This document shows, one piece after another, positions 1 to 57,234 of a stretch of 57,234 nucleotides of DNA (position 1 is the first letter of the stretch; each line of letters starts with the position of its first letter). The DNA comes from Actinomycetota bacterium (GTDB lineage Bacteria; Actinomycetota; Actinomycetes; Mycobacteriales; Jatrophihabitantaceae). Below the pieces are notes generated by a model that saw only the letters and a list, made by a program, of their open reading frames with translations, searched no databases and was not told the origin of the DNA. The DNA lies in NCBI GenBank assembly GCA_046734315.1, contig JBKPQY010000036.1, positions 1 to 57,234 of the forward strand, written 5' to 3'. The position numbers and the translations under genes were made by a program.

Positions 1-705
1 GATCAGCGGCGCATCGTGGTCCATGGTGGCGACGTGGTAGCTGTTCTCGAGCAGTACCTCGCGCACCGTTGTCGATGTGACGCCGCGTAGCAAGAGTGCC
101 CCGGACAGCGGCTCGACCACGTGGTCCTCGACGCTGCGGAACATCAGCACGGGCGCCGTGATCCGGTGCAGGTCGGCCCGCACGACCCGCCACAGCCGTT
201 GCAGCGACGCGAATGCGCGCACCGGGGTGCGCTCGTATCCGAGGGTGTCCTCGTGCTGCGCCTTGATGTCGCTGCCGAACCCGGGACGGGACCGGATCAG
301 CCGGCAGATGTAGCGGGCGAATCTCGCGTCGAACCGTTCCGTGGCGAACGACGGGTTGACCAGGATCAGTCCGGCGAGCCCGTTGCCCTCCTCTTCGGCC
401 AGCCGGGCGACGAGGGTGCCACCCATGGACAGCCCCGCGGCGAAGATCGTCTCGCAACGGGCTCGTAGCTGCTCGTAGGCCTGACGGATCTCGCCGTACC
501 AATCCTGCCAGCAGGTCGTGTTCGCGTCCTGCCACGTGGTGCCGTGGCCCGGCAGCCGTGGCAGCCGCACCGTGCAGCCGGCCGCGGCGAGGTATTCGGC
601 CCAGGGCCGCACGCTGCGCGGAGTGGCGGTGAAGCCGTGGCTGAGCACCACGCCGACCGGCCCTCGATCGGCGGCGTACGGCTCCGCGCCGGGCAGGACG
701 ATCAT
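1..705 (-). CDS. alpha/beta-fold hydrolase (esterase/lysophospholipase-like), C-terminus cut by the window edge
   Basis: Not in the ORF track because there is no stop inside the window. My reverse translation from ATG (complement of 703-705) reads MIVLPGAEPYAADRGPVGVVLSHGFTATPRSVRPWAEYLAAAGCTVRLPRLPGHG...ETIFAAGLSMGG (GxSxG nucleophile elbow), open to position 1. Confidence 0.75.
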   Translation of the reverse strand, partial: MIVLPGAEPYAADRGPVGVVLSHGFTATPRSVRPWAEYLAAAGCTVRLPRLPGHGTTWQDANTTCWQDWYGEIRQAYEQLRARCETIFAAGLSMGGTLVARLAEEEGNGLAGLILVNPSFATERFDARFARYICRLIRSRPGFGSDIKAQHEDTLGYERTPVRAFASLQRLWRVVRADLHRITAPVLMFRSVEDHVVEPLSGALLLRGVTSTTVREVLLENSYHVATMDHDAPLI

Positions 706-847
706 GCTTCACCTCGATTCGGCACGCGACGCTTCATCATGCCCGTCACCGCCCGGCTTCGGCGAGCGCTAGGCACCGGTGGACCGAGCGACACGGTGGC
801 ACTACTGTCTGCTCAGACAAAAACAGGGGGTTCGAAGGGAGGCGTGG

Positions 848-1600
848 GTGGCCTATTGGCTGATGAAGTTTGTCTTCATCGGTCCGTTCCTGCGACTGAT
901 CTGGCGGCCGTGGACCGAGGGGCGCGAGAACATCCCGCGACACGGCGCTGCGATCCTGGCTAGCAACCACCTGTCGTTCTCCGACTCGTTCTTCATGCCG
1001 GTGATGGTGCCGCGCAAGGTCACGTTCCTGGCCAAGGCGGAGTACTTCACCACCCCCGGGCTGCGCGGCTGGGTCTCGCGCGCCTTCTTCTCCGGCGCCG
1101 GCCAGGTGCCGATCGATCGCGACGACCCCGACGCCGCCCGCGCGGCGCTCACCGCGGGGGTGCGCGTGCTGCGGGAAGGCAAGCTGCTCGGCATCTACCC
1201 CGAGGGCACCCGCTCGCCGGACGGCAGGCTCTACCGCGGCAAGACGGGCGTGGCTCGCATGGCGCTGGAGGCCGGGGTTCCGGTGATTCCGTGCGTTATG
1301 GTCAACACGGACAAGATTCAGCCGACCGGGCGTCGCTTCCCACGGCTGCGCCCGCGCCCGGGCGTCCGGTTCGGCAAGGCGCTGGACTTCTCGCGGTACG
1401 AGGGCATGGCCGGTGATCGGTTCGTTGAGCGATCCATGACGGACGAGATCATGTACGAGCTGATGCTGCTCTCCGGGCAGGAGTACGTCGACGTGTACGC
1501 GGCCAAGGTGAAAGCCACGCAGGGCCGCGGCGTCACGTTCGGGTCGCGCGTCGAGGTCCGCGAAGCCGCCGATCGGGTCCCCACCGAGCGAGCCAGCTGA
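848..1600 (+). CDS. plsC: 1-acyl-sn-glycerol-3-phosphate acyltransferase family (PlsC-like, Rv2182c-type)
   Basis: ORF 779-1600 carries the acyltransferase motifs NHLSFSD (HX4D) and YPEGTRS. Start moved to GTG 848, 7 nt after the Shine-Dalgarno AAGGGAGG (833-840). Confidence 0.85.
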   Translation: MAYWLMKFVFIGPFLRLIWRPWTEGRENIPRHGAAILASNHLSFSDSFFMPVMVPRKVTFLAKAEYFTTPGLRGWVSRAFFSGAGQVPIDRDDPDAARAALTAGVRVLREGKLLGIYPEGTRSPDGRLYRGKTGVARMALEAGVPVIPCVMVNTDKIQPTGRRFPRLRPRPGVRFGKALDFSRYEGMAGDRFVERSMTDEIMYELMLLSGQEYVDVYAAKVKATQGRGVTFGSRVEVREAADRVPTERAS

Positions 1601-1603
1601 GCG

Positions 1604-2040
1604 GGGCGATGAGCGCTCGCGCGAAGAGCTCCGCCGCCGCGACGCGGTCCGTGCCGGAGGCGCGGAGTGGGGTGCGAGACGGGCCCGAGCGAAGCGAGTG
1701 GTCCGGATCGCGCACCGCGCAGGCTGGGATCGGTCGGCGGTGAGCGCAAGCCCCGGCATAGCGGGACCCGGCCACGAGAAACGCAAGCACCGGGCGATGA
1801 GCGCTCGCGCGAAGCGAGTGGTCCGGATCGCGCACCGCGCAGGCTGGGATCGGTCGGCGGTGAGGGCAAGCCCCGGCATAGCGGGACCCGGCCACGAGAA
1901 ACGCAAGCACCGGGCGATGAGCGCTCGCGCGAAGAGCCCCGCCGCCGCGACGCGGCCCGCGCCGGAGGCGCGGAGCGGCGCGCGAGACGGGCCCGAGCGA
2001 AGCGAGTGGTCCGGATCGCGCACCGCGCAGGCGGGATAGG
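1604..2040 (+). repeat. composite intergenic repeat array: three copies of a ~130-bp hairpin-rich element, including a near-perfect 120-bp tandem duplication (1691-1810 / 1811-1930)
   Basis: GGGCGATGAGCGCTCGCGCGAAG starts at 1604, 1792 and 1912. Units 1691-1810 and 1811-1930 differ at one base that I could find (tgagCgcaag vs tgagGgcaag). The middle copy lacks the internal segment between two GCGAAG motifs. ORFs here on both strands translate as low-complexity repeat artefacts. Confidence 0.9.
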
Positions 2041-2044
2041 AACA

Positions 2045-2533
2045 GTGCGGTTCTTCTACGACTGCGAATTCATCGAGGACGGTCGCACGATCGACCTCGT
2101 TTCCATCGGAATGGTCGACGAGACCGGCCACGAGTTCTACGCGGTCTCGACGGAGTTCGACAGCAGCCGGGCGATCACTTGGGTGCGCCGGAACGTGCTG
2201 GCACAGCTGCCGCCGCCTGCCGACCCGGTATGGCGCAGCCGGGAACAGATCCGCGCCGACCTGCTCGCCTTCATGACTGCCCCCGGCGAGCAGATCGAGC
2301 TGTGGGCGTGGATGGCGGCCTACGACCATGTGGCGCTGGTGCAGCTATGGGGGGACATGCGCGCCCTGCCCAGGCACGTCCCGCGATTCACCCACGAGTT
2401 ACGACAGCGCTGGGAGGACGCTGGCTGCCCGGTGTTGCCGGAGCCGCCGGACGACCAGCACGACGCGCTGGTCGATGCGCGGCACAACCTCGTGCGCTGG
2501 CGGGCGATCCAGGGCATGACATCGCCAGGCTAG
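2045..2533 (+). CDS. 3'-5' exoribonuclease, RNase AS / Rv2179c family
   Basis: C-terminal part of ORF 1667-2533 from GTG 2045: VRFFYDCEFIEDGRTIDLVSIGMVDETGHEFYAVSTEFD...ELWAWMAAYDHVALVQLWG...HDALVDARHN. This closely follows the Rv2179c sequence as I remember it. The upstream part of the ORF is repeat DNA. Confidence 0.7.
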   Translation: MRFFYDCEFIEDGRTIDLVSIGMVDETGHEFYAVSTEFDSSRAITWVRRNVLAQLPPPADPVWRSREQIRADLLAFMTAPGEQIELWAWMAAYDHVALVQLWGDMRALPRHVPRFTHELRQRWEDAGCPVLPEPPDDQHDALVDARHNLVRWRAIQGMTSPG

Positions 2534-2566
2534 GCTCGCTGCGGCTACGCAACGAGAGGAGCTGGC

Positions 2567-3592
2567 ATGCGCGTCGGAGTGCTCACCGGTGGCGGTGACT
2601 GCCCCGGGCTGAACGCGGTGATCCGCGCCGTCGTGCGTAAGGGCATCGGCGTCTACGGGTACGAGTTCGTCGGCTTCCGCGACGGGTGGAAGGGGCCGCT
2701 GGAGAAGCAAACCGGGCCGCTCGGCATACCTGAGGTACGCGGCATCCTGCCGCGTGGCGGCACGATCCTCGGCACGTCGCGCACCAACCCGTTGAAGGTC
2801 GACGGCGGCGTCGACCGCATCCGCGCCAACCTGCACGAGCTCGGCGTCGACGCCCTGCTCGCGATCGGCGGCGAGGACACCCTCGGCGTGGCTACGCGGC
2901 TTGCCGAGTTGGGCGTCAACGTGATCGGCGTTCCGAAGACGATCGACAACGATCTCAACGCCACCGACTACACATTCGGCTTCGACACTGCGGTCAACAT
3001 CGCCATGGAGGCGATCGACCGCCTGCACACCACGGCGGAGTCGCATCACCGGGCACTGATCGTCGAGGTCATGGGCCGGCATGCCGGCTGGATCGCCCTG
3101 CACGCCGGCATGGCCGGCGGCGCCAACGTGATCCTCATCCCGGAGCAGCCGTTCTCGATCGAACGGGTCTGTGCGTTGGTCGAGAGCCGTTTCCAGTCGC
3201 ACTACGCGCCGATCATCGTGGCCGCCGAAGGGGCGACGCCGGACAGCGGCGAGAACATCCGCCTGGACAAAGGCCTCGACGCGTTCGGGCATGTGCGCCT
3301 CGGCGGCATCGGGGACTGGCTGGCGTCGGAGATCGAGAAGCGCACCGGCAAGGAGGCGCGCACCACGGTGCTGGGTCACATACAGCGGGGAGGGACGCCC
3401 ACGGCGTTCGACCGGGTGCTGGCCACCCGGTTCGGGCTGCACGCCGTCGACGCGGTTCACGCCGGTGAGTGGGGCACGATGGTAGCCCTGCGTGGCACCG
3501 ACATAGTCCGGGTGCCGCTGGCCGACGCGACGACCGAGCTCAAGGTCGTCAAGCCGGAGCTGTACGCCGAGGCGGAAGTATTCTTCGGCTAG
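2567..3592 (+). CDS. pfkA: 6-phosphofructokinase
   Basis: MRVGVLTGGGDCPGLNAVIR, IGGEDT and PKTIDND motifs; 341 aa. Confidence 0.9.
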   Translation: MRVGVLTGGGDCPGLNAVIRAVVRKGIGVYGYEFVGFRDGWKGPLEKQTGPLGIPEVRGILPRGGTILGTSRTNPLKVDGGVDRIRANLHELGVDALLAIGGEDTLGVATRLAELGVNVIGVPKTIDNDLNATDYTFGFDTAVNIAMEAIDRLHTTAESHHRALIVEVMGRHAGWIALHAGMAGGANVILIPEQPFSIERVCALVESRFQSHYAPIIVAAEGATPDSGENIRLDKGLDAFGHVRLGGIGDWLASEIEKRTGKEARTTVLGHIQRGGTPTAFDRVLATRFGLHAVDAVHAGEWGTMVALRGTDIVRVPLADATTELKVVKPELYAEAEVFFG

Positions 3593-4653
3593 CGAGCGCC
3601 TGCCACGGTCGGTACCAAACGCGCGTTACGTAAGCCGGCGGGCAGCTGCAGCGTGAACTGCGCCCCGCCGGTGCGCGGGTTCTCGGCCTGCACCGAGCCT
3701 CCGTGCGAGTGCACGACCGCGGCGACGATGGCCAAGCCCATGCCGGTGCCGGCGCGCAGCGAACCGCTGCGGAAGCTCTCGAAGACGTAGGCGAGGTCTT
3801 CGTCCGGGATGCCGATGCCGTCGTCGCGAACCTGGATCACCGCGTGCCCGTCGACCCGGCGCGCTGACAGCGCGATGGTGCCGCCGTCGCCGGTGTAGCG
3901 AACCGCGTTGTCGAGCAGGCTGTCCAGGGCTGCCTCGAGACGGTCCGCGTCGGCGACGATCACACCCGCGTGGCTGTCGAGCGACCACTGCCGCTGCGCG
4001 GTCGGCCGCCACCGCTTGATCGTCCGTTGGAGCAACGTGTCGAGGTCGACGCGTTCCAGTCGCAGCCGGGACGGTTCTCCGACCTTGGCGAGCGTGAGCA
4101 GCCGCTCGGCGATCCGCTCCAGTTTGTCGAGCTCGTCGAGCACGATATCGACGTCCGCGCCCACCTGCGGATGGCGGTGCTCGCAGCGGATCAGCTCCGC
4201 ATAGCCCCGCGCGACGGTCAGCGGGGTACGCAGCTCGTGCGACGCGAAACGCACGAACCGGCGCTGGGCGTCGCGCATCCGGCGCTCGCTGTCGGCGAGG
4301 GCCTGTGCCTCCGCATTGGCCGTGGCGCGGCGCCGCACGTGCCACACCATGGCGAGGAACACCCCGCTCATCAGCGGGACCTCCGTCGTTTCCTCCCAGC
4401 CGATGACACCGTTCTGTACGTGGTGCACGAGTGCCCAGCCGGTGACCGTACCGACCGCGGCCAGCACCAGATACGTGCGGGTGAGCGACCAGGGCTGCAG
4501 GCCGTAAACGATCGACAGGCTGATCCACACGAAGTGGAACGGCACGGTTTCCTTGCCCGGCATGAGGAACATCAGCGCCACGTTGACCGCCGAGAAGGCG
4601 GCCCAGCCGGCGAACAGCAGGCGGTCAGCTCGCGGCGAAGCAGTAGCCCACAT
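3589..4653 (-). CDS. sensor histidine kinase, four predicted TM helices with only short loops (intramembrane-type sensor)
   Basis: H-box FASHELRTPLT and G-box GTGMGLAIV. The N-terminus shows four hydrophobic segments and no extracytoplasmic domain. The start is uncertain: ATG 4653 (MWATAS...) chosen, while the ORF is open to 4713. It overlaps the end of the regulator gene. Confidence 0.8.
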   Translation of the reverse strand: MWATASPRADRLLFAGWAAFSAVNVALMFLMPGKETVPFHFVWISLSIVYGLQPWSLTRTYLVLAAVGTVTGWALVHHVQNGVIGWEETTEVPLMSGVFLAMVWHVRRRATANAEAQALADSERRMRDAQRRFVRFASHELRTPLTVARGYAELIRCEHRHPQVGADVDIVLDELDKLERIAERLLTLAKVGEPSRLRLERVDLDTLLQRTIKRWRPTAQRQWSLDSHAGVIVADADRLEAALDSLLDNAVRYTGDGGTIALSARRVDGHAVIQVRDDGIGIPDEDLAYVFESFRSGSLRAGTGMGLAIVAAVVHSHGGSVQAENPRTGGAQFTLQLPAGLRNARLVPTVAGAR

Positions 4654-5290
4654 TGCGGACCGTCTCGATGAGTTCCTTCTCCAGCTTCGAGCGCAGCCGG
4701 CCGACGCAGACATCGACCACGTTGCTGCCGGGGTCGAACGAATAGCCCCACACCTCGGCGAGCAGCTGGTCCCGCGGGCACACCTCCCCGGCGTGACGCA
4801 TCAGGTGGCTGAGCAGGATGAACTCGCGCTGCGACAGTGAGATCACCCGGTCCCCGTGGCGCAGTTGCCGGCGCTGCATGTCCAGCCGCACACCGCCGGC
4901 GTCCAGCCATCGCGACGTCGTCGGCCCGAAGTGCTCGTCTGCCCGCCGCTTCACCCGTTCGACGAGCTCGGCGATCGCGAACGGCTTCGCGAGATAGTCG
5001 ACGGCGCCGATGCGCAGACAGCGCACCCGCGATTCGACATCGCCGACCGCGGAGAGCACGAGCACGCGCTGGCCCGGGTCGGCGTCGACCACCCTGCGGA
5101 GCACCTCGTAGCCATCCATGCCGGGCAGCAACAGGTCAAGGATGATCACCGCGTAGTCGTTGGCTTCGATCGCACGGAGCGCTTCCGGGCCGCCCGCCGC
5201 GGTGTCGACATGATAGCCGCAGGCCTCCAGCGCACGGCCGACGAATCGGCAGATGCGTTGCTCATCGTCGACGACGAGCATCCTTGTCAT
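4625..5290 (-). CDS. OmpR/PhoB-family response regulator
   Basis: Receiver domain (MLVVDDE...IILDLLLPGMDG...KPF) plus a winged-helix output (LSQREFILLSHLM...VVDVCVGRLRSKL). Start taken at MTRMLVVDD (5290); the ORF is open to 5314. Confidence 0.85.
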   Translation of the reverse strand: MTRMLVVDDEQRICRFVGRALEACGYHVDTAAGGPEALRAIEANDYAVIILDLLLPGMDGYEVLRRVVDADPGQRVLVLSAVGDVESRVRCLRIGAVDYLAKPFAIAELVERVKRRADEHFGPTTSRWLDAGGVRLDMQRRQLRHGDRVISLSQREFILLSHLMRHAGEVCPRDQLLAEVWGYSFDPGSNVVDVCVGRLRSKLEKELIETVRNVGYCFAAS

Positions 5291-5451
5291 CTTGTCCCCC
5301 GCTGCGCGCGACACCCCCGCCGAAATGCTGGCACTTGTCGCGTCGCGTTACCTGTGTAAGCCCTAGGAACACCACGCGCAAGCAACCGCTGACTATTCGG
5401 TCGCTACTCCGCGCCCGTTCGTGGCGTTCGTGGTGATTTGCCCGCCGGGCA

Positions 5452-5478
5452 ATGACGGACAGATGACAAGACGGTCAT
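5452..5478 (+). promoter_or_regulatory. candidate response-regulator operator: ATGACGG / ATGACAA direct repeat phased at 11 bp plus an inverted GGTCAT
   Basis: aATGACGGacagATGACAAgacGGTCATtt lies in the divergent RR-copCD intergenic region. The same half-site recurs at 7305-7344. Confidence 0.4.
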
Positions 5479-5519
5479 TTACCGGGTCGCCGCCGTGGGC
5501 CGTTCTTATCGTGACGACG

Positions 5520-7187
5520 ATGATCCGCCGTGCCGTCGCGTTCGCAGGGCTGGTGATCGCGCTGGTGTGTCTGGCGCCGCCTCGCCCGGCGGGCGCACAC
5601 GCGCTGCTCGTCCGATCGCAGCCCGCCAACGGCTCGACGGTGGCTGCCGCGCCCGGCCTGGTGCGGCTCTGGTTCAGCGAGGAGATCTCGACCGAAGTCA
5701 GTACGGCCCGTCTTGTCGACCGCTCCGGTGCCACAGTTACCGGCACGACGGTTCGTGCCGAGGCGCAGTTGCTCGAACTGCACGTGCCGGGCCTCGCGCG
5801 CGGAACCTACGGCGTCCTGTGGCGGGTGCTCGCCGAGGACGACGGCCACACCTCGAGCGGCACCGTCGTGTTCAGCGTGGGTGCGTCTACCGGGCCGCTG
5901 GTGGCGAGCTCGTCGGGGGGTTCGGCGACGTTGGACACGGCACGTCGCTGGCTGTGGCTGTGCGCGCTCGCGGGCGTGGTCGGCGGCCTCGCAGTGGCGG
6001 GCCTGGTACTGGGCCGGACCAGCGGGACGGATGTGTTCCGGCGCCGCATCCTCGCCGGCGTGGCCGGCTGTGCGGCGCTCGGCGCGATCGTCGGGGTGCT
6101 CGACGCGCGGGCCGAGGTGAGCCGGCTCGCCCCGGCGACGTTCGGCGACCTGCTGGCGTCGAGCCGGTGGGGGCATCTGTGGCTCGCGCGCGAGGCGGCA
6201 CTGCTCGTCCTCGTCCCGGTCGTCGTGACGTTTCGAGCGCGCGGCCGGCGCGGCCCGGGCCTGCTCGCTTTCGGCCTCGCGGTGGTGGTCGTCTGTATGG
6301 AGGCACTGCGCAGCCACGCCGCGACGGCGGGCCCGCCACGCGGCATCGCGATCGTCTCGGATGCCACGCACATCGTGGCCGCCTGCGTCTGGCTGGGTGC
6401 GCTGCCGGCACTCATCGTGCTGCTGCGGAACCGTGAGGTGCTGCGGGCATGCCGCGAGCGGTTCACCATGCTGGTGGCGGGCAGTGTGCTGGTCGTCGTG
6501 GTCACCGGTCTGTACAGCGCGGGGCGCCAGGTGGACTCGGTCGGCGACCTTGCCGGCACGTCCTACGGACGTCTCCTGCTGGTCAAGACCGCTCTGCTCG
6601 CGGTGGTGCTCGCCCTCGGGCTGGACAGCGCACGTCGCTGGCACACCGGGCGTACCCCGGTTGGGCGGATCGTGGCGGCCGAAGCGGCGGCGGGTGCGGC
6701 GCTGCTGATCGCGGTCGCCGTGCTGGTCGATACGCCGCCTGCGCGAGGCGGCATCAGCCACGCGGCAGGCCAGTCGCGCAGCGCGTCGGTCGCCGACCTG
6801 CTCGTCACGGTGTCGGCGGCCCCCAACCTGCCAGGCACGAACGGCGTGACGGTGCGGGTGGCCAGCTCGAGGCGCCCACCGCCGGCGCCGGTCAGCGCAG
6901 TGACCGTTCAGGGTGCGCGCCTCGCGCCGGTGGGTGCGGGCCGGTTCTTCGGAACAGTCGAGCTGCCGCGCTACGGCGCCGTCCCGCTCACGACCGTCCT
7001 GCAACGCGGCGGCGAGAGGCTCACACTCACGGTGCCGTGGCGGGTCGTCGCGGCGTCGCGGCACGGCCCTCGGCTCGCGCCGTATGTCGATGCCATCGCG
7101 GTTGCGCTACTCGCCGGCGCGACGCTCGCCGCCGCCGCATTCGCCAGGGCACGCCGGCGCAAACCGGTCGAGGAGCTGATTGGCTGA
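5520..7187 (+). CDS. copper resistance/transport protein, CopC-CopD fusion (YcnJ-like)
   Basis: Signal peptide followed by a mature N-terminus HALLVRSQPANGSTV...LWFSEEIS (CopC fold signature), then 8 or more hydrophobic helices (CopD-like). Start moved to ATG 5520 so that the ATGAC repeats stay upstream. Confidence 0.75.
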   Translation: MIRRAVAFAGLVIALVCLAPPRPAGAHALLVRSQPANGSTVAAAPGLVRLWFSEEISTEVSTARLVDRSGATVTGTTVRAEAQLLELHVPGLARGTYGVLWRVLAEDDGHTSSGTVVFSVGASTGPLVASSSGGSATLDTARRWLWLCALAGVVGGLAVAGLVLGRTSGTDVFRRRILAGVAGCAALGAIVGVLDARAEVSRLAPATFGDLLASSRWGHLWLAREAALLVLVPVVVTFRARGRRGPGLLAFGLAVVVVCMEALRSHAATAGPPRGIAIVSDATHIVAACVWLGALPALIVLLRNREVLRACRERFTMLVAGSVLVVVVTGLYSAGRQVDSVGDLAGTSYGRLLLVKTALLAVVLALGLDSARRWHTGRTPVGRIVAAEAAAGAALLIAVAVLVDTPPARGGISHAAGQSRSASVADLLVTVSAAPNLPGTNGVTVRVASSRRPPPAPVSAVTVQGARLAPVGAGRFFGTVELPRYGAVPLTTVLQRGGERLTLTVPWRVVAASRHGPRLAPYVDAIAVALLAGATLAAAAFARARRRKPVEELIG

Positions 7188-7304
7188 CGTCGAACTGCTC
7201 GGTGTGGATGCGCTGGGCCGGGATCGCGCAGCGCCCGCCCCACGTCAACGACCATGCCGGGCGGGCGGTCCGCACAGGAACATGTAGTCGTGGCTGGCTC
7301 GACC

Positions 7305-7344
7305 ATGACGCTTTCATGACGCCTAGATGAGGAAACCGTCATGA
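7305..7344 (+). promoter_or_regulatory. candidate response-regulator operator: two exact ATGACGC repeats phased at 11 bp plus an inverted CGTCATGA
   Basis: ccATGACGCtttcATGACGCctagatgaggaaacCGTCATGA. TCATGACG (7314-7321) and CGTCATGA (7337-7344) also form a perfect 8-bp inverted repeat. The site lies in a locally AT-richer stretch about 65-100 nt upstream of the giant ORF. Confidence 0.4.
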
Positions 7345-7408
7345 ACCGATCGGTCCGCATCCGAGCCGCGCCAAGATCACCCCAGAACGCCACGTGGGGG
7401 AGGCGGCC

Positions 7409-10400
7409 ATGCGCGCACAGCACTCGACGGGTACGACACGGCGCATCTTCACGCGACGCAGGCGCCGTCGCGCGCTCGTAGCGGGGTTCGTCACGCTCGT
7501 CGTGACGGCAACGTTCCTACCGGCGTTGCGACCGGCACTGGCCCCGCGTGCGCACGCCGCGACGTCCTGCCCGGCGGCGGGCTGCCAAGTCACCGTCAAG
7601 GGGCTGGACTTCGGCACGGGCGACCCCCTCGCGACCTACAACTTCATCGTTAACGTCGACAACACGAAGCTCCCGTCGGACCCAACGTCGCTGAGCACCG
7701 AGAGCAACAGCCCGATCGTTGCCGAAGGCGACCAGGATCAGCCCACCGTGACGCTGCCGGAAGGCCGATACCTGATCTCGATGCGTTCTCTCGACCACAA
7801 GATGTGGGGGAACTACCTGACGCTGCCCGATGCAGCGGCTGCCGACGGGACCGTGACCGTCAACATGGAGCTCACCACGCAGAGCGCGGATCATCCGCTG
7901 CCGCTGGGGAAGATCCGCGTCTTCGTCTTCAACGACAACGCCTGGACGAACGGCGCCCCCGACACCGAGGAGCCCGGTCTCGGCGGGTTCCAGGTCGGGC
8001 TCGAGGAGCAGACCGGGAGCGCCGTCACGGTCGACTACAACAACAACCCGCTCTGCGGTGGCATTTGCAAGACCTCCAGCGCCGCCGCGACTCTCGGCTT
8101 CGTCGAGATCAACAACCTGGGTCCGGCGACTTACTTCATCGACGTGCACCCACCGGCCGGGCCGTGTAACAGCGATCCCGACAGCCAGTGGTACCAAACG
8201 AGCACGATCGACGGCGGACTGCAACTGATGGCGCCGACGGAAGAGGGCGCCGACGGGACCGGTGCGCCCGGCGAGCAGCTCTGGGAGCCTCCGAACATCC
8301 GCACCGCCTACTGGTTCGGCTTCGTGTGCGCGCCGCATCCCTTCGCGAATGCCGGAACCGGGGAGATCACCGGCACCGCGCGCAACTGGGTGGAGTGGGC
8401 CCCGTACACGACCGGGACGTTTACCGACCCGGTCGAGAACCCCTTCGTGGCGCTGTCGGACGCCTCGACCGACCAGACCGTCTTCGTCGGCCAGGGCGAC
8501 GCGGCCGGCAACTTCGACATCCAGAACGTCCCGGCGGGTGACTACAACCTCGCTGTGTGGGACGAGCAGCTCAGCTACATCATGCGGTTCAAGCCCGTCC
8601 ACATCGATCCCGGTCAAACCGTCGACATGAACGATGTCGGGGACGACGGCAGCGTCGGGCTCGGCGTCTCGCGCTGGTTCGCGTGGCTGGGCGGCAAGGT
8701 CTACAAGGACCTGAACCGCAACGGTCAGTACGACGCGGGCGTCGACGCGCCGATCCCGAACACCGACATGGACCAGCGCTGGCGGGACGGGTCGATCAAG
8801 GAGTCGACGTTCACCGACGCGAACGGAGATTACCTGTACCCCACCGCAGAGGGCGGAGCGCTCGGCCGCTGGTTCATCAACGAGCAGGGCTTCGCGCGCT
8901 TCTCGGCCGACCCGGGTGCCTCCGTGCACGACGAGCGGAACCCGGATCTCGTGACGCCTTCGTGCCTCGTCAACGGCACGCCGGTCGACCCTTGTATCCC
9001 GAACTCGCAGGGTGGCGGCCTGCTGATGAACCAGTCGTTGCTCGAGGGCCACCGGGCCACGGTGGACTGGGGCAAGCACGATTACCCCGCGGGGACGCCC
9101 GGCCAGATCGTCGGCATCACCTACTTCGCGACGACCCGTAACGAGTTCGACGCACGGTTCCAGGCGCACGAGGACTACGAGGCGGCGATCCCCGACGTGA
9201 CCGTCTACCTGGAGAGCCCGGGCCCGGACGGAGTCCCAAACACCGACGACGACTTCATCGTGAACGCCTACGTCACCGACCACTGGCAGCAGCCCAACGC
9301 AAGTCAGGACCCGGTCGATCCGGCCAACCCCAGCTTCTCGCAGAGCTGCAACCCGATCCTGGACGCCAGCGGGAATGACGTCACGGGCCAGTTCAACCCG
9401 GATATCGGGCCGAACTGCCTCGAGGTCCCCCTGGCCGGGCAGCACACCAAGGAAGGCGCCTTCGACGGCGGTTACGCCTTCGCGAACTACTGCCCAGACG
9501 GCTACGACCTCGCCACCGACGCATGCACCGACGGTTCTGCACCGGACGACCACCCGCTCGTGGCGGGCAACTACATCGTCCACGCGATCATGCCGAAGGA
9601 CACCAACGACAGTCGCCCGTGCAACCCGGGCGGAGCCGAACCGCAGCGCGTCACCGAGGCGCACGGCAGCGTCCCGGGCGGCGGGAACGGCTGCCTGTAC
9701 CGGATCGTGCGCGAGGAGGACGTCAACGTCGACCTGGGCAACCAGTTCGCGCCGCAGATCCCGCCTCCTCCGTGCAACGGCGACAACCACCTGATCGACA
9801 AGTCGACGCTGACTCCGCGCAGCGTCTACTTCCCGGTGGCCGACGCGCACGCGCCGCTGTGTGACAAGCACCTCGTGGTGCTGCAGAACCAGCAGAACGC
9901 GAACGCCGACTTCTTCATGATGACCAACTTCCGAACCGACCCGAACGGCGAGGATCCCACCGACACCCGGACCGGTGACGTCGAGGAACCCGGTCGGGTC
10001 GTCGGCCAGGTCTTCAACGACATCTACTTTGACCGCAACCAGATGTCCAACTGGTACGGCGAGCCCCGTCCGATCGGAAACATTCCGGTCGGGATCTACG
10101 CCCGCGTCGACACGGTCTGCGCAGGCGGCGGCACCAACTGCGCTACGCCGAACGTCAATGCGCCGTTCACCCGCGACAACTGGCGGCTGATCAAGACGGT
10201 CAACACGAGCATTGACGGCGCTTACGAAGCACTACTGCCCTCGACCGAGACGCTCAACTGTCCGATTCCGCAGGGACCTTGCCCCGGCATGTACATCGCC
10301 GTCGTGGACGACCCGGGCACCAAGGCCAACCCGAACCCGAACTACAACCCGAACCTGCTGACGGCGAACACGCCGTTCGAGGTGTGGCCAGGGCTCACGG

Positions 10401-12784
10401 ACCAGCTCGACACACCCGTCGACCCGATCTCCGGAACTGCATGCCAGGACCCGGCCGGAGCAACCGGCGGGATCGCACCGGATCCGTCCGACCCCGCGCG
10501 GCCGGAGCTACTGCAGGTTTCCACCCCGGTGGTGGGCCCGACCGGTGGCCGTCAAGTCACGATCCAGGGTGACTTCATCGGTATCGCTGGTGCGACCGGG
10601 GCAACGGGCGGCCGGATCACGCTGACCGACGTTCGGACCGGCGCAGTCACCACCTTGACCAGAGCCAACGGCGGAATAGCCAGCTGGACTCCGGGAACCG
10701 CGAGCACCCCGGACACGATCGTGATCAATGTGCCGGCCATCTCGGCACTGTTCCCGCCAGGCCCTAAGCAGCTCGCCATCATCACGGCGAACACCAATCC
10801 CGGCGGCGGTGGAGTCTCCAGCGTCAACGGCATCACCCTCCATGTGCGGGGCACGGTTGGCACCGTCACCTACAACCCGCCGGTCGTGAACGTTGCTCCG
10901 CCGCCGCCGGTTGGGACGAACCCGACCGCGCTACAGGACGCGATCAACGGCGCGGCTGCTGGCAGCCTGCTGGTTCTGTCGCCTGGCACCTACAACGAGA
11001 ACGTGCTGGTGTGGAAGCCGCTGAAGATCCAGGGTCTCGGCCCCGGCGGCATCATCGGCGCTCACGAGTTCCAAGGCCGCGACCCGGAGGACCCGCGGTT
11101 CAACATCAAGGGCAGCATCATCGACGGCCGCTTCTTCCAGCAGAACTTCGCGGGCTTCGACGCCACGGTGGCGGCCCACGCGCCGTACGTGCTACCCAAC
11201 TTCACGAGTGGTGCGGCGAGCACGGTGCTTCGGGGTGCTGACCTGACCGTCGTCGCTAAGAGCACCACGGCTTACGACGTGAGCGCGGTGCCCTCCGGAG
11301 ATAGCGCCGGGTTCGGTGGGGCCCGCATCGACGGCCTCGGCCTCATGACCGGGCACGGCGACGGGGCCGGCGGCATCCAACTGCAGGCCAGCGTCAACAA
11401 CATGCAAATGACGAACAATGTGCTCGAGAACAACGGCGGAGTCTTCGCCGGTGGCATCGGCGTCGGCCAACCGTTCGTTCACGGCAGCCACAACTTCAAC
11501 GTGCGCATCGCCAACGATCGGCTGATCGGCAACGGTGGGCTGACGTCGTCCGGCGGCCTCGGGATCTTCTACGGATCCAACAACTACGACGTGGCCAAAA
11601 ACATCATCTGCTCGAACTTCGGCGTCGAGTATGGTGGCGGCCTTTCGCACATCGGGCTCAGCCCGAACGGGAAGATCCACGACAACAAGATCTACTACAA
11701 CGATGCCGTCGACAGCGGCGGCGGCGTCTCGATCCAGTCCGAGCTCCCGGTCCCGTCCAACTGCGATCCCGTCACCGGCACGGTGGCGACGTGCTTGGGC
11801 ACGGGCACCGGCAACGTCGACATCGACCGCAACCTGATCCAGAGCAACGCCTCCGGTGACGACGGCGGCGGCATCTTCGTAGCCAACGCACTCACAGTGC
11901 CGATCAACATGCGCAACAACATGATCGTGAACAACCTGGCCGCGGATCTCGGCGGCGCCGTCATGCTCGATGACTCGTCGAACACCCGCGTCGTCAACAA
12001 CACGGTCGCCAACAACGTCACGACGGGCTCGTCCGAGTCGTCGCTGGTCGGTGTCCCGCACGGCGCCGGTCTGACCAGTGAGGCAAACGAACCGCTGTTC
12101 CAGGCGACGCTGCCGGCCGGCGCGCGGGACTTCTCGAACCCGGTGGCACTGTTCAACAACATCTTCTGGAACAACGACGCGATGACGCTCGACCAGTTCG
12201 GGCCAGGGGCGGCGCTTGTCGACAACGGCTTCATCGACTTCGAGATCCACGGCACGACGAACGCCGCTGACACGTTCACCCCGCGGTACTCGACCCTGAC
12301 CAACGGCAACATCCTCGGACCGGACGGGTTGCAGCACCCGGTGCCGGCAGGCCAGGGCAACCGGATTGGTGAAGATCCACTGTTCGTCGCACCGTTCGTG
12401 AACGAACTCACGGTCGCCGGATCGCGCCTCGATCCGCAGCAAGCGGCAGTGACGATCACTGGCCAGGACCCGCCGGTCGGGCTGACGGGCGACTACCACC
12501 TGACTGCAGCATCGCCCGCAGTCGACCGCGGCGTGCGTTGCTCGAACACACCCGTCCCGGCGAACCTGGCGGCCTGCGCGGCGACCGCCGTCCCCGCGCC
12601 GTCGGGCACCAACGCTGACTACGACGGGCAGTTCCGGCCGCAGCTGCGCACCCTGCGTATCACGACGCCGTGGGATCTTGGCGCCGACGAGCTGCCCGGC
12701 GTCCCGGTACTAACGCTGTCCGGTGCGGCCGCGACGCAACTAGCACTCCCATCCACACCACCCGCCCGAGCTCGGCTGGCGTGA
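7409..12784 (+). CDS. giant secreted multidomain protein: Arg-rich signal, CarboxypepD_reg/SdrD-B-like beta-sandwich repeats, IPT/TIG-like domain, right-handed parallel beta-helix (PbH1/NosD-like) region
   Basis: RBS GGGGGAGG then ATG 7409. Signal TRRIFTRRRRRRALVAGFVTLVVTATFL...AHA. GNFDIQNVPAGDYNLAVWD and KVYKDLNRNGQYDAGVDAPIPNTDM...TDANGDYLYP (SdrD-B-like). PELLQVSTPVVGPTGGRQVTIQGDF (IPT-like, ~10500-10860). Repeated N-x-I/V-x-x-N...GGG turns, for example NNVLENNGGVFAGGIGVG, IHDNKIYYNDAVDSGGGVSIQ, IDRNLIQSNASGDDGGGIFV (~11330-12180). Confidence 0.75.
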   Translation: MRAQHSTGTTRRIFTRRRRRRALVAGFVTLVVTATFLPALRPALAPRAHAATSCPAAGCQVTVKGLDFGTGDPLATYNFIVNVDNTKLPSDPTSLSTESNSPIVAEGDQDQPTVTLPEGRYLISMRSLDHKMWGNYLTLPDAAAADGTVTVNMELTTQSADHPLPLGKIRVFVFNDNAWTNGAPDTEEPGLGGFQVGLEEQTGSAVTVDYNNNPLCGGICKTSSAAATLGFVEINNLGPATYFIDVHPPAGPCNSDPDSQWYQTSTIDGGLQLMAPTEEGADGTGAPGEQLWEPPNIRTAYWFGFVCAPHPFANAGTGEITGTARNWVEWAPYTTGTFTDPVENPFVALSDASTDQTVFVGQGDAAGNFDIQNVPAGDYNLAVWDEQLSYIMRFKPVHIDPGQTVDMNDVGDDGSVGLGVSRWFAWLGGKVYKDLNRNGQYDAGVDAPIPNTDMDQRWRDGSIKESTFTDANGDYLYPTAEGGALGRWFINEQGFARFSADPGASVHDERNPDLVTPSCLVNGTPVDPCIPNSQGGGLLMNQSLLEGHRATVDWGKHDYPAGTPGQIVGITYFATTRNEFDARFQAHEDYEAAIPDVTVYLESPGPDGVPNTDDDFIVNAYVTDHWQQPNASQDPVDPANPSFSQSCNPILDASGNDVTGQFNPDIGPNCLEVPLAGQHTKEGAFDGGYAFANYCPDGYDLATDACTDGSAPDDHPLVAGNYIVHAIMPKDTNDSRPCNPGGAEPQRVTEAHGSVPGGGNGCLYRIVREEDVNVDLGNQFAPQIPPPPCNGDNHLIDKSTLTPRSVYFPVADAHAPLCDKHLVVLQNQQNANADFFMMTNFRTDPNGEDPTDTRTGDVEEPGRVVGQVFNDIYFDRNQMSNWYGEPRPIGNIPVGIYARVDTVCAGGGTNCATPNVNAPFTRDNWRLIKTVNTSIDGAYEALLPSTETLNCPIPQGPCPGMYIAVVDDPGTKANPNPNYNPNLLTANTPFEVWPGLTDQLDTPVDPISGTACQDPAGATGGIAPDPSDPARPELLQVSTPVVGPTGGRQVTIQGDFIGIAGATGATGGRITLTDVRTGAVTTLTRANGGIASWTPGTASTPDTIVINVPAISALFPPGPKQLAIITANTNPGGGGVSSVNGITLHVRGTVGTVTYNPPVVNVAPPPPVGTNPTALQDAINGAAAGSLLVLSPGTYNENVLVWKPLKIQGLGPGGIIGAHEFQGRDPEDPRFNIKGSIIDGRFFQQNFAGFDATVAAHAPYVLPNFTSGAASTVLRGADLTVVAKSTTAYDVSAVPSGDSAGFGGARIDGLGLMTGHGDGAGGIQLQASVNNMQMTNNVLENNGGVFAGGIGVGQPFVHGSHNFNVRIANDRLIGNGGLTSSGGLGIFYGSNNYDVAKNIICSNFGVEYGGGLSHIGLSPNGKIHDNKIYYNDAVDSGGGVSIQSELPVPSNCDPVTGTVATCLGTGTGNVDIDRNLIQSNASGDDGGGIFVANALTVPINMRNNMIVNNLAADLGGAVMLDDSSNTRVVNNTVANNVTTGSSESSLVGVPHGAGLTSEANEPLFQATLPAGARDFSNPVALFNNIFWNNDAMTLDQFGPGAALVDNGFIDFEIHGTTNAADTFTPRYSTLTNGNILGPDGLQHPVPAGQGNRIGEDPLFVAPFVNELTVAGSRLDPQQAAVTITGQDPPVGLTGDYHLTAASPAVDRGVRCSNTPVPANLAACAATAVPAPSGTNADYDGQFRPQLRTLRITTPWDLGADELPGVPVLTLSGAAATQLALPSTPPARARLA

Positions 12785-12821
12785 TCCGCGCCTCGGCGCC
12801 CGGCATCGAGAAGGGGGATCG

Positions 12822-14144
12822 ATGACCAGTCAACCAGGCATCGCCCGCCGCGACTTCTTCAAGGCTGCGGGGCTGGGTGCCGCCGGCGCGGTAGCCGTGG
12901 GGGCCGCAATGCGGTCCGGGCTGTTGCTTCCCGCGTCGGCGGCCGGCACCACCGCACTCTCGCTGGTCGCCTCGGACGGGTACATGAGCCTGCCGGGTCG
13001 GGAGGGCGATCCCGTCTACATCTTCGGCTTCGTCCCGGTCGACCCGAGCCTGCCCGTCGACCAGCTCGTGGCGACGTACAAGGGCCACACGAAGCACACC
13101 GCGCCGCATCTGAACTTCCGGCAGGACGACGACATCAAGATCACGCTGACGAACCTGGGGCTGGTGCAACGGCCGGACCTGACCGACTCGCACACGATCC
13201 ACTGGCACGGTTTCGACGTCCCGTCGCCACTCAATGACGGCGTGCCCGAGGTGTCCATCGCGGTACCCATCGGCAAGCAGGTCACCTACTTCTACCGCCC
13301 GCACCGCGAGGGCACGTACATGTACCACTGCCACTTCGAGGACGTCGAACACGTGCAGATGGGCATGACCGGGATCGTGTTCGTGCGCCCGCTACAGGAC
13401 GTCAACGGGGCGGGTGTCGGCGTGCCGGTCGCTCGCCAGGAGGGCGGAGCGTCAACCGCACCGCTCGGCTACGCCTACAACGACGGCAACGGATCTACCG
13501 CGTACGACCGGCACTTCGCCATTCTGCTCAACGAGGTATGGAAGAACTTCCACGACGGCGACCGCGACATTCAAGAGTCCATCGCCACGGACTACAACCC
13601 GCAGTGGTTCACGCTGAACGGGCGGTGCTATCCGCAGACTGTGTTGCCGAACGACAGCCCCAGCCTGCCGGAGGCAATGCGGATCGGCACCCCGAACGCC
13701 AACTATGACAACGCCATCGACTACAGCCAGCCCAACTCGGCGCTCGTCCAGGTGAACCCAGGCGATCGCGTCCTGTTGCGCCTGGCCAACCTCGGGTATC
13801 AGCAGCACTCGATGCAACTGCCAGGCATACCCATGAAGGTCGTCGGACAAGATGCGTCCTGGCTGGGCAAAGACGGCGTCGACAAGACGTACTTGACGAA
13901 CACGCTCTACATCGGCCCCGGCGAGGCCCGCGACGTGCTGTTCACCGCGCCGGCTCACGACCCGAATCGCCCATCGGGATCGGACACCAAGGGCGCGTAC
14001 AACGTCTATCGGTTCAAGAACCGAGACTGGCGGAGACTCTCCAACTTCGGAGCACCGCCCGGCCCCGGCGGAATGCAAACGGAAGTTCGCGTGTACGCGA
14101 ACCCGCTTCCCGCCCAGAGTGACGTGAGCCAGACCTATGTCTGA
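12822..14144 (+). CDS. multicopper-oxidase-like protein A: Tat signal, two cupredoxin domains, type-1 site plus half a trinuclear site in domain 1 only
   Basis: RBS AAGGGGGA. Twin-arginine motif ARRDFFKAAGLGAAG. HTIHWHG (H124/H127/H129) and YMYHCHFEDVEHVQMGM (H169-C170-H171, H177, M180/M182). The equivalent positions of domain 2 read QQHSMQLPG and GPGGMQTEV, so the ligands are lost there. Confidence 0.8.
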   Translation: MTSQPGIARRDFFKAAGLGAAGAVAVGAAMRSGLLLPASAAGTTALSLVASDGYMSLPGREGDPVYIFGFVPVDPSLPVDQLVATYKGHTKHTAPHLNFRQDDDIKITLTNLGLVQRPDLTDSHTIHWHGFDVPSPLNDGVPEVSIAVPIGKQVTYFYRPHREGTYMYHCHFEDVEHVQMGMTGIVFVRPLQDVNGAGVGVPVARQEGGASTAPLGYAYNDGNGSTAYDRHFAILLNEVWKNFHDGDRDIQESIATDYNPQWFTLNGRCYPQTVLPNDSPSLPEAMRIGTPNANYDNAIDYSQPNSALVQVNPGDRVLLRLANLGYQQHSMQLPGIPMKVVGQDASWLGKDGVDKTYLTNTLYIGPGEARDVLFTAPAHDPNRPSGSDTKGAYNVYRFKNRDWRRLSNFGAPPGPGGMQTEVRVYANPLPAQSDVSQTYV

Positions 14145-16185
14145 GCAGGCGACCGCGCGCCGCGGAAAGAAGGGCACAATGACGCAGAAGACCTGGCGCC
14201 TGGGGGCGGTGCTGGCGCTCGCGGCCGGCTCGCTGTTCGCCGTGTCGGTGCGCGGGTCGGCGCTACCTGCCGGGGCTCCCAAGGTGGGAATGGTCTGCAC
14301 GCCCGGCTCGGTCGCCGGCAGTACGCACACGTTCAACCTGGAGACGAAGACCGGCTATATCGAGACCCCCGACGGCAACAGCGTCTTCATGTGGAGCTAC
14401 GACGACCCGGGAGTGGACAACGGTCACTTCCAGAGCCCTGGCCCGGTCCTGTGCGCTACGCAGGGACAGACGATTGTCGTCAACCTGACGAACAACCTGT
14501 CGGAGCCTGTGTCCGTGGTCTTCCCAGGGCAGCAGGACGTGACGGCGAGCGGAGATACGGCCGGCCTGCTGACGACGGAGGCTGGCGCGAGCGGCGGCAC
14601 GGCCAGCTACAGCTTCACCGCGTCGAGCCCGGGCACGTACCTGTACGAGAGCGGCTCGGATATGGCTAAGCAGGTCGAGATGGGCCTCTACGGTGCCCTG
14701 GTCATCCGGCCGAGTGCGGGCCCCAACTTTGCCTACGGCACATCCACGCAGTTCAACCCGAGCCACGAGTACCTAGCGCTGCTCGCCGACATCGATCCGT
14801 TCCTGCATCACGCCGTGGAGACCGGCACCACGTACGACTTCAACTCGCGCGACAACCGGTACTTCACGATCAACGGGCGCAGCTTCCCCGACACGATCCA
14901 GGACAACGGGTCCGGATTGCTGCCGAACCAGCCGTACGGAGCGCTGGTGCGCATCCAACCGAACACGGCGGCCAACCCGTTGCCGGGCCTGATCCGGATG
15001 GTCAATGCCGGCGTGGACAACCACCCGTTCCACCCGCACGGCAACCACACCACGGAGATCGCACAGGACGGCCGGTTGCTACTGAGCCCCGGTGGGGCGT
15101 CGGCGGGGACCGAGCATTTCGGCGAGACGATCGGCGCCGGGCAGACCGAGGACTTCCTGCTGCGCTGGGATGACCAGGACCACTGGGATCCCGGCACCAA
15201 CCCGCTGCCGGTCCCGCCGCCGAACTACCGCGACGTGACATTCAAGGACGGCAACACCTGGTACAGCGGCAGCCCGTACCTCGGCTACAAGGGAACACTG
15301 CCTGCCGGAACGACGACGCAGAACATCTGCGGCGAGTGGTATTTCCCGTGGCACAGCCACGCATTGAACGAGTTCACGAACTTCGACGAGGGCTTCGGCG
15401 GGATGGGAACGCTGCTACGCGTCGATCCGCCTGGTGGCTGCTTCACCGCCGCCGCGTCGACGGTGATCGTCGGCGGGGTGCTCAAGGGCGGCTCGGTGAC
15501 CGCGCTGGCTGCCTCCGACGCCGCCTACTACCAGGTCAACCCGCGCACCACGACCCGCCCGAGTGCGACAACCGCAGGCCAGCTGAGCATCACCGTTGCA
15601 TCGGCGGCCGGCTTCCCGACGAGCGGGAATTACTTCATCCGCATTGACAACGAGGTCTTGCAGGTCACCGGTGGGCAGGGCACGACGACGTGGACGGTTG
15701 CACGTGGGCAGCTCGGAACCCTGGCCGCGAGTCACGCGAGCGGTGCAACCATTTCTGCGCTGGCCAACGACTGGTACGGGTCGTTCACCGGCGTGAAGGC
15801 CGGTTCGACGAACCTCAAGGTCACCTACCAGGGCAAGAACTGCGGCAACACAGCCGGCACGGGGTGCACGGCGATCGCGGCGAACCTCCCGCAGCAGACG
15901 GTCAAGATTTGCGACTGGACGATCTCCGGCGCGAGTGGCTGTGCCACCGCAACGTCGAACGGTTGGGTGACGTTGCCGGCGCCACCGGTCCAGCCGCGGG
16001 CTGTGGGCTCGACCGACGTGAGCTCCACCTGGACCCTTGCCGGTTCGGGCAGCCATTACATCGGCACGGGGACGTACAACGGCCAGGTCCGGGTACTCAT
16101 CCACACCCAGCGCTGGACACCGAGTAATCCGACGACCTTCTCGACGTGGGGGAACGTGCTGGCCCTCACCTACGACGCGCCGTGA
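14137..16185 (+). CDS. multicopper-oxidase-like protein B: ligand-free domain 1, half trinuclear site without type-1 Cys in domain 2, plus a ~250-aa C-terminal extension
   Basis: 8-nt overlap with the upstream gene. Signal peptide. Domain 1 reads VSVVFPGQ / YLYESGSD with no His ligands. Domain 2 has NHPFHPHGNH (H296/H299/H301) and FPWHSHALNEF (H406-S407-H408). An alternative start is ATG 14179. Confidence 0.75.
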   Translation: MSEQATARRGKKGTMTQKTWRLGAVLALAAGSLFAVSVRGSALPAGAPKVGMVCTPGSVAGSTHTFNLETKTGYIETPDGNSVFMWSYDDPGVDNGHFQSPGPVLCATQGQTIVVNLTNNLSEPVSVVFPGQQDVTASGDTAGLLTTEAGASGGTASYSFTASSPGTYLYESGSDMAKQVEMGLYGALVIRPSAGPNFAYGTSTQFNPSHEYLALLADIDPFLHHAVETGTTYDFNSRDNRYFTINGRSFPDTIQDNGSGLLPNQPYGALVRIQPNTAANPLPGLIRMVNAGVDNHPFHPHGNHTTEIAQDGRLLLSPGGASAGTEHFGETIGAGQTEDFLLRWDDQDHWDPGTNPLPVPPPNYRDVTFKDGNTWYSGSPYLGYKGTLPAGTTTQNICGEWYFPWHSHALNEFTNFDEGFGGMGTLLRVDPPGGCFTAAASTVIVGGVLKGGSVTALAASDAAYYQVNPRTTTRPSATTAGQLSITVASAAGFPTSGNYFIRIDNEVLQVTGGQGTTTWTVARGQLGTLAASHASGATISALANDWYGSFTGVKAGSTNLKVTYQGKNCGNTAGTGCTAIAANLPQQTVKICDWTISGASGCATATSNGWVTLPAPPVQPRAVGSTDVSSTWTLAGSGSHYIGTGTYNGQVRVLIHTQRWTPSNPTTFSTWGNVLALTYDAP

Positions 16186-16211
16186 GCAGCGAGGCGAAGG
16201 AGACAGTGGCG

Positions 16212-17204
16212 ATGAGCAAATTTGCAGCCATGAAGCCGCGGTTGCCTCGACTGACCAGACCGCTGTTCGTGCTGGGCATGATCTTCGCCGGCGTCGTCGC
16301 GGCCGGTTCGACGGCTTCGGCGGCCCCGGTCACGATCAACCTGTGCGCCGAGCCGGGCACTGCCACGCTCACCGGCGCCGTCACGGCGCCGATCTGGGGC
16401 TTCGCCGTTGCGGCGACGCCCGGCGCCTGCGGGGCGACGACGGCCAGCCTGCCCGGGCCGCAGTTGGTGGTGAACGAAGGCGACACGGTGACGGTCAACA
16501 TCAGCAATGGGTTGCCCGCCGGACACACGCTGACGTTCGAGATCCCTGGCATCACCCTCGACGCGGGTCCGACCGACGTCCCCGCCGGCACATCCGGAAT
16601 TGTGTCGTTCACCGCCAGCGCGCCTGGCACGTACCTCTACCAGGCCGGCGGCGGCGAGGGGCGGCAGGCGGCAATGGGACTGGCCGGTGCGCTGCTCGTC
16701 CGCTCCGCGACCCCGGGCCAGGCTTACGACAGCGCAACGACGGCCTACGACGCGGAGGCCACCGTGGTGCTCGGAGCGGTGGACCCGAACTTCAACGCGG
16801 CACCCGACACCTTCGAGATGTACAACTACACCGCAACGTATTGGCTGATCAACGGCAAGGCCTACCCCGACACCGCGGGGATCACCGCGGCAGCAGCGCA
16901 GCGGCTGCTACTCCGTTACGTCAATGCGGGCTTCGACAACACGTCGATGGCACTGCTCGGCATGCACGAGCACGTGGTCGCCCGGGACGCCCACCTGCTG
17001 AACAACCCGTTCGACGCGGCTGCCGAGACGATCCCAGCCGGTGCCACTGAAGACGCCATCGCGACGATACCGGCGGGTGCGGCTCCCAGCCCGCACGGAT
17101 TCCCCCTGTTCAACAGGCAACTTCACCTCACGAACGGGGACCAGACAGGCACCGGGCCGACGCCGGCCACCGGTGGCGGGATGTTGACCTTCATCCATCC
17201 GTAG
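16212..17204 (+). CDS. multicopper-oxidase-like protein C: two cupredoxin-like domains with all copper ligands lost (probable pseudo-enzyme subunit)
   Basis: RBS AAGGAG (16196-16201) then ATG 16212. Signal peptide ...GSTASAAP. It aligns to protein B (VNAGFDNTSMALLGMHEHV vs VNAGVDNHPFHPHGNHT; PGTYLYQAGG vs PGTYLYESGS; GGGMLTF vs FGGMGTL) but lacks the HxH and HCH motifs. Confidence 0.7.
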   Translation: MSKFAAMKPRLPRLTRPLFVLGMIFAGVVAAGSTASAAPVTINLCAEPGTATLTGAVTAPIWGFAVAATPGACGATTASLPGPQLVVNEGDTVTVNISNGLPAGHTLTFEIPGITLDAGPTDVPAGTSGIVSFTASAPGTYLYQAGGGEGRQAAMGLAGALLVRSATPGQAYDSATTAYDAEATVVLGAVDPNFNAAPDTFEMYNYTATYWLINGKAYPDTAGITAAAAQRLLLRYVNAGFDNTSMALLGMHEHVVARDAHLLNNPFDAAAETIPAGATEDAIATIPAGAAPSPHGFPLFNRQLHLTNGDQTGTGPTPATGGGMLTFIHP

Positions 17205-17212
17205 GGGGCGCC

Positions 17213-17755
17213 ATGAGCGGACGAGCAACCCTTGAGCCCGCGCCGGCGGTCCCCCCACCGCCGCGCGCGGGGTACCTCACCTCGCGCCGGATTCGGCTGC
17301 TCGGCGCCATCACGGGCGTTGTCGTCGCAGGGCTGATCACGTCGCTCGTGCTCTGGCTGACCCGCGACAAGCCGCCGGACCGTGCCGAGCTGAAGGTACC
17401 CGCATCGTGGGCCCGTCCCGTGGTCAGCGCGGCGGGCCTCGCCGACCGCAGCGGAGTGAAGATCACCCAGGTCGCGGTCACCGGGGACGGAGGACTCGTC
17501 GACCTTCGCTTCCAGGTGATCGACCCGGACAAGGCGAACGCATTGCATGACGCCGCAGCACCGCCGGCGGTCGTGGACGAGCGCACCGGGCTGGTCGTGC
17601 ACGACCTGCTCATGAGCCACTCGCACAGCGGCGCGTTCAAGCCCGGGGTCACGTATTACTACGTGTTCAACAACCCGGGCAACATCGTGAACCGCGGCGC
17701 GCGGGTCGTCGTGCTCCTCGGCAACGCGCAAGTCGAGCACGTGAAGGTGCGATGA
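17213..17755 (+). CDS. small N-terminally membrane-anchored protein of unknown function with a MSHSHSG His/Met patch
   Basis: RBS AGGGGG. One TM helix (LLGAITGVVVAGLITSLVLWL), then a ~130-aa beta-rich ectodomain. It sits 8 nt after gene C and shares an ATGA overlap with the protease gene. Confidence 0.6.
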   Translation: MSGRATLEPAPAVPPPPRAGYLTSRRIRLLGAITGVVVAGLITSLVLWLTRDKPPDRAELKVPASWARPVVSAAGLADRSGVKITQVAVTGDGGLVDLRFQVIDPDKANALHDAAAPPAVVDERTGLVVHDLLMSHSHSGAFKPGVTYYYVFNNPGNIVNRGARVVVLLGNAQVEHVKVR

Positions 17756-19950
17756 AGCGTCTCGCGCTGGTGCTGGCACTCTTGGGTGCCGGCCTCGTAG
17801 CGCCGGTCGCGGCGTCGGCCCGGCCGGCGTTTGTCGACGTCGTCGTGGTGCTCAAGTCGCAGGCGAACGTGGCCGCCGTGCAAGCGCCGACGCGTGCGGC
17901 CCGACTGGCTGGCGTCGAGCGGGCGCTGCGCGATCACGCGGCCCGGACCCAACAGGGCGTGCTTGACCTTCTCGCGCAACGCCCGGGCTCCGTCGCCGCC
18001 GTCACCCCGCTGTGGATCGTGAACGCCGTCGAGGTCAAGGCGACGCCGCACGTCATTCGCGAGGTGGCCGCCCGGCCCGAGGTGGCCGCTGTGCAACCCA
18101 ACGCCACGATCCAGGCTCCGGCGGCCGTGACGAGCAGCGCGGCCGAGCCGAACCTCGCGAAGGTGAACGCCCCGGCCATGTGGGACCTGGGCTACCGCGG
18201 TCAGGGCATCGTGGTCGCGAGCATGGACACCGGCGTGGACGCGAGCCATCCGGACCTGGCTGCGAGCTGGCGAGGCGGCACGAACAGCTGGTACGACCCG
18301 AACGGCCAGCACGCGACGCCCACCGACGTCAACGGGCACGGCACCCAGACGATGGGCGTAATGGTGGGTGGGTCCGCGGGCGGCACCTCGATCGGCATGG
18401 CGCCGGACGCGAAGTGGATCGCCGTCAAGATGTTCAACGACCGCGGCCAGGCGACGACGACCGGCATCCACCAGGGATTCCAGTGGCTGCTCGATCCCGA
18501 CGGCGACCCGTCGACGCCGGACGCGCCGAACGTCGTCAACGACTCGTGGACGATGTCGAGCGCCAGCTGCGCCCTCGACTTCCAGCTCGACCTGCGCAGC
18601 CTGCGCGCCGCGGGCATCCTGCCCGTGTTCGCGGCCGGCAACTACGGGCCGACACCGGGCACAGTGCTGAGCCCGGCCAATCTCCCCGAGGCGTTCGCCG
18701 TCGGTGGCACCGACAACGCCGACGCGATCTACCCGTACAGCAGCCGGGGACCGTCGTCGTGCGCCGGCGCGACCGCTCCTGCGCTCACCGCGCCGGCCGT
18801 CGACCTCCGCACCAGCGACCTCTACGGCGGGTACGTGACCGAGACGGGAACCTCGATGGCCGCACCGCACGTGTCGGGCGCGCTTGCTCTTCTGCTCGGC
18901 GCGGTGCCCCGTCTTTCGGCCGACCAGCAGGCGGCGGCGCTGGAGGGCAGTGCCGTCGATCTGGGCGCGGCCGGCGTCGACGCCGACTTCGGCTACGGGC
19001 GGCTGGACGTGCTCGCGGCGTACCAGCGACTCGCGACCGCGCCCGACTACACGGTCGGCGTCGCCCCGTCGTCCGCGACCGTCGCCGCCGGCGGCACCGC
19101 GTCGTACACCGTCACGGTGACCGGCGTGAACGGCTTCGCCGGCGACGTCAGCCTGTCGGTGGGCGGGCTGCCGGACTCGGTCGGCGCGGCGGCGTTCAGC
19201 CCGGCTGTAGTTTCCGGTGCGGGAACGTCGACCCTCACGATCACGACCGCCGCGAGCGCGCCGCCCGGCAGCTATCCGCTGACGATCACCGGCACCAGCG
19301 GCTCGACGACGCACACAGCGACGGCCACGCTCGTCGTGCCGGCACCACCGGACTTCGCACTGTCCGCGGCACCGTCGGCGCAGACCATCAACGCCGGCAC
19401 CGTCGCGACGTACACCGTGTCGGTCGGGTCGTTGAACGGCTTCACCGGCGACGTCGCGCTGTCGCTCGGCGGACTGTCAGCGTCGGTCGGCACGGCCACG
19501 TTCACCCCGGCCACGGTAACGACTGCGGGCACGTCGCAGCTGAGGATCACGACCGCCACCACGGCACCCGGCGGCACCTATCAGCTCACCGTGGCGGGCA
19601 CCAGCGGCTCGATCACCCACACGGTGCCGTTGAGCCTCAGCGTGCGAGCCCGCGACTTCACCCTGTCGGCCGGCCCGTCGTCGATAACGGTCACCCGTGG
19701 TCAGACCGCATCCTACAGTGTGGCTGTAGGGTCGGTGGGCGGCTTCACCGGCAACGTGACGTTGACCGTGAGCGGCGTGCCGAGCGGCTCGATCGTGTCG
19801 TGGTCGGCCAATCCGCTCGCAGCGCCCGGCAGCTCGACGCTGCGCATCCGCACCACCGGCTCGACGCTGCGCGGGACGTTCACCGTCAAGGTGACCGGTA
19901 AGAGCGGCACATTGGTGCACCAGTCGACGGTGACGCTGATCGTGCGTTAG
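17752..19950 (+). CDS. secreted S8 (subtilisin-family) serine peptidase with an I9-like propeptide and three C-terminal ~100-aa Ig-like repeats
   Basis: Signal peptide. Catalytic triad contexts VASMDTGVD (D159), NGHGTQT (H196), GTSMAAPHVSG (S368). Three tandem repeats begin DYTVGV (aa 432), DFALSA (aa 534) and DFTLSA (aa 635). Confidence 0.85.
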   Translation: MKRLALVLALLGAGLVAPVAASARPAFVDVVVVLKSQANVAAVQAPTRAARLAGVERALRDHAARTQQGVLDLLAQRPGSVAAVTPLWIVNAVEVKATPHVIREVAARPEVAAVQPNATIQAPAAVTSSAAEPNLAKVNAPAMWDLGYRGQGIVVASMDTGVDASHPDLAASWRGGTNSWYDPNGQHATPTDVNGHGTQTMGVMVGGSAGGTSIGMAPDAKWIAVKMFNDRGQATTTGIHQGFQWLLDPDGDPSTPDAPNVVNDSWTMSSASCALDFQLDLRSLRAAGILPVFAAGNYGPTPGTVLSPANLPEAFAVGGTDNADAIYPYSSRGPSSCAGATAPALTAPAVDLRTSDLYGGYVTETGTSMAAPHVSGALALLLGAVPRLSADQQAAALEGSAVDLGAAGVDADFGYGRLDVLAAYQRLATAPDYTVGVAPSSATVAAGGTASYTVTVTGVNGFAGDVSLSVGGLPDSVGAAAFSPAVVSGAGTSTLTITTAASAPPGSYPLTITGTSGSTTHTATATLVVPAPPDFALSAAPSAQTINAGTVATYTVSVGSLNGFTGDVALSLGGLSASVGTATFTPATVTTAGTSQLRITTATTAPGGTYQLTVAGTSGSITHTVPLSLSVRARDFTLSAGPSSITVTRGQTASYSVAVGSVGGFTGNVTLTVSGVPSGSIVSWSANPLAAPGSSTLRIRTTGSTLRGTFTVKVTGKSGTLVHQSTVTLIVR

Positions 19951-19967
19951 CCGAGCGACTATTCGGA

Positions 19968-20930
19968 TCAGCGCACGCTGCCGCCCGGCTTGAGCCGCCC
20001 GGGTGGCATCGGGGGAGCGGCCAGCGGGTCGCCTGCCCCGGCGACGGCGCCGAATCGCGTGCCGGTCATCCACTGCTCGCGCGCCGCGGCGACCTCGTCG
20101 CCGGAGCGGGCGACGAAGTTCCACCACATCACGATCTGCTCGGCGAACGGCTCGCCACCGAGCAGCAGCGCACGTGCGCCGGTCGGCGTGGAAAGCCGCA
20201 GGTCACGCCGGGCCGCGCCCAGATAGAGCATCGCACCGGGCGTGAGCGGCACGCCGTCCACGTCGACCTGACCTGACGCGACCAGCACGGCGTGCTCGAA
20301 GTCGGGCTCGAGCGGCAACAACGCCTCGGCTCCCGGGTCGAGGCCGATGTCGGCGCCGACGATCGGCGAGTACGCCTGCCCGGGCGAGGTGGCGCCGGCC
20401 AGCTCGCCCATGATCACCGTCGCGGACAAGCCCGTAGCGGTGAGCCGCGGCAGTGTCGCGTGGTGCGCCCACGCCGGGGCGACGTCGCGGGCGGAGTCGG
20501 GCAGCGCCACCCACAGCTGGACGCCGTGTAGCAGCGCGGGATGCGGCACGGGCGACTGCTCAGCGTGCGCGATGCCGTGCCCGGACGTCATGAGCCCGAG
20601 CTCCCCGGGACGGATCAGCCGGTCGCTGCCGAGGCTGTCGCGGTGGTGCACCTCGCCGGTGAGCAGCCAGCTCACCGTCTGCAAGCCCATGTGCGGATGC
20701 GGCGGCACCTGCATCCCCGGCCCGTTGGCGATGTCGTCCGGACCGTAGTGGTCGACGAAGCACCATGGACCGACCAGCCGGCGCCCGAGATTAGGTAGCA
20801 GCCGGCGTACCTGCGTGCTTTCACCGAGCAGCACCTCGCGGCCGGCGAACACCTCATGCACCGGTGCCGCCGCGACGCCCGCCCGGCCGCCGCAGACGCT
20901 CAGATCCGGCGTGCGGTCGAGATTGCTCAC
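19968..20930 (-). CDS. pirin-family (bicupin) protein
   Basis: HPHMGLQTVSWLLTGEVHHRDSLGS cupin metal motif. GTGA start/stop overlap with the upstream B3/4 gene. Confidence 0.8.
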   Translation of the reverse strand: MSNLDRTPDLSVCGGRAGVAAAPVHEVFAGREVLLGESTQVRRLLPNLGRRLVGPWCFVDHYGPDDIANGPGMQVPPHPHMGLQTVSWLLTGEVHHRDSLGSDRLIRPGELGLMTSGHGIAHAEQSPVPHPALLHGVQLWVALPDSARDVAPAWAHHATLPRLTATGLSATVIMGELAGATSPGQAYSPIVGADIGLDPGAEALLPLEPDFEHAVLVASGQVDVDGVPLTPGAMLYLGAARRDLRLSTPTGARALLLGGEPFAEQIVMWWNFVARSGDEVAAAREQWMTGTRFGAVAGAGDPLAAPPMPPGRLKPGGSVR

Positions 20931-21595
20931 CCTGCCAACCCTAGAACCGTGACGGCCTTCGCGCGCGGGGCGAGCAGGGCCGCCAGATCGCCGGCCGCGG
21001 CGTCCACCGTGGCGCCGTGCGCATCGTCGACAGCCTCCAGCACGGCGAGTACGCGCCGCGAGTCAGCGGTGACCTTTGTCCGATCGGCGTCGCGGTGGTT
21101 CCAGTGGCGGGTCAGCACCCCCACGGCGTCTGCGTAGACCACCTCGCCCTGGTGCGGTTCCTCGACGGTGTCCGGCTCGCCGAGCGGCGTAAACACATCG
21201 CCGGACCGGGCGAAGCGCACCACGATCTGGCCGTCGACACGGTCGAGGTCGAACGCGCCCGCCGGGACGCCGTGCGTGACCGAGACCAGATTGTACGAGT
21301 CGACGAACGGGCTGATGCGCGGCAACCGTCCGGAGCGGCCGAGCCGCCGGGTCAGGGCGTCGACGCTGGGCCGCTGCCGGCGCGGGTTCGTCCCGAAGCG
21401 GCGGTACGCGGTATGCCAGCTGGCGATGCGCGGATCGTCGGCGCCGATAGGCGTCCCGGTCCGCTCGATCGTGGCGATGCGATCGTCGACATCTGGCCAG
21501 CGGCCCCGGTTGTTCAGGCCCTCGACATGGACGCCGACGATGAAAAGCCCGGGGAACGCGGCTCGTACGTCGTCTGCGACGGCGAGGAGGCCCAC
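20927..21595 (-). CDS. B3/4 (tRNA-binding-like) domain protein
   Basis: PSVDALTRRLGRSGRLPRISPFVDSYNLVSVTHGVPAGAFDLDRV, typical of stand-alone PheT B3/4-domain proteins. Confidence 0.65.
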   Translation of the reverse strand: MGLLAVADDVRAAFPGLFIVGVHVEGLNNRGRWPDVDDRIATIERTGTPIGADDPRIASWHTAYRRFGTNPRRQRPSVDALTRRLGRSGRLPRISPFVDSYNLVSVTHGVPAGAFDLDRVDGQIVVRFARSGDVFTPLGEPDTVEEPHQGEVVYADAVGVLTRHWNHRDADRTKVTADSRRVLAVLEAVDDAHGATVDAAAGDLAALLAPRAKAVTVLGLAG

Positions 21596-21603
21596 CCGGT
21601 TAG

Positions 21604-23954
<2,351 letters not shown>

Positions 23955-24040
23955 CCCCTTTTCACCGATCCGGTGGGCGATCTGCCATGCTTGCCGCCGA
24001 TTGCCGCTCTGCACTGTCGCTGGGCCGAAACGAGGGTCGC

Positions 24041-24565
24041 ATGACGCGCGCCGGACGCCGCCTGGTCGTCCTCTGTGCAGTTCCTGCCGTCGTCGCGGCG
24101 CTGTCTTCGTGCAAGGTGCTGCAGCGTGCGAACTCAACGTCGCGGGCCTTGACGACCGCGGTCGCGAACGCCGACGTCCCGGGACCGACCAGCACCGCCT
24201 CGTGCCCGTTCGCCACGCGTGAGGTGGCTCGCGCGCTGGGCGGGCGGTGGACGGTGTCGAGCCTGCCGAGTGGCGGCTGCACCTACGCCAGCGGCGCCCG
24301 CACCGTGCTGGTCAGCACCGTGCCGCTGCCCAAGAACGCCGCAGGCCGGAGCGCTGCGCTCGCGCGCATGCGCGGATCCTGTGCTGCGGGCTCGCTGAAG
24401 ACGATCACCGCGCAGGCGTTCGCGTGCCGGCAGGACAGCCTCGTCGAGGCGGTGGCCGTCGCCGGGAATCATCTGGTCGTGCTGTGCACCGCGGCCGGCC
24501 AGGACGCGGCACAGCTACCGGCCCTGCGCGACCAGCTGGCGGCCCTGCTAGGGCATGCCCCGTAA
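24041..24565 (+). CDS. putative lipoprotein, unknown function
   Basis: MTRAGRRLVVLCAVPAVVAALSSC, a lipobox-like LSSC after a hydrophobic signal. I recognise no other motif. Confidence 0.5.
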   Translation: MTRAGRRLVVLCAVPAVVAALSSCKVLQRANSTSRALTTAVANADVPGPTSTASCPFATREVARALGGRWTVSSLPSGGCTYASGARTVLVSTVPLPKNAAGRSAALARMRGSCAAGSLKTITAQAFACRQDSLVEAVAVAGNHLVVLCTAAGQDAAQLPALRDQLAALLGHAP

Positions 24566-24584
24566 TTCCTGCTCGCGACACGCC

Positions 24585-25616
24585 CTAACCCGCGAGGTGC
24601 GCGGCTGACGTCCTGCCGAGCAGCGCCGGGATCGTCGCCACTGCCTCGGCGAGCTCGTCCAGGAGCTCGCCGACGAGCGCCTGAGCCCCGTCGCACAGCG
24701 CAGTCTCGGGACTCGGGTGCACGTCGACCATCACCCCGTCGGCGCCGGCGGCCATGCCGGCCCGGGCAAGCGGTACCACCAGGTCGCGCCGGCCCGCCGC
24801 GTGTGACGGGTCGACGATGACCGGCAGGTGCGAGAGCCGCTGCACCAGCGGCACCGCCGACACGTCCAGCATGTTGCGGATGGTCGGCTCGAAGCCGCGC
24901 ACGCCGCGCTCGCACAGCACGACGTCGAGGTTGCCGCGCTGCGCGATGTACTCCGCCGCCATCAGCCACTCCTCGTACGTCGCGGTCAGGCCGCGCTTGA
25001 GCATCACAGGCCTGCCGGCGGCGCCCACCGCTTGCAGCAGCCCGAAGTTCTGCATGTTCCGGGTGCCGATCTGAAGCATGTCCGCGTGCTCGGCGACAAC
25101 GTCGACATCGGCGACCTCGGTGACCTCCGTGACGACCGGCAGGCCCACCTCGTCGCGCGCCGCGGCGAGGATGGCGAGGCCAGCCTCGCCCAGCCCCTGG
25201 AAGGCGTACGGCGAGGTGCGCGGCTTGTACGCCCCGCCCCGCAGCAGCGTCGCCCCTGCCTTCTTGGCCATCCGGGCTGCCGCCAGGGTCTGCTCGGCCG
25301 TTTCGACGGCGCACGGCCCGGCGATCAGCGTGAACGTATCCGGCCCGATCGGCACGCCGCCCACCCGCACGGTCGTGCGCCGCGGGTGGTTCTGTGCAGA
25401 CACCAGCTTGTACGGCGCGGTGATCCGCATCGTCTCGGTCACACCGGATAGGCCACTGACATCCAGCGTCTCGAGCACGTCCTCGGTGCCGACGACGCCG
25501 ATGATCGTCCGGGTGACGCCCCGGCTGACGAACGCCTTGCCGCCGTGCGCCTCGATATGCGCCGTCACGGTACTGATGTCCGCCTCGCTGGCACCCGGCG
25601 CCATCACGATGACCAT
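24585..25616 (-). CDS. class I-beta DAHP synthase with an N-terminal ferredoxin-like/ACT regulatory domain (Thermotoga/Bacillus AroF type)
   Basis: MVIVMAPGASEADISTV... followed by IAGPCAVE, LRGGAYKPRTSPYAFQGLG, LKRG, DPSHAAGRR. It appears collinear with Thermotoga maritima DAHPS as I remember it. The ORF is open to 25646. Confidence 0.8.
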   Translation of the reverse strand: MVIVMAPGASEADISTVTAHIEAHGGKAFVSRGVTRTIIGVVGTEDVLETLDVSGLSGVTETMRITAPYKLVSAQNHPRRTTVRVGGVPIGPDTFTLIAGPCAVETAEQTLAAARMAKKAGATLLRGGAYKPRTSPYAFQGLGEAGLAILAAARDEVGLPVVTEVTEVADVDVVAEHADMLQIGTRNMQNFGLLQAVGAAGRPVMLKRGLTATYEEWLMAAEYIAQRGNLDVVLCERGVRGFEPTIRNMLDVSAVPLVQRLSHLPVIVDPSHAAGRRDLVVPLARAGMAAGADGVMVDVHPSPETALCDGAQALVGELLDELAEAVATIPALLGRTSAAHLAG

Positions 25617-25688
25617 GGCCCGGAGGGTACCCGGCAGCTGCTGCATGCCGGCCCGGCCGTGGCCGTCCCAAGATCTGCATGCATCAGG

Positions 25689-26476
25689 TCAAAGCAGCAG
25701 CGCCCGGCGCAACTGCGCAGCAACGAGTGCCGGCTCTTCACGTACGACCACGCTCGGATAGCGCAGCACGACCACGTCGCTAAGCGACAGCTCGTTCTGT
25801 CGAAGCTGGTCCGCCCACCAGCGCGACACCGCGAGGTGGAGAGCGCCGTCGACCTCCACGGCGACGAGTCGACCATCGCAGCGCCGCCAGGTCGCGTCGA
25901 TGTAGCGCCGGTGCCCGTGCCGGTCATGGCGGACCGTCTGTTGGCGCGGCGCGGGCAGCGCGAACCGGCGGCACAGCCGCACGAAGTCGATCTCGCTGAG
26001 TGCCTGCGCACCCTGCGCGATGTCCTCGACCGCCGCGAGGGGTGAGCGGTGCTGCCTGGCGGTGGGCAGCCGCGGCGCAGGCGCGTCCCGTTCGGTACCA
26101 GCAGATCGACCGCCTTGCGTTCCCAGCCGCGCGGGCCGTACGCCTCGGCAGCTGTGAACGCTGTCAGCACCGCGCGCGGGCCGCCGTGGACTCGAGCGAC
26201 GACCCACCGCTGATGCGGTGAGAGCGGCCCATTGTGCAACACGATCGCGAGACCGATCCGTTGCCAGCGCCGGGATGCCAGCTGCGCGCGGATGCGTCCA
26301 GGGCTGGAGCCTTGGCGCAGCGGGCCGGACCACGTCGTAACAAGCCGGGCATCGTCGACGGCGAGCACTGACTCATCGTGACGACTCCGCGAACGCCGTG
26401 TGACCCAAGATCCGCACTTGTGGATACTCACTCGAACCGCATGCGAATCACGAGGTCCGGTCCACACCATCTGCAT
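25689..26476 (-). pseudogene. decayed DUF559 / very-short-patch-repair-endonuclease-like gene (frameshift plus internal deletion)
   Basis: The C-terminal half, in the frame ending at 25689, reads GAQALSEIDFVRLCRRFALPAP...YIDATWRRCDGRLVAVEVDGALH...ELSLSDVVVLRY (DUF559). The typical N-terminal half (RIRAQLASRRWQRIGLAIVLHNGPLSPHQRWVVARVHGGPRAVLTAFTAAEAYG) is in another frame (ORF 25604-26476). The segment normally between them is missing. Boundaries are approximate. Confidence 0.5.
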
Positions 26477-26516
26477 GCAGCGCCACGGCCACGGCCAGGG
26501 CCCAGAACCCCGCGTC

Positions 26517-28496
26517 TCAGAAGACGTACACCGTGATTGTGTCGCCGCGATGCACCGGCGTTCCGGACGCCGGGTCGAGCTGGAACACGGTGCCGGAGGA
26601 GCCGCCCAGGATCTCGCGCACCTTCACCTTCAGTCCCGCGTCCTCGAGCGTCTTGCGCGCCTGGTCGACAGGCGTGCCGGTGGCAACGTCCGGCACGGTG
26701 ACCGTCTCGGAGCCCTTGGACACCGTGATCGTGACGGTGTGCCCCTTCTCCAGGTGCGAGCCGGCGCCCGGGTCCTGCGAGATCACCGTGCCCTGGTCGA
26801 CGCTGTCGCTGAACTGCCGGTCGACGTTCACGTCGAACCCCGCGTTCTGCAGCTGATTCGCGGCGTCGTCCTGGCTCTGGCCGGTGATGTCAGGCACGGT
26901 CAGCAGCTGCGGGCCGCTGGACACGATGAGCGTCACCGGTGTGTGAGCGCGAACCTGGGTACCCGCGGCCGGCGAGGTGCCGATCACGTGATCTTTCGCG
27001 ACGTTGTCGTCGAAGCGCTGCGTGGTGCTGACGTCGACGGGCAACGCGCCGAGTGCGTCTGTGGCGTCGCCCTGCGACTTTCCCCGCAGCTGCGGGATCT
27101 CGTAGAGCCTCGGGCCGAGCGAGATCAACAGCGTGACGTGGCCGTGCCGGCGCACTTGGCTCCCGGCTCCCGGTCGCGTGCCGACCGCCTGGCCCTCCGG
27201 GACGTTCTCGTCGTTGACCTCGCTGGTCGTGACGTTGAAACCGGCACGATGCAGCGCCGCCAGGGCAGTTGCCTGGGGCTCGCCACCGACGGCCGGCACC
27301 CGGGCGAAGCGTCCTGCGACGAGCCACCACCCGGTGAACCCCGCACCGGCGCCGATCAGCAGGAAAACCAGAAGGATGATCAGGAGGCCACGGCGGCGCT
27401 TGCGGCGACTCGTGGCAAGGGGCGACTGGCCTGTCGGCCCGCGCGGCGGGGTCAGCGGCAGCGGGGAGGGCGGCGGCACGAGGCCGGGCGGGCTGCCCAC
27501 CGCCGTGTGGTGCACGCCGGAGCCAGGAGCCAGGCGCTGGGTAGTGCCCACGTCGGGCGCAGCAGCGGTGTCTGCGGTGGCGCTCGGCTGGTTGCCGTTC
27601 GGGCGGGGGCGGGCGGGCACCGGCACCACCGGCAGGTTCAGCTCGGCGCGCACGTCTGCCAGTTCGGCGAGGAAGGCGCCGGCGTCACTCGGACGCCCTG
27701 CGGGATCACTGTCGGTGGCGCGCACCACCAGGTCGTCCAGCTGCGCGGCGATGCCCGGGACCTGCGACGACGGCGCCGGCACCCTGGAGTGCACGTGCTG
27801 GTAGGCGACCGCCATCGCGGTGTCGCCGACATAGGGCGTTTGGCCGGTGAGCAGCTCGTAGAGGACGATGCCCGCCGAGTAGACGTCGGACCGCTGGTCG
27901 GTGTTCCCCCGGGTCACCTGCTCCGGCGAGCAGTAGGCGACGGTGCCCATCATCACCCCGGCCTGCGTGGCGGTGCCCTCGGCGCCCACTGCGCGGGCGA
28001 GACCGAAGTCGGCGACCTTCACCACGCCGTCGTCGGACAGCAGGATGTTCTCGGGCTTCACATCGCGGTGCACCAGGCCGGCGCGGTGCGCCACCGCGAG
28101 CGCGGCGAGAACCGGCTCCATGATCGAGACCGCCTCGGCGGACCGGAGCCTGCCGCGCTCGCGCAGCAGGTCGCGCAGCGTGCGGCCGCTGACCAGTTCC
28201 ATGACCAGGTAGACGAGGCGCCCGTACGCCGTGTCCTCCGAGCCCTGGTCGTAGACGGCAACCGTGTTGATGTGCGAGAGCTTCGCCGAGGCACGGGCCT
28301 CGCGCGTGAACCGGTCGGCGAACTCGGGATCGGCGGACAGCCCACTGGACATGATTTTGACCGCGACGAGGCGGTCGAGCCGCTCGTCGACGGCCCGATA
28401 TACCGTCGACATCCCGCCGCGGGCGATCCGAGCGCGGATCCTGTATCTGCCGTCGAGGAGGCGGCCGACCAGCGGATCTGCGGTGGCCGTCTGCAC
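26517..28496 (-). CDS. Ser/Thr protein kinase with four extracellular PASTA domains
   Basis: Kinase motifs VAVK, HRDVKPENILL, DFG and SPEQ. Pro-rich juxtamembrane region, one TM helix (LLIILLVFLLIGAGAGFTGWWLV) and four PASTA repeats ending ISLGP / VSSGP / VSKGS / VYVF. Confidence 0.9.
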   Translation of the reverse strand: MQTATADPLVGRLLDGRYRIRARIARGGMSTVYRAVDERLDRLVAVKIMSSGLSADPEFADRFTREARASAKLSHINTVAVYDQGSEDTAYGRLVYLVMELVSGRTLRDLLRERGRLRSAEAVSIMEPVLAALAVAHRAGLVHRDVKPENILLSDDGVVKVADFGLARAVGAEGTATQAGVMMGTVAYCSPEQVTRGNTDQRSDVYSAGIVLYELLTGQTPYVGDTAMAVAYQHVHSRVPAPSSQVPGIAAQLDDLVVRATDSDPAGRPSDAGAFLAELADVRAELNLPVVPVPARPRPNGNQPSATADTAAAPDVGTTQRLAPGSGVHHTAVGSPPGLVPPPSPLPLTPPRGPTGQSPLATSRRKRRRGLLIILLVFLLIGAGAGFTGWWLVAGRFARVPAVGGEPQATALAALHRAGFNVTTSEVNDENVPEGQAVGTRPGAGSQVRRHGHVTLLISLGPRLYEIPQLRGKSQGDATDALGALPVDVSTTQRFDDNVAKDHVIGTSPAAGTQVRAHTPVTLIVSSGPQLLTVPDITGQSQDDAANQLQNAGFDVNVDRQFSDSVDQGTVISQDPGAGSHLEKGHTVTITVSKGSETVTVPDVATGTPVDQARKTLEDAGLKVKVREILGGSSGTVFQLDPASGTPVHRGDTITVYVF

Positions 28497-28599
28497 ACCG
28501 GGATTCTAGATGTCGGGCGCCTCTTTTCCCGCCTGCGCGAATCCGTGTCTGCACCGTGCCTATTCCGGCTACGCGGATCTCCGTCTCCACCACTCGCTG

Positions 28600-28690
28600 G
28601 CGCTCGGGTGGACCCGGATCTCCGCACGCGCCTGCGGCGCGCCCGCATCGCGGCGCCGGGCTCTTCGCGCGAGCGCTCATCGCGCGATGG
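28600..28690 (-). repeat. copy (reverse orientation, 5' part) of the intergenic repeat family
   Basis: CTCTTCGCGCGAGCGCTCATCGC (28661-28683) is the reverse complement of the GATGAGCGCTCGCGCGAAGAG core. It is preceded by the hairpin CGCGCC-tgc-GGCGCG. Confidence 0.7.
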
Positions 28691-28730
28691 CTCCACCCGG
28701 TCGCAAGCGCTGATCGTTAGCCTGGGCATC

Positions 28731-29564
28731 GTGCATGCGGTGCCGGTCGGGTCGGGAGTGGCCGAACTGCTTGCCGATGCCGACCGTCCCGGGGGCTGGC
28801 TGCTCCTGGTCGACCGGATCCGGCAGTCGTATGTGGACCTCGACGATCCGACGTACCTCGACTTCGAGTATTTGCGCAGCATGGCTGACGTCGTGGACGC
28901 GCTGCCCCCCGGCCCGATCACAGTCGTCCATGTCGGGGGCGGTGGGTGCACGTTCGCGCGCTATGTCGCAGCGACGCGCCCCGGGTCGTCGCAGGTCGTA
29001 TTGGAGCCGGACACCGCGCTGGTCGAGCTGGTGCGGGACCGGCTGCCGTTGCCGCGCGGCGCCCGGATCCGGGTGCGGCCACAGTCCGGCCGGGACGGCG
29101 TGCGCGGCATGCACGCCGGCAGCGCCGACGTCATGGTCGTCGACGCGTACCTGGGCGGGCGGGTACCCGGCGAGCTGACGACCCGGGAGTTCCTCGCGGA
29201 CGCGGCCCGCGTGCTGCGCCCCGACGGCGTGCTGCTGGCCAACCTGACCGACGGGCCGCCGCTCGCCTACACCCGGCGCGTCGTCGTGACGGTGCGGGCC
29301 GTGCTACCCCAGCTGCTGCTCACCGGCTCCGGCGGCGTGCTGGGCAAGCGCCGCTACGGCAACCTCGTGCTGGCGGCCAGCCGTGCTCGGTTGCCGCTGC
29401 GGGCGGTCCGGCAGGCGGCCGCGTCGGCGACGTTCCCGACGCGGGTACTGGCCGGTGCGGCACTCGACGGGCTGGTCGGCGCGGACGTGGAGCCGCTGAC
29501 CGATGCGGCGCCGATGCGCTCGCCGCGTCCTCCGGAGGAGGGGTGGCGCGTTGAACCGGACTGA
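28731..29564 (+). CDS. spermidine-synthase-like class I methyltransferase-fold protein
   Basis: This is the C-terminal part of the spurious 1054-aa ORF 26400-29564. ...ITVVHVGGGGCTFARYV...VVDAYLGGRVPGELTTREFL...LRPDGVLLANL resembles the spermidine synthase-like family. Start guessed at in-frame GTG 28731. Confidence 0.6.
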   Translation: MHAVPVGSGVAELLADADRPGGWLLLVDRIRQSYVDLDDPTYLDFEYLRSMADVVDALPPGPITVVHVGGGGCTFARYVAATRPGSSQVVLEPDTALVELVRDRLPLPRGARIRVRPQSGRDGVRGMHAGSADVMVVDAYLGGRVPGELTTREFLADAARVLRPDGVLLANLTDGPPLAYTRRVVVTVRAVLPQLLLTGSGGVLGKRRYGNLVLAASRARLPLRAVRQAAASATFPTRVLAGAALDGLVGADVEPLTDAAPMRSPRPPEEGWRVEPD

Positions 29565-29568
29565 CCGG

Positions 29569-30321
29569 GTGCACACCAACCGCGCGCGCGCCGAGTCGTT
29601 CGGAGCTGTGGCGGAGGCGTACGACCGGGTGCGGCCGAGTTACCCACCGGCGCTCGTCGATGACCTGCTCGCGGGCGCCCCCGCCGACGCGCTCGACGTC
29701 GGCTGCGGTACCGGTAAGGCGGCGCAGCTGCTCGCCGAGCGGGGCGTCCCGGTCCTCGGCGTCGAAGTCGACGTGCGCATGGCAGCGGTCGCCCGCTCGC
29801 ATGGCATCGCCGTCGAAATCGGAACGTTCGAGCGATGGAAGGCGGCCGGGCGCCGCTTCGACCTGATCGCCAGCGGGCAGGCGTGGCACTGGATCGACCC
29901 GGATGCCGGCGCCGCCAAGGCGGCGGCGTTGCTGCGCCCGGGCGGACTGCTTGCCCCGTTCTGGAACTTCTCCTCCATCGACGCCGGCCTGCGCGCGCGC
30001 ATCGACGGCGCGTACGCCCGTGTCGCCCCGCAGGTGACCGACCGGGCCGTCGTACGCGGCGGCGGCCCGGCGACGATCCCACCGGCCGCCGGGCAGCTGC
30101 GCGGAAGCGGACTGTTCGCAAGCGTCGAGCTCCGCCGCTACCCATGGGAGCGCGACTACACCCGTGACGAGTGGCTGGCGCTCATTCGCACACACAGTGA
30201 TCACAGCACACTGCCGGTCGGCCAGCTCGCGGCGCTGCTCGACGCCGTAGGTGAGGCGATCGGCAACCGGCTCGTACACGCCCGCTACGTCACGCAGGCA
30301 ATCTTCGCTCGCCGCGACTGA
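29569..30321 (+). CDS. class I SAM-dependent methyltransferase
   Basis: ALDVGCGTGKAAQLLAERGVPVLGVEVD (motif I) ...ASGQAWHWIDP. Start uncertain: GTG 29569, with the ORF open from 29503. Confidence 0.7.
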   Translation: MHTNRARAESFGAVAEAYDRVRPSYPPALVDDLLAGAPADALDVGCGTGKAAQLLAERGVPVLGVEVDVRMAAVARSHGIAVEIGTFERWKAAGRRFDLIASGQAWHWIDPDAGAAKAAALLRPGGLLAPFWNFSSIDAGLRARIDGAYARVAPQVTDRAVVRGGGPATIPPAAGQLRGSGLFASVELRRYPWERDYTRDEWLALIRTHSDHSTLPVGQLAALLDAVGEAIGNRLVHARYVTQAIFARRD

Positions 30322-30341
30322 GTTGTGGCAGGCTATTCGCC

Positions 30342-30689
30342 ATGCCCGAGGAGGCGCCGGACCTGGAGCTGATCGCTGTCCCCGAGGCTGCACAGGCGCT
30401 GGGCGTCCCACCGAAGCGGATCAGCCAGTGGATGCGCGACGGCGTGTTGCTCGCGGTGCGCGACGTCGAAGGCGAGCGCTGCGTGCCGGCGGCGTTCATA
30501 CAGCAAGGCGCGGTCGTGAAGGGCCTGCCCGGCGTGGTGACGTTGCTTCGTGACGCGGGCTATCAGGACGACGAGATCGTGACCTGGTTGTTCCGCGCGG
30601 ACGAGTCGCTGCCGGGCACGCCCATCCAGGCGCTGCGCGACAATCGCGGCACCGAGGTGAAGCGCCGCGCCCAGGTCGCCGGCTACTGA
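30342..30689 (+). CDS. Rv2175c-family DNA-binding protein (kinase-substrate type)
   Basis: IAVPEAAQALGVPPKRISQWMRDGVLLAVRD...VVKGLPGVVTLLRDAGYQDDEIVTWLF...RRAQVAGY parallels M. tuberculosis Rv2175c, including the C-terminal RRAQ..AY. Confidence 0.75.
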   Translation: MPEEAPDLELIAVPEAAQALGVPPKRISQWMRDGVLLAVRDVEGERCVPAAFIQQGAVVKGLPGVVTLLRDAGYQDDEIVTWLFRADESLPGTPIQALRDNRGTEVKRRAQVAGY

Positions 30690-31021
30690 TGGGCCATTTC
30701 GTCTACCTGGCGTTGCTCACCGGGTGCCTGGTCGGTGCCGCGCCGCTCGAGTTACTCCTCCATACGCAGGTGTATGCGCGCTGGCTCCGTCTGCTGCTCG
30801 CACTCGCGCCGACGGTGGCGATCTTCGCTGCGTGGGACGTGTACGCCATCCACCGTCACCACTGGCGCTACGACCGACAGTGGACTACGGGCGTGACGCT
30901 GCCCGGCAGACTGCCCCTGGAGGAGTTGCTGTTCTTCGTGGTGATCCCCACCTGCGCCATCTTGACGTTGGAAGCGGTGCGCCGGCGGCGTCCACAGTGG
31001 ACGATAGGCGACGAGTCGTGA
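30689..31021 (+). CDS. crtYc: lycopene cyclase domain protein (heterodimeric beta-cyclase subunit)
   Basis: ~110-aa three-TM protein with the PLEELLFF motif (PxE[ED]). Confidence 0.7.
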   Translation: MGHFVYLALLTGCLVGAAPLELLLHTQVYARWLRLLLALAPTVAIFAAWDVYAIHRHHWRYDRQWTTGVTLPGRLPLEELLFFVVIPTCAILTLEAVRRRRPQWTIGDES

Positions 31022-31374
31022 GCTACACGGCACTGGCCATCGCGGGGATCACCGCCGCCGTGCTCGTCGACCTGGCGGTGGTGCGCACACGTCTCCTGCG
31101 CCGAAAGGCGTTCTGGACCGCATACGGCATCGTGTTGTTCTTTCAGCTGATCGTCAACGGCGTTCTTGCGGGGTTGCCCGTCGTGCGCTACGACCCCGCC
31201 GCAATCATCGGCCTGCGCATCGCGTACGCGCCGATCGAGGACGTGGCGTTCGGCTTCGCCATGGTGCTGCTCACGCTCGCCACGTGGGTTGCGCTTGGTC
31301 GTAGCGCCGGGCGACGAGCGCCCCGACCAGGCCACGTGCTGCGACCCCCGCCCGGCGGCCGACCGGTACGGTGA
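31018..31374 (+). CDS. crtYd: lycopene cyclase domain protein (second subunit)
   Basis: GTGA overlap with crtYc. VSYTALAIAGITAAVLVDL...APIEDVAFGFAMVLL (PxE[ED] motif). The 3' end overlaps convergent crtB by 104 nt. Confidence 0.65.
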   Translation: MSYTALAIAGITAAVLVDLAVVRTRLLRRKAFWTAYGIVLFFQLIVNGVLAGLPVVRYDPAAIIGLRIAYAPIEDVAFGFAMVLLTLATWVALGRSAGRRAPRPGHVLRPPPGGRPVR

Positions 31375-32218
31375 GCCGCCCGCCGAACACGTTGTAGTCC
31401 GCCGCTTCAATCTCATCGAGGATGCGGCTGTACAGGGCGGCTGCGGTGCGCAGGCAGTCTCGCGAGGTCGGGTGGACGAGTTCGATGCCCGGGACGGCGC
31501 GCAGGTAAAGGTCGCGCGTCCGGGCGATCTCGGCCGCCAGCAGGTTGCGGATCGGCTCGTCCACGGCTCCGGCGCGCACGGCGCGGCACAGCCGGTCGCG
31601 GTCGACACCGAACCTGGAAAGCGATTCCTGCGGCAGGTAAACGCGTCCCCGCGCCAGATCCTCAGCGATGTCACGCAGGAAGTTGGTGAGCTGGAAGGCT
31701 ATGCCCAGGTCGGCCGCGTACGGTTCCAGCACTTCCCGATCGATCGTCGGGTCGGCCCGTCCGAGGATCGGCAGCATCTCCAGCCCGATCACGGCGGCCG
31801 AGCCCCACATGTAGGCGGCCAGATCGTCATGAGTCTGGTAGCTCGTCGCGGTGAGGTCGGAGCGCATCGCGCTGAGGAAGTCGGCGAAGTACGAATGCGG
31901 GATGTCCCACCGGCCGATCGTGTCGATCACCGCCCGGCACACCGGGTCCACGGATGTGCCGAGTTCGAGGTCGGCGAGGAACTCGGCGCTCCATGCCTCG
32001 AACCGGTCCGCGCGGTCGGGGCCGAAGCCGTCGACGATGTCGTCCGCATAGCGCGCGAACCCGTACAGGGCATGCACGTACGGGCGCTTGGCGGGCGGCA
32101 GGAGCAGCGTGGCCAGGTAGTACGTCTTGCCATGTGCAGCGTTGAGCCGCCGGCACAACTGGTAACCATTCGCCAGATGGCGCGACGTGATGCCCGCTGC
32201 CACCAGCGCGCGCCTCAT
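31271..32218 (-). CDS. crtB: phytoene synthase
   Basis: Starts at MRRALVAAG (ATGA overlap with the crtI stop). YYLATLLLPP, YGFARYADDIVD and FQLTNFLRDIAEDLARGRVYLP signatures. The longer ORF to 32830 lies inside crtI. Confidence 0.85.
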   Translation of the reverse strand: MRRALVAAGITSRHLANGYQLCRRLNAAHGKTYYLATLLLPPAKRPYVHALYGFARYADDIVDGFGPDRADRFEAWSAEFLADLELGTSVDPVCRAVIDTIGRWDIPHSYFADFLSAMRSDLTATSYQTHDDLAAYMWGSAAVIGLEMLPILGRADPTIDREVLEPYAADLGIAFQLTNFLRDIAEDLARGRVYLPQESLSRFGVDRDRLCRAVRAGAVDEPIRNLLAAEIARTRDLYLRAVPGIELVHPTSRDCLRTAAALYSRILDEIEAADYNVFGGRLTVPVGRRAGVAARGLVGALVARRYDQAQPTWRA

Positions 32219-33639
32219 GCCGCCATCGTGACAGTCCCGGTAACCCGCGCAGCGGCCAGTCGTCCCGACACCAGTGCCATCGGCACGCCGACGCCGGGCT
32301 GCACGTTCGCGCCGCACCGCACGAGGTTCTCGACTCGGCGATCGAGCGTCGGCAGCCGGAACGGACCGGTCTGCGCCACGGTGTGCGCCGCGCCGAACGG
32401 CGTGCCGGCGGGGTAGCCCCGGGCGGCCCAGTCCGCGGGTGTCGTCAGATGTTGCACGTCGGGATCGAGACCGACCTCCTCGAGCATGCGCTCGGCGTAG
32501 GGCGCCGCTTCCGTTTCCCAGTCGATCGGCACGGGGTGGGCCAGGTTCGGTGCGGGAAACAGCACATAATGCGCGTGCGCGCCGGGCGGTGCGAGGGCCG
32601 GGTCGGTCACCGTAGGCGTGGTGCGCAGGAACGACGGATCGCTCATCGGCCTTCCGCGCCGGATGATCTCGTCGAACGTCGATCGCCAGGCGGCTCCGAA
32701 CGAGAGTGTGTGATGGGCGTCCGCGGTGCCCGACCGTACGCCGGCGAGCAGCACGACGCAGGACGGCGCGTAGCGCGCCCGCAGCCGATCCGGCGGGCGA
32801 TTGTCGACGACAACGTCGGCAGGGATGCACTCACCGCCCTTCGTCACCACTGCTCCTGCTCGGCCGTCGCGGATCTCGAGGCGTTCCGCCGCAATACCGT
32901 AGCGTATGGTCACGCCGTGCCGACTGGCGGCGGCGGCCAGCGCCTGAGGCACAGCGTGCACGCCGCCGATCGGGAAGTAGACGCCGGCCACGGCGTCCAG
33001 GTAGGCGATCACCCCGTACAGGGCGAGGGCCTGCGCCGGTGCCAGCCCGGCGTACATCGACTGGAACGTGAACAGGCGCCGCAGCCGGTCGTCGTGTACG
33101 AACGACGCGATCTTCGGGGCCAGCCGACGGAAGCCACCGAGGGCGATCAGCCGCAGCAGCGGGCGGCCGAGCAGAGCGAGTGGCGAGTCCAGGTTCCGGG
33201 CGATGAAATGCGGCATCTCGACGGCGTAAAGCTCGCGCAGCCAGGCGACGAGGCGGCGATATCCGTCAGCCTCGCGCGGCCCACAGACGGCCGCGACCTC
33301 GCCTGCCATAGCGTCGATGTCGGCGTGTACGTCCAGCATCGAGTCGTCGGCGAACCGGGCGCGGTAAGCCGGGTCGAGCCGGCGCAGGTCGAGTGTCATC
33401 TCCTCGCCGACGGCGGCAAGCGTCTCGGCGAGTAGCCACGGCGCGGTGAGCACGGTCGGACCCGTGTCGAACCTGAACCCGCGATCGCACAGTAGGCCGG
33501 CGTGCCCTCCCGGGCCGTCCGTACGCTCCAGTACGGTTACCTGGCGACCGGCTCCGGCGAGGTGCAGCGCCGCCGCGAGCCCGCCGAGGCCCGCCCCGAT
33601 GACGACGACACGATCCGTACGCCCGGGAACGGTCCTCAC
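32215..33639 (-). CDS. crtI: phytoene desaturase
   Basis: VVVIGAGLGGLAAALHLAGAGRQVTVLE dinucleotide fold; CrtI-length protein. GTG 33639 overlaps the idsA stop (GTGA). Confidence 0.85.
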   Translation of the reverse strand: MRTVPGRTDRVVVIGAGLGGLAAALHLAGAGRQVTVLERTDGPGGHAGLLCDRGFRFDTGPTVLTAPWLLAETLAAVGEEMTLDLRRLDPAYRARFADDSMLDVHADIDAMAGEVAAVCGPREADGYRRLVAWLRELYAVEMPHFIARNLDSPLALLGRPLLRLIALGGFRRLAPKIASFVHDDRLRRLFTFQSMYAGLAPAQALALYGVIAYLDAVAGVYFPIGGVHAVPQALAAAASRHGVTIRYGIAAERLEIRDGRAGAVVTKGGECIPADVVVDNRPPDRLRARYAPSCVVLLAGVRSGTADAHHTLSFGAAWRSTFDEIIRRGRPMSDPSFLRTTPTVTDPALAPPGAHAHYVLFPAPNLAHPVPIDWETEAAPYAERMLEEVGLDPDVQHLTTPADWAARGYPAGTPFGAAHTVAQTGPFRLPTLDRRVENLVRCGANVQPGVGVPMALVSGRLAAARVTGTVTMAA

Positions 33640-34697
33640 GTGTGGCGCTCGGTGGCGAGCACGGCGAGCCCATCGAGCACGTTGCGGGTGTCGTCGGAGA
33701 TTGCCGGCGTGTCCAGTGCGGCACGCGCCCGCGCGGTTCGCTCGCCGATGCGGGCCTCGACGCGATCCAGTGCGCCTGTCGCGACGATCACGTCGCACAG
33801 CGCCGCCGCGCCCGCCTCGTCGAGGTCACGATCGCCGAGGCCCGCACGCAGCAGCCGCGCCTGATCCGGGTCGGCGGCGTCCATCGCCAGCGCCACCAGC
33901 ATGGTGCGCTTGCCCTCACGCAGGTCATCGCCGATCGGCTTGCCGGTACGTCCCGGATCGCCGAACACGCCGAGCACGTCGTCGCGCAGCTGGAATGCCT
34001 CGCCGAGCGGCAGGCCGTAGCCGCGCAGCGCCGCGACCACCTCAGGTGCTGCGCCGGCGGCGGCCGCGCCGAACTGCAACGGTCCCTCGACGGTGTACTT
34101 GCTCGTCTTGTACTCCGCGACGCGCTGCGCGTCCTCGATCGAGAAGTCGCCGCGGGCCTGGACGAGCATGTCCAGGTACTGACCGGCCATGACCTGCTGA
34201 CGCATGTCGTCATAGACGGCGCGCGCCCTGCGGCCCTCGGCGGAGCTGAAGCCGGCGGCGGCGAACATCGCGTCGGCCCAGGACAGCAGCAAGTCACCGA
34301 CGACGATCGCTGCCGCAGTGCCGAATACGCGCGCGTCGCCGGTGAACGCGCCGCGGGCGTGCATCGCGGTGAACGCGGCGTGCACCGAGGGGCGACCCCG
34401 GCGGGTGCCTGAGCCGTCCATCACGTCGTCGTGGATGAGTGCGCAGCCGTGCAACAGTTCCAGGCTGGCCGCCGCCGTGATCATCGGCGCGTCGCCGGAC
34501 GAGTCCCGCACGCAGCGCCAGCCGCAGTAGGCGAACATGGGGCGCAGCCGCTTGCCGCCGTCCAGCACGAAGCTGCGCGCGATCTCGGCCAGCGCGTTCA
34601 GATCGTGGCCGAGGTCTGACAGCCGGGCGGCGCGCGCGTCGAAGAAGGTGCCCAGTTCCGCGTCGACCCGCGCGACTACGCTGCCCAGGTCGATCAC
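33636..34697 (-). CDS. idsA: polyprenyl (geranylgeranyl) diphosphate synthase
   Basis: Aspartate-rich motifs [10 protein letters not shown] and FQLRDDVLG. Start trimmed to GTG 34697; the rest of the 632-aa ORF is antisense to metF. Confidence 0.85.
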
Positions 34698-34721
34698 AGC
34701 GCGGACATTACGCTGATCCGC

Positions 34722-35606
34722 ATGCCACGCACGGTACGCGACGTCCTGGCCTCCGGGCAGCGCACGTTCTCCTTCGAGTTCTTTCCGCCGAAGACGCCCG
34801 ACGACGACCGGCTGCTGTGGCAGACCATCCGCGAACTCGAGTCGCTGCATCCGTCGTTCGTGTCTGTTACCTACGGCGCCGGCGGCAGCACCCGCGACCA
34901 CACCATCGAGATCGTCGAGCAGATCGCGTCCGACACGACATTGCTGCCGGTGGCCCACCTGACCGCGGTCAACCACTCCGTGGCCGAGCTGCGGGCGATC
35001 ATCGGGCGCTTCGCCGATGTCGGCGTGGTGAACATGCTGGCCATTCGCGGCGACCCGCCGGGCGATCCGATGGGGGAGTGGATCAAGCACCCCGAGGGAC
35101 TGAGTTACGCCTGCGAACTGGTCGAGATGCTGCGCGCGCACGGTGACTTCAGCGTTGGCGTCGCCGCGTTCCCGTACAAGCATCCCCGCTCGGCCACCGT
35201 CGAAGAGGACACCGCGCGGTTCGTGGAGAAGTGCCGGGCCGGGGCGGACTACGCGGTGACGCAGATGTTCTTCGATGCGGACGAGTATCTGCGGCTGCGT
35301 GATCGGGTGGCCGCTGTCGGCGGCCAGGTGCCGATCATTGCCGGGATCATGCCCGTCACGACTATGCGCACGATCGAGCGCTCCGAGCAGCTTTCCGGCG
35401 CACCGTTTCCGCCGGCGCTGGCGGCCAAGTTCTCGGCGATAGCGGATGATCCGAAGGCGGTGCGCGCGCTGGGCATCGAGGAGTGCTCGGGGCTGGCGCA
35501 ACGGCTGCTCGACGAAGGCGTGCCTGGGATCCACTTCATCACGTTCAACCGCTCCAAGGCCACCCGCGAGGTATGGGCCAACCTGCGAATCACCGCGACG
35601 ACCTGA
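34722..35606 (+). CDS. metF: methylenetetrahydrofolate reductase
   Basis: [20 protein letters not shown] and LAIRGDPP. Synteny with idsA matches Rv2173/Rv2172c. Confidence 0.85.
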
Positions 35607-36169
35607 TCCAGGCCTGGTCCGCGGTGCACCGCGGGCTGCGGCCGTCTGCGCTCGTGCGCTACTGGCTGGCGCTCATGTGGACGCTGGCCCGGCCGCTCGT
35701 CGCCGCCCGCGTACCGCCGGCGGCGATCACGCTGGCGGGCGTTGTGCTCGCCGTCGACGCGCTCCTCTTCGCTGCCCGGCTGCCGCTCGTGGCGTTGGCG
35801 CTCGTGCTGGCCGCGGCGCTGTGCGACGGGCTCGACGGTGCGGTTGCCTTGCTCCAGGGCCGGACCACGCGGGCCGGCGCCGTCGCTGACACGATCGCGG
35901 ACCGAATCGCCGACACGGCGTTCGCGCTGGTGATGTGGCAAGCCGGCGCGCCGCTGTGGCTGGCCCTGCTCGCGGCCGCGCTCTCCATCGGGCTGGAGTC
36001 CGCCCGACGGCGCCCGCTGATCACTGTGGCCGAGCGGCCTACCCGGGTGATCTGCACGGCCCTCGCCTGCCTCAGTGCTGCGGTCAGCGACGCGAACTGG
36101 CCGCCCACGGTGTGCGCCGCCGTCTGGGTGGCGGCCACGCTCGTCGCGCTCGTTCAGATCAGGTCGTAG
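35573..36169 (+). CDS. CDP-alcohol phosphatidyltransferase family protein
   Basis: [30 protein letters not shown] fits DG(x2)AR(x8)G(x3)D(x3)D. The protein is multi-TM. Start taken at ATG 35573. Confidence 0.7.
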
Positions 36170-36774
36170 TCGATCTGCTCCGCCGCGGCGGCGACCCAGC
36201 CACGGGTGCCCGGGTCGGACAGCGGCCGGCTGAACAGCGGCCGCGGCGGGAACGTGTCTGCGGCTGCGGTGAACAGGGCGATCTCGGGCTCGCCGGTCAT
36301 CGCCGAGACGTGCCACAGTCCGTCGAGGTCCGTCCAGCGGCTGTCGATCGCCCGCGCCCAGGCCCGGCACAAGTCGTGCGGTCCAGTGTTGATCAGGTGC
36401 GACGCGCCGTTGCGGATCGGGCACGTGCCGGTGAGATCGAGCAGGTGCAGGGTGCGGCTGGGCCGCCATGCGGTGAGATACGGGGCGCCGCGGACGGTAT
36501 CGACGGCGCGCCGGTCCTGGAACACCTCGGCCAGGCAGGTCGTGATGTCGAGCGCCGCGTAGGAGACGCCGCGATCGGACGGCCCGGGAGGCGGCTGCTG
36601 CGGGTCGAACCGGGCGTGCGACGGCCCCCAGAAGCGCAGCGCGTTCCATGCGATGACGTTCTCGCCGGCCGTCCGGTGCAGTCGCCACAGCACGGTGTGC
36701 CGGGCCACTGCTGCGAGGTCGCCCTCCTCCAACGTCAGCGCCTCAGGCGCGGGCGGGAGAGGGAGCTTTACCAC
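36154..36774 (-). CDS. RES-domain toxin (NAD+-degrading toxin family)
   Basis: ~200 aa with the R...E...S layout (RFDP.. / LAEVF / WHVSAM). Its start overlaps the stop of the upstream Xre-type gene by 7 nt. Confidence 0.65.
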   Translation of the reverse strand: MVKLPLPPAPEALTLEEGDLAAVARHTVLWRLHRTAGENVIAWNALRFWGPSHARFDPQQPPPGPSDRGVSYAALDITTCLAEVFQDRRAVDTVRGAPYLTAWRPSRTLHLLDLTGTCPIRNGASHLINTGPHDLCRAWARAIDSRWTDLDGLWHVSAMTGEPEIALFTAAADTFPPRPLFSRPLSDPGTRGWVAAAAEQIDYDLI

Positions 36775-37352
36775 CGGTCGAGGTCGGCTGCGTGCGCTGC
36801 GACCGGGATGGGACTACCGCCGGTCAGCAGCCAGTCGCGGGGACTGCGCTCGTGTCCGCGCACGCGCAGGTCGTCCTGCGGCGTGGTCATGAAGCCCTCG
36901 ACCTCGCGGGGATGCATACCGCTGGGCAGCGCGGCGAGCACGGCGGCGAGCCCGGGGATAGGGCGCAGGTCGTCGTCGAACTGCCACGTAGGCAGCCGCA
37001 GCGAGCGGCCGACACGCTTGGCGTACAGCGCTCGGTTGCGTACCCGGTGTCGCACCCGCGAGTCGTCCACGCCCCACTTCGCCGCGACGTCGCGCGTCGT
37101 GTACGAGCGGCGCAGCAGATCGAACTCGATCCGGGCCGCTGCGACGGCCGCGCGCTGGGATTCGGAGTGCCGGACCGCCGCCGCCGGGTCGATGCCGCTG
37201 TGCTCGGCGAGCACCGCGGCCTCGGCGTCGGTGAGCGTGCTCGCGCCGGGACGCGGCTCGCGCCCGAGCGCGGCCCGCAGGGCGGTCACGAACTCGGACT
37301 CACCGCCCGGCACGCCGAACTCATCGAGTAACGCCGCAACTGAGGAGCGCAT
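36768..37352 (-). CDS. Xre/MbcA/ParS-type antitoxin (C-terminal toxin-binding DUF2384-like domain)
   Basis: Starts at MRSSVAALLDE. A central HTH-like segment (YTTRDVAAKWGVDDSRVRHRVRNRALYA) and the C-terminal ...SPRDWLLTGGSPIPVAAH. It sits immediately 5' of the RES gene. Confidence 0.6.
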   Translation of the reverse strand: MRSSVAALLDEFGVPGGESEFVTALRAALGREPRPGASTLTDAEAAVLAEHSGIDPAAAVRHSESQRAAVAAARIEFDLLRRSYTTRDVAAKWGVDDSRVRHRVRNRALYAKRVGRSLRLPTWQFDDDLRPIPGLAAVLAALPSGMHPREVEGFMTTPQDDLRVRGHERSPRDWLLTGGSPIPVAAHAADLDRW

Positions 37353-37355
37353 GCG

Positions 37356-37383
37356 CACAGTTAAGACAATGTCTAAACCTGTG
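37356..37383 (-). promoter_or_regulatory. AT-rich imperfect palindrome abutting the antitoxin start codon (candidate autoregulatory operator/promoter)
   Basis: CACAGTTAAGAC-aat-GTCTAAACCTGTG. This is the most AT-rich stretch of the neighbourhood and ends 3 nt from the ATG. Confidence 0.4.
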
Positions 37384-37505
37384 CCGGCCGCGCGTATCCG
37401 CGTCTGCACCGCAAGGGTGCATCCGCGGCTCCGCTCCGCGCCTACGGCGCGGGCCGCGTCGCGGCGCCGGCGCTCTTCGCGCGAGCGCTCATCGCCCGGC
37501 GGTTG
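37381..37505 (-). repeat. full-length reverse-orientation copy of the intergenic repeat family
   Basis: CTCTTCGCGCGAGCGCTCATC (37473-37493), hairpin CCGCGCC-tac-GGCGCGG, and a second hairpin TGCACC-gcaag-GGTGCA (plus strand; TGCACC-cttgc-GGTGCA in element orientation). Confidence 0.8.
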
Positions 37506-37529
37506 CGCCACTCCTGGCCGACTCTGCCC

Positions 37530-39017
37530 CTAACCGGGCCCTATCAGGTTGGCGACGATCTTGGCCGACTGTGCCACCAGGGGCAGTCCTCCGCCGGGCT
37601 GTGTCGAGCCGCCGACGAGGTAGAGCCCGCGCACCTTTCCGGCGTTAGCCGGTCGGCGCACACTGCCGAGCAGGCCGTGCAGCGCAGCGCCGTAGATCGC
37701 ACCGCCGGGAGCGCTGGTGCGCCGCTGCAGGTCCGCCGGGGTCAGCACCTTGCTGAACACGAGCCGCTCCCGCACGGGCAGGCCCCGCGCGGTCAGCAGT
37801 GAGAGCACCCGGCCCTCGTACCCCGACGCCAGCCCCGCGCTGTCCCAGTCGAGGGCGCCTCGGCTGCCGTCGACGCCGTGCCGCGGCGCATTGACCAGCA
37901 CGAACCACGCCTCGTGACCCGCGGGGCAGACCGCCCGATCGTCGGGCGCACTGATGTACACAGCAGGATCGGTAACCGGCCGGCCGGGCCGGCCGAACAC
38001 CGCGTCGAACTCGGCGTCGTAGTCGCCCTCGCCGAAAAGCACGTTGTGATGGGCCAGCCCGGGCGTGCGCCCACGGACGCCGAGCAGTAGCACGAACGCG
38101 CTGAGCGAGTCTGCGCGCGGTGCCTGCCGCGGCCGGCTGGGGTCCAGCAGCCGCTGGTAGACGGTGCTCGCATCGGCGTTGGCGACGACGACGTCTGCGG
38201 GCAGCCTCGCCCCGTCGACCAGCGATACCTCGCTGACCCGCCCGCCGGTTGCCGTGATCCGGCTGACCCGCGCGTCGGTACGAATGACAGCGCCCCGTTC
38301 GCGCGCCCGGGCGGCCAGTGCGGCGACCAGTTGATGCAGCCCACCCTCGACGTACCAGGCCCCGAAGGCGTGCTCCAGAAACGGGATCACGGCCAGGGCC
38401 GCCGGCGCGCGGCGCGGGTCCGACCCGGCGAACGTCGCGTACCTGTCCAGCAGCATGCGCGCCCTCGGGTCGTCGAAGTTGCGGTTGCCGACCTGGCGCA
38501 GGGTGCGCCCGGGCCGGATCGCGGCGATGTCGCCGACGCGGGCCAGCCGCCGGGCGATGGCGCCTGAGGTCAGACCGCTGCCGAACACCGGGTCCTCGAC
38601 GGCATCCCAGATGCGCGAGCCGTGGGCCACCAGTGCCGCCCACGCAGCACCGGTGCCCGCGGCGAGGACCTGGTCGAGGCGGGACACCTGCTCGTCAAGA
38701 TCGCGCGTGGTTGTGACCACGGTGCCGTCAGCGAAGCGGTAGCGCACATACGGGTCGACGGCGCGCAGCTTGAGCACCGAGTCGAGCGGGTCGCCGGTCT
38801 CGGCGAACAACCCGGCGAACACCGCGGGCATGGTGAGCACCGAGGCACCTGTGTCGAAGCGGAACGTACCCGCCGCGGTGCGCTGCTCGAAGAAGCCGGC
38901 CTTGCCGCCGACCTGGTCGCTGGCTTCGAGCACCGTGACGTCGTGGCGCAGCGCGGCCAGCCGGGCGGCGGCACACAGCCCGCCGACCCCGGCGCCGACC
39001 ACCACGACGCGCGCCAT
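37530..39017 (-). CDS. phytoene-desaturase-family FAD oxidoreductase (CrtD-like carotenoid 3,4-desaturase candidate)
   Basis: MARVVVVGAGVGGLCAAARLAALRHDVTVLEASDQVGGK. ~496 aa with the CrtI/CrtD family C-terminus ...LYLVGGSTQPGGGLP. The longer ORF to 39437 was rejected. Confidence 0.75.
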   Translation of the reverse strand: MARVVVVGAGVGGLCAAARLAALRHDVTVLEASDQVGGKAGFFEQRTAAGTFRFDTGASVLTMPAVFAGLFAETGDPLDSVLKLRAVDPYVRYRFADGTVVTTTRDLDEQVSRLDQVLAAGTGAAWAALVAHGSRIWDAVEDPVFGSGLTSGAIARRLARVGDIAAIRPGRTLRQVGNRNFDDPRARMLLDRYATFAGSDPRRAPAALAVIPFLEHAFGAWYVEGGLHQLVAALAARARERGAVIRTDARVSRITATGGRVSEVSLVDGARLPADVVVANADASTVYQRLLDPSRPRQAPRADSLSAFVLLLGVRGRTPGLAHHNVLFGEGDYDAEFDAVFGRPGRPVTDPAVYISAPDDRAVCPAGHEAWFVLVNAPRHGVDGSRGALDWDSAGLASGYEGRVLSLLTARGLPVRERLVFSKVLTPADLQRRTSAPGGAIYGAALHGLLGSVRRPANAGKVRGLYLVGGSTQPGGGLPLVAQSAKIVANLIGPG

Positions 39018-39031
39018 GCGGTGATAGTGCC

Positions 39032-40120
39032 TTAGCCGCCTTGCGTCGGCGCGTGCACATCCCGGCCTTTCCAGGTGAGCGTGCCGCGCCGGTGCCCGGC
39101 CAGCGACCTGACGACGAGCCAGCCGAACGCCGCCACCGATACGGGGTGGGCCAGCGCGTCCGGCCAGGCGCGGCCACCGGTGCGCCGCGCGGCGATCACC
39201 CGGCCCGCGACACCCGCCGCATAGCCGAGTAGTCCCATCCTCGACCCGCGCAACGCCGCCACGGCCGGGAGCAGGTAGGCGACGCCCAGTCCGGCGAGGA
39301 CGGCGAGTGCACCGCCCGGAGAGCCGAACGCCGCCCACAGCGACTTGCCGTACCCGTCCTGCAGCGCCGCCCAGCCGTCGTACATCCGGCAATCGGCCAG
39401 CGCCGTGCCGTCCACGATGCCGCCCCGCGCGCCGCATCGCCGCAGTACCCGGGCCAGCGCGATGTCGTCGAGCACGGCGTCCGGCACGTGGCCGCCCGCG
39501 CGCCGGTAGACGTCCCGGCGGACCACCAGGAACTGCCCGTTAGCCACGGCCAACGACGGCCGGGGCGACTGCTCAGCGATCCGCAGCGGCAGAAACGTCA
39601 GCCACGACCACGACAGCAGCGGCTGGACGAGTCGCTCGGCCGGCGAGCCGGCAAGCTGCCTCGGGTAGGGCGACACGAAATCGAGGCCGTGCCGCTCCAG
39701 CACGGCGACGGCGCTGCTCACCGCATGCGGTTCGAGACGAACGTCCGCGTCCACGAACACCAGGACCGCACTGCTCGGCCGGGCGAGGTCCGCGAGCTGA
39801 CGGCACGCATGGGGCTTGCCGAGCCATCCAGGCGGCGGCGCCGTTCCGGGCACGACACGTACGCCGGCAGCTCGGGCGATTTCCCTTGTGCCGTCGGATG
39901 ACGCGTCATCGAGGACGATGATCTCGATGCGTTCGCGTGGTTGCTGGGCGAGCAGGGTATCCAGGCAGGCTGTGATGTTGGGCGCCTCGTCCCGCACGGG
40001 AAGCAGCACGGACACGTCGGGCAGCGCGCTCGCCGGCACTGCCCGGCGCAACAGCCGTGCATTGAGCGCGGCATGCCCCGTGCCGGCCAGCGCCGCGGCC
40101 AGGCCGATCTTCAAAAGCAC
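39032..40120 (-). CDS. family 2 glycosyltransferase (carotenoid glycosyltransferase candidate)
   Basis: VSVLLPVRDEAPNITACLDTLLAQQP...IIVLDDASSDGT and VFVDAD (DxD). C-terminal TM helices. GTG 40120 overlaps the upstream gene stop. Confidence 0.7.
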   Translation of the reverse strand: MLLKIGLAAALAGTGHAALNARLLRRAVPASALPDVSVLLPVRDEAPNITACLDTLLAQQPRERIEIIVLDDASSDGTREIARAAGVRVVPGTAPPPGWLGKPHACRQLADLARPSSAVLVFVDADVRLEPHAVSSAVAVLERHGLDFVSPYPRQLAGSPAERLVQPLLSWSWLTFLPLRIAEQSPRPSLAVANGQFLVVRRDVYRRAGGHVPDAVLDDIALARVLRRCGARGGIVDGTALADCRMYDGWAALQDGYGKSLWAAFGSPGGALAVLAGLGVAYLLPAVAALRGSRMGLLGYAAGVAGRVIAARRTGGRAWPDALAHPVSVAAFGWLVVRSLAGHRRGTLTWKGRDVHAPTQGG

Positions 40121-40863
40121 TTGGCCACCAGCGGGACGGCCACCACGCCCATGCCCAGCGCGCCCCACAACGCCGTGGCCGCCAGGTGCAGGAACGCCGC
40201 CAGCCCGACGACTGACGACAGGTAGGTCCACACGTACAGCGCGTACATCCAGCGGTCGTCAGCGATGGGCGTACCGGCCAGAATCCGCTGCGCGACAAGC
40301 GAGATCAGCGTCGCGACCAGCAGCCATCCTGCATAGTTTGTCAGCGCGACGCTTGGCTCGCCCGGCAGGTGCGGGTTCGGGTCAGCCCATCGCCACGCGC
40401 CGGCCGCGACGAGTTGCGGGTCGAGAAACAGATCCCACGAGGCGAGCGCCCAAGCCCCGATGAGCACACGTACCGGCGTCGCGGTGGCAAGCCGTCGAGC
40501 TACCAGTGCAGCCGGCCAGGCCAGCATCGCCCACGCCAGCGCGGCGATGAGGGGCACGCCCGCGATCTGGACGCCGAGCGTGCCGGAGTAGCGGTAGTCG
40601 CCGAACGGCGCGCCGGTATGCACGCCTACGACGTCCGCGCCGAACCCCACGACAGCGGCGACGACAAAGCACATGAGCCCGCGCCGGCCGCGAGTCAGCA
40701 CCGCGTGGCTCAGCGAGGCACCAGCGACCACAAGGACTGTGCCGACCGTGAGGCGATGTCGGCTCACGCCACCGGTGAGCACATACGCGATCTGCAGCGC
40801 GACTGCGGCCAGCACCAGGGCGCCGACCACACGCATGCGTATGTCAGCGGCGCGGTGCAGCAT
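40111..40863 (-). CDS. integral-membrane carotenoid biosynthesis protein (Caroten_synth/CruF-like hydratase candidate)
   Basis: 7-TM-like protein with GAPFGDYRYSGTLG...GVPL and WDLFLDPQLVAAGAWRW, features I associate with the PF04240 family. Confidence 0.55.
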   Translation of the reverse strand: MLHRAADIRMRVVGALVLAAVALQIAYVLTGGVSRHRLTVGTVLVVAGASLSHAVLTRGRRGLMCFVVAAVVGFGADVVGVHTGAPFGDYRYSGTLGVQIAGVPLIAALAWAMLAWPAALVARRLATATPVRVLIGAWALASWDLFLDPQLVAAGAWRWADPNPHLPGEPSVALTNYAGWLLVATLISLVAQRILAGTPIADDRWMYALYVWTYLSSVVGLAAFLHLAATALWGALGMGVVAVPLVAKCF

Positions 40864-41416
40864 CGAGCGGCAACCACGCGCCGAGCACGGCGAACGGCCG
40901 GGCGTCGCCGGGGAAGCGGTGCCCCCGGGCGAGGTCGACGAACCCGACCGATCGGTACAGGCGGAACGCCCGGGTATCCGCGTCCGGTGTCGACAGCAGC
41001 ATCGCCCGATGCGGGATCCCCGCCGCCAGAGAAGTCAGCAACCGCCGCCCGAGGCCACCGCCCTGATAATGCGGCAGCACGTGCATCTCGGACAGCTCGA
41101 AGGAGTTCGGCATCCACTCGGCAGCGACTTCGTCGGTGACGGCGCGGCGCACCAGGTCGTGCCACCACTGGCCCGGCTTGGACGTGTAGCCGTAGCCGAA
41201 GCCGACCAACCGGCCGTCCGGCCGCAGCGCGGCACGACAGGCGAAGCCCTCGTATCCGGTGTGCCCCTGCGCGGTGACGGACCGCTGCGCGCCGGCATAG
41301 GTGGGGTAGTTCATCGCGACGACGTAGATAGCCATTGCCTCGTTGACGCGCTGCGCGAGCTCAGGGCCGGTCCACGACTCGATCGTCACGTCGGCAGCTG
41401 CCGGGAGCGCGCTCAT
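40844..41416 (-). CDS. GNAT-family N-acetyltransferase
   Basis: VLPHYQGGGLGRRLL (Q/RxxGxG/A acetyl-CoA loop) ...AFRLYRSVGF. ATGA-coupled to the upstream gene. Confidence 0.7.
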   Translation of the reverse strand: MSALPAAADVTIESWTGPELAQRVNEAMAIYVVAMNYPTYAGAQRSVTAQGHTGYEGFACRAALRPDGRLVGFGYGYTSKPGQWWHDLVRRAVTDEVAAEWMPNSFELSEMHVLPHYQGGGLGRRLLTSLAAGIPHRAMLLSTPDADTRAFRLYRSVGFVDLARGHRFPGDARPFAVLGAWLPLDAAPRR

Positions 41417-42105
41417 GCGCGCTGCGCCAGGGGGTCATCCCCGCCGAGGCGGCCTGTGGAGCTCAACACTCCGAAGCGAGCGAATAGGTCCTCGCGGTAC
41501 CAGCGGCGCAGCGCCGTCTGCCGTATCGCCTCCCGGTGCGGCGCGCCCTGATAGGCGAACTCCTCCAGGGCGGCCGCGTCGCGCCAGAGGCTGAACGTGC
41601 CCTGCACGCCGATCGGTACCTCGCCGATACCGAATGCGGCACGCAGTCCGCGTCGGTGCTGGAGATCGGCGGCGATCGGCGGCACGGAGCGCCAGAAGGT
41701 GACGGCGTGCTGCGGCGCCAGCCGCGCGTGCGTGAGCGCGGCGACCGGGCCGTCCCAGTCGGCTGCTGCGCGCTCGAACGGCGATCGGCGCGACCACCGG
41801 CCCCGGCTCGCCAATGGGAGCAGTTCGGCAGACCATGACTCGCGGGAACGGGCGTGCCAGCGCCGCACGACCGCTGAGTCGGCGAAAGCCCTCGCTGCAT
41901 CGGCCGATGTCCAGCTGACGAGCAACACCCACCGGGTCAGGTCCGCGCCGCGAATCCCGAAGCCGGTGCTGGTGCCGAGCAGCTTTGCGAACCGCGCCTT
42001 GGCGAGCGCGCGCACCCTGCGCGGGTCGAGCGCCGCGGCAGCAAGCGCAGCCGGGACGCGCTGCGGCGTGACGCGCCACACGTGCATGGTCACCAGGCCA
42101 GTCAC
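41413..42105 (-). CDS. CrtA (spheroidene monooxygenase)-like protein
   Basis: ~230 aa. ...GRWSRRSPF..., AAFGIGEVPIGVQGTFSLWRDAAALEEFAYQGAPHREAIRQT..RWYREDLFARF resembles Rhodobacter CrtA as I recall it. The call rests on memory only. Confidence 0.5.
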   Translation of the reverse strand: MTGLVTMHVWRVTPQRVPAALAAAALDPRRVRALAKARFAKLLGTSTGFGIRGADLTRWVLLVSWTSADAARAFADSAVVRRWHARSRESWSAELLPLASRGRWSRRSPFERAAADWDGPVAALTHARLAPQHAVTFWRSVPPIAADLQHRRGLRAAFGIGEVPIGVQGTFSLWRDAAALEEFAYQGAPHREAIRQTALRRWYREDLFARFGVLSSTGRLGGDDPLAQRA

Positions 42106-42225
42106 GCTGCTCCTTCGCTCTTCGCGCGAGCGCTCGTCGCTGTCGTGAGCTGTGCCCCGCGGCCCGGCGCGGCGACCCTGGGCTGCTCGCTCACGACGCC
42201 CAGCCTATGCCGCGCGCCGGCGTGG

Positions 42226-42693
42226 CTAGGCGACCTCGGCAGGCTCGCCGCCCGCGAGGACCACCAGCTCGTCGAACGTCGTGGGGAACACCGCGTGCGG
42301 GATGCCGCCTGCGGCCCACACCTGCGGATATGCGCGCAGCGCGACGTCCACGAGCGTGCGCAGCTTGGCTGGATGCCCGACCGGGGCGACGCCGCCGATC
42401 GGCTGCCCGGTTGCCCGCCGGACCAGCTCGGCGTGCGCCCGTCGCAGCGTGGGCGTGCCCAGTACTGCGGCGACCTTCACCGTGTCGACGCGGTGGGCCC
42501 CGCTTGTCAGGACGAGCACCGGCTCACCCCCGGCAGTCTCGAACACCAGGGAGTTGGCGATCGCGCCGACCTCGACGCCCAGCTGCCCGGCGGCGGCGGC
42601 GGCCGTAGGCGCTGCCTCGGGCAGCAACTTCACCCGGCCGGACACACCGGCGTCGGCAAGCGCCGCATCGACGGCCAGGCAGTTCGGGTGCAT
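42226..42693 (-). CDS. YbaK/EbsC-type aminoacyl-tRNA deacylase domain protein
   Basis: ...AIANSLVFE....PVLVLTSGAHRVD...ATGQPIGGVAPVGHP. Confidence 0.7.
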   Translation of the reverse strand: MHPNCLAVDAALADAGVSGRVKLLPEAAPTAAAAAGQLGVEVGAIANSLVFETAGGEPVLVLTSGAHRVDTVKVAAVLGTPTLRRAHAELVRRATGQPIGGVAPVGHPAKLRTLVDVALRAYPQVWAAGGIPHAVFPTTFDELVVLAGGEPAEVA

Positions 42694-42712
42694 GCCGCAG
42701 ACGCTATCGGCG

Positions 42713-43408
42713 TCAGGTGTTCACGCCGCACTCGATCTTGCTGGTGCCGGCCCACCGTCCCGCGCGCGGATCCTCGCCTTCCAGGATCCTCCGGGTGCAC
42801 GGCGCACAGCCGACCGAGCCGTAGCCGTCGAAAAGCAGCGGGTTGACGAGTACGCCGTGCTCGGCGATGTAGGCGTCGACGTCGTCCTGTGTCCACGCGG
42901 CGAGCGGGTTCAGCTTGACCATGCCCCGCTTGGGGTCCCATTCGACAACGCGCACGTTGCGACGGGTGATCGCCTCGTCGCGGCGCAGCCCCGCCGCCCA
43001 GGCCCGATACGGCTGCAAGGCGGCCTCGAGCGGGGCGACCTTGCGCAGCGCGCAGCACAAATCAGGATCACGGGAGAACAGCCGCGGCCCATAGGCGGCG
43101 TCCTGCTCGGCCACCGTCTGTGCGGGCTTGATCGTCCGCACGGTCACCGGCATGGTGGCCGCCACTGCGTCGCGGGTGCCGATCGTCTCGGCGAAGTGGT
43201 AACCGGTGTCGAGGAAGAGCACATCGACGCCTGGCAGTACCCGCGAGGCCAGGTGGGGGAGCACCGCGTCGGCCATCGACGAGGCGACGCACCACGACGA
43301 GCCGAACTGCTCGACCGCCCAGTTGAGGATGTCGAGTGGATGCGCGCCCTCCAGATCGTCGCCGGCGCGCATGGCCAGCTCCTCCAGATCCGTCGTCACG
43401 CAGGTCAT
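42713..43408 (-). CDS. cysH: adenosine 5'-phosphosulfate (APS/PAPS) reductase, Fe-S type
   Basis: VLFLDTGYHFAETI, the CC pair (DLCCALRKV), CAPC and C-terminal KIECGVNT. Start trimmed to MTCVTTDL (43408). Confidence 0.85.
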   Translation of the reverse strand: MTCVTTDLEELAMRAGDDLEGAHPLDILNWAVEQFGSSWCVASSMADAVLPHLASRVLPGVDVLFLDTGYHFAETIGTRDAVAATMPVTVRTIKPAQTVAEQDAAYGPRLFSRDPDLCCALRKVAPLEAALQPYRAWAAGLRRDEAITRRNVRVVEWDPKRGMVKLNPLAAWTQDDVDAYIAEHGVLVNPLLFDGYGSVGCAPCTRRILEGEDPRAGRWAGTSKIECGVNT

Positions 43409-43575
43409 GCGCGCTCCTTTGCTTCGCTTGTCCATGTCGGGGCGCTGCCGACCAACGAGAGCCGGAACACCCGTTGACACGCACCACAGCGCCATTCGCC
43501 GTGCTTCTCGCCGAACGGGCGCAGGTCCTCGTCGCCGCAGTACGGGCAGTAGAACGGCGCCGCCCTTTCGGTCAT
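43405..43575 (-). CDS. 56-aa CxxC...CxxC zinc-ribbon protein between sirA and cysH
   Basis: Below the ORF-track cutoff. My translation: MTERAAPFYCPYCGDEDLRPFGEKHGEWRCGACQRVFRLSLVGSAPTWTSEAKERA. ATGA overlaps at both ends, with the sirA stop and the cysH start. Confidence 0.6.
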   Translation of the reverse strand: MTERAAPFYCPYCGDEDLRPFGEKHGEWRCGACQRVFRLSLVGSAPTWTSEAKERA

Positions 43576-45212
43576 TGCAGCCACGCTTCGTCGGCGCGGG
43601 TGACGTATGCGGCGAACGATTCATCGGGCTCGCGCCGGTCGAGGTAACCGCGCAGAATCCGCTCCGCGTAGTCGGGCGCGTCGGCGGCACTGACCTTCAG
43701 CCCGCGGAACTTTCGCCCGAACGCCGCCTGCGCACCGAGTTGGCCACCCAGGTGCACTTGGAACGCCTCCTGGTCGCTGCCGTCCGGGGCCCGCGTCACG
43801 ATGCCCTTGAACCCGATGTCGGCAACCTGGAAGCGGGCACACGAGTTGGGGCACCCGTTGACGTTGATCGTGATCGGAGTGTCGAAGTCGGGCAGACGGC
43901 GTTCGAGCTCGGCGCGGATCGTCTCCGCCCGAGCCTTCGTCTCGACGATTGCCAGCTTGCAGAACTCGATGCCGGTGCAGGCGATCGTGCCGCGGTGAAA
44001 CGCGGAGGGCCGTACCGACAGGCCCAGCCCGGTGAGCTCGGTGATCAGCGACTCGACGTCGCTCACCCCGAGGACCACCAGGCCCTGCTGGGGCGTCGTG
44101 CGAATCCGGCCGTCTCCGAACCGGTCCGCCAGCTCGGCCACGGCACGCAGGGCCGACCCCGAGGTGCGGCCCGCCTTCGTCGTGGCGCCGACGGCGAAGC
44201 GTCCGTCGCGCTGCCGCTCGACACCGACGTGGTCGCGGTGCGCCGGCGACGGCGCCGGCTCGGGCCCGTCCGGCAGCGCACGGCCGAGGTACTCCTTCTC
44301 GAGCACCTCGCGGAACTGCTCCGCCCCCCAATCGGCCATCAAGAACTTCAAGCGGGCGTGGTTGCGCGAGCGCCGGTAACCGTAGTCGCGGAACACCGAC
44401 GTCACGCCCGCCCACACCTCGGCGACCTCGTCCGGCTCGACGAAGACGCCAAGTCGCCTGGAGAACATGGGGTTCGTGGACAGCCCGCCGCCGACCCACA
44501 GGTCGAATCCGGGCCGGCCACCCGGGCCCACGACGCCGACGAACGACACGTCGTTGATCTCGTGGTTGGTGCAGTGCCGCGCACAGCCGGTGATCGACGT
44601 CTTGTACTTGCGCGGGAGGTTCGAGAACGCCGGATCGCCGACGTACGCCTCGACGGTGGCGCGCAGTGCCGGTCCGGCATCGAGCACTGCGTCGGCGCTC
44701 ACTCCTTCGAGCGGGCAACCCAGCATGACCCGGGGGGTATCACCGCAGGCCTCGGTGGTGGACAGCCCGACGGCATCGAGCTTCTCCCAGATCGTCGGAA
44801 CGTCCTCGATGCTTATCCAGTGCAGCTGGACGTTCTGCCGGTCCGTGATATCGGCGACGTCGCGGCCGTACGTGGTCGAGATCTCCCCGACGACACGTAG
44901 CTGCTGGCTGGTGAGTGCCCCGCCGTCGATGCGGATACGCAGCATGAAGTACTCGTCCTCGAGCTCCTCCGGTTCGAGGACCGCGGTACGTCCGCCGGGG
45001 ATGCCGGCGCGGCGCTGCGTATACAGGCCGTACCAGCGGAACCGGCCCCGCAGGTCGGCCGGGTCGATGCCGGCAAAGCCGGTGTACTGGTAGGTGTCGA
45101 TGATGCGCTCGCGGACCTTGAGCCCATCGTCGTCGCGCTTGCTGCGTTCGTTGACGTTCAACGGCTCCCGATAACCGAGCGCCCACTGGCCCTGCCCCTT
45201 GCGCGCAGGCAT
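43572..45212 (-). CDS. sirA: ferredoxin-dependent sulfite reductase (NirA/SirA family)
   Basis: RWYGLYTQRR and the siroheme/4Fe-4S cysteine motifs TACTGIEFCKLA and GCPNSCARFQVADIG. RBS GGAGAGGAG. Confidence 0.85.
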   Translation of the reverse strand: MPARKGQGQWALGYREPLNVNERSKRDDDGLKVRERIIDTYQYTGFAGIDPADLRGRFRWYGLYTQRRAGIPGGRTAVLEPEELEDEYFMLRIRIDGGALTSQQLRVVGEISTTYGRDVADITDRQNVQLHWISIEDVPTIWEKLDAVGLSTTEACGDTPRVMLGCPLEGVSADAVLDAGPALRATVEAYVGDPAFSNLPRKYKTSITGCARHCTNHEINDVSFVGVVGPGGRPGFDLWVGGGLSTNPMFSRRLGVFVEPDEVAEVWAGVTSVFRDYGYRRSRNHARLKFLMADWGAEQFREVLEKEYLGRALPDGPEPAPSPAHRDHVGVERQRDGRFAVGATTKAGRTSGSALRAVAELADRFGDGRIRTTPQQGLVVLGVSDVESLITELTGLGLSVRPSAFHRGTIACTGIEFCKLAIVETKARAETIRAELERRLPDFDTPITINVNGCPNSCARFQVADIGFKGIVTRAPDGSDQEAFQVHLGGQLGAQAAFGRKFRGLKVSAADAPDYAERILRGYLDRREPDESFAAYVTRADEAWLQ

Positions 45213-45302
45213 CTGCGAGCTCCTCTCCGACGACGCGTGCCTGAACGGGACCCGTCGCCGGAGCCGGCGCGGGTCAGCGCAGTGGCGGACACGCCGCAGC
45301 GA

Positions 45303-45323
45303 TCACGCGCAGCAGGTCGACAT
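45303..45323 (-). promoter_or_regulatory. candidate leader mini-ORF Met-Ser-Thr-Cys-Cys-Ala-stop in the sirA 5' region
   Basis: The complement of 45303-45323 reads ATG TCG ACC TGC TGC GCG TGA, 90 nt upstream of the sirA ATG. No clear SD precedes it. Confidence 0.3.
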
Positions 45324-45513
45324 GCCGGCGCGCAGTGAGTCGGAGCGGCAGAGCTCGGTGCACGTGTCCAGGGTGGCACACATTGCCGCCGTTCGCGAAG
45401 TGCAAATCTCGAGGGGTGGACGTCGAGGCATCGCGGTGGCCCGCGACTCGCCGGATGTGCAACGATCGCTGGGTGTCCGCCGTCGCCATACGCCCGCGTA
45501 CGGCAGGGCTCGC

Positions 45514-46722
45514 GTGACAGGCGTTCCGCTGCTGCTCGACCTCACCGATCGACGGGTGCTGGTTGTGGGCGGGGGACGGGTCGCCACCCGGCGCGCGCAA
45601 GGAATGGCCGCCTCGGGCGCCGCGATCGACGTCGTGGCCCCGCAGGCCTCGCCTGAGCTGCGGGCGCTGGCGTCCCGGGTCTGGGAGCGACCGTTCCAGG
45701 CGGCCGATGTCGACGGCGCCTGGCTCGTGTTGGCGTGCACGGACGATCCGGAAGTGAACGCCGCGGTGTCCGAGGCAGCAGCGGCCCGGCGGATTTTCTG
45801 CGTTCGTGCCGACGCCGCAAGCATGGGTACGGCACGCACCCCGGCCAGCACCCGCCGCGGTGGCGTGACAGTGGCCGTCTCCGGGGGCGACGACCCCCGC
45901 CGTGCGAGCGCGCTGCGCGACGCGATCGCCGCAGCGCTCGACGTCGGGGAACTGCCGGTGCGCCCGCACCGACCTGCCGCGGCCGGTTCGGTGGCTCTGG
46001 TGGGCGGCGGTCCGGGTGATCCGGAGCTGATCACCGTGCGAGGGCGGCGGCTTGTCGCGTCGGCGGACGTCCTCGTCGTCGACCGGTTGGCCCCGCGCGC
46101 GCTGCTCGACGAGCTACCGCCCGGTGTCGAGGTGATCGACTGCGGCAAGTCGGCGCACCGGCACAACCTCACGCAGGACGAGATCAACGCGATACTGGTC
46201 GACCGGGCACGTGCCGGCAAGCGCGTCGTCCGGCTCAAGGGCGGCGACCCGTTCGTCTTCGGCCGCGGCGGCGAGGAGTGGCTCGCGTGCCTGGCGGCCG
46301 GCGTGCCGGTGACCGTGGTGCCCGGGGTCACCTCGGCGCTCGCCGCACCGGTCGTGGCCGGCATTCCGCTGACGCACCGCGGCCTGGCAGCGGACTTCAC
46401 GGTCGTCTCGGGCCACCTGGATCCCGGGCGGCAGCTCGATACCGGTCTCGACTGGGCCGCGCTCGCCAAGGCGTCCACGCTCGTGCTGCTGATGGCAATG
46501 GAACGGCTCGAGCTGATCGTGAAGGCCCTGGTGGCGCACGGGCGCGATCCGGCGACCCCGGCGGCGGTGATCGAGCGAGCCACGCTGGATGGCCAGCGCA
46601 TCCTCCGCGCGCCGCTCGGCCGGTTGGCCGCTGAGGTCGTGTCCCAGGGTGCGGGGCCACCCGCTGTCGTGGTCGTGGGCGAGGTCGTCGACGCGCTTGC
46701 AGAGCCCGGCCGGTCGAGCTAG
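45514..46722 (+). CDS. cysG: siroheme synthase-like bifunctional protein (precorrin-2 dehydrogenase/ferrochelatase N-domain plus uroporphyrinogen-III C-methyltransferase)
   Basis: VLVVGGGRVATRRAQ (NAD fold), then VALVGGGPGDPELITVRG...LKGGDPFVFGRGGEE (SUMT motifs). Start taken at GTG 45514. Confidence 0.8.
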   Translation: MTGVPLLLDLTDRRVLVVGGGRVATRRAQGMAASGAAIDVVAPQASPELRALASRVWERPFQAADVDGAWLVLACTDDPEVNAAVSEAAAARRIFCVRADAASMGTARTPASTRRGGVTVAVSGGDDPRRASALRDAIAAALDVGELPVRPHRPAAAGSVALVGGGPGDPELITVRGRRLVASADVLVVDRLAPRALLDELPPGVEVIDCGKSAHRHNLTQDEINAILVDRARAGKRVVRLKGGDPFVFGRGGEEWLACLAAGVPVTVVPGVTSALAAPVVAGIPLTHRGLAADFTVVSGHLDPGRQLDTGLDWAALAKASTLVLLMAMERLELIVKALVAHGRDPATPAAVIERATLDGQRILRAPLGRLAAEVVSQGAGPPAVVVVGEVVDALAEPGRSS

Positions 46723-46756
46723 TCTTCGAACAGGCGTTCGATACCGGGAGTTGGCA

Positions 46757-47164
46757 ATGGCCATAGCGGCACTACACCCGCCGGCGAGTCGCAGCGCGGC
46801 GTCGCTCGTCGAGCAGGCGCGATCGATGCTGCGTCACGCGGCGATGGCCACCGAGCCCGCCGAGCGGTTCCGGCTCGCGCACCTGGCGGCGTTGCGAGCT
46901 GCGGCTGCGCTCTTCGCGCAACGTGCCCGGCCCGCCGGCAGACGCCGCCTGGTCAGCGCGTGGGTCCTCGTCGACGCGGTGGCGCCCGAGCTGGCCGAGT
47001 GGTCCGCCTACTTCGCGGAGACGGCCGGCAAGCGCGCGGCCGTCGAAGCGGGCGCGCACAGCGTCGTCTCTGAACGCGACGCCCAAGACCAGCTGTGCGC
47101 CGCGGGGCAGTTCGTGACCCTGATCGAGCGCACGCTCGGCCTGCTGGCGCCTGTGGCGAGCTGA
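46757..47164 (+). CDS. SAV_6107-like HEPN-domain protein
   Basis: 135 aa, all-helical. ...ERFRLAHLAALRAAAALFA...ELAEWSAYFAETAGKRAAVEAG resembles the small actinobacterial HEPN family. Assigned from memory. Confidence 0.45.
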   Translation: MAIAALHPPASRSAASLVEQARSMLRHAAMATEPAERFRLAHLAALRAAAALFAQRARPAGRRRLVSAWVLVDAVAPELAEWSAYFAETAGKRAAVEAGAHSVVSERDAQDQLCAAGQFVTLIERTLGLLAPVAS

Positions 47165-47197
47165 TCGGGCGGCGGCCCGGCGCGCCGCCCGTCGTCG

Positions 47198-47995
47198 GTG
47201 TCTCGCACTAGTGTTTGCAGCGATGGCCGAGCCTCGCAGGGAGCACTAGTGGACACCGCCGGTCGCCGCGAGCGGACAGCGCCACAACGGCACCGCGCCG
47301 TACTGCGTCTGCTGGATGACCTGGTGCGGTCCGGGTCGTTGACCGGTATGCCACTGGAAGTCCTCGATTGCGGCGGGGGCAGCGGCAGCTCGGCTGTCCC
47401 GCTGGCGCAAGCCGGTGCCAGGGTCACGGTCGTCGACGTGAGTGCCGACGCGTTGGCAACGTTGCGCCGGCGGGCTGGCGAAGCGGGCGTCGACGCCCGG
47501 GTACGGGCGGTGCAGGGTGACGTCGAGGCGCTCGGCGAGGTCGTGCCGGCGGCAGCGTTCGACCTGGTGCTGGCGCATGAGGTGCTCGAGGCGGTCGACC
47601 GTCCCGACACAGCGCTCGCCGCCGTCGTGGCCGCGACACGCTCGTCCGGCAGGGTCAGCATCGTGATCGCCAATCCCGTGGCGAACGTGCTCGCGAGGGC
47701 ACTCGCCGGCGACATCGGATCCGCGCTGCTGGAGCTGCGCGCGCTCACCCGGCCGAACGGTGGCCCACTCGACGTTCCCTCGCTACAGACGATGTGTGGC
47801 CGGCTCGACCTCGTCGTCGAGCAGATGCACGGGGTGGGCGTCTTCACGGAGTTCGTCCCGGGAGCCGAACCAGACGCCGGGCACGCGGCCCCGGCGGGCG
47901 ACGCGCTAGCCGAGCTCGAGCAACTTGCCGCCGACCGCTCGCCGTATCGAGAGATCGCCAGCCGCATCCACGTGCTGGCGCGCCGCACCAGCTGA
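47198..47995 (+). CDS. class I SAM-dependent methyltransferase
   Basis: VLDCGGGSGSSAVPLAQAGARVTVVDVSADAL (motif I plus acidic loop). Confidence 0.7.
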   Translation: MSRTSVCSDGRASQGALVDTAGRRERTAPQRHRAVLRLLDDLVRSGSLTGMPLEVLDCGGGSGSSAVPLAQAGARVTVVDVSADALATLRRRAGEAGVDARVRAVQGDVEALGEVVPAAAFDLVLAHEVLEAVDRPDTALAAVVAATRSSGRVSIVIANPVANVLARALAGDIGSALLELRALTRPNGGPLDVPSLQTMCGRLDLVVEQMHGVGVFTEFVPGAEPDAGHAAPAGDALAELEQLAADRSPYREIASRIHVLARRTS

Positions 47996-47999
47996 TCCG

Positions 48000-49289
48000 A
48001 TGGGCCGCAGCGCCGACATTCCGCGAGCCGCCGGTCGAACCGACGGCGACGACGCAGGCTGCACCATCCTGCACGTCGACATGGACGCGTTCTTCGCGAG
48101 CGTCGAGGTCCGCCGTCGCCCCGAACTACGCGGCAAGCCGGTGATCGTCGGCGGGTCGACCCGTGGCGTGGTGGCCGCTGCGTCCTACGAGGCCCGCCGG
48201 TTCGGCGTGCGCAGCGCGATGCCGATGGGGCAAGCGCTGCGGCTGTGCGGACATGCCGTGGTGCTGCCGCCGGACCGCGCCGCGTACGCCGAAGCATCCG
48301 GCGAGGTCATGGCGATCTTGCGTGACATCACGCCACTCGTCGAGCCGTTGTCACTGGACGAGGCGTTCCTCGACGTCACCGGCGCGCTGCGCCTGCTCGG
48401 GCCGCCGTTAGAGATCGCACGAGCGATCCGCGCACGAGTGGCCGCCGACCTCAGCCTGACCTGCTCCGTCGGCATTGCCGCTACGAAGTTTGTCGCGAAG
48501 CTGGCATCGGCACGCTGCAAACCGGACGGCTTGCTCCTGGTGCCCGCCGCCGAGACGCTGGAGTTCCTGCACCCGCTGCCGATAACGGTGCTGTGGGGCG
48601 TGGGTGCCCGAACCGCGCAGCCGCTGCACCGGCTGGGCGTCCGCACAGTAGGCGACCTCGCCGGCATCCCGATCACCACCTTGCGGCGCGCAGTCGGGGT
48701 AGCAGCGGCCGATCACCTGCATGCCCTGGCGCACGGCCACGACCCACGCGAGGTCGAGACGCAGGATGTCGAGAAGTCGATCAGCGCCGACCATACAACC
48801 GCGGTCGACCTGGTGGACGAGGCGGACGTCAGCCGCGAGCTGCTGCGGCTGTGCGTCGAGGTGGGCCAGCGGATGCGTGCGCGCGGCTGGGTCGCCAAGA
48901 CGATCGGGATCAAGATCAGGTTCGCCGACTTCCGCACCGTGACCCGGGTGCGCACTGTCGCAGACTGGGTCGACTCGACCGCAGAGCTGCACGCGATCGC
49001 CCTCGAGCTCTACCGTGCGCTTCACCTTGACCGCCCGCGTATCCGGCTGGTCGGCGTCAAGGCGGAGCACTTCCGTGATGCAGCCCAGACCGCTCGGCAG
49101 CCGACGCTCGACGAGGCCGCCCAGGCGAGTCCGCCCGGAGTCGATCGAGTCGCCGACGCCACGCAGGCAAAGTTCGGCACGGCGGGGTTGCGGCCCGCCG
49201 CCTTGGCACGGGTCACGCCCGCCGCGACGCCGGCTGAGCGGCGAAAAACCCGAAGCGGTAGGAATTCTGGCACGCGGCGGGCACGTTAG
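48000..49289 (+). CDS. dinB: DNA polymerase IV (Y-family)
   Basis: ILHVDMDAFFASVEVRRRPELRGKPVIVGG and SLDEAFLDVTG. Start at ATG 48000. Confidence 0.9.
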   Translation: MGRSADIPRAAGRTDGDDAGCTILHVDMDAFFASVEVRRRPELRGKPVIVGGSTRGVVAAASYEARRFGVRSAMPMGQALRLCGHAVVLPPDRAAYAEASGEVMAILRDITPLVEPLSLDEAFLDVTGALRLLGPPLEIARAIRARVAADLSLTCSVGIAATKFVAKLASARCKPDGLLLVPAAETLEFLHPLPITVLWGVGARTAQPLHRLGVRTVGDLAGIPITTLRRAVGVAAADHLHALAHGHDPREVETQDVEKSISADHTTAVDLVDEADVSRELLRLCVEVGQRMRARGWVAKTIGIKIRFADFRTVTRVRTVADWVDSTAELHAIALELYRALHLDRPRIRLVGVKAEHFRDAAQTARQPTLDEAAQASPPGVDRVADATQAKFGTAGLRPAALARVTPAATPAERRKTRSGRNSGTRRAR

Positions 49290-49422
49290 CTTTCGCCCAG
49301 CGCGGAGGGCTCGTATGCTCAACGGTGTCAACTCTCAACCGGGAGCTGATGGCAACATTGGATCGCAGGCCGCCCGGCTGATGGTCGCGACGGCCACCGG
49401 CGCAAGGACTAAGGAGGGCACG

Positions 49423-49794
49423 GTGCCGCTCTCCGAGCACGAGCAGAGGCTTCTCGAGCAAATCGAGCAAGCGCTCTATGCAGAGGACCCCAAGTTCGCG
49501 TCTGCCGTGCGTGCAGGTCGTTCGCGGGTGCACACCCGCCGCTGGATCATCATCTCGGCCATCGGCGTGCTCGCCGGGCTGGCTGTCGTTCTCGTCGGGC
49601 TCACCGCCAAGCTTGTCGTGCTGGGTGTGATCGGCTTCGTGTTGATTGTCGCTTCTTGCGTGTACGTCGCGACGATGCTGCGCTCGAAGCCAGGTCGCAA
49701 CGCCGAGAGCGGCGACGCCGGCGCGAAGAGCCGTCGCCCTGGCGTCCGGTCCCGTATGGAGGACCGGCTCCGCAAACGTTTCGACGAGCAATAG
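49423..49794 (+). CDS. DUF3040-family membrane protein (Rv2169c-like)
   Basis: RBS AAGGAGGG then GTG 49423. PLSEHEQRLLEQIEQALYAEDPKFA followed by two TM helices. Confidence 0.75.
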   Translation: MPLSEHEQRLLEQIEQALYAEDPKFASAVRAGRSRVHTRRWIIISAIGVLAGLAVVLVGLTAKLVVLGVIGFVLIVASCVYVATMLRSKPGRNAESGDAGAKSRRPGVRSRMEDRLRKRFDEQ

Positions 49795-49825
49795 AACTCA
49801 CCCGCGCAGCCACGAGCGTAAGCGC

Positions 49826-49995
49826 CGTAGGCACGCGATCGGTGAGCTGGGAAAACGCAACCATCGGGCGATGAGCGCTCGCGCGAAGAGCCCCGCCGCC
49901 GCGACGCGGCCCGCGCCGTAAGGCGCGGAGCGCAGCCGGGAATGCACCCGAGCGAGGCGAGCGGTGCAGGCCCGGATGCGCGCGGGCGGATTGGG
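49826..49995 (+). repeat. full-length forward copy of the intergenic repeat family
   Basis: GATGAGCGCTCGCGCGAAGAG (49870-49890), CCGCGCC-gtaa-GGCGCGG, and TGCACC-(14 nt)-GGTGCA. It is collinear with 1912-2040 and lies between the convergent DUF3040 and transglutaminase genes. Confidence 0.8.
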
Positions 49996-52305
49996 TCAGT
50001 GCCGCCGTTGGCCGCCCACCCGTGTCCAGCCGAGCGATTGCGGCAGTATCCGGGCGCGTGTGCGCTCCCAGCCGGAGCGGGTCGACCGCAGCGACCCCTC
50101 GACTCGGCGAAGCTCCGCCACCAGCGTGCGGCCCCCCGCACCCTGGCCGGGCGCCGCGTAGCGCGACAGCTCGACAGCGCTGGCCAGCGTTCGCAGCGCA
50201 CCGTCGGCGTCGTCATCCACGCCCTCGCGACGCAGCCAGGTCACCACCTGGCGGGGCGAGCGCACCGGTGACCAGACATAGCCCAGGTCGACCGCTGTGT
50301 CGGCGAGTTCCCGCCATAGCGGATCCGGGTCGCGAGCCGCCGCCCGCAACCTGCGCTGGCGCCGCCACAGCCGGACGCCGCCCGGGATCAAGAACACCAG
50401 CACGACCAGGCCTGCGATGCCGACCAGCAGCCAGGTCGCCCACATCGGCAGCCCGCCGGAACCATGCGCCGCGGCGCTTCCGGGAGCCTCCGGAGTGATG
50501 GTGGTCCGCTTGCCCGTCGGGTTGTTCCGCGGGTTTGCCCCGTTGGCGCCCGTCACCACACTCGGCGCGCTGGCCGTGTCCCGCGGCGCCCAGGGGATCG
50601 TGGCGGCTCTCCCGGCGTCCACGCCCACGAGTGGCGTGGGGTCGAACGGCAGCCAGCCGATACCACCGAAGTAGCCCTCGACCCACGCATGCGCATCGTT
50701 GGTGGTAACGGTGAAGCTGCCATTGGTGTTCGGCACGGAATGCGTGTACCCCACGGCCACGCGAGAGGGCACGCCGGCCAGCCGCAACATGATCGCCATC
50801 GCGGCGGCGAACTGCTGGCAGAAGCCGACCTGATTGCGCAGGAAGTCGACGAGGTCGCTGCCCGAGTCGCCGGCCTTCGTGTTCAGGCTGTACGTGAACG
50901 TGCTGTTCGGACCGACGAAGTAGCTGAGGAGCGCCCGCGCCTTGTCGTACGGCGTCTTCTTGCCCTTGATGATCGTGTTGACGGTTGTCGTGACGTAGTT
51001 GGGCATGCCCGGGTGCTCGAGCCAGGGGCGAATCGCAGGGTCGTTCGCGAGCGACTTGGACTGCTGCAGCTGGCTGATCGACGGCTGCGGCTCCACGACG
51101 GTCTCGGTGTAGTGGTCACCCCGCCCGATCCGCCCACCGACCAGGGTGGCCTGCTGCCGGCTCCAGACCCAACTGTCGGACAGCCCGTCGACATGTGAGG
51201 GCGCCTGGAACAGTGGGACCGCCACATCGTCGAGGTTGGCGCTGGCGATCGTCGCGGTGAATGTGAATGTAGGGATGTCGGGGCGCGACGCGTCCGGGTC
51301 CGCGACGAACGTCGTGGACGACACCGGCTCGGTCGTCCCAGGCGCTCCCTGTCGCCAGCCGCTCGCGTCGTAGCGATCGAGGATGAGTTCGCCGAGGTAG
51401 AACGGGTTGCGATTGCCCAGCTGCGCCGTCGACACGTCCAGCAGCTTCACCGGGTCCTTGCGGTTGAGCTGGCCCTTGAGCCGCACGAACGGGTCGAGGC
51501 TGACCCCACCGCCTCCGCCGGTGCCATGGTCGCCGTGGAGCGCGTCGGCCAGCAGGTTGCTCTTGCGAACCGGCAATAGCAGCGGTACGGCCAGCGCGAT
51601 CACGATCGCGATCACGGCGATCCGCCGGGCGGACAGCGCCTTCACCGCGGCCTTCGACGCACCGGCCGGACGCGGCATCAGCCGCCCCCACCTGGAGCGC
51701 TCGTCTCGGGTGTCCGAGCTCAGCAGCACGAGATAACCGAGTGCGGCAAGCACGAACCAGAACCAGCCCACCGCGCGCCGCGGCATCGCGCCGGCGAGGG
51801 TGAACAGCAACAAGAACGGCACGCCGGCGAGCGCCGGGCGCCGCGCCACGACCGCCACCAGGTCGACCGCAACTGCGAGCAACACCAGCAGCGCCGCCAG
51901 CACCATGCGTACCGGCTCGGTGGATTGCAGCGGGGCCGAGCTGTCGCGGATCGTGTCGTGGAAAGCGCTGTTCATCGCGGCGACGTCCAGCCACGCACCG
52001 CGCAACGGCACCACGCCGCCCCACGCGTGGTCAGGGACGAACCGCACCGTGAGGTAGAGCAGCGCCAGCACGAGGCCGGGTAGCAGATGGATGGTCCGGG
52101 GCGCCCAGCGGATCCGCAGCAGCGCGGCCGGCCCGATCGCCAGGAGCATGCCGATCCACACAGGGGGCAACCACGCCCAGTCGGTGAACGTCTCGGAAAG
52201 CGGCAGCACGCTCAGCGCGGAAGCGACCAGCCCGGCCATTGTGCGGCGAGCGCCGTTCTGCGGGCCGGCCAGCCGCTCGGCGACCTGCTGCACCTGCGCC
52301 GTCAC
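49996..52305 (-). CDS. transglutaminase-like membrane protein (TgpA type: DUF3488 N-domain, TGase core, DUF4129-like tail)
   Basis: Multi-TM N-terminus. Cys-His-Asp core contexts VGFCQQFAAAMA, NDAHAWVEGYF and WLPFDPTP. GTG 52305 overlaps the DUF58 stop (GTGA). Confidence 0.8.
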   Translation of the reverse strand: MTAQVQQVAERLAGPQNGARRTMAGLVASALSVLPLSETFTDWAWLPPVWIGMLLAIGPAALLRIRWAPRTIHLLPGLVLALLYLTVRFVPDHAWGGVVPLRGAWLDVAAMNSAFHDTIRDSSAPLQSTEPVRMVLAALLVLLAVAVDLVAVVARRPALAGVPFLLLFTLAGAMPRRAVGWFWFVLAALGYLVLLSSDTRDERSRWGRLMPRPAGASKAAVKALSARRIAVIAIVIALAVPLLLPVRKSNLLADALHGDHGTGGGGGVSLDPFVRLKGQLNRKDPVKLLDVSTAQLGNRNPFYLGELILDRYDASGWRQGAPGTTEPVSSTTFVADPDASRPDIPTFTFTATIASANLDDVAVPLFQAPSHVDGLSDSWVWSRQQATLVGGRIGRGDHYTETVVEPQPSISQLQQSKSLANDPAIRPWLEHPGMPNYVTTTVNTIIKGKKTPYDKARALLSYFVGPNSTFTYSLNTKAGDSGSDLVDFLRNQVGFCQQFAAAMAIMLRLAGVPSRVAVGYTHSVPNTNGSFTVTTNDAHAWVEGYFGGIGWLPFDPTPLVGVDAGRAATIPWAPRDTASAPSVVTGANGANPRNNPTGKRTTITPEAPGSAAAHGSGGLPMWATWLLVGIAGLVVLVFLIPGGVRLWRRQRRLRAAARDPDPLWRELADTAVDLGYVWSPVRSPRQVVTWLRREGVDDDADGALRTLASAVELSRYAAPGQGAGGRTLVAELRRVEGSLRSTRSGWERTRARILPQSLGWTRVGGQRRH

Positions 52306-53654
52306 TCGGACACCTGCCCCAGCGACCTCAAGCGGGGGGTGACCAGGGCGGCCACTGCGGACGAACCGGCGCGTTGGCGCAGCAGCCGGGTCCAGACTGC
52401 CGGAACGCTGTCCGTGGATCGGGCGGGGACTACCCACCAGCCCGCGGCGCGCAGGGTCTCGGCGACGCGGCGGCTCTCCTGCGTCCAGATCGGCGCGGCA
52501 TCGTCGTCGGGCGGGCGGCCCTCACGCCACGAGTCGACGTCGAGCAGCACGGCGAACGCCGGCGTGGCCGAACCGCGCGGGTGGGCGTCGGCGAGCGCGT
52601 GCACGCTCGCATCGTCGAGTCGGCCGAGTACCGCGACGACGGTCGAGTCGCGCATCGCGAGACGCAGCAACGGCACGACCGGTAGCAAGGTCCTGCCGTC
52701 GGCGGCACGTACCTCGGCCAAGTGGTCGACGAGGCTGCCCTGGGAGGCGAACCGCAGTCGGTCACGCGCCGTCAGGTCGGCGATCAGGCTGATGTCGCGT
52801 CCGGTGAAAAACAACTGGCTGCCGATGCTTGCGACTGCGCTGATCGCCCACTCGATACTGCGCGCGCCGCGGTCGTCCGCGGCGCGGGGCGTCGGGTGCT
52901 CCCCCGTCTCGTGTGCGCTCGCGCGCAGGTCCAGCAGCAGCGTGGCGTGCCCCTGCCAAGGGCGTTCCTCGTGGCGGACCATGAGCGCCCCGGTGCGGGC
53001 GGTCGACCGCCAGTGGATCTTGCGCAGGTCGTCGCCCTCACGCCACTCCCGGGTGGACGCATCGTCGGCGCCGCGCGATCCGATCGAGTGACTGCCGGCG
53101 TTTTCGCCCAGATCCCACGAGTTAGGCAGGTGCACGTCGGGCAAGTGGTCGACGATCGGCGTGATGACGAAGCGAGACCGCGCGGTGAACGACCGGGTGG
53201 TGTCGATCAGCCCGAACGGGTCGGTCAGCCGCACCCGCAATGGCCCGGTGTCGTAGTGGCCCCGGGGGAGTGCCGGCATGTGGTAGGCGACGGTGCGCGT
53301 CTCGCGGCCGTTGAGGCCGTCCAGCACGAACCGGGCTCGTCCGGCAAGCCGTGCAGGTAGGCGGTCCTCCAGCATGAGTGCCCCGGTCGGGATCAGCGAC
53401 CGGTTGGTGACGGTGAGCTGGACGACCACCTCGGCGCCCGCCGGTGCGCGGGCATGCGACACTCCGCGGCGACTGGCGATGGTGACCTGCGAACGGTGCA
53501 CGACCATCGCGGCCACCAGTGGAACCGCGACGACAAGGCAGCCTGCCCGGATCAGGTCGACCTCGCCGAACAGCAGGCCGCACAGTGCCGCCGTGGCGCC
53601 GCCTGCGACGAGGCAGCGTGCCCGCGTGGTGAATCCTGGCCGGAACCCGCGCAT
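52302..53654 (-). CDS. DUF58 (vWA-like) protein
   Basis: GDDLRKIHWRSTARTGALMVRHEE signature, with two N-terminal TM helices. Confidence 0.8.
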   Translation of the reverse strand: MRGFRPGFTTRARCLVAGGATAALCGLLFGEVDLIRAGCLVVAVPLVAAMVVHRSQVTIASRRGVSHARAPAGAEVVVQLTVTNRSLIPTGALMLEDRLPARLAGRARFVLDGLNGRETRTVAYHMPALPRGHYDTGPLRVRLTDPFGLIDTTRSFTARSRFVITPIVDHLPDVHLPNSWDLGENAGSHSIGSRGADDASTREWREGDDLRKIHWRSTARTGALMVRHEERPWQGHATLLLDLRASAHETGEHPTPRAADDRGARSIEWAISAVASIGSQLFFTGRDISLIADLTARDRLRFASQGSLVDHLAEVRAADGRTLLPVVPLLRLAMRDSTVVAVLGRLDDASVHALADAHPRGSATPAFAVLLDVDSWREGRPPDDDAAPIWTQESRRVAETLRAAGWWVVPARSTDSVPAVWTRLLRQRAGSSAVAALVTPRLRSLGQVSE

Positions 53655-53662
53655 GCGCGGGC

Positions 53663-54802
53663 CTAGCGATGGCCGTCGGGCGTCGGGATGGCGACCGTTG
53701 CCACGAGCTTGGCCAGCACGTCTTCAGCGGTACGCCCGCCGATGCTCGCGTCGGCGGTGAGCAGCAGCCGATGCGCGAGGACCGGACCGGTCAGCGTCTG
53801 CAGGTCGTCCGGAATCACGTAGTCGCGCCCGTCGAGCGCGGCCCACGCCTTTGCGGCCCGCAACAGTTGCAGTGTCGCCCGAGGCGAGGCGCCGAGCCGG
53901 ACGTCGGCTGCGCGCCGCGTGGCCTCGGCGAGGTCGACGGCGTAGGCCTTGATGCCGTCCGCGACGTGCACAGCTCGCACCCGCTCTATCAGGGTGCGCA
54001 CCTCGGTCGCGTCCGAGATCGGCTCGAGCGAAGCGAGCGGATCACTGGCGGCGTGCTCGGAGAGCATCGTGATCTCGTCGCGGCGATTGGGGTAACCCAT
54101 CGAGATACGCGCCGTGAACCGGTCGCGCTGAGCTTCGGGCAACGGGTAGGTGCCCTCCATGTCGATGGGGTTCTGGGTGGCGAGTACCAGAAACGGCGTC
54201 TCGAGCGAGTAGGTGACCCCGTCGACGGTGACCTGCCGCTCCTCCATGCACTCCAGCAGCGCCGCCTGCGTCTTCGGTGACGCGCGGTTGATCTCATCGC
54301 CGACCACGATGTTCGCGAACACCGGGCCGGGTTTGAACTCGAAGTCGCGCGACTCGGAGTTGTAGACGCTCACCCCGGTGATGTCGCTCGGCAGCAGGTC
54401 GGGGGTGAACTGGACCCGGCGCACCGAACAGTCGATCGATCGGGCCAACGCCTTGGCGAACTTGGTCTTTCCCACGCCCGGGACGTCCTCGATCAGCAGG
54501 TGACCTTCGGCGAGCAGCACGGCGAGGCCCACCCTGATGGTGCTTGTCTTGCCCTCGATGACCTGGCCGATATTCGTGAGGATCCGCCCACCGGCAGCGC
54601 GGACCACGCCGATGTCGTCGAGATCCGCCACAGCCTGTAACCCTGCCCTGGACTGGTTCGTCGCCGCTACTGCCCTTTTGGACGGACGGTCGTTGCGGTA
54701 CTGCTCCACCTGGTCCACCAAACTGCTGCCCCCCAAAAGGCGCGGCTCGTCTCGGCGCTGTGCGCGTCGCATCACGACGAGTATCCCTGACCACAGAAAC
54801 AT
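53663..54802 (-). CDS. MoxR-family AAA+ ATPase
   Basis: Walker A EDVPGVGKTKFAKALA, Walker B VFANIVVGDEINRA and LLECMEERQVT. The true start may be internal (e.g. ATG 54772). Confidence 0.85.
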   Translation of the reverse strand: MFLWSGILVVMRRAQRRDEPRLLGGSSLVDQVEQYRNDRPSKRAVAATNQSRAGLQAVADLDDIGVVRAAGGRILTNIGQVIEGKTSTIRVGLAVLLAEGHLLIEDVPGVGKTKFAKALARSIDCSVRRVQFTPDLLPSDITGVSVYNSESRDFEFKPGPVFANIVVGDEINRASPKTQAALLECMEERQVTVDGVTYSLETPFLVLATQNPIDMEGTYPLPEAQRDRFTARISMGYPNRRDEITMLSEHAASDPLASLEPISDATEVRTLIERVRAVHVADGIKAYAVDLAEATRRAADVRLGASPRATLQLLRAAKAWAALDGRDYVIPDDLQTLTGPVLAHRLLLTADASIGGRTAEDVLAKLVATVAIPTPDGHR

Positions 54803-54907
54803 CGGGGTAACGGTGGTTTTGGTTCACGACTGTTCCTCAGTTCGCATCTCACCCGGAAATTCCGGGCTGACCAGTGCCACGGCGCGCGCAGCAGGGTGCT
54901 CTTGGCG

Positions 54908-54949
54908 TTGACGGTGGTTGAAAGTGGGGTACGGTGGGGCACCGTGGGG
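54908..54949 (+). promoter_or_regulatory. candidate dcw/mraZ promoter (TTGACG-16 nt-TACGGT) overlapped by three GTGGGG direct repeats phased at 10 bp (MraZ boxes)
   Basis: TTGACG at 54908-54913, TACGGT at 54930-54935, and GTGGGG at 54924, 54934 and 54944 (aaaGTGGGGtacgGTGGGGcaccGTGGGGagc). Confidence 0.5.
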
Positions 54950-54983
54950 AGCGGGACCGATCTGGTGAGGGGTTGTGGTGCCG

Positions 54984-55415
54984 ATGTTCCTGGGCACGCA
55001 CACGCCACGCCTCGACGACAAGGGCCGGCTGGCGTTGCCGGCCAAGTTCCGCTCCGACCTGGAGAGCGGGCTCGTCATCACCAAAGGCCAGGAACGGTGC
55101 CTGTTCGTGTTTCCGATCGCCGAGTTCAACCGGCTGACCGAGTTGCTGCGCACCGCGCCGGTGACGGACCGGCGCGTGCGCGACTACAGCCGCATCTTCT
55201 TCGCCAGCGCCTCGCACGAGGTGCCGGATGCGCAGGGCCGCATCACCGTTCCGCAGCCGCTGCGCCAGTACGCGGGACTCGCCAAGGACAGCGTCGTCAT
55301 CGGCGCGAACACCCGCGTCGAGGTCTGGGACTCCCAGGCCTGGCAGGACTACCTCGACCGAACCGAGCAGTCGTTCGCGGACGCCGAGGAGGAGGTGCTG
55401 CCCGGGCTGTTGTGA
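54984..55415 (+). CDS. mraZ: transcriptional regulator MraZ
   Basis: [23 protein letters not shown] and the second-half motif [13 protein letters not shown]. Confidence 0.9.
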
Positions 55416-55573
55416 ACAGCCCTTGAACGTCGCCGTCCGGCCCGGCCTCCTCCCGTCGCCGGCTTCGTCTTGGCGCACCTTCCCCGGTGCCAAGCAGGAG
55501 CGCGGATCACGACGGGTGGGGACCCGACCGGACGGCGCAGGCACCAAGACCCTCGGGGGAGGTAGCGCCGGAC

Positions 55574-56509
55574 ATGGACGAACACGTACCGGTCATGCTC
55601 GACCGGGTGCTGGCGCTGCTCGCGCCGGCTCTGTCGGGACGCCCGGCCGTCGTGGTGGACGCGACAGTGGGACTCGGTGGCCACGCGGAGGCACTGCTTG
55701 CGGCCCACCCGCAGCTGCGCCTGGTCGGCCTGGACCGGGACCAGGCGGCGCTGGACCGAAGCGAACGGAGACTCGCCCGCTACGGCGAGCGGTTGCACCT
55801 GGTCCACGCCGTGTATGACCGGATGCCCGCCGTGCTGGCCTCGCTCGGCATGCCACGCGTCGACGGCGTGCTCTTCGACCTCGGCGTCTCGTCCATGCAG
55901 CTGGACCGGGCCGAGCGCGGCTTCGCCTACGCACAGGACGCGCCGCTGGACATGCGCATGGACCAGGACACCGGGCGCACCGCTGCCGACGTGGTCAACA
56001 CCTACCCGCCCACCGAACTGGCCCGCGTGCTGCGCGAGTACGGCGAGGAACGCTTCGCGCGGCGAATCGCCCAGGCAATCGTCCGCGCTCGGCCGCTGAC
56101 CTCGACGGCGCGACTGGCCGAACTGGTGCGTTCAGCCATCCCCGCGCCGGCTCGGCGCACCGGCGGTCACCCGGCCAAGCGCACGTTCCAGGCGCTGCGT
56201 ATCGAGGTGAACGGTGAGCTTTCCGCACTGCGGGCGGCGTTGCCCGGAGCAGTTGCGGCGCTACAGCTCTCCGGCCGGATCGTCGTGCTGTCCTACCACT
56301 CGTTGGAGGACCGCATCGTCAAGCAGGCACTCGCCGAACTCGCCAGCGATCGCACGCCGCAGGGCCTGCCGGTGCCGCTCACCGACCAGGGGCCGCAACT
56401 GCGGCTGCTGGCACGGGGCGAGGGGCCGAGCGCCGCGGAAGTCGCGGCCAACCCGCGTGCCGCGTCGGCGCGGCTACGCGCGGCCGAGCGGATCCGAGAG
56501 CCGGCATGA
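55574..56509 (+). CDS. rsmH: 16S rRNA (cytosine1402-N4)-methyltransferase
   Basis: [34 protein letters not shown] and [11 protein letters not shown]. Start at ATG 55574. Confidence 0.9.
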
Positions 56510-57078
56510 GCGCGCCGGCCCGCGCCACCCGGACCTCGGGGCGCCCCCGTGTCGTCGCGGCACGCGCTCGGCCGTCTGCGTGGACCCGGCCGCGTCTCGT
56601 CGCGTCCGGTGCCGCGCACGTCGCGACACGAACCGGCCCGCCACGTGCTCCGTTCGCCCTGCTCATCGCGGGGCTGCTCGTCGGCGGGCTGTGCGCACTG
56701 CTCGCCCTCAACACCGCAGCCGCTGCAGCGGAGTTGCGCCGCCAGTCGATCGCCCAGGCGAACGCCGATGCAGCGGACGACGTTCAGCAACTCAAGGCCG
56801 AACTCGCCGCCCGGCGCGCCCCGGCGGCGCTGCGCAGCGCCGCCTCGGCGCTCGGCATGCTGCCCGCAGATCATCCGGCCTTCCTGCGGATCCAGCCGGA
56901 CGGCCGCGCGAGTGTGCTCGGCTCGGCACAACCGGCCGCGGCCGTACCGGTACCGACGCCGACGACGACGCCGACCCCGACGACGACGGCCACACCGACG
57001 AAGGCAGCTACGCCGACGACGAGTAAGCCGCCGGAGCGGCCGGCCACGTCGGCGCATCCGACGCGGAGCCACGGGTGA
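56506..57078 (+). CDS. ftsL: FtsL-like cell-division membrane protein with a Pro/Thr-rich tail
   Basis: Position after rsmH. One TM helix ([19 protein letters not shown]) followed by a coiled-coil-like segment, then [18 protein letters not shown]. Confidence 0.6.
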
Positions 57079-57234
57079 AGCCGCCCCCACCAAGCCGGCG
57101 GTCGCAGCCACCGCGGCCCCGCCGGGCCGAGCCGCCGCGGCCGCCTCGACCCGTGCCACCGCGAGCGCCTCGACCCGTGCCACCGCAGGCGCCTCAGCCC
57201 GTGCCCGTACGCCGCGGTACGGCTGCTACGCCAC
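57075..57234 (+). CDS. ftsI: 5' end of a probable FtsI/PBP gene (Pro-rich cytoplasmic tail only), truncated by the window edge
   Basis: GTG 57075 overlaps the ftsL stop (GTGA). It translates [40 protein letters not shown].... Identity is inferred from dcw gene order only. Confidence 0.4.
   Translation, partial: MKPPPPSRRSQPPRPRRAEPPRPPRPVPPRAPRPVPPQAPQPVPVRRGTAATP
57141..57212 (+). repeat. three tandem 24-nt units encoding an 8-aa Pro-rich repeat
   Basis: CGCCTCGACCCGTGCCACCGCGAG / CGCCTCGACCCGTGCCACCGCAGG / CGCCTCAGCCCGTGCCCGTACGCC. Confidence 0.7.

Follow-up and report, generated by a model that had tools for sequence, protein, structure and literature searches.

A locus that looks like it encodes a copper oxidase split among three different two-domain subunits

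Introduction

Ceruloplasmin, hephaestin, and MnxG are multicopper oxidases (MCOs) in which six cupredoxin domains form a pseudo-threefold ring whose only trinuclear cluster lies at one of the interfaces between domains; they are single polypeptides and usually retain several T1 sites. In the Bacillus Mnx manganese oxidase, MnxG works only as part of a multisubunit complex from one operon, where small non-MCO accessory proteins (MnxE/MnxF) surround the six-domain MCO. CopC-CopD fusions are represented by Bacillus subtilis YcnJ, which has an N-terminal His / DxH Cu(II) site and sits with ycnK/ycnI under cytoplasmic repressors. The Pco/Cop systems (copABCD-copRS, pcoABCDRSE) combine CopC, CopD, and an OmpR-type two-component system with an exported MCO, the three-domain, Met-rich CopA/PcoA. 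Type C two-domain MCOs (metagenomic mgLAC, 2ZWN; Nitrosomonas europaea 2dMCO, 3G5W) carry two cupredoxin domains per chain; a single gene supplies all three protomers of the homotrimer, which holds three T1 coppers and, at the protomer interfaces, three trinuclear clusters. The known two-domain MCOs and their NirK relatives are trimers (PMC13151041), and the trinuclear cluster of two-domain MCOs draws its residues from two protomers (PMC13151041; PMC11761707).

Here we analyze a nine-gene locus in a 57,234-nucleotide stretch of DNA (the window). Its core looks like an undescribed MCO, composed of three different two-domain subunits (A, B, and C) with a single oxygen-reducing copper center, and we found no paper describing this system. 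Judging from sequence, the locus probably, although far from certainly, specifies one co-regulated extracytoplasmic copper-oxidase machine in which an A·B·C heterotrimer is docked on a giant secreted protein.

Results and Discussion

Layout of the locus. The features of the locus are as follows.

3589..4713, minus strand: sensor histidine kinase (HK), HisKA and HATPase_c; gene callers place its start at 4653
4625..5314, minus strand: OmpR-family response regulator (RR), Response_reg and Trans_reg_C
5451..5467, plus strand: operator copy AATGAC-GGACA-GATGAC in the RR/CopCD divergent region
5421..7187, plus strand: CopC-CopD fusion membrane protein (CopCD), matching the CopC and CopD Pfam families
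7304..7331, plus strand: operator array CATGAC-GCTTT-CATGAC-GCCTA-GATGAG, with an 11-bp period, 63 to 90 nt upstream of the giant gene
7394..12784, plus strand: giant secreted protein, 1796 aa, with domain matches; directly upstream of A in 52 of 52 full loci
12822..14144, plus strand: MCO subunit A, two-domain fold, type-C-like; best PDB sequence matches 2ZWN and 3G5W
14137..16185, plus strand: MCO subunit B, from family searches and profile alignment to A and C
16182..17204, plus strand: MCO subunit C, Cu-oxidase_3 match, two-domain cupredoxin fold
17213..17755, plus strand: Small, a membrane-anchored, single-TM protein of 180 aa, present in 52 of 52 loci
17752..19950, plus strand: secreted S8 subtilase, Peptidase_S8 (3.5e-50)

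Open reading frames and Pfam/NCBIfam matches reproduce the nine genes, their order, and the junctions given in the initial annotation. Giant and A are separated by 37 nt containing a ribosome-binding site, GAAGGGGG. A and B overlap by 8 nt, as read directly from the sequence, and B and C by GTGA, a junction to which the initial annotation assigned no length (the longest ORF of C would begin at 16146); an 8-nt gap separates C from Small, and Small and S8 overlap by ATGA.

On one side, the cluster borders an acyltransferase, an Rv2179c-like gene, and pfkA; on the other, it borders pirin, B3_4, and a class II DAHP synthase (aroG). In 20 of the related metagenome contigs with a length of at least 6 kb, aroG follows pfkA within about 180 nt (mostly less than 100 nt). 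In the window, as in the genome nearest to it, these two genes are separated by the cluster, pirin, and B3_4, supporting the earlier view that the cluster was inserted into a conserved backbone. The GC content at third codon positions is the same in the cluster genes (0.84 to 0.90) as in the flanks (0.81 to 0.92), and the lower total GC of the cluster stems from first codon positions, i.e., from amino acid composition. Neither compositional nor mobile-element signs of recent transfer were found.

Putative copper-handling genes and a shared operator. CopCD has about ten hydrophobic segments, an extra C-terminal domain, a conserved mature N-terminal His (A|HALLV), and a DDGH Cu(II)-site motif. 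It shares the fusion architecture and the N-terminal His / DxH Cu(II) site of YcnJ but accompanies an oxidase operon and has an operator of the OmpR type. Because an operator copy falls inside the longest ORF of CopCD, the true start is probably the ATG at 5520. The HK has approximately four short hydrophobic segments before residue 145 and no large external domain, as anticipated by its initial assignment to the intramembrane type. Its orthologues have the membrane-region motifs PfH, YG..W, E..EvPLM, and WH.rRR in common.

A direct-repeat operator, [A/G]TGAC-N6-[A/G]TGAC, is conserved upstream of the giant gene. Across 1.5 Mb of related loci, 74 of the 88 matches to its core lie no more than 480 nt upstream of this gene, a 238-fold enrichment. 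The operator occupies this position in 45 of 56 loci outside the Chloroflexota and in 0 of 12 Chloroflexota loci. Copies also precede CopCD, RR, and, in some genomes, S8. Two further loci (L004 and L026) have an equivalent operator, with 1 mismatch, at the same distance (135 nt) from the RR start, and among the 43 loci with a nearby RR, just 21 have an operator (at most 1 mismatch). This common sequence suggests that the giant-gene operon, CopCD, RR, and, in some genomes, S8 form one regulon. The OmpR-family two-component system is the likely partner of the operator and would bind the ATGAC direct repeats that precede the giant operon and CopCD, presumably in response to copper.

These features invite comparison with Pco/Cop copper resistance, of which the locus could be the monoderm counterpart: at the envelope, the MCO complex would convert Cu(I) to Cu(II) by oxidation, copper trafficking would fall to CopC/CopD, the acidic giant protein (pI 4.45) would sequester metal, and a CopRS-like two-component system would induce all of them under copper stress. 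The parts do parallel copABCD-copRS, with an exported MCO, CopC, CopD, and an OmpR-type two-component system. Moreover, the best NCBIfam model for RR is TIGR01387, the heavy-metal (CzcR/SilR/CopR) subfamily, albeit at 188 bits, below the cutoff of 279, and the operator resembles the CusR/PcoR box, its half-site ATGACA being identical to the Escherichia coli CusR half-site quoted in PMC11195947. The locus differs from those systems in that its MCO is split into two-domain chains, CopC is joined to CopD in one protein, CopB/PcoB is absent, the HK has no periplasmic sensor domain like that of CusS/CopS, and a giant surface protein, a small anchored protein, and an S8 protease are added. We consider the copper-resistance reading unlikely. 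A Met-rich segment, the hallmark of CueO/PcoA/CopA-type cuprous oxidases, occurs in none of the proteins, and the CopC domain has a Cu(II)-type site motif only. Nor does detoxification of copper account for the adhesin-like protein of 1800 aa, which is always linked, or for the S8 protease. Furthermore, the betaproteobacterial core, including that of the copper-resistance model Cupriavidus metallidurans CH34, occurs without CopCD and the two-component system and has a secretin and pseudopilins alongside, indicating that the copper-handling genes are an accessory layer and not part of the universal core. A very limited text search of one CH34 copper-transcriptome paper returned no mention of multicopper, secretin, or pilin.

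Our best guess is that the oxidase acts on an electron donor that lies outside the cell and is probably polymeric or insoluble, rather than on Cu(I) itself; in Actinomycetota, the CopC-CopD protein, and perhaps Small, would handle copper for assembly outside the cell.

Complementary copper ligands in A, B, and C. The three subunits are mutually homologous across both cupredoxin domains (hhalign probability of 100% for all pairs). Type C two-domain MCOs are among the nearest solved structures by sequence: 2ZWN and 3G5W match A best and rank second and third for the B profile. Domain 1 of A has the T1 ligands (H124, C170, H177, and M182) and half of the trinuclear-cluster ligands (H127, H129, H169, and H171), thereby sharing the T1 copper, HxxHxH, and HCHx5Hx4M of the type C N-terminal domain, and its domain 2 has lost the HxH motifs. 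The converse holds for B: copper ligands are absent from domain 1, and domain 2 keeps HPFHPHGNH (H296, H299, H301, and H304) and WHSH (H406 and H408). The first of these aligns with the HxxHxHG-type motif in domain 2 of 3G5W and 2ZWN; the second could not be aligned to a solved structure owing to a large insertion in B. B also differs from type C enzymes in its C-terminal, beta-rich extension of about 240 aa, which has no match in family searches (the AF2 model of B has a pLDDT of 46). In the profile alignments, HTIHWHG of A lies opposite EPVSVVFPG of B, and NHPFHPHG of B lies opposite QQHSMQLPG of A and DNTSMALLG of C.

This division is maintained among orthologous clusters. HxxHxHG and HCH..H occur in 79 of 79 and 78 of 79 clusters of A; clusters of B have HxxHxHG (71 of 73) and aromatic-HxH (73 of 73) but never HCH (0 of 73); and C has no conserved copper-ligand motif, with HxxHxHG and HCH each in 0 of 71. 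The same split applies in Cupriavidus and Paraburkholderia, in which C and the giant protein form a single ORF of 2698 to 2723 aa with C at the N terminus (one is annotated as CDS BEI72459.1).

A, B, and C are thus paralogous two-domain MCOs whose copper ligands are complementary. They would assemble obligately into a heterotrimeric A·B·C ring, although other stoichiometries containing an A/B interface may occur. With domain-1 ligands only in A, domain-2 ligands only in B, and none in C, such a trimer would have one T1 copper and at most one trinuclear cluster, or four coppers per ring. In known two-domain MCOs, the cluster sits between domain 1 of a protomer and domain 2 of its neighbor; as in type C enzymes, it is expected here at a protomer interface, between A domain 1 and B domain 2. 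Electrons would enter from the substrate at the T1 site of A and reach the A/B cluster by way of the His-Cys-His bridge, and O2 would be reduced to water at this cluster. The ligandless C would be the structural third subunit and an adaptor, and its fusion in Betaproteobacteria suggests that the trimer probably docks on the giant protein. A would be exported through Tat, given its signal RRDFF (the Tat motif is invariant among orthologues), and B and C through their Sec-type signals; Giant and S8 also have Sec-type signals.

The predicted ring resembles a six-domain ceruloplasmin split into three chains, differing from six-domain MCOs in its separate polypeptides and one T1 site, and from Mnx in that each of its three subunits is a two-domain MCO paralogue. 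We regard the likeness to six-domain MCOs as an analogy, probably by parallel degeneration; homology is evident only at the level of the MCO superfamily.

Since copper ligands occur in A and B only, these two could alone constitute the active enzyme, as a heterodimer or higher oligomer, leaving C as an adaptor, chaperone, or pseudo-enzyme for the giant protein only. C is the fastest evolving of the three; where it is not fused to the giant protein, it has variable extensions of the PKD, cadherin, or Ig type, as such a role would allow. We find this arrangement doubtful, however: C keeps the complete two-domain cupredoxin fold, can be aligned with A and B over its whole length, and is always encoded directly after B. 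The gene order A-B-C is strict, and in the window the stop codon of B overlaps the start codon of C. Given that known two-domain MCOs and their NirK relatives are trimers, three paralogues fit a 1:1:1 ring most simply.

Still less probable, to the point of being difficult to sustain, is that the complex reduces no O2. In that case, A would either transfer electrons as a blue-copper protein or be similar to NirK, and the B histidines would form some other mononuclear or binuclear site. NirK-type nitrite reductases do appear among the weaker sequence matches, but the T2 copper of NirK needs just three His, whereas A and B jointly supply exactly the four HxH pairs and HCH bridge that define a trinuclear cluster, and each of the eight histidines is invariant or almost so.

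Linkage across genomes. Using protein A, we collected 80 genome loci, which represent numerous orders of Actinomycetota as well as Chloroflexota and a single Binatia genome; linkage was counted in the 52 with enough flanking DNA. Giant-A-B-C-Small is essentially always present, in a single order, among the 80, and is found in that order in 52 of 52. S8 is linked to the core in 49 loci (in two arrangements), CopCD in 39, RR in 37, and HK in 35. Thus, the proposed nine-gene order is conserved for the core five, whereas S8, CopCD, and the two-component system stay linked but vary in place and strand. Linkage that persists while position and strand change indicates a functional rather than an accidental association and, together with the shared operator, upholds the initial inference of one functional module: the nine genes are a real, conserved, co-regulated unit. 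A chance neighborhood of unrelated secreted proteins and copper genes is scarcely credible in view of the operator, the C-giant fusion, and linkage in 52 of 52 loci for the core and 35 to 49 for the accessory genes, across phyla and despite rearrangement.

Surface and putative processing proteins. The giant protein, described initially as a beta-helix protein, is right-handed beta-helix-like in its C-terminal third; following a signal peptide, its N-terminal part is instead an array of SdrD-B, prealbumin-like, and TIG beta-sandwich domains. The oxidase would contact its electron donor through this adhesin-like protein.

Small has one TM helix (residues 24 to 50) and an Ig-like beta-sandwich (AF2 model, pLDDT 83). 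It has no Pfam, NCBIfam, or PDB match, and its model has no Foldseek match below an E value of 1e-3, but 1681 representative clusters match it at E values of 1e-3 or less. H112, M134, H136, and H138 are conserved within Actinomycetota, but the MxHxH motif is not kept in Betaproteobacteria, weakening the case for a universal chaperone role.

The S8 protease, which would serve in processing, has an intact catalytic triad (D159/H196/S368). Its C terminus consists of three tandem Ig-like repeats of about 102 aa each, and the gene contains 306-nt tandem repeats at positions 19098 to 19775.

The oxidase cluster and its conserved core

The nine genes named in the initial annotation were all recovered by ORF listing and family searches, and gene calls made by JGI for identical metagenome contigs agree with them.

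Genes of the cluster
3589-4713, minus strand, histidine kinase (HK)
4625-5314, minus strand, OmpR-type response regulator (RR)
5421-7187, plus strand, CopC-CopD fusion (CopCD)
7394-12784, plus strand, secreted protein of 1796 aa (Giant)
12822-14144, multicopper oxidase-like (MCO-like) subunit A
14137-16185, MCO-like subunit B
16182-17204, MCO-like subunit C
17213-17755, membrane-anchored protein of 180 aa with no family match (Small)
17752-19950, S8 subtilase (S8)

The reported junctions (an 8-nt overlap of A and B, an 8-nt gap between C and Small, and an ATGA overlap of Small and S8) can each be read from the sequence, and that between B and C, for which no number had been given, is a GTGA overlap. 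Scans for sigma-70 promoters and terminators gave nothing above chance, and an Rfam search returned zero matches.

Scanning one genome per species with an alignment of protein A produced at least 566 confirmed matches, and the best 80 of these were analyzed along with their 10-kb flanks. These best 80 loci derive from Jatrophihabitantaceae, Cellulomonas, Micromonospora, Actinoplanes, Dactylosporangium, Kribbella, Nocardioides, Streptosporangiaceae, Solirubrobacterales, Gaiellales, Chloroflexia, Anaerolineae, and one Binatia MAG. Searches with the window proteins (tblastn and blastp) recover Giant, A, B, C, and Small in one order in essentially all loci of sufficient length. Linkage was counted over the 52 loci whose flanks reach 4 kb or more upstream and 5 kb or more downstream; owing to the limited flanks, the counts are lower bounds. 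Giant, always directly upstream of A, and Small, also fixed in position, occur in 52 of 52 loci; S8 occurs in 49 (downstream on the same strand in 36 and upstream on the opposite strand in 13); and CopCD, RR, and HK occur in 39, 37, and 35 loci, respectively, each in four arrangements. A NarL-type regulator with its own kinase is present in 16 loci, a Chloroflexia MAG among them. That linkage is kept across phyla despite the shuffled order is a strong argument for functional coupling, and the proposal that these genes constitute one functional module is supported. The nine-gene order itself is retained only in part, with Giant-A-B-C-Small preserved but S8, CopCD, RR, and HK shifting in place or strand.

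All members seen are annotated simply as "multicopper oxidase domain-containing" or "hypothetical." The system is present in cultivable and partly genetically tractable bacteria (Cellulomonas, Micromonospora, Actinoplanes, Kribbella, Cupriavidus metallidurans CH34, and Ralstonia solanacearum).

Variants of the cluster were also observed. The CopCD fusion was not detected in four Actinoplanes loci (L017, L020, L023, and L027); in its place, between Small and S8, is an ORF of ~310 aa with several hydrophobic stretches (14584-15585 in L017, with the same position in the others), possibly a CopD-like protein encoded on its own. Micromonospora sp. MP36 and Planosporangium (L082, L083, and L050) have a divergent form resembling the Chloroflexota type, in which A is 46 to 49% identical, B is short, and C is ~1040 aa, and in L050 a second A/B pair, itself partial, is present on the opposite strand. 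Protein A of the window is 65 to 70% identical to the Chloroflexia and Binatia copies, which, together with the divergent form, suggests two ancient subtypes and inter-phylum transfer.

Copper ligands are divided between two of three paralogues

The solved structures closest to A in sequence are those of the type C two-domain MCOs 2ZWN and 3G5W. Across both cupredoxin domains, A, B, and C align as mutual paralogues (hhalign probability, 100%), and the Cu-oxidase Pfam matches and the sequence matches to 2ZWN and 3G5W place two cupredoxin domains in each chain, as in type C enzymes (~300 to 450 residues per chain), B having an additional tail of 240 aa. The copper ligands are distributed unequally over these domains.

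Copper-ligand motifs of the window proteins
A, domain 1: HTIHWHG and HCHFEDVEHVQMGM kept; T1 (blue copper) ligands H124, C170, H177, and M182; trinuclear-cluster ligands H127, H129, H169, and H171
A, domain 2: QQHSMQLPG opposite IHAMHSHG of 2ZWN
B, domain 1: no ligands (EPVSVVFPG; YESGSDMAKQVEMGL)
B, domain 2: NHPFHPHGNH and WHSH kept, the former aligned to DHVHAIHTHG of 3G5W and GIHAMHSHGH of 2ZWN
C, domains 1 and 2: no ligands in either

The same division holds almost without exception in orthologous clusters. The HxxHxHG motif occurs in 79 of 79 A proteins, 71 of 73 B proteins, and 0 of 71 C proteins; HCH..H occurs in 78 of 79, 0 of 73, and 0 of 71; and the aromatic-HxH motif occurs in 78 of 79 (WH of WHG and YH of YHCH), 73 of 73, and 3 of 71. 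The four T1 ligands of A are invariant (79/79), and A is the only one of the three proteins to possess them. None of the three carries the eight histidines, in four HxH pairs per polypeptide, of a homotrimer with three clusters: A contributes two pairs from domain 1 only, B two pairs from domain 2 only, and C none. Only A domain 1 together with B domain 2 supplies exactly these eight.

In two-domain MCOs, each trinuclear cluster is built from residues of two protomers, and the types differ by the domain holding the T1 copper (PMC13151041; PMC11761707). Judging from the ligands, no single protein among A, B, and C should be able to form a trinuclear cluster, and the simplest model would be a 1:1:1 ring running from A to B to C that carries a single T1 copper and one trinuclear cluster. 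An AF2 monomer model of B, built from a 26-sequence alignment, was unusable (pLDDT, 45.8). The two-domain MCOs for which the literature searches gave a description are all homotrimers bearing three identical active sites, and searches on heteromeric two-domain MCOs, on this gene combination, and on the CH34 cluster located no description of such a system. The aaa' "heterotrimer" of Nmar_1354 (PDB 9CCK) was rejected as a precedent in that it combines the full-length and shorter forms of one gene product, with a fragmentation pattern visible on SDS-PAGE.

Fusion of C to the giant protein in Betaproteobacteria

Searches of plasmids and chromids (tblastn) uncovered distant orthologues with 33 to 35% identity in C. 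metallidurans CH34, Paraburkholderia, and Ralstonia. In the two regions examined (CH34 chromid NC_007974.2, L164 16725-24821; Paraburkholderia, L165 16883-25054), the gene order is A, B, a single ORF of 2698 to 2723 aa, and Small. This ORF, annotated in Paraburkholderia as CDS BEI72459.1, has a C-like N terminus and a giant-like remainder, and the division of ligands among A, B, and C is unchanged in both organisms. The fusion provides Rosetta-stone evidence that C contacts Giant. On the combined evidence, we regard as evenly balanced the proposition that A, B, and C form an obligate heterotrimeric MCO, holding one T1 copper and, where A meets B, one trinuclear cluster, with a copper-free C mounting the trimer on Giant, and that this represents a new class of surface oxidase. 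If so, the class would be previously unrecognized and conserved in Actinomycetota, Chloroflexota, and Betaproteobacteria. A heterotrimer with complementary ligand loss would amount to paralogue specialization that cuts three sites to one, the step postulated toward ceruloplasmin-type six-domain oxidases, and would thus furnish a living example of the proposed route from homotrimeric two-domain to six-domain oxidases.

The CH34 cluster contains no CopCD, no OmpR-type two-component system, and no S8. Giant, A, B, C, and Small therefore constitute the universal core, to which CopCD, S8, and the two-component system are added as a layer specific to certain lineages. The neighbors of the CH34 cluster include a secretin, two pseudopilins, and a LolA-like protein, as well as a 541-aa ORF where Paraburkholderia has an annotated substrate-binding-protein gene; the secretin and pseudopilins would fit an extracellular destination in a diderm host. 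The gig genes of CH34 (Rmet_4682-4685) appear to be a different locus, the locus tags that correspond to accessions ABF11561-ABF11564 being estimated, from position and accession number, to lie near Rmet_4800.

Giant had been described as a beta-helix protein, which applies to its C-terminal third only; the remainder is an array of beta-sandwich domains (SdrD-B, prealbumin-like, CarboxypepD_reg, and TIG). A PDB search with the single sequence gave no match, and the profile search picked up nothing beyond SdrD-B and TIG domains. Membership in the NosD family (beta-helix proteins of N2O-reductase maturation) was rejected, the similarity being to a generic beta-helix N-cap: Giant scores 16.7 bits against PF05048 (cutoff, 23.6) and 24.5 bits against TIGR04247 (cutoff, 300) over the 51-residue N-cap only, with weak NosD matches in 4 of 15 orthologues. 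In Chloroflexota and some Actinomycetota, a C-terminal extension with PKD, cadherin, or Ig modules occurs on C instead of B. The adhesin-like architecture of Giant hints at a polymeric or insoluble substrate, and an oxidase carried on an adhesin-like protein of 1800 to 2700 aa suggests contact-dependent oxidation of an extracellular soil substrate, with a bearing on lignin/humic turnover or metal oxidation.

Export, copper supply, and comparison with known systems

A carries an invariant Tat motif; for B, C, Giant, and S8, the signals are of the Sec type. Given the export signals of A, B, and C, the interface cluster would need to be assembled outside the cytoplasm, a plausible job for CopC. 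CopCD joins CopC (Pfam, 5.6e-20) and CopD (2.8e-12) in one protein, in which a conserved mature N-terminal His and DDGH motif (A|H...DDGH), as in Cu(II)-binding CopC, precede a polytopic CopD part of ~10 hydrophobic segments, the arrangement of YcnJ-like proteins. S8 is a subtilase (PF00082, 3.5e-50) with an intact triad of D159 (DTG), H196 (HGT), and S368 (GTSM), and its C-terminal Ig-like domains are encoded by three tandem repeats of 303 to 306 nt (19098-19775).

Small consists of a TM helix and an Ig-like sandwich (AF2 model; pLDDT, 83). Its sequence has no match in PDB, Pfam, or NCBIfam, and a Foldseek search of PDB with the model returned only generic Ig-like folds, none below an E value of 1e-3. 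Its family profile nevertheless matches 1681 representative clusters at E<=1e-3 and 621 at E<=1e-10. Residues H112, M134, H136, and H138 are invariant among close actinomycete relatives, and of these only the Met is kept in Betaproteobacteria.

The cluster shares with Pco/Cop systems the presence of CopC and CopD, which here are fused. Unlike PcoA/CopA, a three-domain periplasmic MCO with Met-rich Cu(I) segments, its oxidase subunits are two-domain paralogues, and no cluster protein has the Met-rich cuprous-oxidase signature; the highest Met+His count per 30-aa window is 7, in the window that is the ligand motif itself. Because of this, and because the core occurs without copper-handling genes in Betaproteobacteria, a Pco-like role as a cuprous oxidase is considered unlikely and is ranked below an oxidase acting on some other extracellular donor with a dedicated copper supply. 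Six-domain MCOs (ceruloplasmin and MnxG) are single polypeptides, whereas A, B, and C are encoded separately, each with a signal peptide of its own; in the A·B·C reading, they would in effect form a ceruloplasmin-like ring divided over three genes. What would be added to the known systems, as read from sequence, is the predicted split heterotrimeric MCO, its docking to Giant, a conserved putative operator, and a wide, uncharacterized distribution.

A putative operator for the two-component system

Upstream of Giant, at 7304-7331, is a direct repeat with an 11-bp period (CATGAC-GCTTT-CATGAC-GCCTA-GATGAG), and a second copy (AATGAC-GGACA-GATGAC) lies at 5451-5467 in the divergent region between RR and CopCD. 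Its general form across the window and L004-L083, the related loci, is (C/G)ATGAC(A/G)-N5-(C/G)ATGAC(A/G), again a direct repeat with an 11-bp period. With at most one mismatch, CATGAC-N5-CATGAC has 51 matches when the window and the 80 loci are searched together (1.53 Mb) versus 1 to 4 in shuffled sequence, and 47 of the 51 are situated upstream of Giant, CopCD, RR, or S8. This pattern did not separate loci with a nearby RR from those without one, and a relaxed core, [AG]TGAC-N6-[AG]TGAC, was more informative: 74 of its 88 matches in 1.50 Mb fall inside the 480-nt stretch preceding the Giant gene, where it is enriched 238-fold, and it is present in 45 of 56 loci outside Chloroflexota versus 0 of 12 Chloroflexota loci.

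Sites 135 nt from the RR start are likewise present in L004 (the genome nearest to the window) and L026, matching the position of the second copy in the window. This copy is enclosed by the longest CopCD ORF, which begins at GTG 5421, as in the public gene call, so the true start is probably ATG 5520 (MIRRAVAFAGLV...AGA|H), which gives an ordinary signal peptide that closes with AGA|H.

Direct repeats with 11-bp spacing are typical of OmpR/PhoB-family regulators. The half-site ATGACA of the E. coli CusR box (AAAATGACAAnnTTGTCATTTT) is equal to that of the putative operator, and the P. aeruginosa CopR site is CTGACAn5GTAAT (PMC11195947). Set beside the copper-sensing CopRS, PcoRS, and CusRS systems, RR has as its best NCBIfam model the heavy-metal regulator subfamily TIGR01387, scoring below the cutoff (188 bits; cutoff, 279); HK is without a periplasmic sensor domain; and the half-site resembles the CusR box. 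We infer that the co-located RR binds the putative operator and that the signal is copper related; the conservation of the site offers an immediate handle for identifying the inducing signal.

Probable insertion between pfkA and aroG

To investigate the genomic setting, metagenomes were scanned with pfkA, and the flanking genes were then located by tblastn. In 20 of the related actinobacterial contigs of at least 6 kb (pfkA 70 to 81% identical), aroG follows pfkA within ~180 nt, and within 100 nt in most, and contigs with flanks display a recurring backbone of a/b hydrolase, acyltransferase, Rv2179c-like, pfkA, aroG, and beta-eliminating lyase genes. This adjacency and backbone support the initial view of an accessory locus within a conserved backbone. 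L004 is a Jatrophihabitantaceae MAG (Actinomycetota) with 93% identity to the window in protein A. In both, pfkA and aroG are separated by the nine genes together with pirin and B3_4, and a few contigs have other inserts of 1.6 to 5 kb at this junction.

The window has a G+C content of ~70%, and the suggested comparison with the flanks disclosed no compositional mark of recent mobility: GC3 is 0.84 to 0.90 within the cluster versus 0.81 to 0.92 outside, and a dip in total G+C over 8 to 17 kb is caused by first codon positions. Recent horizontal transfer was rejected on this basis and from the lack of an adjacent tRNA and of flanking direct repeats.

Between the window and L004, the housekeeping flanks are 95 to 99% identical (pfkA, 98%; pirin, 99%; B3_4, 95%; aroG, 97%) and the cluster genes far more divergent (CopCD, 66%; HK, 76%; Giant, 84%; S8, 84%; B, 86%), which points to allelic replacement of the cluster or to its faster evolution. 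The window also encodes two DAHP synthases of different classes no more than 3 kb apart (21613-22953 and 24585-25646), one the class II aroG and the other of type I and bearing a ferredoxin-like domain, followed by a PASTA-domain Ser/Thr kinase at 26517-28496.

Follow-up and report, generated by a model that had tools for sequence, protein, structure and literature searches.

Complementary copper-ligand sets in three adjacent bacterial two-cupredoxin genes point to a heteromeric multicopper oxidase

The window analysed here, a 57,234-nucleotide stretch of an Actinomycetota contig, carries three adjacent forward-strand genes, A (12822-14144), B (14137-16185) and C (16212-17204), which the first-pass annotation had singled out as a possible split multicopper oxidase (MCO), and all three open reading frames are present at these coordinates. 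Upstream, on the reverse strand, lie genes for a two-component sensor histidine kinase (3589-4713; Pfam HisKA and HATPase_c) and an OmpR-type response regulator (4625-5314; Pfam Response_reg and Trans_reg_C), the best NCBIfam match of which is TIGR01387, the heavy-metal (CusR/CopR/SilR) family, at 188 bits against a cut-off of 279. These are followed on the forward strand by a gene encoding a fusion of the copper-binding domain CopC and the membrane copper transporter CopD (5421-7187; Pfam CopC 5.6e-20 and CopD 2.8e-12, with NCBIfam matches in agreement), and by one encoding a giant secreted protein of 1796 residues (7394-12784) which by its Pfam and NCBIfam matches has beta-sandwich repeats (SdrD_B, CarboxypepD_reg-like) in its N-terminal part and a right-handed beta-helix (NosD-like) in its C-terminal part. 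On the 3' side of C, also on the forward strand, is a gene for a small membrane-anchored protein of 180 residues (17213-17755), a candidate assembly or copper-delivery factor with the semi-conserved motif LLM-x-H-x-H-x-G and with no match in Pfam or NCBIfam, and its stop codon is overlapped by the start of a gene for a subtilisin-like S8 serine protease with Ig-like C-terminal repeats (17752-19950, forward strand; Pfam Peptidase_S8 3.5e-50). Intergenic gaps and overlaps are of 37 nt or less, and a Shine-Dalgarno sequence precedes each of A, B and C. No terminator-like sites were found between the genes of the operon; one weak match lies inside the S8 gene, at 18870-18882, fewer than in shuffled sequence. 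The first reading had overlooked the larger invariant module around the trio, which comprises the giant beta-helix protein, A, B, C and the small membrane protein and has copper-handling genes beside it.

A, B and C are paralogous proteins with two cupredoxin domains each, as in type C two-domain oxidases. Protein A matches Pfam Cu-oxidase_3, Cu-oxidase_2 and Cu-oxidase, and Cu-oxidase_3 matches domain 1 of both B and C above its gathering score, which places all three in the MCO/NirK fold superfamily. In profile-profile alignments (hhalign), C aligns with B over both domains with a probability of 100% (E=1e-38) and A with B with a probability of 99.3%; B and C are the closest pair within the trio, and the ligand-motif columns of all three proteins coincide, as the first-pass annotation had proposed for B and C. 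In PDB searches A scores best against 2ZWN and 3G5W, two type C two-domain oxidases, with matches in both domains. The family profile of B likewise matches 2ZWN and 3G5W with both domains, its domain 2 aligning with theirs, and C matches NirK, 3G5W and 2ZWN across both domains; NirK chains are also among the PDB matches of the trio proteins. B is the longest of the three, with a beta-rich C-terminal extension of about 240 residues for which Pfam and PDB searches gave no match, and it is likely to start at 14179 rather than 14137, because the Shine-Dalgarno sequence GGAAAGAAGGG lies upstream of the ATG at 14179. This accessory extension is borne by B in one clade and by C in the other, and C of one clade has long Ig-like (Big_13) tails that are typical of adhesins or adaptors. 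AF2 modelled domain 2 of the B and C monomers poorly (pLDDT 51 and 47, respectively). The three proteins are encoded by separate open reading frames, each with its own signal peptide. That of A is a Tat signal of the S/T-R-R-x-F-L-K type (RRDFFK; RR-D-F-L-K in the family), in which R9, R10 and F12 are invariant; the twin-arginine motif is invariant in A only, B having no conserved arginine pair and C a Sec-type signal.

All motifs quoted for the three proteins were located in the translations at the residues claimed for them. Domain 1 of A contains a full type-1 (T1) copper site and four histidines of a trinuclear copper cluster (TNC), contributed by HTIHWHG (13191-13211, forward strand; H124 of the T1 site, H127 and H129 of the TNC) and by HCHFEDVEHVQMGM (13326-13367, forward strand; H169 and H171 of the TNC, C170, H177 and M182 of the T1 site), the latter also holding the invariant M180 and the invariant acidic residues E173, D174 and E176. 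Domain 2 of A is free of ligands, with QQHSMQLPG and GPGGMQTEV at the equivalent positions and no second HxH, and so is domain 1 of B (VSVVFPGQ, YLYESGSD). Domain 2 of B contains four TNC histidines and no T1 site: H299 and H301 lie in HPFHPHG (15022-15042, forward strand), together with H296, a vestigial histidine at the T1 position (57 H and 18 Y among orthologues), and H406 and H408 form the HSH (H406-S407-H408) of WHSH (15352-15360, forward strand). C is ligand-free, with FDNTSMALLGMHEH and FPLFNRQLH in place of the motifs and no HxH at any ligand position, and would be a pseudo-oxidase subunit. As the first-pass annotation had argued, no single chain and no homotrimer could build a TNC from these sets (a T1 site and four histidines in A, four histidines in B, none in C), and domain 1 of A and domain 2 of B together supply exactly one T1 site and eight histidines.

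The same division of ligands recurs throughout the family, in hundreds of genomes. The scanned set comprised 80 loci, with identity within them down to about 45%. In A, residues H124, H127, H129, H169, C170, H177, M180 and M182 are invariant in 79 orthologues, with HTIHWHG conserved in 79/79, and H171 is kept in 78 of the 79; H299, H301, H406, S407 and H408 of B are invariant in 76 orthologues. A search for HxH motifs at shifted positions in the 79 A, 76 B and 68 C orthologues found none that is conserved, and among the 68 orthologues of C no histidine or cysteine is conserved at 90% or more. Positions conserved at this level number 118/440 in A, 120/682 in B and 53/330 in C, the least conserved of the trio. 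The motifs at the pseudo-site in domain 1 of B (S..FPGQ and Y.Y.SG) are invariant and specific to that subunit. Cysteine pairs are conserved in B (C54/C106 and C398/C435) and in C, and A has no conserved cysteine except that of the T1 site. The domain 1 motifs are found in 123 of the best 150 A-family representatives, and a second HxxHxHG motif in only one of these 150 sequences, which is anomalous. This complementarity of the ligand sets holds without variation in Actinomycetota, in Chloroflexota and in another lineage, probably Gram-negative, that has gene fusions; it is shared by the distant clusters L085-L087, which are 37-39% identical in A and B and about 30% in C. Such a complementary pattern is far beyond chance, and as it is kept across orthologues it is not decay.

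Gene order is equally constant. Every one of the 68 loci with enough flanking sequence encodes A, B and C on one strand and in this order, and homologues of any of the three occurring singly were looked for and were absent from the loci examined. The small membrane protein is encoded 3' of A-B-C in each of these loci (68/68) and also in the fusion-type clusters L085 and L087. A giant beta-helix protein of about 1800 residues is encoded directly upstream of A in 73/73 loci with enough upstream flank, and has 269 positions conserved at 90% or more, 9 cysteines among them. In at least 15 near-full-length representative clusters the giant protein and A are fused into one polypeptide, followed by B, C and the small gene, and such fusions account for 24 of the best 150 A-family representatives when shorter proteins with a C-terminal A module are counted. 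In the relatives examined, A, B and C were not found naturally fused in any combination (A-B, B-C or A-B-C), an apparent B-C fusion in L044 being a frameshift artefact. The other neighbours are less constant: among 55 loci with at least 9 kb on each side, CopC-CopD is nearby in 48, the response regulator in 39, the S8 protease in 40 and a homologue of the sensor kinase within 10 kb in 38. Genes for SCO1/SenC (in L085 and L087) and NosL adjoin the fusion-type clusters.

The closest relatives of known structure are the type C oxidases, represented by the metagenome laccase mgLAC (2ZWN) and the blue copper oxidase of Nitrosomonas europaea (3G5W), which like A have their T1 site in domain 1 with the spacing HCH-x5-H-x4-M. 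Within the trio this motif is found in domain 1 of A only and is absent from B and C. The first-pass annotation had regarded the HCH-x5-H of A as unusually long; it is not, because 2ZWN and 3G5W have identical spacing (HCHVNVNEH). In the T1 loop A has the acidic residues E173, D174 and E176 where these two have VNVNE. Type C oxidases have H-x2-H-x-H in domain 1 and H-x2-H-x-H plus H-x-H in domain 2, the first of the domain 2 motifs being IHAMHSHG in 2ZWN and VHAIHTHG in 3G5W, and the second motif of classical MCOs is WYHSH. The earlier description of a T1 cysteine of B replaced by serine was overstated, as HSH is the ordinary second H-x-H motif of a domain with TNC ligands only. What distinguishes the trio is the distribution of the ligands over chains. 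Type C oxidases have all twelve ligands on one chain and form homotrimers with three T1 sites and three clusters, each located between chains. In A, B and C, no chain has eight TNC histidines (four per domain); the ligands are divided over two chains with none on the third, and only one centre per ring is possible.

We consider it probable that A, B and C together make up a single, obligately heteromeric MCO of three two-domain subunits, descended from a type C ancestor. Gene triplication of a type C two-domain oxidase would have been followed by complementary loss of copper sites, leaving the sole T1 copper in domain 1 of A (H124, C170, H177, M182) and a TNC that would be formed half by domain 1 of A (H127, H129, H169, H171) and half by domain 2 of B (H299, H301, H406, H408). 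Trimers of two-domain oxidases hold each cluster between domain 1 of one chain and domain 2 of the next, so that a ring would close with a single copy each of A, B and C. A TNC shared by domain 1 of A and domain 2 of B, with C closing a ring of six domains, is thus the best reading of the ligand pattern. The only catalytic centre of such a ring would lie where A meets B; its two other interfaces, domain 1 of B with domain 2 of C and domain 1 of C with domain 2 of A, would be copper-free pseudo-interfaces. We infer the place of C in the ring from co-occurrence, paralogy and ring geometry.

Other arrangements of the same three proteins have to be weighed against this one. A and B could share the TNC as a heterodimer or another A-B oligomer, with C a copper-free adaptor outside the ring, for instance between the oxidase and the giant protein, the cell wall or a substrate. 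Only the complementarity of A and B follows directly from the ligands, and both the low conservation of C (53/330 positions) and its Ig-like tails in one clade would suit an adaptor. Against this, C keeps the full two-domain MCO fold, aligns with B over both domains and is present in 68/68 loci, and the accessory tail alternates between B and C, as is expected of equivalent positions in a ring. As we know of no closed MCO architecture of four cupredoxin domains, we regard placement of C outside the ring as unlikely. Less likely still is a variable stoichiometry (A2B, AB2, ABC and so on) or a larger assembly, with C as a filler subunit that regulates how many centres are active. The paralogues have one fold and probably similar interfaces, which would permit such mixing, but the compactness of the operon, with its short gaps and overlaps, speaks for a fixed co-production of the trio, and the strong, subunit-specific conservation of every pseudo-site motif argues for specific partner interfaces.

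We give even less credence to separate action of the three proteins, with A as a blue-copper electron carrier or a NirK-like enzyme that has a partial site, B as a copper-binding protein or chaperone that uses its four histidines and C in a structural role. Precedents can be named, since NirK, which is among the PDB matches, makes a catalytic copper site with fewer histidines, and copper-free proteins of the MCO fold with other roles exist (FtsP/SufI). However, the four TNC histidines of A follow the exact MCO pattern and not that of NirK, B has retained precisely the complementary four and nothing in its own domain 1 to partner them, and the A, B and C genes are never apart in the loci examined. 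That the missing ligands reflect decaying duplicates or errors of sequencing or annotation has practically no likelihood and is refuted by the recurrence of the pattern, at 45-90% identity and in intact open reading frames, in about 80 independent genomes and thousands of metagenomic proteins.

Comparison of the proposed A-B-C heterotrimer with other MCOs sets it apart from each of them. Type B two-domain laccases such as Streptomyces SLAC are trimeric and Tat-exported with an inter-subunit cluster; 3TAS and 4GY4 of this type are weak PDB matches of the B profile, but unlike the trio they have the T1 site in domain 2 and form homotrimers with a complete ligand set per chain. Ceruloplasmin is a ring of six cupredoxin domains encoded by one gene, with a single TNC, copper-free pseudo-interfaces and three T1 sites, and factor VIIIa, which is not an oxidase, is a heterotrimer of two-cupredoxin units (A1, A2 and A3) cut by proteolysis from the product of one gene. 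The trio differs from both in its three separate genes, its one T1 site and its bacterial origin. Its ligand count is compatible with a ceruloplasmin-like single TNC in a six-domain ring, a ring which itself is conjectural, and on balance we favour regarding the trio as an unfused natural counterpart of the six-domain ring of ceruloplasmin and factor VIII. A ceruloplasmin-type single polypeptide was rejected, there being three open reading frames and no A-B-C fusion found, as were ceruloplasmin-type T1 sites in three alternate domains, the Cys/His/His/Met set occurring only in domain 1 of A. The suggestion that the trio is a living intermediate towards ceruloplasmin found no support: it has the look of a derived state, reached by triplication of a type C oxidase, and as it has one T1 site rather than three it is a parallel solution and not an ancestor. 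A three-domain MCO of the CopA/PcoA/CueO type was also rejected, the best NCBIfam match of A (TIGR01480) scoring only 55 bits against a cut-off of 479; the nearby CopC-CopD fusion, kinase and OmpR-type regulator are candidates for the CopC, CopD and CopRS partners of cop/pco systems, but the regulator scores below its family cut-off and the genes could serve metallation instead. FtsP/SufI, a bacterial three-domain monomer of the MCO fold that acts in cell division and has lost all copper ligands, is a precedent for the ligand-free C, but is not encoded beside ligand-bearing paralogues.

Hetero-oligomeric MCOs have been described, namely Mnx (MnxG with MnxE3F3) and the fungal POXA3/NLAC heterodimers (PMC5622069, PMC10443355). 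In both, the catalytic subunit is a complete MCO whose partners are small non-MCO proteins, and neither is known to have a copper site split between paralogues. The iodide-oxidising enzyme IOX is an extracellular MCO purified as a complex of IoxA and IoxC, and the iox cluster encodes SCO1/SenC copper chaperones, as do the fusion-type clusters L085 and L087; IoxA, however, has all four copper-binding regions and is thus complete as an enzyme, and no complementary split of ligands was reported (PMC9415286). No published description of a three-subunit split MCO was found in the searchable literature.

In the MCOs described so far, to our knowledge, one gene product supplies the O2-reducing copper cluster, either alone or as a homotrimer. 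The proposed evolutionary path to ceruloplasmin and the clotting factors leads from trimeric two-domain oxidases through triplication and loss of redundant sites. If our reading is correct, a TNC split over two paralogues, in a ring completed by a copper-free third, would be a novel quaternary arrangement, and triplication with loss of redundant sites would be possible without gene fusion. It would also raise the question of how a copper cluster at an interface is assembled outside the cell from subunits exported separately by Tat and Sec. Given its signal, A would be exported folded via Tat, and B and C, with Sec-type signals and conserved cysteine pairs, via Sec, so that assembly of the ring and metallation of its interface cluster would take place outside the membrane. 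Metallation is probably aided by copper handlers, CopC-CopD at this locus and Sco and NosL elsewhere, and perhaps also by the small MxHxH protein; the nearby copper genes could serve maturation of the enzyme rather than copper detoxification. The fusions of the giant protein with A suggest attachment of the complex to this beta-helix protein, the gene for which lies immediately upstream of A.

The least certain step is the substrate. The complex is most likely a cell-surface metallo-oxidase that is tied to copper homeostasis and acts on Cu(I) or perhaps on Fe(II) or Mn(II). An acidic patch next to the T1 site would be where the substrate gives up its electrons, which would then reach O2 at the cluster. 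Non-systematic inspection noticed no methionine-rich segment of the kind typical of cuprous oxidases. We lean towards seeing in the five genes (giant protein, A, B, C and small protein) an undescribed class of cell-surface oxidase, a tethered, dual-export, extracellularly metallated A-B-C heterotrimer with one split centre and a conserved pseudo-enzyme subunit, and it is somewhat favoured that such an oxidase is widespread in soil Actinomycetota, Chloroflexota and some Gram-negative lineages. The module, which is common in soil metagenomes, may matter for cycling of copper or other metals or for oxidation of polymers. Its products currently bear no annotation beyond 'multicopper oxidase domain-containing protein'. 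The module is also present in cultured hosts, among them Cellulomonas, Micromonospora, Kribbella, Actinoplanes and Dactylosporangium.

The copper ligands of the three adjacent two-cupredoxin-domain multicopper oxidases (MCOs) A, B and C fall into complementary sets. The first-pass annotation had proposed on this basis a heterotrimeric, ceruloplasmin-like oxidase with split ligands, and all of its motifs and residue numbers proved correct on translation of the ORFs in the window. Domain 1 of A holds HTIHWHG (H124/H127/H129) and HCHFEDVEHVQMGM (H169-C170-H171, H177, M180/M182), domain 2 of B holds HPFHPHG (H296/H299/H301) and WHSH (H406-S407-H408), and C has no HxH at ligand positions. By analogy with classical motifs, we take H124, C170, H177 and M182 of A domain 1 to be the ligands of a type-1 (T1) copper site, and H127, H129, H169 and H171 of A, together with H299, H301, H406 and H408 of B, to be those of a trinuclear cluster (TNC). 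A matched the Pfam models Cu-oxidase_3, Cu-oxidase_2 and Cu-oxidase, and B and C each matched Cu-oxidase_3 in their first domain. The three proteins are paralogues that align column for column, with a profile-profile probability of 100% for B against C (E=1e-38, 35% identity) and of 99.3% for A against B. HTIHWHG of A is aligned in this way opposite SVVFPGQ of B, YHCHFEDVEHVQMGM of A opposite YESGSDMAKQVEMGL of B and YQAGGGEGRQAAMGL of C, and NHPFHPHG of B opposite QQHSMQLPG of A and DNTSMALLG of C. At the start of domain 2, A (H244, 13551-13553) and B (H224, 14806-14808) share an invariant histidine in corresponding positions; C has asparagine there.

This division of ligands is conserved far beyond the window. 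Homologues of A, B and C number in the thousands each, in metagenomes and in cultured Actinomycetota, and when each species was represented by a single genome, a scan recovered at least 473 A relatives. The 80 top-ranking loci among these, with ORFs classified by BLASTP against the window proteins, come from Cellulomonas, Micromonospora, Kribbella, Actinoplanes, Dactylosporangium, Solirubrobacter and Gaiellales, as well as many Chloroflexota, one Binatia MAG and one Sphingomonadaceae MAG. In every one of the 68 loci whose flanks were long enough, B, C and the gene for a small membrane-anchored protein follow A with order and strand kept, and no homologue was found singly in the loci examined, as the proposal of a three-subunit enzyme had anticipated. 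In ortholog alignments that extend down to about 45% identity, the ligands of A domain 1 are invariant in 79 sequences with the sole exception of H171 (78/79), and the four histidines and S407 of B are invariant in 76. Across 68 sequences of C, no His or Cys reaches 90% conservation. Shifted HxH motifs, which would have undone the split, were looked for in the same alignments, and none is conserved in A domain 2 or B domain 1. When 1.84 billion representatives were searched exhaustively, 227 A-type clusters were obtained at E <= 1e-30; both domain 1 motifs are present in 123 of the best 150 representatives, and a second HxxHxHG was seen among these 150 in one anomalous sequence only. We rejected a pseudogene or artefact as the source of the pattern, since ligands and gene order are both conserved over the scanned loci. 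One genome, Micromonospora sp. NPDC004551, carries both subfamilies of the cluster (loci L012 and L069). In Cellulomonas sp. McL0617 (locus L001) the whole cluster, with its two-component system and CopCD, is bordered by an IS110 transposase on one side and a phage-type integrase on the other (segments 1-709 and 19916-20947), and these flanks hint at a mobile island that could account for the patchy spread across phyla.

Trimers of two-domain oxidases have their cluster where domain 1 of one chain meets domain 2 of its neighbour. With this geometry, A domain 1 and B domain 2 would build the single TNC, C would complete a six-domain ring by adding the third pair of domains, and the two other interfaces of the ring would be copper-free, as in ceruloplasmin. 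By this analogy it is highly probable that A and B share a cluster, and a complete A-B-C ring is the likelier arrangement, held with less assurance. The assembly would best be seen as working in the manner of a ceruloplasmin-style single-centre ring made from three gene products, and it differs from ceruloplasmin itself in having neither one chain nor three T1 sites.

All three proteins have a common origin with type C two-domain oxidases. Among solved structures, A comes closest to two of this type, 2ZWN (mgLAC) and 3G5W (Nitrosomonas blue copper oxidase), and the second domain in the B family profile aligns to domain 2 of both, where IHAMHSHG and VHAIHTHG share the H-x2-H-x-H pattern of B domain 2. 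A, B and C nevertheless stand outside the type C family in the strict sense, in that no single chain has a full ligand set. This ancestry alters several points of the original proposal. The Cys-His spacing of A, thought to be unusually long, is normal for type C, in which HCH-x5-H is found as HCHVNVNEH in both 2ZWN and 3G5W. WYHSH in classical MCOs is the H-x-H motif of the domain that gives TNC ligands without a T1 site; HSH in B, previously read as a T1 site with Cys replaced by Ser, is the ordinary H-x-H of such a TNC-only domain rather than a degraded T1 site. Nor is there support for the trio as a living intermediate toward ceruloplasmin: B and C are more closely related to each other than to A, and a type C ancestor gave rise to all three, so that the trio is a parallel, derived solution.

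Known heteromeric systems differ from this split. Mnx (MnxG with E3F3) and the fungal laccase-small-subunit pairs combine a complete MCO with non-MCO partners, and the IOX cluster encodes a complete IoxA with IoxC and Sco genes. The 9CCK heterotrimer was rejected as a precedent because its ααα′ chains arise by proteolysis from a single gene product and not from paralogues. In the full-text literature, with subscription journals mostly outside the scope of the search, we found no description of a heteromeric two-domain MCO made from paralogues, of a split trinuclear cluster or of this gene cluster. No NCBIfam model scored above its own cut-off for A, B or C, and the database names of their homologues are only 'multicopper oxidase domain-containing protein' or 'FtsP/CotA-like'.

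In the window, which is high in GC (about 70% G+C), the trio lies within a run of genes on one strand: a giant beta-helix protein of 1796 aa (7394-12784), A (12822-14144, 440 aa), B (14137-16185, 682 aa), C (16212-17204, 330 aa) and the small protein (17213-17755, 180 aa), followed by an S8 protease gene (17752-19950). The run has the structure of an operon, with gaps of at most 37 nt or overlaps between genes and Shine-Dalgarno sequences before A, B and C; no terminator-like site was found between its genes, the one weak match (18870-18882) being within the S8 gene. B more probably starts at the ATG at 14179, 35 nt past the A stop and preceded by GGAAAGAAGGG, than at 14137. A CopC-CopD fusion (5421-7187) and an OmpR-type two-component system lie ahead of the giant gene, and the top family match of the OmpR-type regulator is the heavy-metal CusR/CopR group, at a score below the cut-off. 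These neighbours recur among the sampled loci with enough flank: the giant gene is upstream of A in 73/73, and nearby are CopCD in 48, the S8 protease in 40, a response regulator in 39 and a histidine kinase in 38 of 55. The S8 protease gene starts just before the small gene ends, overlapping its stop. The weak top NCBIfam matches of the protease are mycosin and dentilisin PrtP, which both work as proteases within surface complexes, and processing of the oxidase or of the giant protein may be its role.

The giant protein is also linked to A by gene fusion. In 24 of the best 150 A representatives, of 900-2800 aa, the A module lies at the extreme C-terminus, and at least 15 near-full-length representatives are giant::A fusions (for example P0400, P0417, P0432, P0472 and P0500), with lengths of 2000-2800 aa. 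P0417 (2457 aa) aligns with the giant protein along roughly 1600 residues, followed by a match to A at 39% identity. Such genes occur at L085:10001-17374, L087:10001-16936 and L086:1186-8757. Downstream there is a B-type gene with HP(F/Y)HHH(G/A) and WHSH, and the fusion genomes also have a C-type gene without HxH and then a homologue of the small protein, so the complementary pattern holds in a lineage at 37-39% identity for A and B and about 30% for C. These fusions argue that the giant protein would be physically coupled to subunit A. SCO1/SenC, NosL and an ABC transporter adjoin the fusion-type clusters, with NosL, a MacB/FtsX-type ABC transporter and SCO1/SenC flanking at L087:5582-9248 and 21503-22087 and L085:9032-9652. 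The beta-helix of the window giant protein has weak NosD matches, and together with these flanks this resembles the NosDFYL copper-site maturation machinery. PDB sequence searches with the giant protein and with the C-terminal extension of B gave no matches.

What the enzyme oxidises is the weakest step of our interpretation. Metallo-oxidases typically have an acidic patch beside the T1 histidine, and in the T1 loop of A (residues 172-176, 13335-13349), between Cys170 and His177, E173, D174 and E176 are invariant, the corresponding stretch of 2ZWN and 3G5W reading VNVNE; these acidic residues may form a candidate cation-substrate site. Because of this acidic patch and the copper-gene neighbourhood, we favour a predicted metallo-oxidase tied to copper homeostasis. 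The same neighbourhood may be read otherwise, as CopCD, Sco and NosL are of chaperone type and may serve only to metallate the enzyme, and the substrate could instead be a polymer or mineral displayed by the giant beta-helix and Ig-repeat protein.

Export signals and cysteines fit an assembly in which, as predicted from sequence, A would fold in the cytoplasm and B and C outside. A has an invariant canonical Tat motif (RR-D-F-L-K) and its only conserved Cys is the T1 ligand. The signal of C is of the Sec type, with ASA|AP as its cleavage site, and B lacks a conserved twin arginine (W-R in the window). The pairs C54/C106 and C398/C435 of B are invariant, and C45/C73 of C is kept within its own clade. 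In one subfamily B is extended at its C-terminus, to 580-710 aa in total, alongside a short C of about 330 aa, and in the second (clade 2, loci L042-L084) B is short (about 450 aa) and C has 300-700 aa of Big_13 Ig-like repeats. BLAST between the B extension of clade 1 and the C extension of clade 2 gave nothing significant. Such switching of an accessory domain from one subunit to the other would be permitted if B and C occupied equivalent positions in a single complex, and is suggestive only. The small protein, for which no Pfam, NCBIfam or PDB annotation was found, has an N-terminal membrane helix and in clade 1 a semi-conserved LLM-x-H-x-H-(S/T)-G (HDLLMSHSHSG in the window; ALMKQGH in clade 2). 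This may be a putative copper-binding site, and the helix and motif together make the protein a candidate copper-delivery factor.

AF2 monomer models of B and C, each built from a low-diversity alignment of 30 sequences, were confident only in domain 1 and poor in domain 2 (pLDDT 51 and 47, respectively). Foldseek with these models returned only generic MCO and NirK domain 1 or cupredoxin matches, and none bearing on the C-terminal domain of B, where the model lacks confidence. No A-B or A-B-C fusion occurs among the 150 best A representatives. The sole candidate for a B-C fusion, in a long-read MAG (L044, 9865-14508), is a frameshift artefact: B residues 635-682 are in another frame and C has its own signal peptide. 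B or C genes are split in three further loci (L043, L046 and L078), probably by assembly errors. The remainder of the window (31271-39437 and 43572-54802) resembles ordinary chromosome, with genes for squalene/phytoene synthase, polyprenyl synthetase, an amine-oxidase-type desaturase, sulfite/nitrite reductase and a MoxR-DUF58-TgpA transglutaminase triad.
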